A stretch of DNA of 64,000 nt from Lytechinus pictus (GCF_037042905.1 NC_087251.1:49663358-49727357); one strand, 5' to 3'; positions 1 through 64,000 are shown, numbered from the stretch's first letter. Program-made: numbers and translations. The notes: generated by a model from the sequence alone, not told the origin.

Positions 1-91
1 AAATGCATGAAATATACAGATGTGTTATGTAATGACCAATTTTAATGTTACTCCTATAGTCTAGTGCCCTATGGATTTACACACATCCTAC

Positions 92-138
92 CTGTCTAGA
101 TGGAGCTCGACAATGGATGCAATGTAGGGCCAAACATC
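92..138 (-). other. Candidate 47-nt exon (unit 1 coordinates; equivalent segment in every ~985-bp unit)
   Basis: Minus strand reads ttttgcattatAG|GATGTT...CTAGACAG|GTAGGA and translates as DV[W/G]PYIASIVELHLD plus 2 nt, in phase with the 64-nt segment. Splice signals only. Confidence 0.3.
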
Positions 139-738
139 CTATAATGCAAAATTGTAGATATGCATAGTGTGCATATCTGGATGCAAGTACTGCCCACAAT
201 TATAAATACCAGATTCACACGAGTTAAATTTGATAAAAATAAAAAGAAATGAGAATTAACATACAAGCGTACTATACATTCACATCTTCCTATGACAAGG
301 GGTGTAAGAGAGAGATAGGGAGAGAGGGGGGTTAGATGGCTTGTATTCTAAAGGAATGGGGACTAGTCTGGCTAGAAATAAGTAAAAGTTAGAACAAGAT
401 AGCAGTAGCACTCATTCTCAGCCACCCCCCCCCCCCCCAAACACACTTACAATGCTTTTCTCCCCCTCCCCCCTCCCTCTTGAATCCACCACTATTCACT
501 CAAATTCTGAAGTTCTCTGTTCTCCATCCCTTTCCCATGAACCAATTTCACAATTGCAATTGATCAAAGCCTATCTAATGTTTAGTTTCCTGTAATGGGT
601 GCTATACACGAATACAGCAGTGCTCGTTGGTATACAAAAGCACACGAAAACATGCAACGCAGAGGTAACATTAGCCTACACAGCCTAGCCTAGCCTCGGT
701 ATACAAACACAGATGATCTACTAATCACAATTAGTTAC

Positions 739-802
739 CTGATATACCCCCTCTGTAGCCTTGAACATAACCATCAAGTTCAGTTTTTGGACCTCTTGAT
801 GG
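739..802 (-). other. Candidate 64-nt exon (unit 1 coordinates; equivalent segment in every ~985-bp unit)
   Basis: Minus strand reads tgcatgtttcAG|CCATCAAGAG...GGTATATCAG|GTAAC(T/A). One frame is open in all full units inspected (HQEVQK[L/M]NLMVMFKATEGVYQ). Splice signals only; no transcript evidence. Confidence 0.3.
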
Positions 803-3800
803 CTGAAACATGCATACTAGTGAAAATAATTTGCAACTAAAGAGTTTGGGCTGGTGTTTCATCCACTAGGGAATTCCCCTTGTAATAGGCCTAGTCTTGG
901 TTGCATTATATGGCACATGAAGGTTTCTTTTTTTATTTAACTTCCTGGCTTTTCTTTAACATCTGTACACTCACTTTATCACAAAGAAATGCATGAAATA
1001 TACAGATGTGTTATGTAATGACCAATTTTAATGTTACTCCTATAGTCTAGTGCCCTATGGATTTACACACATCCTACCTGTCTAGATGGAGCTCGACAAT
1101 GGATGCAATGTAGGGCCCAACATCCTATAATGCAAAATTGTAGATATGCATAGTGTGCATATCTGGATGCAAGTACTGTCCACAATTATAAATACAAGAT
1201 GCACACGAGTTAAATGAGATAACAATAAAAAGAAATGAAAATTAACATACAAGCGTACTATACATTCACATCTTCCTATGACAAGGGGTGTAAGAGAGAG
1301 ATAGGGAGAGAAGGGGGTTAGATGGCTTGTATTCTAAAGGAATGGGGACTAGTCTGGCTAGAAATAAGTAAAAGTTAGAACAAGATAGCAGTAGCACTCA
1401 TTCTCAGCCACCCCCCCCAGACATACTTACCATGCTTTTCTCCCCCTCCCCCCCCCCCCTCCCTCTTGAATCCACCACTATTCAGTCAAATTCTAAAGTT
1501 CTCTGTTCTCCATCCCTTTCCCATGAACCAATTTCACAATTGCAATTGATCAAAGCCTATCTTATGTTTAGTATCCTGTAATGGGTGCTTTACACGAATA
1601 CAGCAGTGCTCGTTTGTATACAAAAGCACACGAAAACATGCAACGCAGAGGTAACATTAGCCTACACAGCCTAGCCTAGCCTCGCTATACAAACACACAT
1701 GATCTACTAATCACAATTTGTTACCTGATATACCCCCTCTGTAGCCTTGAACATAACCATCAAGTTCATTTTTTGGACCTCTTGATGGCTGAAACATGCA
1801 TACTAGTGAAAATAATTTGCTACTGAAGAGTTTGGGCTGGTGTTTCATCCACTAGGGAATTCCCCTTGCAATATAGAACTAGTCTTGGTTGTATTATATG
1901 GCACATGAAGGTTTCTTTTTTTATTTAACTTCCTGGCTTTTCTTTAACATCTGTACACTCACTTTATCACAAAGAAATGCATGAAATATACAGATGTGTT
2001 ATGTAATGACCAATTTTAATGTTACTCCTATAGTCTAGTGCCCTATGGATTTACACACATCCTACCTGTCTAGATGGAGCTCGACAATGGATGCAATGTA
2101 GGGCCAAACATCCTATAATGCAAAATTGTAGATATGCATAGTGTGCATATCTGGATGCAAGTACTGCCCACAATTATAAATACCAGATTCACACGAGTTA
2201 AATTTGATAACAATAAAAAGAAATGAGAATTAACATACAAGCGTACTATACATTCACATCTTCCTATGACAAGGGGTGTAAGAGAGAGATAGGGAGAGAG
2301 GGGGGTTAGATGGCTTGTATTCTAAAGGAATGGGGACTAGTCTGGCTAGAAATAAGTAAAAGTTAGAACAAGATAGCAGTAGCACTTATTCTCAGCCACC
2401 CCCCCCCCCCCAGACACACTTACAATGCTTTTCTCCCCCTCCCCCCTCCCTCTTGAATCCACCACTATTCACTCAAATTCTGAAGTTCTCTGTTCTCCAT
2501 CCCTTTCCCATGAACCAATTTCACAATTGCAATTGATCAAAGCCTATCTAATGTTTAGTTTCCTGTAATGGGTGCTATACACGAATACAGCAGTGCTCGT
2601 TGGTATACAAAAGCACACGAAAACATGCAACGCAGAGGTAACATTAGCCTACACAGCCTAGCCTAGCCTCGGTATACAAACACAGATGATCTACTAATCA
2701 CAATTAGTTACCTGATATACCCCCTTTGTAGCCTTGAACATAACCATCAAGTTCAGTTTTTGGACCTCTTGATGGCTGAAACATGAATACTAGTGAAAAT
2801 AATTTGCTACTAAAGAGTTTGGGCTGGTGTTTCATCCACTAGGGAATTCCCCTTGTAATAGGCCTAGTCTTGGTTGCATTATATGGCACATGAAGGTTTC
2901 TTTTTTTATTTAACTTCCTGGCTTTTCTTTAACATCTGTACACTCACTTTATCACAAAGAAATGCATGAAATATACAGATGTGTTATGTAATGACCAATT
3001 TTAATGTTACTCCTATAGTCTAGTGCCCTATGGATTTACACACATCCTACCTGTCTAGATGGAGCTCGACAATGGATGCAATGTAGGGCCCAACATCCTA
3101 TAATGCAAAATTGTAGATATGCATAGTGTGCATATCTGGATGCAAGTACTGCCCACAATTATAAATACAAGATTCACACGAGTTAAATGAGATAACAATA
3201 AAAAGAAATGAGAATTAACATACAAGCGTACTATACATTCACATCTTCCTATGACAAGGGGTGTAAGAGAGAGATAGGGAGAGAAGGGGGTTAGATGGCT
3301 TGTATTCTAAAGGAATGGGGACTAGTCTGGCTAGAAATAAGTAAAAGTTAGAACAAGATAGCAGTAGCACTCATTCTCAGCCACCCCCCCCCCCCAGACA
3401 TACTTACCATGCTTTTCTCCCCCTCCCCCCCCCCCTCCCTCTTGAATCCACCACTATTCAGTCAAATTCTAAAGTTCTCTGTTCTCCATCCCTTTCCCAT
3501 GAACCAATTTCACAATTGCAATTGATCAAAGCCTATCTTATGTTTAGTATCCTGTAATGGGTGCTTTACACGAATACAGCAGTGCTCGTTTGTATACAAA
3601 AGCACACGAAAACATGCAACGCAGAGGTAACATTAGCCTACACAGCCTAGCCTAGCCTCGCTATACAAACACACATGATCTACTAATCACAATTTGTTAC
3701 CTGATATACCCCCTCTGTAGCCTTGAACATAACCATCAAGTTCATTTTTTGGACCTCTTGATGGCTGAAACATGCATACTAGTGAAAATAATTTGCTACT

Positions 3801-6800
3801 GAAGAGTTTGGGCTGGTGTTTCATCCACTAGGGAATTCCCCTTGCAATATAGGCCTAGTCTTGGTTGTATTATATGGCACATGAAGGTTTCTTTTTTTAT
3901 TTAACTTCCTGGCTTTTCTTTAACATCTGTACACTCACTTTATCACAAAGAAATGCATGAAATATACAGATGTGTTATGTAATGACCAATTTTAATGTTA
4001 CTCCTATAGTCTAGTGCCCTATGGATTTACACACATCCTACCTGTCTAGATGGAGCTCGACAATGGATGCAATGTAGGGCCAAACATCCTATAATGCAAA
4101 ATTGTAGATATGCATAGTGTGCATATCTGGATGCAAGTACTGCCCACAATTATAAATACCAGATTCACACGAGTTAAATTTGATAACAATAAAAAGAAAT
4201 GAGAATTAACATACAAGCGTACTATACATTCACATCTTCCTATGACAAGGGGTGTAAGAGAGAGATAGGGAGAGAGGGGGGTTAGATGGCTTGTATTCTA
4301 AAGGAATGGGGACTAGTCTGGCTAGAAATAAGTAAAAGTTAGAACAAGATAGCAGTAGCACTTATTCTCAGCCACCCCCCCCCCCCAGACACACTTACAA
4401 TGCTTTTCTCCCCCTCCCCCCTCCCTCTTGAATCCACCACTATTCACTCAAATTCTGAAGTTCTCTGTTCTCCATCCCTTTCCCATGAACCAATTTCACA
4501 ATTGCAATTGATCAAAGCCTATCTAATGTTTAGTTTCCTGTAATGGGTGCTATACACGAATACAGCAGTGCTCGTTGGTATACAAAAGCACACGAAAACA
4601 TGCAACGCAGAGGTAACATTAGCCTACACAGCCTAGCCTAGCCTCGGTATACAAACACAGATGATCTACTAATCACAATTAGTTACCTGATATACCCCCT
4701 CTGTAGCCTTGAACATAACCATCAAGTTCAGTTTTTGGACCTCTTGATGGCTGAAACATGAATACTAGTGAAAATAATTTGCTACTAAAGAGTTTGGGCT
4801 GGTGTTTCATCCACTAGGGAATTCCCCTTGTAATAGGCCTAGTCTTGGTTGCATTATATGGCACATGAAGGTTTCTTTTTTTATTTAACTTCCTGGCTTT
4901 TCTTTAACATCTGTACACTCACTTTATCACAAAGAAATGCATGAAATATACAGATGTGTTATGTAATGACCAATTTTAATGTTACTCCTATAGTCTAGTG
5001 CCCTATGGATTTACACACATCCTACCTGTCTAGATGGAGCTCGACAATGGATGCAATGTAGGGCCCAACATCCTATAATGCAAAATTGTAGATATGCATA
5101 GTGTGCATATCTGGATGCAAGTACTGCCCACAATTATAAATACAAGATTCACACGAGTTAAATGAGATAACAATAAAAAGAAATGAGAATTAACATACAA
5201 GCGTACTATACATTCACATCTTCCTATGACAAGGGGTGTAAGAGAGAGATAGGGAGAGAGGGGGGTTAGATGGCTTGTATTCTAAAGGAATGGGGACTAG
5301 TCTGGCTAGAAATAAGTAAAAGTTAGAACAAGATAGCAGTAGCACTTATTCTCAGCCACCCCCCCCCCAGACACACTTACAATGCTTTTCTCCCCCTCCC
5401 CCCTCCCTCTTGAATCCACCACTATTCACTCAAATTCTGAAGTTCTCTGTTCTCCATCCCTTTCCCATGAACCAATTTCACAATTGCAATTGATCAAAGC
5501 CTATCTAATGTTTAGTATCCTGTAATGGGTGCTTTACACGAATACAGCAGTGCTCGTTGGTATACAAAAGCACACGAAAACATGCAACGCAGAGGTAACA
5601 TTAGCCTACACAGCCTAGCCTAGCCTCGCTATACAAACACACATGATCTACTAATCACAATTTGTTACCTGATATACCCCCTCTGTAGCCTTAAACATAA
5701 CCATCAAGTTCATTTTTTGGACCTCTTGATGGCTGAAACATGCATACTAGTGAAAATAATTTGCTACTAAAGAGTTTGGGCTGGTGTTTCATCCACTAGG
5801 GAATTCCCCTTGTAATAGGCCTAGTCTTGGTTGCATTATATGGCACATGAAGGTTTCTTTTTTTATTTAACTTCCTGGCTTTTCTTTAACATCTGTACAC
5901 TCACTTTATCACAAAGAAATGCATGAAATATACAGATGTGTTATGTAATGACCAATTTTAATGTTACTCCTATAGTCTAGTGCCCTATGGATTTACACAC
6001 ATCCTACCTGTCTAGATGGAGCTCGACAATGGATGCAATGTAGGGCCCAACATCCTATAATGCAAAATTGTAGATATGCATAGTGTGCATATCTGGATGC
6101 AAGTACTGCCCACAATTATAAATACAAGATTCACACGAGTTAAATGAGATAACAATAAAAAGAAATGAGAATTAACATACAAGCGTACTATACATTCACA
6201 TCTTCCTATGACAATGGGTGTAAGAGAGAGATAGGGAGAGAGGGGGGTTAGATGGCTTGTATTCTAAAGGAATGGGGACTAGTCTGGCTAGAAATAAGTA
6301 AAAGTTAGAACAAGATAGCAGTAGCACTCATTCTCAGCCACCCCCCCCCCCCAGACACACTTACAATGCTTTTCTCCCCCTCCCCCCTCCCTCTTGAATC
6401 CACCACTATTCACTCAAATTCTGAAGTTCTCTGTTCTCCATCCCTTTCCCATGAACCAATTTCACAATTGCAATTGATCAAAGCCTATCTTATGTTTAGT
6501 ATCCTGTAATGGGTGCTTTACACGAATACAGCAGTGCTCGTTGGTATACAAAAGCACACGAAAACATGCAACGCAGAGGTAACATTAGCCTACACAGCCT
6601 AGCCTAGCCTCGCTATACAAACACACATGATCTACTAATCACAATTTGTTACCTGATATACCCCCTCTGTAGCCTTGAACATAACCATCAAGTTCATTTT
6701 TTGGACCTCTTGATGGCTGAAACATGCATACTAGTGAAAATAATTTGCTACTAAAGAGTTTGGGCTGGTGTTTCATCCACTAGGGAATTCCCCTTGTAAT

Positions 6801-8869
6801 AGGCCTAGTCTTGGTTGCATTATATGGCACATGAAGGTTTCTTTTTTTATTTAACTTCCTGGCTTTTCTTTAACATCTGTACACTCACTTTATCACAAAG
6901 AAATGCATGAAATATACAGATGTGTTATGTAATGACCAATTTTAATGTTACTCCTATAGTCTAGTGCCCTATGGATTTACACACATCCTACCTGTCTAGA
7001 TGGAGCTCGACAATGGATGCAATGTAGGGCCCAACATCCAATAATGCAAAATTGTAGATATGCATAGTGTGCATATCTGGATGCAAGTACTGCCCACAAT
7101 TATAAATACAAGATTCACACGAGTTAAATGAGATAACAATAAAAAGAAATGAGAATTAACATACAAGCGTACTATACATTCACATCTTCCTATGACAAGG
7201 GGTGTAAGAGAGAGATAGGGAGAGAGGGGGGTTAGATGGCTTGTATTCTAAAGGAATGGGGACTAGTCTGGCTAGAAATAAGTAAAAGTTAGAACAAGAT
7301 AGCAGTAGCACTCATTCTCAGCCACCCCCCCCCCCAGACACACTTACAATGCTTTTCTCCCCCTCCCCCCTCCCTCTTGAATCCACCACTATTCACTCAA
7401 ATTCTGAAGTTCTCTGTTCTCCATCCCTTTCCCATGAACCAATTTCACAATTGCAATTGATCAAAGCCTATCTTATGTTTAGTATCCTGTAATGGGTGCT
7501 TTACACGAATACAGCAGTGCTCGTTGGTATACAAAAGCACACGAAAACATGCAACGCAGAGGTAACATTAGCCTACACAGCCTAGCCTAGCCTCGCTATA
7601 CAAACACACATGATCTACTAATCACAATTTGTTACCTGATATACCCCCTCTGTAGCCTTAAACATAACCATCAAGTTCATTTTTTGGACCTCTTGATGGC
7701 TGAAACATGCATACTAGTGAAAATAATTTGCTACTAAAGAGTTTGGGCTGGTGTTTCATCCACTAGGGAATTCCCCTTGTAATAGGCCTAGTCTTGGTTG
7801 CATTATATGGCACATGAAGGTTTCTTTTTTTATTTAACTTCCTGGCTTTTCTTTAACATCTGTACACTCACTTTATCACAAAGAAATGCATGAAATATAC
7901 AGATGTGTTATGTAATGACCAATTTTAATGTTACTCCTATAGTCTAGTGCCCTATGGATTTACACACATCCTACCTGTCTAGATGGAGCTCGACAATGGA
8001 TGCAATGTAGGGCCCAACATCCTATAATGCAAAATTGTAGATATGCATAGTGTGCATATCTGGATGCAAGTACTGCCCACAATTATAAATACAAGATTCA
8101 CACGAGTTAAATGAGATAACAATAAAAAGAAATGAGAATTAACATACAAGCGTACTATACATTCACATCTTCCTATGACAAGGGGTGTAAGAGAGAGATA
8201 GGGAGAGAGGGGGGTTAGATGGCTTGTATTCTAAAGGAATGGGGACTAGTCTGGCTAGAAATAAGTAAAAGTTAGAACAAGATAGCAGTAGCACTCATTC
8301 TCAGCCACCCCCCCCCCCCCCAGACACACTTACAATGCTTTTCTCCCCCTCCCCCCTCCCTCTTGAATCCACCACTATTCACTCAAATTCTGAAGTTCTC
8401 TGTTCTCCATCCCTTTCCCATGAACCAATTTCACAATTGCAATTGATCAAAGCCTATCTTATGTTTAGTATCCTGTAATGGGTGCTTTACACGAATACAG
8501 CAGTGCTCGTTGGTATACAAAAGCACACAAAAACATGCAACGCAGAGGTAACATTAGCCTACACAGCCTAGCCTAGCCTCGCTATACAAACACACATGAT
8601 CTACTAATCACAATTTGTTACCTGATATACCCCCTCTGTAGCCTTGAACATAACCATCAAGTTCATTTTTTGGACCTCTTGATGGCTGAAACATGCATAC
8701 TAGTGAAAATAATTTGCTACTAAAGAGTTTGGGCTGGTGTTTCATCCACTAGGGAATTCCCCTTGTAATAGGCCTAGTCTTGGTTGCATTATATGGCACA
8801 TGAAGGTTTCTTTTTTTATTTAACTTCCTGGCTTTTCTTTAACATCTGTACACTCACTTTATCACAAAG

Positions 8870-11800
8870 AAATGCATGAAATATACAGATGTGTTATGTA
8901 ATGACCAATTTTAATGTTACTCCTATAGTCTAGTGCCCTATGGATTTACACACATCCTACCTGTCTAGATGGAGCTCGACAATGGATGCAATGTAGGGCC
9001 CAACATCCTATAATGCAAAATTGTAGATATGCATAGTGTGCATATCTGGATGCAAGTACTGCCCACAATTATAAATACAAGATTCACACGAGTTAAATGA
9101 GATAACAATAAAAAGAAATGAGAATTAACATACAAGCGTACTATACATTCACATCTTCCTATGACAAGGGGTGTAAGAGAGAGATAGGGAGAGAGGGGGG
9201 TTAGATGGCTTGTATTCTAAAGGAATGGGGACTAGTCTGGCTAGAAATAAGTAAAAGTTAGAACAAGATAGCAGTAGCACTCATTCTTAGCCACCCCCCC
9301 AGACATACTTACCATGCTTTTCTCCCCCTTCCCCCCCCCCTCCCTCTTGAATCCACCACTATTCAGTCAAATTCTAAAGTTCTCTGTTCTCCATCCCTTT
9401 CCCATGAACCAATTTCACAATTGCAATTGATCAAAGCCTATCTTATGTTTAGTATCCTGTAATGGGTGCTTTACACGAATACAGCAGTGCTCGTTGGTAT
9501 ACAAAAGCACACGAAAACATGCAACGCAGAGGTAACATTAGCCTACACAGCCTAGCCTAGCCTCGCTATACAAACACACATGATCTACTAATCACAATTT
9601 GTTACCTGATATACCCCCTCTGTAGCCTTGAACATAACCATCAAGTTCATTTTTTGGACCTCTTGATGGCTGAAACATGGATACTAGTGAAAATAATTTG
9701 CTACTGAAGAGTTTGGGCTGGTGTTTCATCCACTAGGGAATTCCCCTTGCAATATAGGCCTAGTCTTGGTTGTATTATATGGCAAATGAAGGTTTCTTTT
9801 TTTATTTAACTTCCTGGCTTTTCTTTAACATCTGTACACTCACTTTATCACAAAGAAATGCATGAAATATACAGATGTGTTATGTAATGACCAATTTTAA
9901 TGTTACTCCTATAGTCTAGTGCCCTATGGATTTACACACATCCTACCTGTCTAGATGGAGCTCGACAATGGATGCAATGTAGGGCCCAACATCCTATAAT
10001 GCAAAATTGTAGATATGCATAGTGTGCATATCTGGATGCAAGTACTGCCCACAATTATAAATACCAGATTCACACGAGTTAAATTTGATAACAATAAAAA
10101 GAAATGAGAATTAACATACAAGCGTACTATACATTCACATCTTCCTATGACAAGGGGTGTAAGAGAGAGATAGGGAGAGAGGGGGGTTAGATGGCTTGTA
10201 TTCTAAAGGAATGGGGACTAGTCTGGCTAGAAATAAGTAAAAGTTAGAACAAGATAGCAGTAGCACTCATTCTCAGCCACCCCCCCCCCCAGACACACTT
10301 ACAATGCTTTTCTCCCCCTCCCCCCTCCCTCTTGAATCCACCACTATTCACTCAAATTCTGAAGTTCTCTGTTCTCCATCCCTTTCCCATGAACCAATTT
10401 CACAATTGCAATTGATCAAAGCCTATCTAATGTTTAGTTTCCTGTAATGGGTGCTATACACGAATACAGCAGTGCTCGTTGGTATACAAAAGCACACGAA
10501 AACATGCAACGCAGAGGTAACATTAGCCTACACAGCCTAGCCTAGCCTCGGTATACAAACACAGATGATCTACTAATCACAATTTGTTACCTGATATACC
10601 CCCTCTGTAGCCTTAAACATAACCATCAAGTTCATTTTTTGGACCTCTTGATGGCTGAAACATGCATACTAGTGAAAATAATTTGCTACTAAAGAGTTTG
10701 GGCTGGTGTTTCATCCACTAGGGAATTCCCCTTGTAATAGGCCTAGTCTTGGTTGCATTATATGGCACACGAAGGTTTCTTTTTTTATTTAACTTCCTGG
10801 CTTTTCTTTAACATCTGTACACTCACTTTATCACAAAGAAATGCATGAAATATACAGATGTGTTATGTAATGACCAATTTTAATGTTACTCCTATAGTCT
10901 AGTGCCCTATGGATTTACACACATCCTACCTGTCTAGATGGAGCTCGACAATGGATGCAATGTAGGGCCCAACATCCTATAATGCAAAATTGTAGATATG
11001 CATAGTGTGCATATCTGGATGCAAGTACTGCCCACAATTATAAATACAAGATTCACACGAGTTAAATGAGATAACAATAAAAAGAAATGAGAATTAACAT
11101 ACAAGCGTACTATACATTCACATCTTCCTATGACAAGGGGTGTAAGAGAGAGATAGGGAGAGAGGGGGGTTAGATGGCTTGTATTCTAAAGGAATGGGGA
11201 CTAGTCTGGCTAGAAATAAGTAAAAGTTAGAACAAGATAGCAGTAGCACTCATTCTCAGCCACCCCCCCCCCCCAGACACACTTACAATGCTTTTCTCCC
11301 CCTCCCCCCTCCCTCTTGAATCCAACACTATTCACTCAAATTTTGAAGTTCTCTGTTCTCCATCCCTTTCCCATGAACCAATTTCACAATTGCAATTGAT
11401 CAAAGCCTATCTTATGTTTAGTATCCTGTAATGGGTGCTTTACACGAATACAGCAGTGCTCGTTGGTATACAAAAGCACACGAAAACATGCAACGCAGAG
11501 GTAACATTAGCCTACACAGCCTAGCCTAGCCTCGCTATACAAACACACATGATCTACTAATCACAATTTGTTACCTGATATACCCCCTCTGTAGCCTTGA
11601 ACATAACCATCAAGTTCATTTTTTGGACCTCTTGATGGCTGAAACATGCATACTAGTGAAAATAATTTGCTACTAAAGAGTTTGGGCTGGTGTTTCATCC
11701 ACTAGGGAATTCCCCTTGTAATAGGCCTAGTCTTGGTTGCATTATATGGCACATGAAGGTTTCTTTTTTTATTTAACTTCCTGGCTTTTCTTTAACATCT

Positions 11801-14800
11801 GTACACTCACTTTATCACAAAGAAATGCATGAAATATACAGATGTGTTATGTAATGACCAATTTTAATGTTACTCCTATAGTCTAGTGCCCTATGGATTT
11901 ACACACATCCTACCTGTCTAGATGGAGCTCGACAATGGATGCAATGTAGGGCCCAACATCCTATAATGCAAAATTGTAGATATGCATAGTGTGCATATCT
12001 GGATGCAAGTACTGCCCACAATTATAAATACAAGATTCACACGAGTTAAATGAGATAACAATAAAAAGAAATGAGAATTAACATACAAGCGTACTATACA
12101 TTCACATCTTCCTATGACAAGGGGTGTAAGAGAGAGATAGGGAGAGAGGGGGGTTAGATGGCTTGTATTCTAAAGGAATGGGGACTAGTCTGGCTAGAAA
12201 TAAGTAAAAGTTAGAACAAGATAGCAGTAGCACTCATTCTTAGCCACCCCCCCAGACATACTTACCATGCTTTTCTCCCCCTTCCCCCCCCCCTCCCTCT
12301 TGAATCCACCACTATTCAGTCAAATTCTAAAGTTCTCTGTTCTCCATCCCTTTCCCATGAACCAATTTCACAATTGCAATTGATCAAAGCCTATCTTATG
12401 TTTAGTATCCTGTAATGGGTGCTTTACACGAATACAGCAGTGCTCGTTGGTATACAAAAGCACACGAAAACATGCAACGCAGAGGTAACATTAGCCTACA
12501 CAGCCTAGCCTAGCCTCGCTATACAAACACACATGATCTACTAATCACAATTTGTTACCTGATATACCCCCTCTGTAGCCTTGAACATAACCATCAAGTT
12601 CATTTTTTGGACCTCTTGATGGCTGAAACATGGATACTAGTGAAAATAATTTGCTACTGAAGAGTTTGGGCTGGTGTTTCATCCACTAGGGAATTCCCCT
12701 TGCAATATAGGCCTAGTCTTGGTTGTATTATATGGCACATGAAGGTTTCTTTTTTTATTTAACTTCCTGGCTTTTCTTTAACATCTGTACACTCACTTTA
12801 TCACAAAGAAATGCATGAAATATACAGATGTGTTATGTAATGACCAATTTTAATGTTACTCCTATAGTCTAGTGCCCTATGGATTTACACACATCCTACC
12901 TGTCTAGATGGAGCTCGACAATGGATGCAATGTAGGGCCAAACATCCTATAATGCAAAATTGTAGATATGCATAGTGTGCATATCTGGATGCAAGTACTG
13001 CCCACAATTATAAATACCAGATTCACACAAGTTAAATTTGATAACAATAAAAAGAAATGAGAATTAACATACAAGCGTACTATACATTCACATCTTCCTA
13101 TGACAAGGGGTGTAAGAGAGAGATAGGGAGAGAGGGGGGTTAGATGGCTTGTATTCTAAAGGAATGGGGACTAGTCTGGCTAGAAATAAGTAAAAGTTAG
13201 AACAAGATAGCAGTAGCACTCATTCTCAGCCACCCCCCCCCCCAGACACACTTACAATGCTTTTCTCCCCCTCCCCCCTCCCTCTTGAATCCACCACTAT
13301 TCACTCAAATTCTGAAGTTCTCTGTTCTCCATCCCTTTCCCATGAACCAATTTCACAATTGCAATTGATCAAAGCCTATCTAATGTTTAGTTTCCTGTAA
13401 TGGGTGCTATACACGAATCCAGCAGTGCTCGTTGGTATACAAAAGCACACGAAAACATGCAACGCAGAGGTAACATTAGCCTACACAGCCTAGCCTAGCC
13501 TCGGTATACAAACACAGATGATCTACTAATCACAATTTGTTACCTGATATACCCCCTCTGTAGCCTTAAACATAACCATCAAGTTCATTTTTTGGACCTC
13601 TTGATGGCTGAAACATGCATACTAGTGAAAATAATTTGCTACTAAAGAGTTTGGGCTGGTGTTTCATCCACTAGGGAATTCCCCTTGTAATAGGCCTAGT
13701 CTTGGTTGCATTATATGGCACATGAAGGTTTCTTTTTTTATTTAACTTCCTGGCTTTTCTTTAACATCTGTACACTCACTTTATCACAAAGAAATGCATG
13801 AAATATACAGATGTGTTATGTAATGACCAATTTTAATGTTACTCCTATAGTCTAGTGCCCTATGGATTTACACACATCCTACCTGTCTAGATGGAGCTCG
13901 ACAATGGATGCAATGTAGGGCCCAACATCCTATAATGCAAAATTGTAGATATGCATAGTGTGCATATCTGGATGCAAGTACTGCCCACAATTATAAATAC
14001 AAGATTCACACGAGTTAAATGAGATAACAATAAAAAGAAATGAGAATTAACATACAAGCGTACTATACATTCACATCTTCCTATGACAAGGGGTGTAAGA
14101 GAGAGATAGGGAGAGAGGGGGGTTAGATGGCTTGTATTCTAAAGGAATGGGGACTAGTCTGGCTAGAAATAAGTAAAAGTTAGAACAAGATAGCAGTAGC
14201 ACTCATTCTCAGCCACCCCCCCCCCCCAGACACACTTACAATGCTTTTCTCCCCCTCCCCCCTCCCTCTTGAATCCACCACTATTCACTCAAATTCTGAA
14301 GTTCTCTGTTCTCCATCCCTTTCCCATGAACCAATTTCACAATTGCAATTGATCAAAGCCTATCTTATGTTTAGTATCCTGTAATGGGTGCTTTACACGA
14401 ATACAGCAGTGCTCGTTGGTATACAAAAGCACACGAAAACATGCAACGCAGAGGTAACATTAGCCTACACAGCCTAGCCTAGCCTCGCTATACAAACACA
14501 CATGATCTACTAATCACAAATTTGTTACCTGATATACCCCCTCTGTAGCCTTGAACATAACCATCAAGTTCAGTTTTTGGACCTCTTGATGGCTGAAACA
14601 TGAATACTAGTGAAAATAATTTGCTACTAAAGAGTTTGGGCTGGTGTTTCATCCACTAGGGAATTCCCCTTGTAATAGGCCTAGTCTTGGTTGCATTATA
14701 TGGCACATGAAGGTTTCTTTTTTTATTTAACTTCCTGGCTTTTCTTTAACATCTGTACACTCACTTTATCACAAAGAAATGCATGAAATATACAGATGTG

Positions 14801-17800
14801 TTATGTAATGACCAATTTTAATGTTACTCCTATAGTCTAGTGCCCTATGGATTTACACACATCCTACCTGTCTAGATGGAGCTCGACAATGGATGCAATG
14901 TAGGGCCCAACATCCTATAATGCAAAATTGTAGATATGCATAGTGTGCATATCTGGATGCAAGTACTGCCCACAATTATAAATACAAGATTCACACGAGT
15001 TAAATGAGATAACAATAAAAAGAAATGAGAATTAACATACAAGCGTACTATACATTCACATCTTCCTATGACAAGGGGTGTAAGAGAGAGATAGGGAGAG
15101 AGGGGGGTTAGATGGCTTGTATTCTAAAGGAATGGGGACTAGTCTGGCTAGAAATAAGTAAAAGTTAGAACAAGATAGCAGTAGCACTCATTCTTAGCCA
15201 CCCCCCCAGACATACTTACCATGCTTTTCTCCCCCTTCCCCCCCCCCTCCCTCTTGAATCCACCACTATTCAGTCAAATTCTAAAGTTCTCTGTTCTCCA
15301 TCCCTTTCCCATGAACCAATTTCACAATTGCAATTGATCAAAGCCTATCTTATGTTTAGTATCCTGTAATGGGTGCTTTACACGAATACAGCAGTGCTCG
15401 TTGGTATACAAAAGCACACGAAAACATGCAACGCAGAGGTAACATTAGCCTACACAGCCTAGCCTAGCCTCGCTATACAAACACACATGATCTACTAATC
15501 ACAATTTGTTACCTGATATACCCCCTCTGTAGCCTTGAACATAACCATCAAGTTCATTTTTTGGACCTCTTGATGGCTGAAACATGGATACTAGTGAAAA
15601 TAATTTGCTACTGAAGAGTTTGGGCTGGTGTTTCATCCACTAGGGAATTCCCCTTGCAATATAGGCCTAGTCTTGGTTGTATTATATGGCAAATGAAGGT
15701 TTCTTTTTTTATTTAACTTCCTGGCTTTTCTTTAACATCTGTACACTCACTTTATCACAAAGAAATGCATGAAATATACAGATGTGTTATGTAATGACCA
15801 ATTTTAATGTTACTCCTATAGTCTAGTGCCCTATGGATTTACACACATCCTACCTGTCTAGATGGAGCTCGACAATGGATGCAATGTAGGGCCCAACATC
15901 CTATAATGCAAAATTGTAGATATGCATAGTGTGCATATCTGGATGCAAGTACTGCCCACAATTATAAATACCAGATTCACACGAGTTAAATTTGATAACA
16001 ATAAAAAGAAATGAGAATTAACATACAAGCGTACTATACATTCACATCTTCCTATGACAAGGGGTGTAAGAGAGAGATAGGGAGAGAGGGGGGTTAGATG
16101 GCTTGTATTCTAAAGGAATGGGGACTAGTCTGGCTAGAAATAAGTAAAAGTTAGAACAAGATAGCAGTAGCACTCATTCTCAGCCACCCCCCCCCCCAGA
16201 CACACTTACAATGCTTTTCTCCCCCTCCCCCCTCCCTCTTGAATCCACCACTATTCACTCAAATTCTGAAGTTCTCTGTTCTCCATCCCTTTCCCATGAA
16301 CCAATTTCACAATTGCAATTGATCAAAGCCTATCTAATGTTTAGTTTCCTGTAATGGGTGCTATACACGAATACAGCAGTGCTCGTTGGTATACAAAAGC
16401 ACACGAAAACATGCAACGCAGAGGTAACATTAGCCTACACAGCCTAGCCTAGCCTCGGTATACAAACACAGATGATCTACTAATCACAATTTGTTACCTG
16501 ATATACCCCCTCTGTAGCCTTAAACATAACCATCAAGTTCATTTTTTGGACCTCTTGATGGCTGAAACATGCATACTAGTGAAAATAATTTGCTACTAAA
16601 GAGTTTGGGCTGGTGTTTCATCCACTAGGGAATTCCCCTTGTAATAGGCCTAGTCTTGGTTGCATTATATGGCACACGAAGGTTTCTTTTTTTATTTAAC
16701 TTCCTGGCTTTTCTTTAACATCTGTACACTCACTTTATCACAAAGAAATGCATGAAATATACAGATGTGTTATGTAATGACCAATTTTAATGTTACTCCT
16801 ATAGTCTAGTGCCCTATGGATTTACACACATCCTACCTGTCTAGATGGAGCTCGACAATGGATGCAATGTAGGGCCCAACATCCTATAATGCAAAATTGT
16901 AGATATGCATAGTGTGCATATCTGGATGCAAGTACTGCCCACAATTATAAATACAAGATTCACACGAGTTAAATGAGATAACAATAAAAAGAAATGAGAA
17001 TTAACATACAAGCGTACTATACATTCACATCTTCCTATGACAAGGGGTGTAAGAGAGAGATAGGGAGAGAGGGGGGTTAGATGGCTTGTATTCTAAAGGA
17101 ATGGGGACTAGTCTGGCTAGAAATAAGTAAAAGTTAGAACAAGATAGCAGTAGCACTCATTCTCAGCCACCCCCCCCCCCCAGACACACTTACAATGCTT
17201 TTCTCCCCCTCCCCCCTCCCTCTTGAATCCAACACTATTCACTCAAATTTTGAAGTTCTCTGTTCTCCATCCCTTTCCCATGAACCAATTTCACAATTGC
17301 AATTGATCAAAGCCTATCTTATGTTTAGTATCCTGTAATGGGTGCTTTACACGAATACAGCAGTGCTCGTTGGTATACAAAAGCACACGAAAACATGCAA
17401 CGCAGAGGTAACATTAGCCTACACAGCCTAGCCTAGCCTCGCTATACAAACACACATGATCTACTAATCACAATTTGTTACCTGATATACCCCCTCTGTA
17501 GCCTTGAACATAACCATCAAGTTCATTTTTTGGACCTCTTGATGGCTGAAACATGCATACTAGTGAAAATAATTTGCTACTAAAGAGTTTGGGCTGGTGT
17601 TTCATCCACTAGGGAATTCCCCTTGTAATAGGCCTAGTCTTGGTTGCATTATATGGCACATGAAGGTTTCTTTTTTTATTTAACTTCCTGGCTTTTCTTT
17701 AACATCTGTACACTCACTTTATCACAAAGAAATGCATGAAATATACAGATGTGTTATGTAATGACCAATTTTAATGTTACTCCTATAGTCTAGTGCCCTA

Positions 17801-20684
17801 TGGATTTACACACATCCTACCTGTCTAGATGGAGCTCGACAATGGATGCAATGTAGGGCCCAACATCCTATAATGCAAAATTGTAGATATGCATAGTGTG
17901 CATATCTGGATGCAAGTACTGCCCACAATTATAAATACAAGATTCACACGAGTTAAATGAGATAACAATAAAAAGAAATGAGAATTAACATACAAGCGTA
18001 CTATACATTCACATCTTCCTATGACAAGGGGTGTAAGAGAGAGATAGGGAGAGAGGGGGGTTAGATGGCTTGTATTCTAAAGGAATGGGGACTAGTCTGG
18101 CTAGAAATAAGTAAAAGTTAGAACAAGATAGCAGTAGCACTCATTCTTAGCCACCCCCCCAGACATACTTACCATGCTTTTCTCCCCCTTCCCCCCCCCC
18201 TCCCTCTTGAATCCACCACTATTCAGTCAAATTCTAAAGTTCTCTGTTCTCCATCCCTTTCCCATGAACCAATTTCACAATTGCAATTGATCAAAGCCTA
18301 TCTTATGTTTAGTATCCTGTAATGGGTGCTTTACACGAATACAGCAGTGCTCGTTGGTATACAAAAGCACACGAAAACATGCAACGCAGAGGTAACATTA
18401 GCCTACACAGCCTAGCCTAGCCTCGCTATACAAACACACATGATCTACTAATCACAATTTGTTACCTGATATACCCCCTCTGTAGCCTTGAACATAACCA
18501 TCAAGTTCATTTTTTGGACCTCTTGATGGCTGAAACATGGATACTAGTGAAAATAATTTGCTACTGAAGAGTTTGGGCTGGTGTTTCATCCACTAGGGAA
18601 TTCCCCTTGCAATATAGGCCTAGTCTTGGTTGTATTATATGGCACATGAAGGTTTCTTTTTTTATTTAACTTCCTGGCTTTTCTTTAACATCTGTACACT
18701 CACTTTATCACAAAGAAATGCATGAAATATACAGATGTGTTATGTAATGACCAATTTTAATGTTACTCCTATAGTCTAGTGCCCTATGGATTTACACACA
18801 TCCTACCTGTCTAGATGGAGCTCGACAATGGATGCAATGTAGGGCCAAACATCCTATAATGCAAAATTGTAGATATGCATAGTGTGCATATCTGGATGCA
18901 AGTACTGCCCACAATTATAAATACCAGATTCACACAAGTTAAATTTGATAACAATAAAAAGAAATGAGAATTAACATACAAGCGTACTATACATTCACAT
19001 CTTCCTATGACAAGGGGTGTAAGAGAGAGATAGGGAGAGAGGGGGGTTAGATGGCTTGTATTCTAAAGGAATGGGGACTAGTCTGGCTAGAAATAAGTAA
19101 AAGTTAGAACAAGATAGCAGTAGCACTCATTCTCAGCCACCCCCCCCCCCAGACACACTTACAATGCTTTTCTCCCCCTCCCCCCTCCCTCTTGAATCCA
19201 CCACTATTCACTCAAATTCTGAAGTTCTCTGTTCTCCATCCCTTTCCCATGAACCAATTTCACAATTGCAATTGATCAAAGCCTATCTAATGTTTAGTTT
19301 CCTGTAATGGGTGCTATACACGAATACAGCAGTGCTCGTTGGTATACAAAAGCACACGAAAACATGCAACGCAGAGGTAACATTAGCCTACACAGCCTAG
19401 CCTAGCCTCGGTATACAAACACAGATGATCTACTAATCACAATTTGTTACCTGATATACCCCCTCTGTAGCCTTAAACATAACCATCAAGTTCATTTTTT
19501 GGACCTCTTGATGGCTGAAACATGCATACTAGTGAAAATAATTTGCTACTAAAGAGTTTGGGCTGGTGTTTCATCCACTAGGGAATTCCCCTTGTAATAG
19601 GCCTAGTCTTGGTTGCATTATATGGCACATGAAGGTTTCTTTTTTTATTTAACTTCCTGGCTTTTCTTTAACATCTGTACACTCACTTTATCACAAAGAA
19701 ATGCATGAAATATACAGATGTGTTATGTAATGACCAATTTTAATGTTACTCCTATAGTCTAGTGCCCTATGGATTTACACACATCCTACCTGTCTAGATG
19801 GAGCTCGACAATGGATGCAATGTAGGGCCCAACATCCTATAATGCAAAATTGTAGATATGCATAGTGTGCATATCTGGATGCAAGTACTGCCCACAATTA
19901 TAAATACAAGATTCACACGAGTTAAATGAGATAACAATAAAAAGAAATGAGAATTAACATACAAGCGTACTATACATTCACATCTTCCTATGACAAGGGG
20001 TGTAAGAGAGAGATAGGGAGAGAGGGGGGTTAGATGGCTTGTATTCTAAAGGAATGGGGACTAGTCTGGCTAGAAATAAGTAAAAGTTAGAACAAGATAG
20101 CAGTAGCACTCATTCTCAGCCACCCCCCCCCCCCCAGACACACTTACAATGCTTTTCTCCCCCTCCCCCCTCCCTCTTGAATCCACCACTATTCACTCAA
20201 ATTCTGAAGTTCTCTGTTCTCCATCCCTTTCCCATGAACCAATTTCACAATTGCAATTGATCAAAGCCTATCTTATGTTTAGTATCCTGTAATGGGTGCT
20301 TTACACGAATACAGCAGTGCTCGTTGGTATACAAAAGCACACGAAAACATGCAACGCAGAGGTAACATTAGCCTACACAGCCTAGCCTAGCCTCGCTATA
20401 CAAACACACATGATCTACTAATCACAAATTTGTTACCTGATATACCCCCTCTGTAGCCTTGAACATAACCATCAAGTTCAGTTTTTGGACCTCTTGATGG
20501 CTGAAACATGAATACTAGTGAAAATAATTTGCTACTAAAGAGTTTGGGCTGGTGTTTCATCCACTAGGGAATTCCCCTTGTAATAGGCCTAGTCTTGGTT
20601 GCATTATATGGCACATGAAGGTTTCTTTTTTTATTTAACTTCCTGGCTTTTCTTTAACATCTGTACACTCACTTTATCACAAAG
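8870..20684. repeat. Two tandem copies of a 6-unit higher-order repeat (period 5907 bp) within the macrosatellite
   Basis: Unit starts and private variants recur at +5907: GGCAAATGAA 9781/15688, GGCACACGAA 10764/16671, TCCAACACTA 11321/17228, CACACAAGTT ~13024/18931, and the TCACAAATTTG insertion ~14514/~20422. Confidence 0.9.
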
Positions 20685-23600
20685 AAATGCATGAAATATA
20701 CAGATGTGTTATGTAATGACCAATTTTAATGTTACTCCTATAGTCTAGTGCCCTATGGATTTACACACATCCTACCTGTCTAGATGGAGCTCGACAATGG
20801 ATGCAATGTAGGGCCCAACATCCTATAATGCAAAATTGTAGATATGCATAGTGTGCATATCTGGATGCAAGTACTGCCCACAATTATAAATACAAGATTC
20901 ACACGAGTTAAATGAGATAACAATAAAAAGAAATGAGAATTAACATACAAGCGTACTATACATTCACATCTTCCTATGACAAGGGGTGTAAGAGAGAGAT
21001 AGGGAGAGAAGGGGGTAAGATGGCTTGTATTCTAAAGGAATGGGGACTAGTCTGGCTAGAAATAAGTAAAAGTTAGAACAAGATAGCAGTAGCACTCATT
21101 CTCAGCCACCCCCCCCCCCCAGACATACTTACCATGCTTTTCTCCCCCTCCCCCCCCCCCTCCCTCTTGAATCCACCACTATTCAGTCAAATTCTAAAGT
21201 TCTCTGTTCTCCATCCCTTTCCCATGAACCAATTTCACAATTGCAATTGATCAAAGCCTATCTTATGTTTAGTATCCTGTAATGGGTGCTTTACACGAAT
21301 ACAGCAGTGCTCGTTTGTATACAAAAGCACACGAAAACATGCAACGCAGAGGTAACATTAGCCTACACAGCCTAGCCTAGCCTCGCTATACAAACACACA
21401 TGATCTACTAATCACAATTTGTTACCTGATATACCCCCTCTGTAGCCTTGAACATAACCATCAAGTTCATTTTTTGGACCTCTTGATGGCTGAAACATGC
21501 ATACTAGTGAAAATAATTTGCTACTGAAGAGTTTGGGCTGGTGTTTCATCCACTAGGGAATTCCCCTTGCAATATAGGCCTAGTCTTGGTTGTATTATAT
21601 GGCACATGAAGGTTTCTTTTTTTATTTAACTTCCTGGCTTTTCTTTAACATCTGTACACTCACTTTATCACAAAGAAATGCATGAAATATACAGATGTGT
21701 TATGTAATGACCAATTTTAATGTTACTCCTATAGTCTAGTGCCCTATGGATTTACACACATCCTACCTGTCTAGATGGAGCTCGACAATGGATGCAATGT
21801 AGGGCCAAACATCCTATAATGCAAAATTGTAGATATGCATAGTGTGCATATCTGGATGCAAGTACTGCCCACAATTATAAATACCAGATTCACACGAGTT
21901 AAATTTGATAAAAATAAAAAGAAATGAGAATTAACATACAAGCGTACTATACATTCACATCTTCCTATGACAAGGGGTGTAAGAGAGAGATAGGGAGAGA
22001 GGGGGGTTAGATGGCTTGTATTCTAAAGGAATGGGGACTAGTCTGGCTAGAAATAAGTAAAAGTTAGAACAAGATAGCAGTAGCACTCATTCTCAGCCAC
22101 CCCCCCCCCCCAGACACACTTACAATGCTTTTCTCCCCCTCCCCCCTCCCTCTTGAATCCACCACTATTCACTCAAATTCTGAAGTTCTCTGTTCTCCAT
22201 CCCTTTCCCATGAACCAATTTCACAATTGCAATTGATCAAAGCCTATCTAATGTTTAGTTTCCTGTAATGGGTGCTATACACGAATACAGCAGTGCTCGT
22301 TGGTATACAAAAGCACACGAAAACATGCAACGCAGAGGTAACATTAGCCTACACAGCCTAGCCTAGCCTCGGTATACAAACACAGATGATCTACTAATCA
22401 CAATTAGTTACCTGATATACCCCCTCTGTAGCCTTGAACATAACCATCAAGTTCAGTTTTTGGACCTCTTGATGGCTGAAACATGCATACTAGTGAAAAT
22501 AATTTGCAACTAAAGAGTTTGGGCTGGTGTTTCATCCACTAGGGAATTCCCCTTGTAATAGGCCTAGTCTTGGTTGCATTATATGGCACATGAAGGTTTC
22601 TTTTTTTATTTAACTTCCTGGCTTTTCTTTAACATCTGTACACTCACTTTATCACAAAGAAATGCATGAAATATACAGATGTGTTATGTAATGACCAATT
22701 TTAATGTTACTCCTATAGTCTAGTGCCCTATGGATTTACACACATCCTACCTGTCTAGATGGAGCTCGACAATGGATGCAATGTAGGGCCCAACATCCTA
22801 TAATGCAAAATTGTAGATATGCATAGTGTGCATATCTGGATGCAAGTACTGTCCACAATTATAAATACAAGATGCACACGAGTTAAATGAGATAACAATA
22901 AAAAGAAATGAAAATTAACATACAAGCGTACTATACATTCACATCTTCCTATGACAAGGGGTGTAAGAGAGAGATAGGGAGAGAAGGGGGTTAGATGGCT
23001 TGTATTCTAAAGGAATGGGGACTAGTCTGGCTAGAAATAAGTAAAAGTTAGAACAAGATAGCAGTAGCACTCATTCTCAGCCACCCCCCCCAGACATACT
23101 TACCATGCTTTTCTCCCCCTCCCCCCCCCCCTCCCTCTTGAATCCACCACTATTCACTCAAATTCTAAAGTTCTCTGTTCTCCATCCCTTTCCTATGAAC
23201 CAATTTCACAATTGCAATTGATCAAAGCCTATCTTATGTTTAGTATCCTGTAATGGGTGCTTTACACGAATACAGCAGTGCTCGTTTGTATACAAAAGCA
23301 CACGAAAACATGCAACGCAGAGGTAACATTAGCCTACACAGCCTAGCCTAGCCTCGCTATACAAACACACATGATCTACTAATCACAATTTGTTACCTGA
23401 TATACCCCCTCTGTAGCCTTGAACATAACCATCAAGTTCATTTTTTGGACCTCTTGATGGCTGAAACATGCATACTAGTGAAAATAATTTGCTACTGAAG
23501 AGTTTGGGCTGGTGTTTCATCCACTAGGGAATTCCCCTTGCAATATAGAACTAGTCTTGGTTGTATTATATGGCACATGAAGGTTTCTTTTTTTATTTAA

Positions 23601-26600
23601 CTTCCTGGCTTTTCTTTAACATCTGTACACTCACTTTATCACAAAGAAATGCATGAAATATACAGATGTGTTATGTAATGACCAATTTTAATGTTACTCC
23701 TATAGTCTAGTGCCCTATGGATTTACACACATCCTACCTGTCTAGATGGAGCTCGACAATGGATGCAATGTAGGGCCAAACATCCTATAATGCAAAATTG
23801 TAGATATGCATAGTGTGCATATCTGGATGCAAGTACTGCCCACAATTATAAATACAAGATTCACACGAGTTAAATGAGATAACAATAAAAAGAAATGAGA
23901 ATTAACATACAAGCGTACTATACATTCACATCTTCCTATGACAAGGGGTGTAAGAGAGAGATAGGGAGAGAAGGGGGTTAGATGGCTTGTATTCTAAAGG
24001 AATGGGGACTAGTCTGGCTAGAAATAAGTAAAAGTTAGAACAAGATAGCAGTAGCACTCATTCTCAGCCACCCCCCCCCCCCCAGACATACTTACCATGC
24101 TTTTCTCCCCCTCCCCCCCCCCCCTCCCTCTTGAATCCACCACTATTCAGTCAAATTCTAAAGTTCTCTGTTCTCCATCCCTTTCCCATGAACCAATTTC
24201 ACAATTGCAATTGATCAAAGCCTATCTTATGTTTAGTATCCTGTAATGGGTGCTTTACACGAATACAGCAGTGCTCGTTTGTATACAAAAGCACACGAAA
24301 ACATGCAACGCAGAGGTAACATTAGCCTACACAGCCTAGCCTAGCCTCGCTATACAAACACACATGATCTACTAATCACAATTTGTTACCTGATATACCC
24401 CCTCTGTAGCCTTGAACATAACCATCAAGTTCATTTTTTGGACCTCTTGATGGCTGAAACATGCATACTAGTGAAAATAATTTGCTACTGAAGAGTTTGG
24501 GCTGGTGTTTCATCCACTAGGGAATTCCCCTTGCAATATAGGCCTAGTCTTGGTTGTATTATATGGCACATGAAGGTTTCTTTTTTTATTTAACTTCCTG
24601 GCTTTTCTTTAACATCTGTACACTCACTTTATCACAAAGAAATGCATGAAATATACAGATGTGTTATGTAATGACCAATTTTAATGTTACTCCTATAGTC
24701 TAGTGCCCTATGGATTTACACACATCCTACCTGTCTAGATGGAGCTCGACAATGGATGCAATGTAGGGCCAAACATCCTATAATGCAAAATTGTAGATAT
24801 GCATAGTGTGCATATCTGGATGCAAGTACTGCCCACAATTATAAATACCAGATTCACACGAGTTAAATTTGATAACAATAAAAAGAAATGAGAATTAACA
24901 TACAAGCGTACTATACATTCACATCTTCCTATGACAAGGGGTGTAAGAGAGAGATAGGGAGAGAGGGGGGTTAGATGGCTTGTATTCTAAAGGAATGGGG
25001 ACTAGTCTGGCTAGAAATAAGTAAAAGTTAGAACAAGATAGCAGTAGCACTTATTCTCAGCCACCCCCCCCCCCAGACACACTTACAATGCTTTTCTCCC
25101 CCTCCCCCCTCCCTCTTGAATCCACCACTATTCACTCAAATTCTGAAGTTCTCTGTTCTCCATCCCTTTCCCATGAACCAATTTCACAATTGCAATTGAT
25201 CAAAGCCTATCTAATGTTTAGTTTCCTGTAATGGGTGCTATACACGAATACAGCAGTGCTCGTTGGTATACAAAAGCACACGAAAACATGCAACGCAGAG
25301 GTAACATTAGCCTACACAGCCTAGCCTAGCCTCGGTATACAAACACAGATGATCTACTAATCACAATTAGTTACCTGATATACCCCCTTTGTAGCCTTGA
25401 ACATAACCATCAAGTTCAGTTTTTGGACCTCTTGATGGCTGAAACATGAATACTAGTGAAAATAATTTGCTACTAAAGAGTTTGGGCTGGTGTTTCATCC
25501 ACTAGGGAATTCCCCTTGTAATAGGCCTAGTCTTGGTTGCATTATATGGCACATGAAGGTTTCTTTTTTTATTTAACTTCCTGGCTTTTCTTTAACATCT
25601 GTACACTCACTTTATCACAAAGAAATGCATGAAATATACAGATGTGTTATGTAATGACCAATTTTAATGTTACTCCTATAGTCTAGTGCCCTATGGATTT
25701 ACACACATCCTACCTGTCTAGATGGAGCTCGACAATGGATGCAATGTAGGGCCCAACATCCTATAATGCAAAATTGTAGATATGCATAGTGTGCATATCT
25801 GGATGCAAGTACTGCCCACAATTATAAATACAAGATTCACACGAGTTAAATGAGATAACAATAAAAAGAAATGAGAATTAACATACAAGCGTACTATACA
25901 TTCACATCTTCCTATGACAAGGGGTGTAAGAGAGAGATAGGGAGAGAAGGGGGTTAGATGGCTTGTATTCTAAAGGAATGGGGACTAGTCTGGCTAGAAA
26001 TAAGTAAAAGTTAGAACAAGATAGCAGTAGCACTCATTCTCAGCCACCCCCCCCCCCAGACATACTTACCATGCTTTTCTCCCCCTCCCCCCCCCCTCCC
26101 TCTTGAATCCACCACTATTCAGTCAAATTCTAAAGTTCTCTGTTCTCCATCCCTTTCCCATGAACCAATTTCACAATTGCAATTGATCAAAGCCTATCTT
26201 ATGTTTAGTATCCTGTAATGGGTGCTTTACACGAATACAGCAGTGCTCGTTTGTATACAAAAGCACACGAAAACATGCAACGCAGAGGTAACATTAGCCT
26301 ACACAGCCTAGCCTAGCCTCGCTATACAAACACACATGATCTACTAATCACAATTTGTTACCTGATATACCCCCTCTGTAGCCTTGAACATAACCATCAA
26401 GTTCATTTTTTGGACCTCTTGATGGCTGAAACATGCATACTAGTGAAAATAATTTGCTACTGAAGAGTTTGGGCTGGTGTTTCATCCACTAGGGAATTCC
26501 CCTTGCAATATAGGCCTAGTCTTGGTTGTATTATATGGCACATGAAGGTTTCTTTTTTTATTTAACTTCCTGGCTTTTCTTTAACATCTGTACACTCACT

Positions 26601-26611
26601 TTATCACAAAG

Positions 26612-29600
26612 AAATGCATGAAATATACAGATGTGTTATGTAATGACCAATTTTAATGTTACTCCTATAGTCTAGTGCCCTATGGATTTACACACATCCT
26701 ACCTGTCTAGATGGAGCTCGACAATGGATGCAATGTAGGGCCCAACATCCTATAATGCAAAATTGTAGATATGCATAGTGTGCATATCTGGATGCAAGTA
26801 CTGCCCACAATTATAAATACCAGATTCACACGAGTTAAATTTGATAACAATAAAAAGAAATGAGAATTAACATACAAGCGTACTATACATTCACATCTTC
26901 CTATGACAAGGGGTGTAAGAGAGAGATAGGGAGAGAGGGGGGTTAGATGGCTTGTATTCTAAAGGAATGGGGACTAGTCTGGCTAGAAATAAGTAAAAGT
27001 TAGAACAAGATAGCAGTAGCACTCATTCTCAGCCACCCCCCCCCCAGACACACTTACAATGCTTTTCTCCCCCTCCCCCCTCCCTCTTGAATCCACCACT
27101 ATTCACTCAAATTCTGAAGTTCTCTGTTCTCCATCCCTTTCCCATGAACCAATTTCACAATTGCAATTGATCAAAGCCTATCTAATGTTTAGTTTCCTGT
27201 AATGGGTGCTATACACGAATACAGCAGTGATCGTTGGTATACAAAAGCACACGAAAACATGCAACGCAGAGGTAACATTAGCCTACACAGCCTAGCCTAG
27301 CCTCGGTATACAAACACAGATGATCTACTAATCACAATTTGTTACCTGATATACCCCCTCTGTAGCCTTAAACATAACCATCAAGTTCATTTTTTGGACC
27401 TCTTGATGGCTGAAACATGCATACTAGTGAAAATAATTTGCTACTAAAGAGTTTGGGCTGGTGTTTCATCCACTAGGGAATTCCCCTTGTAATAGGCCTA
27501 GTCTTGGTTGCATTATATGGCACACGAAGGTTTCTTTTTTTATTTAACTTCCTGGCTTTTCTTTAACATCTGTACACTCACTTTATCACAAAGAAATGCA
27601 TGAAATATACAGATGTGTTATGTAATGACCAATTTTAATGTTACTCCTATAGTCTAGTGCCCTATGGATTTACACACATCCTACCTGTCTAGATGGAGCT
27701 CGACAATGGATGCAATGTAGGGCCCAACATCCTATAATGCAAAATTGTAGATATGCATAGTGTGCATATCTGGATGCAAGTACTGCCCACAATTATAAAT
27801 ACAAGATTCACACGAGTTAAATGAGATAACAATAAAAAGAAATGAGAATTAACATACAAGCGTACTATACATTCACATCTTCCTATGACAAGGGGTGTAA
27901 GAGAGAGATAGGGAGAGAGGGGGGTTAGATGGCTTGTATTCTAAAGGAATGGGGACTAGTCTGGCTAGAAATAAGTAAAAGTTAGAACAAGATAGCAGTA
28001 GCACTCATTCTCAGCCACCCCCCCCCCCAGACACACTTACAATGCTTTTCTCCCCCTCCCCCCTCCCTCTTGAATCCAACACTATTCACTCAAATTTTGA
28101 AGTTCTCTGTTCTCCATCCCTTTCCCATGAACCAATTTCACAATTGCAATTGATCAAAGCCTATCTTATGTTTAGTATCCTGTAATGGGTGCTTTACACG
28201 AATACAGCAGTGCTCGTTGGTATACAAAAGCACACGAAAACATGCAACGCAGAGGTAACATTAGCCTACACAGCCTAGCCTAGCCTCGCTATACAAACAC
28301 ACATGATCTACTAATCACAATTTGTTACCTGATATACCCCCTCTGTAGCCTTGAACATAACCATCAAGTTCATTTTTTGGACCTCTTGATGGCTGAAACA
28401 TGCATACTAGTGAAAATAATTTGCTACTAAAGAGTTTGGGCTGGTGTTTCATCCACTAGGGAATTCCCCTTGTAATAGGCCTAGTCTTGGTTGCATTATA
28501 TGGCACATGAAGGTTTCTTTTTTTATTTAACTTCCTGGCTTTTCTTTAACATCTGTACACTCACTTTATCACAAAGAAATGCATGAAATATACAGATGTG
28601 TTATGTAATGACCAATTTTAATGTTACTCCTATAGTCTAGTGCCCTATGGATTTACACACATCCTACCTGTCTAGATGGAGCTCGACAATGGATGCAATG
28701 TAGGGCCCAACATCCTATAATGCAAAATTGTAGATATGCATAGTGTGCATATCTGGATGCAAGTACTGCCCACAATTATAAATACAAGATTCACACGAGT
28801 TAAATGAGATAACAATAAAAAGAAATGAGAATTAACATACAAGCGTACTATACATTCACATCTTCCTATGACAAGGGGTGTAAGAGAGAGATAGGGAGAG
28901 AGGGGGGTTAGATGGCTTGTATTCTAAAGGAATGGGGACTAGTCTGGCTAGAAATAAGTAAAAGTTAGAACAAGATAGCAGTAGCACTCATTCTTAGCCA
29001 CCCCCCCAGACATACTTACCATGCTTTTCTCCCCCTTCCCCCCCCCCTCCCTCTTGAATCCACCACTATTCAGTCAAATTCTAAAGTTCTCTGTTCTCCA
29101 TCCCTTTCCCATGAACCAATTTCACAATTGCAATTGATCAAAGCCTATCTTATGTTTAGTATCCTGTAATGGGTGCTTTACACGAATACAGCAGTGCTCG
29201 TTGGTATACAAAAGCACACGAAAACATGCAACGCAGAGGTAACATTAGCCTACACAGCCTAGCCTAGCCTCGCTATACAAACACACATGATCTACTAATC
29301 ACAATTTGTTACCTGATATACCCCCTCTGTAGCCTTGAACATAACCATCAAGTTCATTTTTTGGACCTCTTGATGGCTGAAACATGGATACTAGTGAAAA
29401 TAATTTGCTACTGAAGAGTTTGGGCTGGTGTTTCATCCACTAGGGAATTCCCCTTGCAATATAGGCCTAGTCTTGGTTGTATTATATGGCACATGAAGGT
29501 TTCTTTTTTTATTTAACTTCCTGGCTTTTCTTTAACATCTGTACACTCACTTTATCACAAAGAAATGCATGAAATATACAGATGTGTTATGTAATGACCA

Positions 29601-32600
29601 ATTTTAATGTTACTCCTATAGTCTAGTGCCCTATGGATTTACACACATCCTACCTGTCTAGATGGAGCTCGACAATGGATGCAATGTAGGGCCAAACATC
29701 CTATAATGCAAAATTGTAGATATGCATAGTGTGCATATCTGGATGCAAGTACTGCCCACAATTATAAATACCAGATTCACACAAGTTAAATTTGATAACA
29801 ATAAAAAGAAATGAGAATTAACATACAAGCGTACTATACATTCACATCTTCCTATGACAAGGGGTGTAAGAGAGAGATAGGGAGAGAGGGGGGTTAGATG
29901 GCTTGTATTCTAAAGGAATGGGGACTAGTCTGGCTAGAAATAAGTAAAAGTTAGAACAAGATAGCAGTAGCACTCATTCTCAGCCACCCCCCCCCCCCAG
30001 ACACACTTACAATGCTTTTCTCCCCCTCCCCCCTCCCTCTTGAATCCACCACTATTCACTCAAATTCTGAAGTTCTCTGTTCTCCATCCCTTTCCCATGA
30101 ACCAATTTCACAATTGCAATTGATCAAAGCCTATCTAATGTTTAGTTTCCTGTAATGGGTGCTATACACGAATCCAGCAGTGCTCGTTGGTATACAAAAG
30201 CACACGAAAACATGCAACGCAGAGGTAACATTAGCCTACACAGCCTAGCCTAGCCTCGGTATACAAACACAGATGATCTACTAATCACAATTTGTTACCT
30301 GATATACCCCCTCTGTAGCCTTAAACATAACCATCAAGTTCATTTTTTGGACCTCTTGATGGCTGAAACATGCATACTAGTGAAAATAATTTGCTACTAA
30401 AGAGTTTGGGCTGGTGTTTCATCCACTAGGGAATTCCCCTTGTAATAGGCCTAGTCTTGGTTGCATTATATGGCACATGAAGGTTTCTTTTTTTATTTAA
30501 CTTCCTGGCTTTTCTTTAACATCTGTACACTCACTTTATCACAAAGAAATGCATGAAATATACAGATGTGTTATGTAATGACCAATTTTAATGTTACTCC
30601 TATAGTCTAGTGCCCTATGGATTTACACACATCCTACCTGTCTAGATGGAGCTCGACAATGGATGCAATGTAGGGCCCAACATCCTATAATGCAAAATTG
30701 TAGATATGCATAGTGTGCATATCTGGATGCAAGTACTGCCCACAATTATAAATACAAGATTCACACGAGTTAAATGAGATAACAATAAAAAGAAATGAGA
30801 ATTAACATACAAGCGTACTATACATTCACATCTTCCTATGACAAGGGGTGTAAGAGAGAGATAGGGAGAGAGGGGGGTTAGATGGCTTGTATTCTAAAGG
30901 AATGGGGACTAGTCTGGCTAGAAATAAGTAAAAGTTAGAACAAGATAGCAGTAGCACTCATTCTCAGCCACCCCCCCCCCCCAGACACACTTACAATGCT
31001 TTTCTCCCCCTCCCCCCTCCCTCTTGAATCCACCACTATTCACTCAAATTCTGAAGTTCTCTGTTCTCCATCCCTTTCCCATGAACCAATTTCACAATTG
31101 CAATTGATCAAAGCCTATCTTATGTTTAGTATCCTGTAATGGGTGCTTTACACGAATACAGCAGTGCTCGTTGGTATACAAAAGCACACGAAAACATGCA
31201 ACGCAGAGGTAACATTAGCCTACACAGCCTAGCCTAGCCTCGCTATACAAACACACATGATCTACTAATCACAAATTTGTTACCTGATATACCCCCTCTG
31301 TAGCCTTGAACATAACCATCAAGTTCAGTTTTTGGACCTCTTGATGGCTGAAACATGAATACTAGTGAAAATAATTTGCTACTAAAGAGTTTGGGCTGGT
31401 GTTTCATCCACTAGGGAATTCCCCTTGTAATAGGCCTAGTCTTGGTTGCATTATATGGCACATGAAGGTTTCTTTTTTTATTTAACTTCCTGGCTTTTCT
31501 TTAACATCTGTACACTCACTTTATCACAAAGAAATGCATGAAATATACAGATGTGTTATGTAATGACCAATTTTAATGTTACTCCTATAGTCTAGTGCCC
31601 TATGGATTTACACACATCCTACCTGTCTAGATGGAGCTCGACAATGGATGCAATGTAGGGCCCAACATCCTATAATGCAAAATTGTAGATATGCATAGTG
31701 TGCATATCTGGATGCAAGTACTGCCCACAATTATAAATACAAGATTCACACGAGTTAAATGAGATAACAATAAAAAGAAATGAGAATTAACATACAAGCG
31801 TACTATACATTCACATCTTCCTATGACAAGGGGTGTAAGAGAGAGATAGGGAGAGAGGGGGGTTAGATGGCTTGTATTCTAAAGGAATGGGGACTAGTCT
31901 GGCTAGAAATAAGTAAAAGTTAGAACAAGATAGCAGTAGCACTCATTCTTAGCCACCCCCCCAGACATACTTACCATGCTTTTCTCCCCCTTCCCCCCCC
32001 CCTCCCTCTTGAATCCACCACTATTCAGTCAAATTCTAAAGTTCTCTGTTCTCCATCCCTTTCCCATGAACCAATTTCACAATTGCAATTGATCAAAGCC
32101 TATCTTATGTTTAGTATCCTGTAATGGGTGCTTTACACGAATACAGCAGTGCTCGTTGGTATACAAAAGCACACGAAAACATGCAACGCAGAGGTAACAT
32201 TAGCCTACACAGCCTAGCCTAGCCTCGCTATACAAACACACATGATCTACTAATCACAATTTGTTACCTGATATACCCCCTCTGTAGCCTTGAACATAAC
32301 CATCAAGTTCATTTTTTGGACCTCTTGATGGCTGAAACATGGATACTAGTGAAAATAATTTGCTACTGAAGAGTTTGGGCTGGTGTTTCATCCACTAGGG
32401 AATTCCCCTTGCAATATAGGCCTAGTCTTGGTTGTATTATATGGCAAATGAAGGTTTCTTTTTTTATTTAACTTCCTGGCTTTTCTTTAACATCTGTACA
32501 CTCACTTTATCACAAAGAAATGCATGAAATATACAGATGTGTTATGTAATGACCAATTTTAATGTTACTCCTATAGTCTAGTGCCCTATGGATTTACACA

Positions 32601-35600
32601 CATCCTACCTGTCTAGATGGAGCTCGACAATGGATGCAATGTAGGGCCCAACATCCTATAATGCAAAATTGTAGATATGCATAGTGTGCATATCTGGATG
32701 CAAGTACTGCCCACAATTATAAATACCAGATTCACACGAGTTAAATTTGATAACAATAAAAAGAAATGAGAATTAACATACAAGCGTACTATACATTCAC
32801 ATCTTCCTATGACAAGGGGTGTAAGAGAGAGATAGGGAGAGAGGGGGGTTAGATGGCTTGTATTCTAAAGGAATGGGGACTAGTCTGGCTAGAAATAAGT
32901 AAAAGTTAGAACAAGATAGCAGTAGCACTCATTCTCAGCCACCCCCCCCCCCCAGACACACTTACAATGCTTTTCTCCCCCTCCCCCCTCCCTCTTGAAT
33001 CCACCACTATTCACTCAAATTCTGAAGTTCTCTGTTCTCCATCCCTTTCCCATGAACCAATTTCACAATTGCAATTGATCAAAGCCTATCTAATGTTTAG
33101 TTTCCTGTAATGGGTGCTATACACGAATACAGCAGTGCTCGTTGGTATACAAAAGCACACGAAAACATGCAACGCAGAGGTAACATTAGCCTACACAGCC
33201 TAGCCTAGCCTCGGTATACAAACACAGATGATCTACTAATCACAATTTGTTACCTGATATACCCCCTCTGTAGCCTTAAACATAACCATCAAGTTCATTT
33301 TTTGGACCTCTTGATGGCTGAAACATGCATACTAGTGAAAATAATTTGCTACTAAAGAGTTTGGGCTGGTGTTTCATCCACTAGGGAATTCCCCTTGTAA
33401 TAGGCCTAGTCTTGGTTGCATTATATGGCACACGAAGGTTTCTTTTTTTATTTAACTTCCTGGCTTTTCTTTAACATCTGTACACTCACTTTATCACAAA
33501 GAAATGCATGAAATATACAGATGTGTTATGTAATGACCAATTTTAATGTTACTCCTATAGTCTAGTGCCCTATGGATTTACACACATCCTACCTGTCTAG
33601 ATGGAGCTCGACAATGGATGCAATGTAGGGCCCAACATCCTATAATGCAAAATTGTAGATATGCATAGTGTGCATATCTGGATGCAAGTACTGCCCACAA
33701 TTATAAATACAAGATTCACACGAGTTAAATGAGATAACAATAAAAAGAAATGAGAATTAACATACAAGCGTACTATACATTCACATCTTCCTATGACAAG
33801 GGGTGTAAGAGAGAGATAGGGAGAGAGGGGGGTTAGATGGCTTGTATTCTAAAGGAATGGGGACTAGTCTGGCTAGAAATAAGTAAAAGTTAGAACAAGA
33901 TAGCAGTAGCACTCATTCTCAGCCACCCCCCCCCCCCAGACACACTTACAATGCTTTTCTCCCCCTCCCCCCTCCCTCTTGAATCCAACACTATTCACTC
34001 AAATTTTGAAGTTCTCTGTTCTCCATCCCTTTCCCATGAACCAATTTCACAATTGCAATTGATCAAAGCCTATCTTATGTTTAGTATCCTGTAATGGGTG
34101 CTTTACACGAATACAGCAGTGCTCGTTGGTATACAAAAGCACACGAAAACATGCAACGCAGAGGTAACATTAGCCTACACAGCCTAGCCTAGCCTCGCTA
34201 TACAAACACACATGATCTACTAATCACAATTTGTTACCTGATATACCCCCTCTGTAGCCTTGAACATAACCATCAAGTTCATTTTTTGGACCTCTTGATG
34301 GCTGAAACATGCATACTAGTGAAAATAATTTGCTACTAAAGAGTTTGGGCTGGTGTTTCATCCACTAGGGAATTCCCCTTGTAATAGGCCTAGTCTTGGT
34401 TGCATTATATGGCACATGAAGGTTTCTTTTTTTATTTAACTTCCTGGCTTTTCTTTAACATCTGTACACTCACTTTATCACAAAGAAATGCATGAAATAT
34501 ACAGATGTGTTATGTAATGACCAATTTTAATGTTACTCCTATAGTCTAGTGCCCTATGGATTTACACACATCCTACCTGTCTAGATGGAGCTCGACAATG
34601 GATGCAATGTAGGGCCCAACATCCTATAATGCAAAATTGTAGATATGCATAGTGTGCATATCTGGATGCAAGTACTGCCCACAATTATAAATACAAGATT
34701 CACACGAGTTAAATGAGATAACAATAAAAAGAAATGAGAATTAACATACAAGCGTACTATACATTCACATCTTCCTATGACAAGGGGTGTAAGAGAGAGA
34801 TAGGGAGAGAGGGGGGTTAGATGGCTTGTATTCTAAAGGAATGGGGACTAGTCTGGCTAGAAATAAGTAAAAGTTAGAACAAGATAGCAGTAGCACTCAT
34901 TCTTAGCCACCCCCCCAGACATACTTACCATGCTTTTCTCCCCCTTCCCCCCCCCCTCCCTCTTGAATCCACCACTATTCAGTCAAATTCTAAAGTTCTC
35001 TGTTCTCCATCCCTTTCCCATGAACCAATTTCACAATTGCAATTGATCAAAGCCTATCTTATGTTTAGTATCCTGTAATGGGTGCTTTACACGAATACAG
35101 CAGTGCTCGTTGGTATACAAAAGCACACGAAAACATGCAACGCAGAGGTAACATTAGCCTACACAGCCTAGCCTAGCCTCGCTATACAAACACACATGAT
35201 CTACTAATCACAATTTGTTACCTGATATACCCCCTCTGTAGCCTTGAACATAACCATCAAGTTCATTTTTTGGACCTCTTGATGGCTGAAACATGGATAC
35301 TAGTGAAAATAATTTGCTACTGAAGAGTTTGGGCTGGTGTTTCATCCACTAGGGAATTCCCCTTGCAATATAGGCCTAGTCTTGGTTGTATTATATGGCA
35401 CATGAAGGTTTCTTTTTTTATTTAACTTCCTGGCTTTTCTTTAACATCTGTACACTCACTTTATCACAAAGAAATGCATGAAATATACAGATGTGTTATG
35501 TAATGACCAATTTTAATGTTACTCCTATAGTCTAGTGCCCTATGGATTTACACACATCCTACCTGTCTAGATGGAGCTCGACAATGGATGCAATGTAGGG

Positions 35601-37443
35601 CCAAACATCCTATAATGCAAAATTGTAGATATGCATAGTGTGCATATCTGGATGCAAGTACTGCCCACAATTATAAATACCAGATTCACACGAGTTAAAT
35701 TTGATAACAATAAAAAGAAATGAGAATTAACATACAAGCGTACTATACATTCACATCTTCCTATGACAAGGGGTGTAAGAGAGAGATAGGGAGAGAGGGG
35801 GGTTAGATGGCTTGTATTCTAAAGGAATGGGGACTAGTCTGGCTAGAAATAAGTAAAAGTTAGAACAAGATAGCAGTAGCACTCATTCTCAGCCACCCCC
35901 CCCCCCAGACACACTTACAATGCTTTTCTCCCCCTCCCCCCTCCCTCTTGAATCCACCACTATTCACTCAAATTCTGAAGTTCTCTGTTCTCCATCCCTT
36001 TCCCATGAACCAATTTCACAATTGCAATTGATCAAAGCCTATCTAATGTTTAGTTTCCTGTAATGGGTGCTATACACGAATACAGCAGTGCTCGTTGGTA
36101 TACAAAAGCACACGAAAACATGCAACGCAGAGGTAACATTAGCCTACACAGCCTAGCCTAGCCTCGGTATACAAACACAGATGATCTACTAATCACAATT
36201 TGTTACCTGATATACCCCCTCTGTAGCCTTAAACATAACCATCAAGTTCATTTTTTGGACCTCTTGATGGCTGAAACATGCATACTAGTGAAAATAATTT
36301 GCTACTAAAGAGTTTGGGCTGGTGTTTCATCCACTAGGGAATTCCCCTTGTAATAGGCCTAGTCTTGGTTGCATTATATGGCACATGAAGGTTTCTTTTT
36401 TTATTTAACTTCCTGGCTTTTCTTTAACATCTGTACACTCACTTTATCACAAAGAAATGCATGAAATATACAGATGTGTTATGTAATGACCAATTTTAAT
36501 GTTACTCCTATAGTCTAGTGCCCTATGGATTTACACACATCCTACCTGTCTAGATGGAGCTCGACAATGGATGCAATGTAGGGCCCAACATCCTATAATG
36601 CAAAATTGTAGATATGCATAGTGTGCATATCTGGATGCAAGTACTGCCCACAATTATAAATACAAGATTCACACGAGTTAAATGAGATAACAATAAAAAG
36701 AAATGAGAATTAACATACAAGCGTACTATACATTCACATCTTCCTATGACAAGGGGTGTAAGAGAGAGATAGGGAGAGAGGGGGGTTAGATGGCTTGTAT
36801 TCTAAAGGAATGGGGACTAGTCTGGCTAGAAATAAGTAAAAGTTAGAACAAGATAGCAGTAGCACTCATTCTCAGCCACCCCCCCCCCCCCCCAGACACA
36901 CTTACAATGCTTTTCTCCCCCTCCCCCCTCCCTCTTGAATCCACCACTATTCACTCAAATTCTGAAGTTCTCTGTTCTCCATCCCTTTCCCATGAACCAA
37001 TTTCACAATTGCAATTGATCAAAGCCTATCTTATGTTTAGTATCCTGTAATGGGTGCTTTACACGAATACAGCAGTGCTCGTTGGTATACAAAAGCACAC
37101 GAAAACATGCAACGCAGAGGTAACATTAGCCTACACAGCCTAGCCTAGCCTCGCTATACAAACACACATGATCTACTAATCACAATTTGTTACCTGATAT
37201 ACCCCCTCTGTAGCCTTGAACATAACCATCAAGTTCATTTTTTGGACCTCTTGATAGCTGAAACATGCATACTAGTGAAAATAATTTGCTACTGAAGAGT
37301 TTGGGCTGGTGTTTCATCCACTAGGGAATTCCCCTTGCAATATAGGCCTAGTCTTGGTTGTATTATATGGCACATGAAGGTTTCTTTTTTTATTTAACTT
37401 CCTGGCTTTTCTTTAACATCTGTACACTCACTTTATCACAAAG
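26612..37443. repeat. Further ~2 copies of the same 6-unit higher-order repeat
   Basis: The same markers occur in the same order: GGCACACGAA ~27519 and ~33427, TCCAACACTA ~28075 and ~33984, CACACAAGTT ~29778, TCACAAATTTG ~31269, GGCAAATGAA ~32443. Confidence 0.85.
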
Positions 37444-38622
37444 AAATGCATGAAATATACAGATGTGTTATGTAATGACCAATTTTAATGTTACTCCTTT
37501 AGTCTAGTGCCCTATGGATTTACACACATCCTACCTGTCTAGATGGAGCTCGACAATGGATGCAATGTAGGGCCCAACATCCTATAATGCAAAATTGTAG
37601 ATATGCATAGTGTGCATATCTGGATGCAAGTACTGCCCACAATTATAAATACAAGATTCACACGAGTTAAATGAGATAACAATAAAAAGAAATGAGAATT
37701 AACATACAAGCGTACTATACATTCACATCTTCCTATGACAAGGGGTGTAAGAGAGAGATAGGGAGAGAGGGGGGTTAGATGGCTTGTATTCTAAAGGAAT
37801 GGGGACTAGTCTGGCTAGAAATAAGTAAAAGTTAGAACAAGATAGCAGTAGCACTCATTCTCAGCCACCCCCCCCCCAGACATACTTACCATGCTTTTCT
37901 CCCCCTCCCCCCCCCCCCTCCCTCTTGAATCCACCACTATTCAGTCAAATTCTAAAGTTCTCTGTTCTCCATCCCTTTCCCATGAACCAATTTCACAATT
38001 GCAATTGATCAAAGCCTATCTTATGTTTAGTATCCTGTAATGGGTGCTTTACACGAATACAGCAGTGCTCGTTGGTATACAAAAGCACACGAAAACATGC
38101 AACGCAGAGGTAACATTAGCCTACACAGCCTAGCCTAGCCTCGCTATACAAACACACATGATCTACTAATCACAATTTGTTACCTGATATACCCCCTCTG
38201 TAGCCTTGAACATAACCATCAAGTTCAGTTTTTGGACCTCTTGATGGCTGAAACATGCATACTAGTGAAAATAATTTGCTACTGAAGAGTTTGGGCTGGT
38301 GTTTCATCCACTAGGGAATTCCCCTTGTAATAGACCTAATCTTGGTTGTATTATATGGCACATGAAGGTTTCTTTTTTTATTTAACTTCCTGGCTTTTCT
38401 TTAACATCTGTACATTCACTTTATCACAAAGAAATGCATGAAATATACAGATGTGTTATGTAATGACCAATTTTAATGTTACTCCTATATAGTCTAGTGC
38501 CCTATGGATTTACACACATCCTACCTGCCTATATGTAGCTCGACAATGGATGCAATGTAGGGCCCAACATCCTATAATGCAAAATTGTAGATATGCATAG
38601 TGTGCATATCTGGATGCAAGTA

Positions 38623-38858
38623 GGATGGGGGATCGGGTGTCCGGACACTTTATATTTTTGAAGCCTTCTTTTTTGTCTTAAAATTACACTAAAAATATTA
38701 ATTCAATAGTTGTAATCATCTTCTATTTTGTTCTCTATAATATTTTCTAAAATTTTGTACTAAAATTTGATGAAACTTCGCTTGTAATTTTTTCCAAATG
38801 ACTTTCTAAAATTGATCGTCCGGACACACAACCTGTCCGGACACACAACAACTGGGTA
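38623..38858. mobile_element. 236-bp non-autonomous (MITE-like) insertion flanked by TA on both sides
   Basis: The empty site in other units is GCAAG-TA-CTGCCC; here it reads GCAAG-TA[GGATGG...CTGGGTA]TA-CTGCCC. The interior is AT-rich, with subterminal GTCCGGACAC motifs near both ends (38637-38648; 38818-38832; 38835-38849). Confidence 0.8.
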
Positions 38859-39526
38859 TACTGCCCACAATTATAAATACCAGATTCACACGAGTTAAAT
38901 TTGATAACAACAAAAAGAAATGAGAATTAACATACAAGCGTACTATACATTCACATCTTCCTATGACAAGGGGTGTAAGAGAGAGATGGGGAGAGAGGGG
39001 GGTTAGATGGCTTGTATTCTAAAGCCAAAGGAATGGGGGCTAGTCTGGCTAGAAATAAGTAAAAGTTAGAACAAGATAGCAGTGTTAGCACTCATTCTCA
39101 GCCACCCCCCCCCCCCCCCAGACATACTTACCATGCTTTTCTCCCCCTCCCCACCTCCCTCTTGAATCCACCACTATTCAGTCAAATTCTAAAGTTCTCT
39201 GTTCTACATCCCTTTCCCATGAACCAATTTCACAATTGCAATTGATCAAAGCCTATCTAATGTTTAGTATCCTGTAATGGGTGCTATACACGAATACAGC
39301 AGTGCTCGTTGGTATACAAAAACACACGAAAACATGCAATGCAGAGGTAACATTAGCCTACACAGCCTAGCCCTAGCGCGGTTATACAAACACAGATATT
39401 TTATTAGTATATATCTGTATATGTGTACTAATCACAATTTGTTACCTGATATATATACCCCCTCTGTAGCCTTGAACATAACCATTAAGTTCAGTTTTGG
39501 ACCTCTTGATGGCTGAAACATGCATA

Positions 39527-39818
39527 TACAGCCACTGCGAGTGCGAAGCGCGAACAGAATTTTGAATTGTTTATATGACGGCCTGAAAGATGTTTGTTAG
39601 AGACTAAAATTGTTGGGAGCTAGTATAACAGTGGCATGATGACAAAGTTTCAAAATTTGAAGAGTGAAACATGTTGCTTTAGAGCTCTTTATAACTTGAG
39701 TAGGATATTTATGATAACACTTACTTAACTTCCTTCAGCCTTTTCAAGATTTCTGGGGGGTCTTGACTATAGGAGGCAAATGCCCCTTCCCCCGTTGCCC
39801 CCCTTGGTGCCGCCACTG
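39527..39818 (-). mobile_element. Truncated non-autonomous DNA-transposon-like fragment (one CAGTGGCGG-type terminus)
   Basis: Ends in ...GCCCCCCTTGGTGCCGCCACTG at 39818 (minus strand CAGTGGCGGCACCAAGGGGGGC), resembling termini of hAT-like non-autonomous elements. An internal GCGAGTGCGAAGCGCGA motif is present. The partner terminus is not seen. Family assignment is from recollection, not a search. Confidence 0.45.
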
Positions 39819-39965
39819 ATTGTTCCACTGATAAAGTGGTTGGTTATATCCAGAACTGTTGTACCAAAATTGCCAAATTTTGATATTCCCAAGGATTTAA
39901 TTAACTGGATTTTCCCAAATAGGGTTAAATCCCGTTGCTTCCACCATCCTAACATTCAATAAAGT
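39819..39965 (-). mobile_element. Degenerate L1/Tx1-clade non-LTR retrotransposon ORF2 fragment (region C-terminal of RT)
   Basis: The minus-strand translation WWKQRDLTLFGKIQLIKSLGISKF matches the characteristic W..R.LS/TL.G+..L/IIKSL..SK motif of L1/Tx1 ORF2. An in-frame TGA lies immediately upstream, so the fragment is non-functional. Confidence 0.7.
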
Positions 39966-40135
39966 TTTTTGTTCATGTTGTTGCTCTTACTTAGCGTTTT
40001 CAATCTATTTCTTTTAGTTATTTACATCTGCTGCCCTGCATATCATTTATTACTTCGTGATACGTGCTTCATCTAATAAAGTGTTTATCAAATAAATACA
40101 TATTTCGAATACATTATATATTTAGCAAGGATGAT

Positions 40136-40241
40136 ATAATAATAATAATATAGGGTAGGGTATTTATATTGCGCACATATCCACATTGTTGGTGCTCAAC
40201 GCGCTCCTATATTACCCGGCTAAGCTAGGCGTTCATAGCGC
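40136..40241 (-). mobile_element. 3' tail fragment of an L2-type LINE or L2-tailed SINE
   Basis: Minus strand reads ...GAGCGCGTTGAGCACC...GGATATGTGCGCAATATAAATA...TATTATTATTATT. This fits a GCGC-closed stem-loop followed by TATAAAT and a (TAT)n tail, typical of L2/SINE2 3' ends. Confidence 0.55.
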
Positions 40242-40288
40242 GAAATAGAGTGAAACTGGGGAGCCCCGGCTAGAGAGAAAGGAAAAGA

Positions 40289-40690
40289 GATTGAGATCAA
40301 GGGGGGGGGGGGGGTAGTCACGACATTATGCGAGTCCGTTCATTCATGTTTCATAAATAAACAGAGAGTGCAAGAAAGAGTGAGGGGGGAAGAGAAACTA
40401 AACAAAGGAACAGATATTGAGATGGAGGGGGATTGTATGCCCTACAGGGGGGGGGGGGAGAGAAAGAGAACTTTGCCATTATAGAGAACAAAACAACCGA
40501 GATTTGGATGGAGGGGGGGGGGGGGTGACGAGGACATTACGCCAGTCAATTCATTCATGATTCATAAAGAAACAGAGAGGTTGGTGTGCTTAGACAGAGA
40601 GAGGCCGGAAGAGAGAAATCGAAACTTGAGAACGATTGGGATGGAGTCCATTCATTTATGTACAAGAGTGAGCTCGTCCATTCGTTCATT
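40289..40690. repeat. G/GA-rich low-complexity region with a diverged ~211-bp-offset duplication
   Basis: poly-G...GACATTA..CGAGTCCGTTCATTCATGTTTCATAAATAAACAGAGAG (~40289-40368) aligns with poly-G...GACATTA..CCAGTCAATTCATTCATGATTCATAAAGAAACAGAGAG (~40501-40579). Further partial GTCCATTC copies lie at ~40645 and ~40677. Confidence 0.6.
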
Positions 40691-40981
40691 TACAAATTGA
40701 TGAAGCATTAGAACTATCGCCAAGTCCATGCACCTGCGCTCTTCAGTTTTTCATTGTCCATAGTGTCCCCATATTCGCCGGCGGTTGCGCGCGGGTGCCA
40801 CTTCCTTATGAAAAAAAACCATAAAGGACTCGTCCATTATACATAGGTATGAATCGAGGTAGACTCGGCAAGATACATTATATTTCCTTCGCTCGTGATG
40901 CATCCCGGGCAGGCGTATGAAAAATGACATAATGGTGTTAAAATAGACAAAACTGCAAGGTGCGGCTAGAATGATGCTAGA

Positions 40982-43900
40982 AGACGGCTGAATTGGGGGG
41001 GGTCTCGGGGGCAATTTTGAAGAAATCAATTTGGTCATATTTTGGAAAATTTGGACCAGTCGCGGGTAGGGCGAAAAATAAAAACTCATCGGATCTGCTT
41101 TATCTTGATAATATTGATGCCTTTGGATGTTAGAAGATCCCACAGAGCGGAGACGGCTGAATTGGGGGGGGTCTCGGGGGCAATTTTGAAGAAATCAATT
41201 TGGTCATATTTTGGAAAATTTGGACCAGTCGCGGGTAGGGCGAAAAATAAAAACTCATCGGATCTGCTTTATCTTGATAATATTGATGCCTTTGGATGTT
41301 AGAAGATCCCACAGAGCGGAGACGGCTGAATTGGGGGGGGTCTCGGGGGCAATTTTGAAGAAATCAATTTGGTCATATTTTGGAAAATTTGGACCAGTCG
41401 CGGGTAGGGCGAAAAATAAAAACTCATCGGATCTGCTTTATCTTGATAATATTGATGCCTTTGGATGTTAGAAGATCCCACAGAGCGGAGACGGCTGAAT
41501 TGGGGGGGGTCTCGGGGGCAATTTTGAAGAAATCAATTTGGTCATATTTTGGAAAATTTGGACCAGTCGCGGGTAGGGCGAAAAATAAAAACTCATCGGA
41601 TCTGCTTTATCTTGATAATATTGATGCCTTTGGATGTTAGAAGATCCCACAGAGCGGAGACGGCTGAATTGGGGGGGGTCTCGGGGGCAATTTTGAAGAA
41701 ATCAATTTGGTCATATTTTGGAAAATTTGGACCAGTCGCGGGTAGGGCGAAAAATAAAAACTCATCGGATCTGCTTTATCTTGATAATATTGATGCCTTT
41801 GGATGTTAGAAGATCCCACAGAGCGGAGACGGCTGAATTGGGGGGGGTCTCGGGGGCAATTTTGAAGAAATCAATTTGGTCATATTTTGGAAAATTTGGA
41901 CCAGTCGCGGGTAGGGCGAAAAATAAAAACTCATCGGATCTGCTTTATCTTGATAATATTGATGCCTTTGGATGTTAGAAGATCCCACAGAGCGGAGACG
42001 GCTGAATTGGGGGGGGTCTCGGGGGCAATTTTGAAGAAATCAATTTGGTCATATTTTGGAAAATTTGGACCAGTCGCGGGTAGGGCGAAAAATAAAAACT
42101 CATCGGATCTGCTTTATCTTGATAATATTGATGCCTTTGGATGTTAGAAGATCCCACAGAGCGGAGACGGCTGAATTGGGGGGGGTCTCGGGGGCAATTT
42201 TGAAGAAATCAATTTGGTCATATTTTGGAAAATTTGGACCAGTCGCGGGTAGGGCGAAAAATAAAAACTCATCGGATCTGCTTTATCTTGATAATATTGA
42301 TGCCTTTGGATGTTAGAAGATCCCACAGAGCGGAGACGGCTGAATTGGGGGGGGTCTCGGGGGCAATTTTGAAGAAATCAATTTGGTCATATTTTGGAAA
42401 ATTTGGACCAGTCGCGGGTAGGGCGAAAAATAAAAACTCATCGGATCTGCTTTATCTTGATAATATTGATGCCTTTGGATGTTAGAAGATCCCACAGAGC
42501 GGAGACGGCTGAATTGGGGGGGGTCTCGGGGGCAATTTTGAAGAAATCAATTTGGTCATATTTTGGAAAATTTGGACCAGTCGCGGGTAGGGCGAAAAAT
42601 AAAAACTCATCGGATCTGCTTTATCTTGATAATATTGATGCCTTTGGATGTTAGAAGATCCCACAGAGCGGAGACGGCTGAATTGGGGGGGGTCTCGGGG
42701 GCAATTTTGAAGAAATCAATTTGGTCATATTTTGGAAAATTTGGACCAGTCGCGGGTAGGGCGAAAAATAAAAACTCATCGGATCTGCTTTATCTTGATA
42801 ATATTGATGCCTTTGGATGTTAGAAGATCCCACAGAGCGGAGACGGCTGAATTGGGGGGGGTCTCGGGGGCAATTTTGAAGAAATCAATTTGGTCATATT
42901 TTGGAAAATTTGGACCAGTCGCGGGTAGGGCGAAAAATAAAAACTCATCGGATCTGCTTTATCTTGATAATATTGATGCCTTTGGATGTTAGAAGATCCC
43001 ACAGAGCGGAGACGGCTGAATTGGGGGGGGTCTCGGGGGCAATTTTGAAGAAATCAATTTGGTCATATTTTGGAAAATTTGGACCAGTCGCGGGTAGGGC
43101 GAAAAATAAAAACTCATCGGATCTGCTTTATCTTGATAATATTGATGCCTTTGGATGTTAGAAGATCCCACAGAGCGGAGACGGCTGAATTGGGGGGGGT
43201 CTCGGGGGCAATTTTGAAGAAATCAATTTGGTCATATTTTGGAAAATTTGGACCAGTCGCGGGTAGGGCGAAAAATAAAAACTCATCGGATCTGCTTTAT
43301 CTTGATAATATTGATGCCTTTGGATGTTAGAAGATCCCACAGAGCGGAGACGGCTGAATTGGGGGGGGTCTCGGGGGCAATTTTGAAGAAATCAATTTGG
43401 TCATATTTTGGAAAATTTGGACCAGTCGCGGGTAGGGCGAAAAATAAAAACTCATCGGATCTGCTTTATCTTGATAATATTGATGCCTTTGGATGTTAGA
43501 AGATCCCACAGAGCGGAGACGGCTGAATTGGGGGGGGTCTCGGGGGCAATTTTGAAGAAATCAATTTGGTCATATTTTGGAAAATTTGGACCAGTCGCGG
43601 GTAGGGCGAAAAATAAAAACTCATCGGATCTGCTTTATCTTGATAATATTGATGCCTTTGGATGTTAGAAGATCCCACAGAGCGGAGACGGCTGAATTGG
43701 GGGGGGTCTCGGGGGCAATTTTGAAGAAATCAATTTGGTCATATTTTGGAAAATTTGGACCAGTCGCGGGTAGGGCGAAAAATAAAAACTCATCGGATCT
43801 GCTTTATCTTGATAATATTGATGCCTTTGGATGTTAGAAGATCCCACAGAGCGGAGACGGCTGAATTGGGGGGGGTCTCGGGGGCAATTTTGAAGAAATC

Positions 43901-46900
43901 AATTTGGTCATATTTTGGAAAATTTGGACCAGTCGCGGGTAGGGCGAAAAATAAAAACTCATCGGATCTGCTTTATCTTGATAATATTGATGCCTTTGGA
44001 TGTTAGAAGATCCCACAGAGCGGAGACGGCTGAATTGGGGGGGGTCTCGGGGGCAATTTTGAAGAAATCAATTTGGTCATATTTTGGAAAATTTGGACCA
44101 GTCGCGGGTAGGGCGAAAAATAAAAACTCATCGGATCTGCTTTATCTTGATAATATTGATGCCTTTGGATGTTAGAAGATCCCACAGAGCGGAGACGGCT
44201 GAATTGGGGGGGGTCTCGGGGGCAATTTTGAAGAAATCAATTTGGTCATATTTTGGAAAATTTGGACCAGTCGCGGGTAGGGCGAAAAATAAAAACTCAT
44301 CGGATCTGCTTTATCTTGATAATATTGATGCCTTTGGATGTTAGAAGATCCCACAGAGCGGAGACGGCTGAATTGGGGGGGGTCTCGGGGGCAATTTTGA
44401 AGAAATCAATTTGGTCATATTTTGGAAAATTTGGACCAGTCGCGGGTAGGGCGAAAAATAAAAACTCATCGGATCTGCTTTATCTTGATAATATTGATGC
44501 CTTTGGATGTTAGAAGATCCCACAGAGCGGAGACGGCTGAATTGGGGGGGGTCTCGGGGGCAATTTTGAAGAAATCAATTTGGTCATATTTTGGAAAATT
44601 TGGACCAGTCGCGGGTAGGGCGAAAAATAAAAACTCATCGGATCTGCTTTATCTTGATAATATTGATGCCTTTGGATGTTAGAAGATCCCACAGAGCGGA
44701 GACGGCTGAATTGGGGGGGGTCTCGGGGGCAATTTTGAAGAAATCAATTTGGTCATATTTTGGAAAATTTGGACCAGTCGCGGGTAGGGCGAAAAATAAA
44801 AACTCATCGGATCTGCTTTATCTTGATAATATTGATGCCTTTGGATGTTAGAAGATCCCACAGAGCGGAGACGGCTGAATTGGGGGGGGTCTCGGGGGCA
44901 ATTTTGAAGAAATCAATTTGGTCATATTTTGGAAAATTTGGACCAGTCGCGGGTAGGGCGAAAAATAAAAACTCATCGGATCTGCTTTATCTTGATAATA
45001 TTGATGCCTTTGGATGTTAGAAGATCCCACAGAGCGGAGACGGCTGAATTGGGGGGGGTCTCGGGGGCAATTTTGAAGAAATCAATTTGGTCATATTTTG
45101 GAAAATTTGGACCAGTCGCGGGTAGGGCGAAAAATAAAAACTCATCGGATCTGCTTTATCTTGATAATATTGATGCCTTTGGATGTTAGAAGATCCCACA
45201 GAGCGGAGACGGCTGAATTGGGGGGGGTCTCGGGGGCAATTTTGAAGAAATCAATTTGGTCATATTTTGGAAAATTTGGACCAGTCGCGGGTAGGGCGAA
45301 AAATAAAAACTCATCGGATCTGCTTTATCTTGATAATATTGATGCCTTTGGATGTTAGAAGATCCCACAGAGCGGAGACGGCTGAATTGGGGGGGGTCTC
45401 GGGGGCAATTTTGAAGAAATCAATTTGGTCATATTTTGGAAAATTTGGACCAGTCGCGGGTAGGGCGAAAAATAAAAACTCATCGGATCTGCTTTATCTT
45501 GATAATATTGATGCCTTTGGATGTTAGAAGATCCCACAGAGCGGAGACGGCTGAATTGGGGGGGGTCTCGGGGGCAATTTTGAAGAAATCAATTTGGTCA
45601 TATTTTGGAAAATTTGGACCAGTCGCGGGTAGGGCGAAAAATAAAAACTCATCGGATCTGCTTTATCTTGATAATATTGATGCCTTTGGATGTTAGAAGA
45701 TCCCACAGAGCGGAGACGGCTGAATTGGGGGGGGTCTCGGGGGCAATTTTGAAGAAATCAATTTGGTCATATTTTGGAAAATTTGGACCAGTCGCGGGTA
45801 GGGCGAAAAATAAAAACTCATCGGATCTGCTTTATCTTGATAATATTGATGCCTTTGGATGTTAGAAGATCCCACAGAGCGGAGACGGCTGAATTGGGGG
45901 GGGTCTCGGGGGCAATTTTGAAGAAATCAATTTGGTCATATTTTGGAAAATTTGGACCAGTCGCGGGTAGGGCGAAAAATAAAAACTCATCGGATCTGCT
46001 TTATCTTGATAATATTGATGCCTTTGGATGTTAGAAGATCCCACAGAGCGGAGACGGCTGAATTGGGGGGGGTCTCGGGGGCAATTTTGAAGAAATCAAT
46101 TTGGTCATATTTTGGAAAATTTGGACCAGTCGCGGGTAGGGCGAAAAATAAAAACTCATCGGATCTGCTTTATCTTGATAATATTGATGCCTTTGGATGT
46201 TAGAAGATCCCACAGAGCGGAGACGGCTGAATTGGGGGGGGTCTCGGGGGCAATTTTGAAGAAATCAATTTGGTCATATTTTGGAAAATTTGGACCAGTC
46301 GCGGGTAGGGCGAAAAATAAAAACTCATCGGATCTGCTTTATCTTGATAATATTGATGCCTTTGGATGTTAGAAGATCCCACAGAGCGGAGACGGCTGAA
46401 TTGGGGGGGGTCTCGGGGGCAATTTTGAAGAAATCAATTTGGTCATATTTTGGAAAATTTGGACCAGTCGCGGGTAGGGCGAAAAATAAAAACTCATCGG
46501 ATCTGCTTTATCTTGATAATATTGATGCCTTTGGATGTTAGAAGATCCCACAGAGCGGAGACGGCTGAATTGGGGGGGGTCTCGGGGGCAATTTTGAAGA
46601 AATCAATTTGGTCATATTTTGGAAAATTTGGACCAGTCGCGGGTAGGGCGAAAAATAAAAACTCATCGGATCTGCTTTATCTTGATAATATTGATGCCTT
46701 TGGATGTTAGAAGATCCCACAGAGCGGAGACGGCTGAATTGGGGGGGGTCTCGGGGGCAATTTTGAAGAAATCAATTTGGTCATATTTTGGAAAATTTGG
46801 ACCAGTCGCGGGTAGGGCGAAAAATAAAAACTCATCGGATCTGCTTTATCTTGATAATATTGATGCCTTTGGATGTTAGAAGATCCCACAGAGCGGAGAC

Positions 46901-49900
46901 GGCTGAATTGGGGGGGGTCTCGGGGGCAATTTTGAAGAAATCAATTTGGTCATATTTTGGAAAATTTGGACCAGTCGCGGGTAGGGCGAAAAATAAAAAC
47001 TCATCGGATCTGCTTTATCTTGATAATATTGATGCCTTTGGATGTTAGAAGATCCCACAGAGCGGAGACGGCTGAATTGGGGGGGGTCTCGGGGGCAATT
47101 TTGAAGAAATCAATTTGGTCATATTTTGGAAAATTTGGACCAGTCGCGGGTAGGGCGAAAAATAAAAACTCATCGGATCTGCTTTATCTTGATAATATTG
47201 ATGCCTTTGGATGTTAGAAGATCCCACAGAGCGGAGACGGCTGAATTGGGGGGGGTCTCGGGGGCAATTTTGAAGAAATCAATTTGGTCATATTTTGGAA
47301 AATTTGGACCAGTCGCGGGTAGGGCGAAAAATAAAAACTCATCGGATCTGCTTTATCTTGATAATATTGATGCCTTTGGATGTTAGAAGATCCCACAGAG
47401 CGGAGACGGCTGAATTGGGGGGGGTCTCGGGGGCAATTTTGAAGAAATCAATTTGGTCATATTTTGGAAAATTTGGACCAGTCGCGGGTAGGGCGAAAAA
47501 TAAAAACTCATCGGATCTGCTTTATCTTGATAATATTGATGCCTTTGGATGTTAGAAGATCCCACAGAGCGGAGACGGCTGAATTGGGGGGGGTCTCGGG
47601 GGCAATTTTGAAGAAATCAATTTGGTCATATTTTGGAAAATTTGGACCAGTCGCGGGTAGGGCGAAAAATAAAAACTCATCGGATCTGCTTTATCTTGAT
47701 AATATTGATGCCTTTGGATGTTAGAAGATCCCACAGAGCGGAGACGGCTGAATTGGGGGGGGTCTCGGGGGCAATTTTGAAGAAATCAATTTGGTCATAT
47801 TTTGGAAAATTTGGACCAGTCGCGGGTAGGGCGAAAAATAAAAACTCATCGGATCTGCTTTATCTTGATAATATTGATGCCTTTGGATGTTAGAAGATCC
47901 CACAGAGCGGAGACGGCTGAATTGGGGGGGGTCTCGGGGGCAATTTTGAAGAAATCAATTTGGTCATATTTTGGAAAATTTGGACCAGTCGCGGGTAGGG
48001 CGAAAAATAAAAACTCATCGGATCTGCTTTATCTTGATAATATTGATGCCTTTGGATGTTAGAAGATCCCACAGAGCGGAGACGGCTGAATTGGGGGGGG
48101 TCTCGGGGGCAATTTTGAAGAAATCAATTTGGTCATATTTTGGAAAATTTGGACCAGTCGCGGGTAGGGCGAAAAATAAAAACTCATCGGATCTGCTTTA
48201 TCTTGATAATATTGATGCCTTTGGATGTTAGAAGATCCCACAGAGCGGAGACGGCTGAATTGGGGGGGGTCTCGGGGGCAATTTTGAAGAAATCAATTTG
48301 GTCATATTTTGGAAAATTTGGACCAGTCGCGGGTAGGGCGAAAAATAAAAACTCATCGGATCTGCTTTATCTTGATAATATTGATGCCTTTGGATGTTAG
48401 AAGATCCCACAGAGCGGAGACGGCTGAATTGGGGGGGGTCTCGGGGGCAATTTTGAAGAAATCAATTTGGTCATATTTTGGAAAATTTGGACCAGTCGCG
48501 GGTAGGGCGAAAAATAAAAACTCATCGGATCTGCTTTATCTTGATAATATTGATGCCTTTGGATGTTAGAAGATCCCACAGAGCGGAGACGGCTGAATTG
48601 GGGGGGGTCTCGGGGGCAATTTTGAAGAAATCAATTTGGTCATATTTTGGAAAATTTGGACCAGTCGCGGGTAGGGCGAAAAATAAAAACTCATCGGATC
48701 TGCTTTATCTTGATAATATTGATGCCTTTGGATGTTAGAAGATCCCACAGAGCGGAGACGGCTGAATTGGGGGGGGTCTCGGGGGCAATTTTGAAGAAAT
48801 CAATTTGGTCATATTTTGGAAAATTTGGACCAGTCGCGGGTAGGGCGAAAAATAAAAACTCATCGGATCTGCTTTATCTTGATAATATTGATGCCTTTGG
48901 ATGTTAGAAGATCCCACAGAGCGGAGACGGCTGAATTGGGGGGGGTCTCGGGGGCAATTTTGAAGAAATCAATTTGGTCATATTTTGGAAAATTTGGACC
49001 AGTCGCGGGTAGGGCGAAAAATAAAAACTCATCGGATCTGCTTTATCTTGATAATATTGATGCCTTTGGATGTTAGAAGATCCCACAGAGCGGAGACGGC
49101 TGAATTGGGGGGGGTCTCGGGGGCAATTTTGAAGAAATCAATTTGGTCATATTTTGGAAAATTTGGACCAGTCGCGGGTAGGGCGAAAAATAAAAACTCA
49201 TCGGATCTGCTTTATCTTGATAATATTGATGCCTTTGGATGTTAGAAGATCCCACAGAGCGGAGACGGCTGAATTGGGGGGGGTCTCGGGGGCAATTTTG
49301 AAGAAATCAATTTGGTCATATTTTGGAAAATTTGGACCAGTCGCGGGTAGGGCGAAAAATAAAAACTCATCGGATCTGCTTTATCTTGATAATATTGATG
49401 CCTTTGGATGTTAGAAGATCCCACAGAGCGGAGACGGCTGAATTGGGGGGGGTCTCGGGGGCAATTTTGAAGAAATCAATTTGGTCATATTTTGGAAAAT
49501 TTGGACCAGTCGCGGGTAGGGCGAAAAATAAAAACTCATCGGATCTGCTTTATCTTGATAATATTGATGCCTTTGGATGTTAGAAGATCCCACAGAGCGG
49601 AGACGGCTGAATTGGGGGGGGTCTCGGGGGCAATTTTGAAGAAATCAATTTGGTCATATTTTGGAAAATTTGGACCAGTCGCGGGTAGGGCGAAAAATAA
49701 AAACTCATCGGATCTGCTTTATCTTGATAATATTGATGCCTTTGGATGTTAGAAGATCCCACAGAGCGGAGACGGCTGAATTGGGGGGGGTCTCGGGGGC
49801 AATTTTGAAGAAATCAATTTGGTCATATTTTGGAAAATTTGGACCAGTCGCGGGTAGGGCGAAAAATAAAAACTCATCGGATCTGCTTTATCTTGATAAT

Positions 49901-52900
49901 ATTGATGCCTTTGGATGTTAGAAGATCCCACAGAGCGGAGACGGCTGAATTGGGGGGGGTCTCGGGGGCAATTTTGAAGAAATCAATTTGGTCATATTTT
50001 GGAAAATTTGGACCAGTCGCGGGTAGGGCGAAAAATAAAAACTCATCGGATCTGCTTTATCTTGATAATATTGATGCCTTTGGATGTTAGAAGATCCCAC
50101 AGAGCGGAGACGGCTGAATTGGGGGGGGTCTCGGGGGCAATTTTGAAGAAATCAATTTGGTCATATTTTGGAAAATTTGGACCAGTCGCGGGTAGGGCGA
50201 AAAATAAAAACTCATCGGATCTGCTTTATCTTGATAATATTGATGCCTTTGGATGTTAGAAGATCCCACAGAGCGGAGACGGCTGAATTGGGGGGGGTCT
50301 CGGGGGCAATTTTGAAGAAATCAATTTGGTCATATTTTGGAAAATTTGGACCAGTCGCGGGTAGGGCGAAAAATAAAAACTCATCGGATCTGCTTTATCT
50401 TGATAATATTGATGCCTTTGGATGTTAGAAGATCCCACAGAGCGGAGACGGCTGAATTGGGGGGGGTCTCGGGGGCAATTTTGAAGAAATCAATTTGGTC
50501 ATATTTTGGAAAATTTGGACCAGTCGCGGGTAGGGCGAAAAATAAAAACTCATCGGATCTGCTTTATCTTGATAATATTGATGCCTTTGGATGTTAGAAG
50601 ATCCCACAGAGCGGAGACGGCTGAATTGGGGGGGGTCTCGGGGGCAATTTTGAAGAAATCAATTTGGTCATATTTTGGAAAATTTGGACCAGTCGCGGGT
50701 AGGGCGAAAAATAAAAACTCATCGGATCTGCTTTATCTTGATAATATTGATGCCTTTGGATGTTAGAAGATCCCACAGAGCGGAGACGGCTGAATTGGGG
50801 GGGGTCTCGGGGGCAATTTTGAAGAAATCAATTTGGTCATATTTTGGAAAATTTGGACCAGTCGCGGGTAGGGCGAAAAATAAAAACTCATCGGATCTGC
50901 TTTATCTTGATAATATTGATGCCTTTGGATGTTAGAAGATCCCACAGAGCGGAGACGGCTGAATTGGGGGGGGTCTCGGGGGCAATTTTGAAGAAATCAA
51001 TTTGGTCATATTTTGGAAAATTTGGACCAGTCGCGGGTAGGGCGAAAAATAAAAACTCATCGGATCTGCTTTATCTTGATAATATTGATGCCTTTGGATG
51101 TTAGAAGATCCCACAGAGCGGAGACGGCTGAATTGGGGGGGGTCTCGGGGGCAATTTTGAAGAAATCAATTTGGTCATATTTTGGAAAATTTGGACCAGT
51201 CGCGGGTAGGGCGAAAAATAAAAACTCATCGGATCTGCTTTATCTTGATAATATTGATGCCTTTGGATGTTAGAAGATCCCACAGAGCGGAGACGGCTGA
51301 ATTGGGGGGGGTCTCGGGGGCAATTTTGAAGAAATCAATTTGGTCATATTTTGGAAAATTTGGACCAGTCGCGGGTAGGGCGAAAAATAAAAACTCATCG
51401 GATCTGCTTTATCTTGATAATATTGATGCCTTTGGATGTTAGAAGATCCCACAGAGCGGAGACGGCTGAATTGGGGGGGGTCTCGGGGGCAATTTTGAAG
51501 AAATCAATTTGGTCATATTTTGGAAAATTTGGACCAGTCGCGGGTAGGGCGAAAAATAAAAACTCATCGGATCTGCTTTATCTTGATAATATTGATGCCT
51601 TTGGATGTTAGAAGATCCCACAGAGCGGAGACGGCTGAATTGGGGGGGGTCTCGGGGGCAATTTTGAAGAAATCAATTTGGTCATATTTTGGAAAATTTG
51701 GACCAGTCGCGGGTAGGGCGAAAAATAAAAACTCATCGGATCTGCTTTATCTTGATAATATTGATGCCTTTGGATGTTAGAAGATCCCACAGAGCGGAGA
51801 CGGCTGAATTGGGGGGGGTCTCGGGGGCAATTTTGAAGAAATCAATTTGGTCATATTTTGGAAAATTTGGACCAGTCGCGGGTAGGGCGAAAAATAAAAA
51901 CTCATCGGATCTGCTTTATCTTGATAATATTGATGCCTTTGGATGTTAGAAGATCCCACAGAGCGGAGACGGCTGAATTGGGGGGGGTCTCGGGGGCAAT
52001 TTTGAAGAAATCAATTTGGTCATATTTTGGAAAATTTGGACCAGTCGCGGGTAGGGCGAAAAATAAAAACTCATCGGATCTGCTTTATCTTGATAATATT
52101 GATGCCTTTGGATGTTAGAAGATCCCACAGAGCGGAGACGGCTGAATTGGGGGGGGTCTCGGGGGCAATTTTGAAGAAATCAATTTGGTCATATTTTGGA
52201 AAATTTGGACCAGTCGCGGGTAGGGCGAAAAATAAAAACTCATCGGATCTGCTTTATCTTGATAATATTGATGCCTTTGGATGTTAGAAGATCCACAGAG
52301 CGGAGACGGCTGAATTGGGGGGGGTCTCGGGGGCAATTTTGAAGAAATCAATTTGGTCATATTTTGGAAAATTTGGACCAGTCGCGGGTAGGGCGAAAAA
52401 TAAAAACTCATCGGATCTGCTTTATCTTGATAATATTGATGCCTTTGGATGTTAGAAGATCCCACAGAGCGGAGACGGCTGAATTGGGGGGGGTCTCGGG
52501 GGCAATTTTGAAGAAATCAATTTGGTCATATTTTGGAAAATTTGGACCAGTCGCGGGTAGGGCGAAAAATAAAAACTCATCGGATCTGCTTTATCTTGAT
52601 AATATTGATGCCTTTGGATGTTAGAAGATCCCACAGAGCGGAGACGGCTGAATTGGGGGGGGTCTCGGGGGCAATTTTGAAGAAATCAATTTGGTCATAT
52701 TTTGGAAAATTTGGACCAGTCGCGGGTAGGGCGAAAAATAAAAACTCATCGGATCTGCTTTATCTTGATAATATTGATGCCTTTGGATGTTAGAAGATCC
52801 CACAGAGCGGAGACGGCTGAATTGGGGGGGGTCTCGGGGGCAATTTTGAAGAAATCAATTTGGTCATATTTTGGAAAATTTGGACCAGTCGCGGGTAGGG

Positions 52901-55900
52901 CGAAAAATAAAAACTCATCGGATCTGCTTTATCTTGATAATATTGATGCCTTTGGATGTTAGAAGATCCCACAGAGCGGAGACGGCTGAATTGGGGGGGG
53001 TCTCGGGGGCAATTTTGAAGAAATCAATTTGGTCATATTTTGGAAAATTTGGACCAGTCGCGGGTAGGGCGAAAAATAAAAACTCATCGGATCTGCTTTA
53101 TCTTGATAATATTGATGCCTTTGGATGTTAGAAGATCCCACAGAGCGGAGACGGCTGAATTGGGGGGGGTCTCGGGGGCAATTTTGAAGAAATCAATTTG
53201 GTCATATTTTGGAAAATTTGGACCAGTCGCGGGTAGGGCGAAAAATAAAAACTCATCGGATCTGCTTTATCTTGATAATATTGATGCCTTTGGATGTTAG
53301 AAGATCCCACAGAGCGGAGACGGCTGAATTGGGGGGGGTCTCGGGGGCAATTTTGAAGAAATCAATTTGGTCATATTTTGGAAAATTTGGACCAGTCGCG
53401 GGTAGGGCGAAAAATAAAAACTCATCGGATCTGCTTTATCTTGATAATATTGATGCCTTTGGATGTTAGAAGATCCCACAGAGCGGAGACGGCTGAATTG
53501 GGGGGGGTCTCGGGGGCAATTTTGAAGAAATCAATTTGGTCATATTTTGGAAAATTTGGACCAGTCGCGGGTAGGGCGAAAAATAAAAACTCATCGGATC
53601 TGCTTTATCTTGATAATATTGATGCCTTTGGATGTTAGAAGATCCCACAGAGCGGAGACGGCTGAATTGGGGGGGGTCTCGGGGGCAATTTTGAAGAAAT
53701 CAATTTGGTCATATTTTGGAAAATTTGGACCAGTCGCGGGTAGGGCGAAAAATAAAAACTCATCGGATCTGCTTTATCTTGATAATATTGATGCCTTTGG
53801 ATGTTAGAAGATCCCACAGAGCGGAGACGGCTGAATTGGGGGGGGTCTCGGGGGCAATTTTGAAGAAATCAATTTGGTCATATTTTGGAAAATTTGGACC
53901 AGTCGCGGGTAGGGCGAAAAATAAAAACTCATCGGATCTGCTTTATCTTGATAATATTGATGCCTTTGGATGTTAGAAGATCCCACAGAGCGGAGACGGC
54001 TGAATTGGGGGGGGTCTCGGGGGCAATTTTGAAGAAATCAATTTGGTCATATTTTGGAAAATTTGGACCAGTCGCGGGTAGGGCGAAAAATAAAAACTCA
54101 TCGGATCTGCTTTATCTTGATAATATTGATGCCTTTGGATGTTAGAAGATCCCACAGAGCGGAGACGGCTGAATTGGGGGGGGTCTCGGGGGCAATTTTG
54201 AAGAAATCAATTTGGTCATATTTTGGAAAATTTGGACCAGTCGCGGGTAGGGCGAAAAATAAAAACTCATCGGATCTGCTTTATCTTGATAATATTGATG
54301 CCTTTGGATGTTAGAAGATCCCACAGAGCGGAGACGGCTGAATTGGGGGGGGTCTCGGGGGCAATTTTGAAGAAATCAATTTGGTCATATTTTGGAAAAT
54401 TTGGACCAGTCGCGGGTAGGGCGAAAAATAAAAACTCATCGGATCTGCTTTATCTTGATAATATTGATGCCTTTGGATGTTAGAAGATCCCACAGAGCGG
54501 AGACGGCTGAATTGGGGGGGGTCTCGGGGGCAATTTTGAAGAAATCAATTTGGTCATATTTTGGAAAATTTGGACCAGTCGCGGGTAGGGCGAAAAATAA
54601 AAACTCATCGGATCTGCTTTATCTTGATAATATTGATGCCTTTGGATGTTAGAAGATCCCACAGAGCGGAGACGGCTGAATTGGGGGGGGTCTCGGGGGC
54701 AATTTTGAAGAAATCAATTTGGTCATATTTTGGAAAATTTGGACCAGTCGCGGGTAGGGCGAAAAATAAAAACTCATCGGATCTGCTTTATCTTGATAAT
54801 ATTGATGCCTTTGGATGTTAGAAGATCCCACAGAGCGGAGACGGCTGAATTGGGGGGGGTCTCGGGGGCAATTTTGAAGAAATCAATTTGGTCATATTTT
54901 GGAAAATTTGGACCAGTCGCGGGTAGGGCGAAAAATAAAAACTCATCGGATCTGCTTTATCTTGATAATATTGATGCCTTTGGATGTTAGAAGATCCCAC
55001 AGAGCGGAGACGGCTGAATTGGGGGGGGTCTCGGGGGCAATTTTGAAGAAATCAATTTGGTCATATTTTGGAAAATTTGGACCAGTCGCGGGTAGGGCGA
55101 AAAATAAAAACTCATCGGATCTGCTTTATCTTGATAATATTGATGCCTTTGGATGTTAGAAGATCCCACAGAGCGGAGACGGCTGAATTGGGGGGGGTCT
55201 CGGGGGCAATTTTGAAGAAATCAATTTGGTCATATTTTGGAAAATTTGGACCAGTCGCGGGTAGGGCGAAAAATAAAAACTCATCGGATCTGCTTTATCT
55301 TGATAATATTGATGCCTTTGGATGTTAGAAGATCCCACAGAGCGGAGACGGCTGAATTGGGGGGGGTCTCGGGGGCAATTTTGAAGAAAAATCAATTTGG
55401 TCATATTTTGGAAAATTTGGACCAGTCGCGGGTAGGGCGAAAAATAAAAACTCATCGGATCTGCTTTATCTTCTTAATATTGATGCCTTTGGATGTTAGA
55501 AGATCCCACAGAGCGGAGACGGCTGAATTGGGGGGGGTCTCGGGGGCAATTTTGAAGAAATCAATTTGGTCATATTTTGGAAAATTTGGACCAGTCGCGG
55601 GTAGGGCGAAAAATAAAAACTCATCGGATCTGCTTTATCTTCTAAATATTGATGCCTTTGGATGTTAGAAGATCCCACAGAGCGGAGACGGCTGAATTGG
55701 GGGGGGTCTCGGGGGCAATTTTGAAGAAATCAATTTGGTCATATTTTGGAAAATTTGGACCAGTCGCGGGTAGGGCGAAAAATAAAAACTCATCGGATCT
55801 GCTTTATCTTCTGAATATTGATGCCTATGGATGTTAGAAGATCCCACAGAGCGGAGACGGCTGAATTGGGGGGGGTCTCGGGGGCAATTTTGAAGAAATC

Positions 55901-58900
55901 AATTTGGTCATATTTTGGAAAATTTGGACCAGTCGCGGGTAGGGCGAAAAATAAAAACTCATCGGATCTGCTTTATCTTCTTAATATTGATGCCTATGGA
56001 TGTTAGAAGATCCCACAGAGCGGAGACGGCTGAATTGGGGGGGGTCTCGGGGGCAATTTTGAAGAAATCAATTTGGTCATATTTTGGAAAATTTGGACCA
56101 GTCGCGGGTAGGGCGAAAAATAAAAACTCATCGGATCTGCTTTATCTTCTTAATATTGATGCCTATGGATGTTAGAAGATCCCACAGAGCGGAGACGGCT
56201 GAATTGGGGGTGGTCTCGGGGGCAATTTTGAAGAAATCAATTTGGTCATATTTTGGAAAATTTGGACCAGTCGCGGGTAGGGCGAAAAATAAAAACTCAT
56301 CGGATCTGCTTTATCTTCTTAATATTGATGCCTTTGGATGTTAGAAGATCCCACAGAGCGGAGACGGCTGAATTGGGGGGGGTCTCGGGGGCAATTTTGA
56401 AGAAATCAATTTGGTCATATTTTGGAAAATTTGGACCAGTCGCGGGTAGGGCGAAAAATAAAAACTCATCGGATCTGCTTTATCTTCTTAATATTGATGC
56501 CTTTGGATGTTAGAAGATCCCACAGAGCGGAGACGGCTGAATTGGGGGGGGGTCTCTGGGGCAATTTTGAAGAAATCAATTTGGTCATATTTTGGAAAAT
56601 TTGGACCAGTCGCGGGTAGGGCGAAAAATAAAAACTCATCGGATCTGCTTTAACTTCTGAATATTGATGCCTTTGGATGTTAGAAGATCCCACAGAGCGG
56701 AGACGGCTGAATTGGGGGGGGTCTCGGGGGCAATTTTGAAGAAATCAATTTGGTCATATTTTGGAAAATTTGGACCAGTCGCGGGTAGGGCGAAAAATAA
56801 AAACTCATCGGATCTGCTTTATCTTCTGAATATTGATGCCTTTGGATGTTAGAAGATCCCACAGAGCGGAGACGGCTGAATTGGGGGGGTCTCGGGGGCA
56901 ATTTTGAAGAAATAAATTTGGTCATATTTTGGAAAATTTGGACCAGTCGCGGGTAGGGCGAAAAATAAAAACTCATCGGATCTGCTTTATCTTGATAATA
57001 TTGATGCCTTTGGATGTTAGAAGATCCCACAGAGCGGAGACGGCTGAATTGGGGGGGGTCTCGGGGGCAATTTTGAAGAAATCAATTTGGTCATATTTTG
57101 GAAAATTTGGACCAGTCGCGGGTAGGGCGAAAAATAAAAACTCATCGGATCTGCTTTATCTTGATAATATTGATGCCTTTGGATGTTAGAAGATCCCACA
57201 GAGCGGAGACGGCTGAATTGGGGGGGGTCTCGGGGGCAATTTTGAAGAAATCAATTTGGTCATATTTTGGAAAATTTGGACCAGTCGCGGGTAGGGCGAA
57301 AAATAAAAACTCATCGGATCTGCTTTATCTTGATAATATTGATGCCTTTGGATGTTAGAAGATCCCACAGAGCGGAGACGGCTGAATTGGGGGGGGTCTC
57401 GGGGGCAATTTTGAAGAAATCAATTTGGTCATATTTTGGAAAATTTGGACCAGTCGCGGGTAGGGCGAAAAATAAAAACTCATCGGATCTGCTTTATCTT
57501 GATAATATTGATGCCTTTGGATGTTAGAAGATCCCACAGAGCGGAGACGGCTGAATTGGGGGGGGTCTCGGGGGCAATTTTGAAGAAATCAATTTGGTCA
57601 TATTTTGGAAAATTTGGACCAGTCGCGGGTAGGGCGAAAAATAAAAACTCATCGGATCTGCTTTATCTTGATAATATTGATGCCTTTGGATGTTAGAAGA
57701 TCCCACAGAGCGGAGACGGCTGAATTGGGGGGGGTCTCGGGGGCAATTTTGAAGAAATCAATTTGGTCATATTTTGGAAAATTTGGACCAGTCGCGGGTA
57801 GGGCGAAAAATAAAAACTCATCGGATCTGCTTTATCTTGATAATATTGATGCCTTTGGATGTTAGAAGATCCCACAGAGCGGAGACGGCTGAATTGGGGG
57901 GGGTCTCGGGGGCAATTTTGAAGAAATCAATTTGGTCATATTTTGGAAAATTTGGACCAGTCGCGGGTAGGGCGAAAAATAAAAACTCATCGGATCTGCT
58001 TTATCTTGATAATATTGATGCCTTTGGATGTTAGAAGATCCCACAGAGCGGAGACGGCTGAATTGGGGGGGGTCTCGGGGGCAATTTTGAAGAAATCAAT
58101 TTGGTCATATTTTGGAAAATTTGGACCAGTCGCGGGTAGGGCGAAAAATAAAAACTCATCGGATCTGCTTTATCTTGATAATATTGATGCCTTTGGATGT
58201 TAGAAGATCCCACAGAGCGGAGACGGCTGAATTGGGGGGGGGTCTCGGGGGCAATTTTGAAGAAATCAATTTGGTCATATTTTGGAAAATTTGGACCAGT
58301 CACGGGTAGGGCGAAAAATAAAAACTCATCGGATCTGCTTTATCTTCTGAATATTGATGCCTTTGGATGTTAGAAGATCCCACAGAGCGGAGACGGCTGA
58401 ATTGGTAGGGGTCTCGGGGGCAATTTTGAAGAAATCAATTTGGTCATATTTTGGAAAATTTGGACCAGTCGCGGGTAGGGCGAAAAATAAAAACTCATCG
58501 GATCTGCTTTATCTTCTGAATATTGATGCCTTTGGATGTTAGAAGATCCCACAGAGCGGAGACGGCTGAATTGGGGGGGGTCTCGGGGGCAATTTTGAAG
58601 AAATCAATTTGGTCATATTTTGGAAAATTTGGACCAGTCGCGGGTAGGGCGAAAAATAAAAACTCATCGGATCTGCTTTATCTTCTGAATATTGATGCCT
58701 TTGGATGTTAGAAGATCCCACAGAGCGGAGACGGCTGAATTGGGGGGGGTCTCGGGGGCAATTTTGAAGAAATCAATTTGGTCATATTTTGGAAAATTTG
58801 GACCAGTCGCGGGTAGAGCGAAAAATAAAAACTCATCGGATCTGCTTTATCTTCTGAATATTGATGCCTTTGGATGTTAGAAGATCCCACAGAGCGGAGA

Positions 58901-61900
58901 CGGCTGAATTGGGGGGGGTCTCGGGGGCAATTTTGAAGAAATCAATTCGGTCATATTTTGGAAAATTTGGACCAGTCGCGGGTAGGGCGAAAAATAAAAA
59001 CTCATCGGATCTGCTTTATCTTCTGAATATTGATGCCTTTGGATGTTAGAAGATCCCACAGAGCGGAGACGGCTGAATTGGGGGGGTCTCGGGGGCAATT
59101 TTGAAGAAATCAATTTGGTCATATTTTGGAAAATTTGGACCCAGTCGCGGGTAGGGCGAAAAATAAAAACTCATCGGATCTGCTTTATCTTCTGAATATT
59201 GATGCCTTTGGATGTTAGAAGATCCCACAGAGCGGAGACGGCTGAATTGGGGGGGTCTCGGGGGCAATTTTGAAGAAATCAATTTGGTCATATTTTGGAA
59301 AATTTGGACCAGTCGCGGGTAGGGCGAAAAATAAAAACTCATCGGATCTGCTTTATCTTCTGAATATTGATGCCTTTGGATGTAAGAAGATCCCACAGAG
59401 CGGAGACGGCTGAATTGGGGTGGGTCTCGGGGGCAATTTTGAAGAAATCAATTTGGTCATATTTTGGAAAATTTGGACCAGTCGCGGGTAGGGCGAAAAA
59501 TAAAAACTCATCGGATCTGCTTTATCTTCTGAATATTGATGCCTTTGGATGTTAGAAGATCCCACAGAGCGGAGACGGCTGAATTGGGGGGGGTCTCGGG
59601 GGCAATTTTGAAGAAATCAATTTGGTCATATTTTGGAAAATTTGGACCAGTCGCGGGTAGGGCGAAAAATAAAAACTCATCGGATCTGCTTTATCTTCTG
59701 AATATTGATGCCTTTGGATGTTAGAAGATCCCACAGAGCGGAGACGGCTGAATTGGGGGGGGTCTCGGGGGCAATTTTGAAGAAATCAATTTGGTCATAT
59801 TTTGGAAAATTTGGACCAGTCGCGGGTAGGGCGAAAAATAAAAACTCATCGGATCTGCTTTATCTTCTGAATATTGATGCCTTTGGATGTTAGAAGATCC
59901 CACAGAGCGGAGACGGCTGAATTGGGGGGGGGTCTCGGGGGCAATTTTGAAGAAATCAATTTGGTCATATTTTGGAAAATTTGGACCAGTCGCGGGTAGG
60001 GCGAAAAATAAAAACTCATCGGATCTGCTTTATCTTCTGAATATTGATGCCTTTGGATGTTAGAAGATCCCACAGAGCGGAGACGGCTGAATTGGGGGGG
60101 GTCTCTGGGGCAATTTTGAAGAAATCAATTTGGTCATATTTTGGAAAATTTGGACCAGTCGCGGGTAGGGCGAAAAATAAAAACTCATCGGATCTGCTTT
60201 ATCTTCTGAATATTGATGCCTTTGGATGTTAGAAGATCCCACAGAGCGGAGACGGCTGAATTGGGGGGGTCTCGGGGGCAATTTTGAAGAAATCAATTTG
60301 GTCATATTTTGGAAAATTTGGACCAGTCGCGGGTAGGGCGAAAAATAAAAACTCATCGGATCTGCTTTATCTTCTGAATATTGATGCCTTTGGATGTTAG
60401 AAGATCCCACAGAGCGGAGACGGCTGAATTGGGGGGGGTCTCGGGGGCAATTTTGAAGAAATCAATTTGGTCATATTTTGGAAAATTTGGACCAGTCGCG
60501 GGTAGGGCGAAAAATAAAAACTCATCGGATCTGCTTTATCTTCTGAATATTGATGCCTTTGGATGTTAGAAGATCCCACAGAGCGGAGACGGCTGAATTG
60601 GGGGGGGTCTCGGGGGCAATTTTGAAGAAATCAATTTGGTCATATTTTGGAAAATTTGGACCAGTCGCGGGTAGGGCGAAAAATAAAAACTCATCGGATC
60701 TGCTTTATCTTCTGAATATTGATGCCTTTGGATGTTAGAAGATCCCACAGAGCGGAGACGGCTGAATTGGGGGGGGGGGTCTCGGGGGCAATTTTGAAGA
60801 AATCAATTTGGTCATATTTTGGAAAATTTGGACCAGTCGCGGGTAGGGCGAAAAATAAAAACTCATCGGATCTGCTTTATCTTCTGAATATTGATGCCTT
60901 TGGATGTTAGAAGATCCCACAGAGCGGAGACGGCTGAATTGGGGGGGGTCTCGGGGGCAATTTTGAAGAAATCAATTTGGTCATATTTTGGAAAATTTGG
61001 ACCAGTCGCGGGTAGGGCGAAAAATAAAAACTCATCGGATCTGCTTTATCTTCTGAATATTGATGCCTTTGGATGTTAGAAGATCCCACAGAGCGGAGAC
61101 GGCTGAATTGGGGGGGGTCTCGGGGGCAATTTTGAAGAAATCAATTTGGTCATATTTTGGAAAATTTGGACCAGTCGCGGGTAGGGCGAAAAATAAAAAA
61201 CTCATCGGATCTGCTTTATCTTCTGAATATTGATGCCTTTGGATGTTAGAAGATCCCACAGAGCGGAGACGGCTGAATTGGGGGGGGGTCTCGGGGGCAA
61301 TTTTGAAGAAATCAATTTGGTCATATTTTGGAAAATTTGGACCAGTCGCGGGTAGGGCGAAAAATAAAAACTCATCGGATCTGCTTTATCTTCTGAATAT
61401 TGATGCCTTTGGATGTTAGAAGATCCCACAGAGCGGAGACGGCTGAATTGGGGGGGGTCTCGGGGGCAATTTTGAAGAAATCAATTTGGTCATATTTTGG
61501 AAAATTTGGACCAGTCGCGGGTAGGGCGAAAAATAAAAACTCATCGGATCTGCTTTATCTTCTGAATATTGATGCCTTTGGATGTTAGAAGATCCCACAG
61601 AGCGGAGACGGCTGAATTGGGGGGGGGTCTCGGGGGCAATTTTGAAGAAATCAATTTGGTCATATTTTGGAAAATTTGGACCAGTCGCGGGTAGGGCGAA
61701 AAATAAAAACTCATCGGATCTGCTTTATCTTCTGAATATTGATGCCTTTGGATGTTAGAAGATCCCACAGAGCGGAGACGGCTGAATTGGGGCGGGGTCT
61801 CGGGGGCAATTTTGAAGAAATCAATTTGGTCATATTTTGGAAAATTTGGACCAGTCGCGGGTAGGGCGAAAAATAAAAACTCATCGGATCTGCTTTATCT

Positions 61901-64000
61901 TCTGAATATTGATGCCTTTGGATGTTAGAAGATCCCACAGAGCGGAGACGGCTGAATTGGGGGGGGGTCTCGGGGGCAATTTTGAAGAAATCAATTTGGT
62001 CATATTTTGGAAAATTTGGACCAGTCGCGGGTAGGGCGAAAAATAAAAACTCATCGGATCTGCTTTATCTTCTGAATATTGATGCCTTTGGATGTTAGAA
62101 GATCCCACAGAGCAAGACGGCTGAATTGGGGGGGTCTCGGGGGCAATTTTGAAGAAATCAATTTGGTCATATTTTGGAAAATTTGGACCAGTCGCGGGTA
62201 GGGCGAAAAATAAAAACTCATCGGATCTGCTTTATCTTCTTAATATTGATGCCTTTGGATGTTAGAAGATCCCACAGAGCGGAGACGGCTGAATTGGGGG
62301 GGGTCTCGGGGGCAATTTTGAAGAAATCAATTTGGTCATATTTTGGAAAATTTGGACCAGTCGCGGGTAGGGCGAAAAATAAAAACTCATCGGATCTGCT
62401 TTTTATCTTCTTAATATTGATGCCTTTGGATGTTAGAAGATCCCACAGAGCGGAGACGGCTGAATTGGGGGGGGTCTCGGGGGCAATTTTGAAGAAATCA
62501 ATTTGGTCATATTTTGGAAAATTTGGACCAGTCGCGGGTAGGGCGAAAAATAAAAACTCATCGGATCTGCTTTATCTTCTTAATATTGATGCCTTTGGAT
62601 GTTAGAAGATCCCACAGAGCGGAGACGGCTGAATTGGGGGGGGTCTCGGGGGCAATTTTGAAGAAATCAATTTGGTCATATTTTGGAAAATTTGGACCAG
62701 TCGCGGGTAGGGCGAAAAATAAAAACTCATCGGATCTGCTTTATCTTCTTAATATTGATGCCTTTGGATGTTAGAAGATCCCACAGAGCGGAGACGGCTG
62801 AATTGGGGGGGGTCTCGGGGGCAATTTTGAAGAAATCAATTTGGTCATATTTTGGAAAATTTGGACCAGTCGCGGGTAGGGCGAAAAATAAAAACTCATC
62901 GGATCTGCTTTATCTTCTTAATATTGATGCCTTTGGATGTTAGAAGATCCCACAGAGCGGAGACGGCTGAATTGGGGGGGGTCTCGGGGGCAATTTTGAA
63001 GAAATCAATTTGGTCATATTTTGGAAAATTTGGACCAGTCGCGGGTAGGGCGAAAAATAAAAACTCATCGGATCTGCTTTATCTTCTGAATATTGATGCC
63101 TTTGGATGTTAGAAGATCCCACAGAGCGGAGACGGCTGAATTGGGGGGGGTCTCGGGGGCAATTTTGAAGAAATCAATTTGGTCATATTTTGGAAAATTT
63201 GGACCAGTCGCGGGTAGGGCGAAAAATAAAAACTCATCGGATCTGCTTTATCTTCTGAATATTGATGCCTTTGGATGTTAGAAGATCCCACAGAGCGGAG
63301 ACGGCTGAATTGGGGGGGGTCTCAGGGGCAATTTTGAAGAAATCAATTTGGTCATATTTTGGAAAATTTGGACCAGTCGCGGGTAGGGCGAAAAATAAAA
63401 ACTCATCGGATCTGCTTTATCTTCTGAATATTGATGCCTTTGGATGTTAGAAGATCCCACAGAGCGGAGACGGCTGAATTGGGGGGGGTCTCGGGGGCAA
63501 TTTTGAAGAAATCAATTTGGTCATATTTTGGAAAATTTGGACCAGTCGCGGGTAGGGCGAAAAATAAAAACTCATCGGATCTGCTTTATCTTCTGAATAT
63601 TGATGCCTTTGGATGTTAGAAGATCCCACAGAGCGGAGACGGCTGAATTGGGGGGGGTCTCGGGGGCAATTTTGAAGAAATCAATTTGGTCATATTTTGG
63701 AAAATTTGGACCAGTCGCGGGTAGGGCGAAAAATAAAAACTCATCGGATCTGCTTTATCTTCTGAATATTGATGCCTTTGGATGTTAGAAGATCCCACAG
63801 AGCGGAGACGGCTGAATTGGGGGGGGTCTCGGGGGCAATTTTGAAGAAATCAATTTGGTCATATTTTGGAAAATTTGGACCAGTCGCGGGTAGGGCGAAA
63901 AATAAAAACTCATCGGATCTGCTTTATCTTCTGAATATTGATGCCTTTGGATGTTAGAAGATCCCACAGAGCAGAGACGGCTGAATTGGGGGGGGGTCTC
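40982..64000. repeat. 169-bp satellite DNA array (~136 monomers; continues past the window end); nucleosome-sized and possibly (peri)centromeric
   Basis: Exact 169-bp periodicity, also visible in the ORF track (41042, 41211, 41380...). Monomer: AGACGGCTGAATTG8TCTCG5CAATTTTGAAG...GATCCCACAGAGCGG. A centromeric role is inference. Confidence 0.99.
41060..41076 (-). promoter_or_regulatory. CENP-B-box-like 17-mer (first copy; one per 169-bp monomer)
   Basis: Minus strand TTTCGCCCTACCCGCGA versus the canonical NTTCGNNNNANNCGGGN: 8 of 9 core positions match (CGCG instead of CGGG). Confidence 0.4.

Follow-up and report, generated by a model that had tools for sequence, protein, structure and literature searches.

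Transposons of the KolobokP group are described in PMC9587614 as LTDR-INT-LTDR elements, in which the LTDRs are ~450 or 660 bp long, carry terminal inverted repeats (TIRs) of 11-18 bp and have RR..YY ends, and a target duplication of 3-5 bp is found around the monomers as well as around the solos. In their multimers INT-INT joints occur with micro-deletions of 3-4 bp, which the same source ascribes to LTDR excision, and the autonomous members encode a DDD/E transposase together with an opposite-strand His-Me nuclease. For the painted urchin, Table S1 and Data S1 of PMC9587614 include KolobokP-N2_LyPi, an element of 1,904 bp with LTDRs of 465 and 464 bp.

Here we have analysed a window of 64,000 nucleotides of Lytechinus pictus (GCF_037042905.1 NC_087251.1:49663358-49727357), the left part of which (1..39526) is occupied by a macrosatellite with a unit of 985 bases. 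Our results indicate that this array is very probably a non-coding macrosatellite, which originates from the internal region (INT) of a DNA transposon, a non-autonomous member of the KolobokP group. Its INT units (~985 bp each) stand head-to-tail on the plus strand, and 40 unit starts, belonging to 39 full units and a broken terminal unit, fall within the window; they are spaced at 982-993 bp, and the 39 full units display a mean pairwise divergence of 1.3% with a 3-unit periodicity. The whole array comprises ~94 units in ~93 kb, a size for which both ends were located and ~12 kb in between are covered by similarity matches only; it runs on for ~53 kb to the left of the window, and its far (left) end is decayed and interrupted by another element. 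No LTDR was found within the window, its 39,526-nt array included, or in the upstream stretches examined, while the left-end LTDR is still present in 5 other INT arrays.

At the right border the terminal unit (38432..39526, plus strand) ends at unit position ~817 and the right-hand LTDR is absent. This unit carries an insertion of ~238 bp (38623..38860) with TA duplicated at its ends, which is a copy of a different, abundant repeat; RNA joints skip the insertion, and its RNA depth is high on both strands. The place of the right LTDR is taken by a 1.46-kb linker (39527..40981) common to other INT arrays, over which there is scarcely any RNA depth except at a high-copy repeat (~40125-40240). The remainder of the window (40982..64000, plus strand) consists of 136 copies of a 169-bp satellite with 99% matches; in the window and at 5 further loci examined (6 loci altogether) this satellite comes directly after the linker. 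The linker recurs at a level of at least 89% on 9 contigs, and on five of these (C1, C7, C14, C17, C18) it lies at most 100 kb from the contig end, although these ends may be assembly breaks. The INT unit is scattered across many contigs. A search of Rfam with positions 37400-41400 gave no match.

Complete LTDR-INT-LTDR elements of the family were found at three loci (L043, L044, L045), and two further copies (L034, L037) have a partial second repeat. The LTDR is a 466-bp direct repeat with a TIR of 17 bp, in which 14 of the 17 nucleotides match, and with GG..CC ends; a query containing it returned 4,430 first-look candidates, 40 of which were scored, and many of the copies are solos. The 4-bp target duplication is perfect in two of the three whole elements and in two of the five clean solos, and 3 of its 4 nucleotides agree in the other three clean solos. 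The remaining whole element, with 2 of 4 nucleotides agreeing, is without a target duplication, which counts against the KolobokP identity. A single INT in its true register reaches from unit position ~902 to ~899 of the next unit (902..1886, plus strand), and this register is the same as that of the lone INT situated between two LTDRs elsewhere. At the array joint (883..905, plus strand) the INT end is followed directly by the INT start, with no LTDR and with 3 nt missing, which may be the footprint of an LTDR excision.

The relationship to described families was followed through the genome, where the KolobokP-N2_LyPi motif occurs at 968 places and the autonomous-family motif at 89. Autonomous elements are found, for example, at C8:21260600-21263300 and C7:10447828-10450850. 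Three N2-type copies are colinear with the window family and are 77-81% identical to it in the LTDR and 60-62% in the INT (BLAST to genomic copies). Two autonomous relatives (L061 and L062) are homologous in the LTDR and in the INT ends: one autonomous element shares 83% identity with the family in the LTDR, and its two INT ends align with those of the unit (67%, E 3e-18 and 1e-7), and the second autonomous relative gives a 70% match at the right INT end. An open reading frame of this second relative (L061) was recognized as the His-Me nuclease (PF05551, E 4e-11); the transposase profile PF20700 was run on L053 and L054, which are more distant. Elements L053-L055 match the LTDR in its first 58-75 nt only, and L060, another His-Me element, matched neither the unit nor the LTDR. 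Two findings speak for the KolobokP origin of the unit: its presence in LTDR-INT-LTDR monomers with target duplications, and the homology of its ends to those of autonomous INTs. We regard the family as a new non-autonomous KolobokP, sister to KolobokP-N2_LyPi and outside the four families listed for this urchin in Table S1 of PMC9587614; six short words of the unit had no match in the four supplements of that paper, on one strand and in files whose line breaks can hide matches. Other ideas were dropped, namely a copy on C3 (L020) as source gene, which is decayed and has nested insertions, the view that the 466-bp element is a MITE inserted independently of the unit, since single units are flanked by it on both sides, and the capture of host exons by a Helitron.

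The first-pass annotation had called attention to two exon-like segments on the minus strand of each unit, and had offered a giant repeat-protein gene, a spliced repeat lncRNA or an amplified piece of an intron-containing gene as explanations. Its description of the sequence itself was accurate. Segment A (802-739, 64 nt, with a CAG/GTAA donor and an AG acceptor) and segment B (138-92, 47 nt, located at that end of the INT which lies ahead of the transposase when the element is autonomous) have AG/GT ends, the implied introns, given there as ~600 and ~275 nt, measure 600 and 275 nt, and the two segments add up to 111 nt in frame. Among the 39 full units the A acceptor AG, the A donor and the B donor are present in 39/39 and the B acceptor in 38/39, unit 8 having its AG mutated at position 7040, as had been reported. 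When A and B were spliced in silico from unit 39 to unit 1, the resulting 1,442 codons contained no stop in the proposed frame, and 10 and 117 stops in the other two frames; the 10 stops correspond to the 10 units with the TTGAAC/TTAAAC variant, which is synonymous in the proposed frame, again in agreement with the earlier description. With the 40 kb upstream of the window included, 80 units yielded 80 A and 80 B segments and 2,944 codons with no stop, and the B acceptor was missing in 3 of the 80. The indels (+4/-1) noticed in the terminal copy of A (39512-39446, minus strand) were also found; this copy has 67 nt, and the 7th codon of the frame is a stop. Under rules fixed after A and B had been seen, a two-exon, in-frame, open pair turned up in 21 of 1,000 dinucleotide shuffles, while 256 of 1,000 contained an open repeat of some kind, with one exon or with two; the A/B pair is thus somewhat unusual.

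The lack of indels in A and B beside the freely varying poly-C tracts had also been pointed out. The observation was reproduced; it has no value as evidence, since indels among the 39 units are confined to four places per whole unit (the two poly-C tracts and unit positions 728 and 884), and with four such places and 5 variable sites in A/B the absence of indels and stops from these segments is uninformative. The density of variable sites, a comparison suggested in the same annotation, is 5/111 in A/B and 44/875 outside (Fisher p=1), which reveals no constraint on A/B. In the 80 units the 10 variable A/B sites comprise 7 amino-acid-changing and 3 synonymous ones, against a neutral expectation of 79% nonsynonymous and 21% synonymous changes, with ~4% stops per change. 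The variation of A/B is neutral, in that neither the substitution density nor the ratio of nonsynonymous to synonymous changes gives a sign of selection, at low power. In other arrays of the same family a frameshift or stop was detected in 23 of 39 A and 17 of 32 B segments, and among monomers A was broken in 2 of 12 (both old copies) and B in 0 of 6, with none of the seven A segments of young monomers broken; 4 partial B matches had been removed from these counts beforehand, and the C7 loci were left out. The monomers of the family likewise have 64 nt in A and 47 nt in B, and an ancestral +8 form of B was dropped on account of these 47 nt. Since young monomers are intact and other arrays are often broken, the open 64+47 form represents the state of a young master, which mildly favours the reading of the first-pass annotation, yet this form was not maintained after amplification.

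Comparison with the relatives separates donor A from the other sites. The CAG/GTAA donor is kept in 3/3 copies of the sister family (KolobokP-N2_LyPi type), and in two autonomous relatives its counterparts lie within the INT, at 154 and ~186 nt from the end; they precede the nuclease ATG, which is on the same strand, by 187 and 180 nt. On the basis of these motifs, donor A is probably real, and we consider it rather likely that it corresponds to the predicted 5'-UTR intron donor of the His-Me nuclease transcript, and that segment A closes a first exon without coding function; as donor A matches the donor upstream of the KolobokP nuclease ORF, A is probably the relic of such an exon. The maintenance of a donor upstream of this ORF suggests a spliced nuclease transcript that would start from the right LTDR; a word search of the text of PMC9587614 found no discussion of such a transcript. 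Both autonomous relatives, and likewise 5/5 old copies, lack the A acceptor AG, which the sister family has; in the sister family the B acceptor is absent and a B donor-like motif occurs in 2 of 3 copies. Neither length is kept in the sister family (A 51-53 nt, B 49-53 nt), and the conservation of A/B relative to it is 52-66%, the rest of the unit showing 52-70%. The pair A/B is not a coding two-exon module. The suggestion of an amplified piece of an intron-containing gene is correct, accordingly, insofar as the unit derives by deletion from a KolobokP INT and its donor matches the one upstream of the nuclease, and incorrect as regards the coding module.

Transcription was examined over positions 38165-41100 in four runs, one raw stranded RNA run, of which 6% was read, and three contig sets that are possibly DNA. 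None of the 11 joints listed from the four runs, at a threshold of 3 reads, is an A/B junction, so the junction-spanning reads anticipated in the first-pass annotation did not appear. In the raw run the first-mate depth over 38165-38556 is 9-24 on the plus and 0-2.4 on the minus strand, which means minus-strand RNA over the unit provided that a standard library type was used, and the depth does not fall across the 275-nt 'intron'. Alleles absent from 80/80 array units are carried by 30/32 reads at 38301, where the non-array allele marks old copies (4 loci), and by 14/14 at 38385, which leaves at most 2/32 and 0/14 reads, respectively, for the array alleles; moreover, at about 38330, the position at which the INT of a monomer gives way to the LTDR, the depth drops from 29 to 3. 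These alleles and this fall of depth imply that other copies, or else a different individual or species, are the source of the RNA. For organism B, one contig (X5 record 9, depth 4.6) has an alignment over 38184-38323 that ends exactly at donor A and leaves 249 nt unaligned; the same contig reads through the A acceptor with no joint to B, and its run may be DNA. Another contig (X1, depth 41) spans donor A unspliced. As for the protein, the queries were the unspliced frames, 21-31 aa for A and 40 aa for B. Pfam gave no match for the A frames and one weak match (E 0.17) for the frame over B, the single phmmer match among 1.84 billion proteins (E 3e-4) was rejected as repetitive and unlike the query, and the best ESM Atlas match to an unspliced-frame query (0.77) is unnamed, so that no credible homologue was obtained there. 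The joined unit of 37 aa has a look that may be HEAT-like.

In the light of these data, it is very improbable that a minus-strand transcript of the array is spliced A-B-A-B into the mRNA of a giant 37-aa-repeat protein. The canonical AG/GT ends, the 2,944 codons of 80 units without a stop, the synonymous nature of the commonest A variant, the two-exon pattern shared by only 21/1,000 shuffles and the minus-strand bias of the unit RNA would all suit such a gene, but the array's first A is frameshifted with a stop, 3/80 B acceptors are gone, the far end is truncated by another element as well as decayed, no upstream LTDR was found, and the linker has hardly any RNA. Furthermore, with no A-B or B-A joint among the 11 listed, reads whose alleles occur in none of the 80 array units, 7/10 variable sites changing the amino acid (near the neutral 79%), paralogous arrays broken in 23/39 A and 17/32 B segments and no homologous protein found with the unspliced A/B frames, the giant repeat-protein gene of the first-pass annotation is not supported. 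A non-coding, partly spliced repeat RNA, made in a tissue or stage outside the sampled ones with the relic donor A and the acceptors used as cryptic sites, has a small chance of existing: donor A is conserved across families, the X5 contig leaves the array exactly there, and the RNA sample is one raw run. However, that contig crosses the A acceptor with no B joint and may be DNA, the X1 contig is unspliced at the donor, the array alleles account for at most 2/32 and 0/14 reads, and the spliced repeat lncRNA proposed earlier is not supported, the four runs having yielded no A-B or B-A joint.

We give a slim chance to a combined case, in which a unit with a real donor and two gained acceptors would be read through and spliced from unit to unit in an unsampled germline or embryonic stage, producing an RNA of 111-nt periodicity whose reading frame would extend over thousands of codons; if true, this would be a repeat gene arising de novo from the non-coding interior of a DNA transposon. 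It is hardly conceivable, on the other hand, that the unit stems from within a non-autonomous, TRIM-like LTR retroelement or represents a host-gene fragment captured between two MITEs. The direct terminal repeats, the many solos and the 4-bp duplications are also compatible with LTR elements, and paired LTDRs differ by 7-12 nt just as unpaired ones do, which does not separate an LTR element from a DNA transposon. Against this stand the GG..CC ends with a 17-bp TIR in place of TG..CA, the homology of the LTDR and INT ends to elements with the His-Me nuclease, and the homology to the KolobokP families published in PMC9587614 (judged by eye, and by BLAST against genomic copies). In effect, the LTR and MITE alternatives are refuted by the homology to autonomous KolobokP.

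For the KolobokP-derived macrosatellite the following origin can be proposed. An autonomous KolobokP would have been internally deleted to leave an INT of ~985 bp, and unequal crossing over between the direct LTDRs would have produced an (LTDR-INT)n multimer. Excision of an inner LTDR by the transposase may then have created the INT-INT joint with its 3-nt loss, and unequal crossover and conversion could have expanded and homogenised the INT-INT arrangement, to a modest degree at the majority of loci and up to ~94 units in this array. The array, the linker and the 169-bp satellite would form a cassette copied to several chromosomes. Donor A would probably be the relic of the 5'-UTR intron donor of the minus-strand nuclease transcript, and the acceptors and the 111-nt open frame may be chance features of the family master, spread by homogenisation.

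Coding macrosatellites such as D4Z4/DUX4 resemble the window array in their large tandem unit near a contig end and in their open frame; unlike them, the window array gave no sign of selection on its frame, no junction reads in the four runs and no homologue with the unspliced A/B frames. In a homogenised array, a long open frame obtained by splicing says little in favour of a gene, because the 80 units, at ~1% divergence, represent only about ten independent changes, and as a gene the macrosatellite is mainly a solved false lead. The literature listings searched contained no paper on such an array. Compared with the autonomous KolobokP of the same genome (KolobokP-1_LyPi type), the family is 80-83% identical in the LTDR and 67-70% in the INT ends, and it shares the donor upstream of the nuclease ORF; it differs in that the unit has lost the transposase and His-Me nuclease ORFs, and the autonomous elements have no A acceptor AG. 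With KolobokP-N2_LyPi (PMC9587614) it has in common the LTDR-INT-LTDR structure, an LTDR of ~465 bp, a 4-bp target duplication, a TIR of 16-17 bp and a colinear INT of ~975-990 bp, but it is a separate family, the N2-type copies being ~80% identical in the LTDR and ~62% in the INT. The LTDR-less INT-INT joints with a loss of 3-4 bp are those of the KolobokP multimers of the form LTDR-(INT)n-LTDR (e.g. KolobokP-1_MeMe, PMC9587614). The window array differs from these multimers in that no LTDR was found at either end, in its position within a cassette with the 169-bp satellite, and in its size, since (INT)4 is the largest multimer named in the text of PMC9587614, whose coordinate file may list more, and ~94 units are present here. 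The locus thus demonstrates, as a point of modest value to transposon specialists, that LTDR-less INT runs of this kind can enlarge to a macrosatellite of ~93 kb and can be spread, together with a second satellite, in the form of a cassette.

Arrays of the sister family (the KolobokP-N2_LyPi type) show a period of about 1,455 bp, corresponding to the internal region (INT) together with one flanking direct repeat (LTDR), and this period is broken by INT-INT steps of about 980 bp; the arrays were located in the searched genome (G000) at C1:20.30-20.34 Mb, C7:31.70 Mb and C5:47.21 Mb. These mixed-period arrays are intermediates of the proposed route from LTDR-INT to INT-INT. Among the five clean solo copies of the 466-bp LTDR of the window's own family, the 4-bp flanks match with one mismatch in three (L047, L048 and L049), and two carry the first four INT bases at their right side; a circular intermediate may lie behind this flank pattern.

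Long tandem arrays are also formed by the autonomous His-Me-encoding elements, with periods of about 4,461 and 4,348 bp; in G000 they lie at C8:21.26-21.30 Mb, at C5:35.94-35.97 Mb and on the small contigs C109, C157, C174, C200, C214, C219, C273 and C361. Several of the small contigs seem to be made up of such elements in tandem.

Within window positions 1-38431 a higher-order period of three units was recognized, and periods of 14, 17 and 20 units as well. An INT array, a 1.46-kb linker and a 169-bp satellite constitute one recurring cassette, present on C1, C3, C8, C10, C11, C14, C17 and C18 of G000, and on five contigs it lies within 100 kb of the end; its linker and satellite part occupies window 39527-64000. 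In each of the four runs, depth was very high over two abundant short repeats (window 38623-38860 and 40125-40240), and the repeat at 40125-40240 showed strand bias in the raw RNA. On C3 (L020, 6640-8620), a satellite of about 120-bp period stands as an insertion inside an INT copy.
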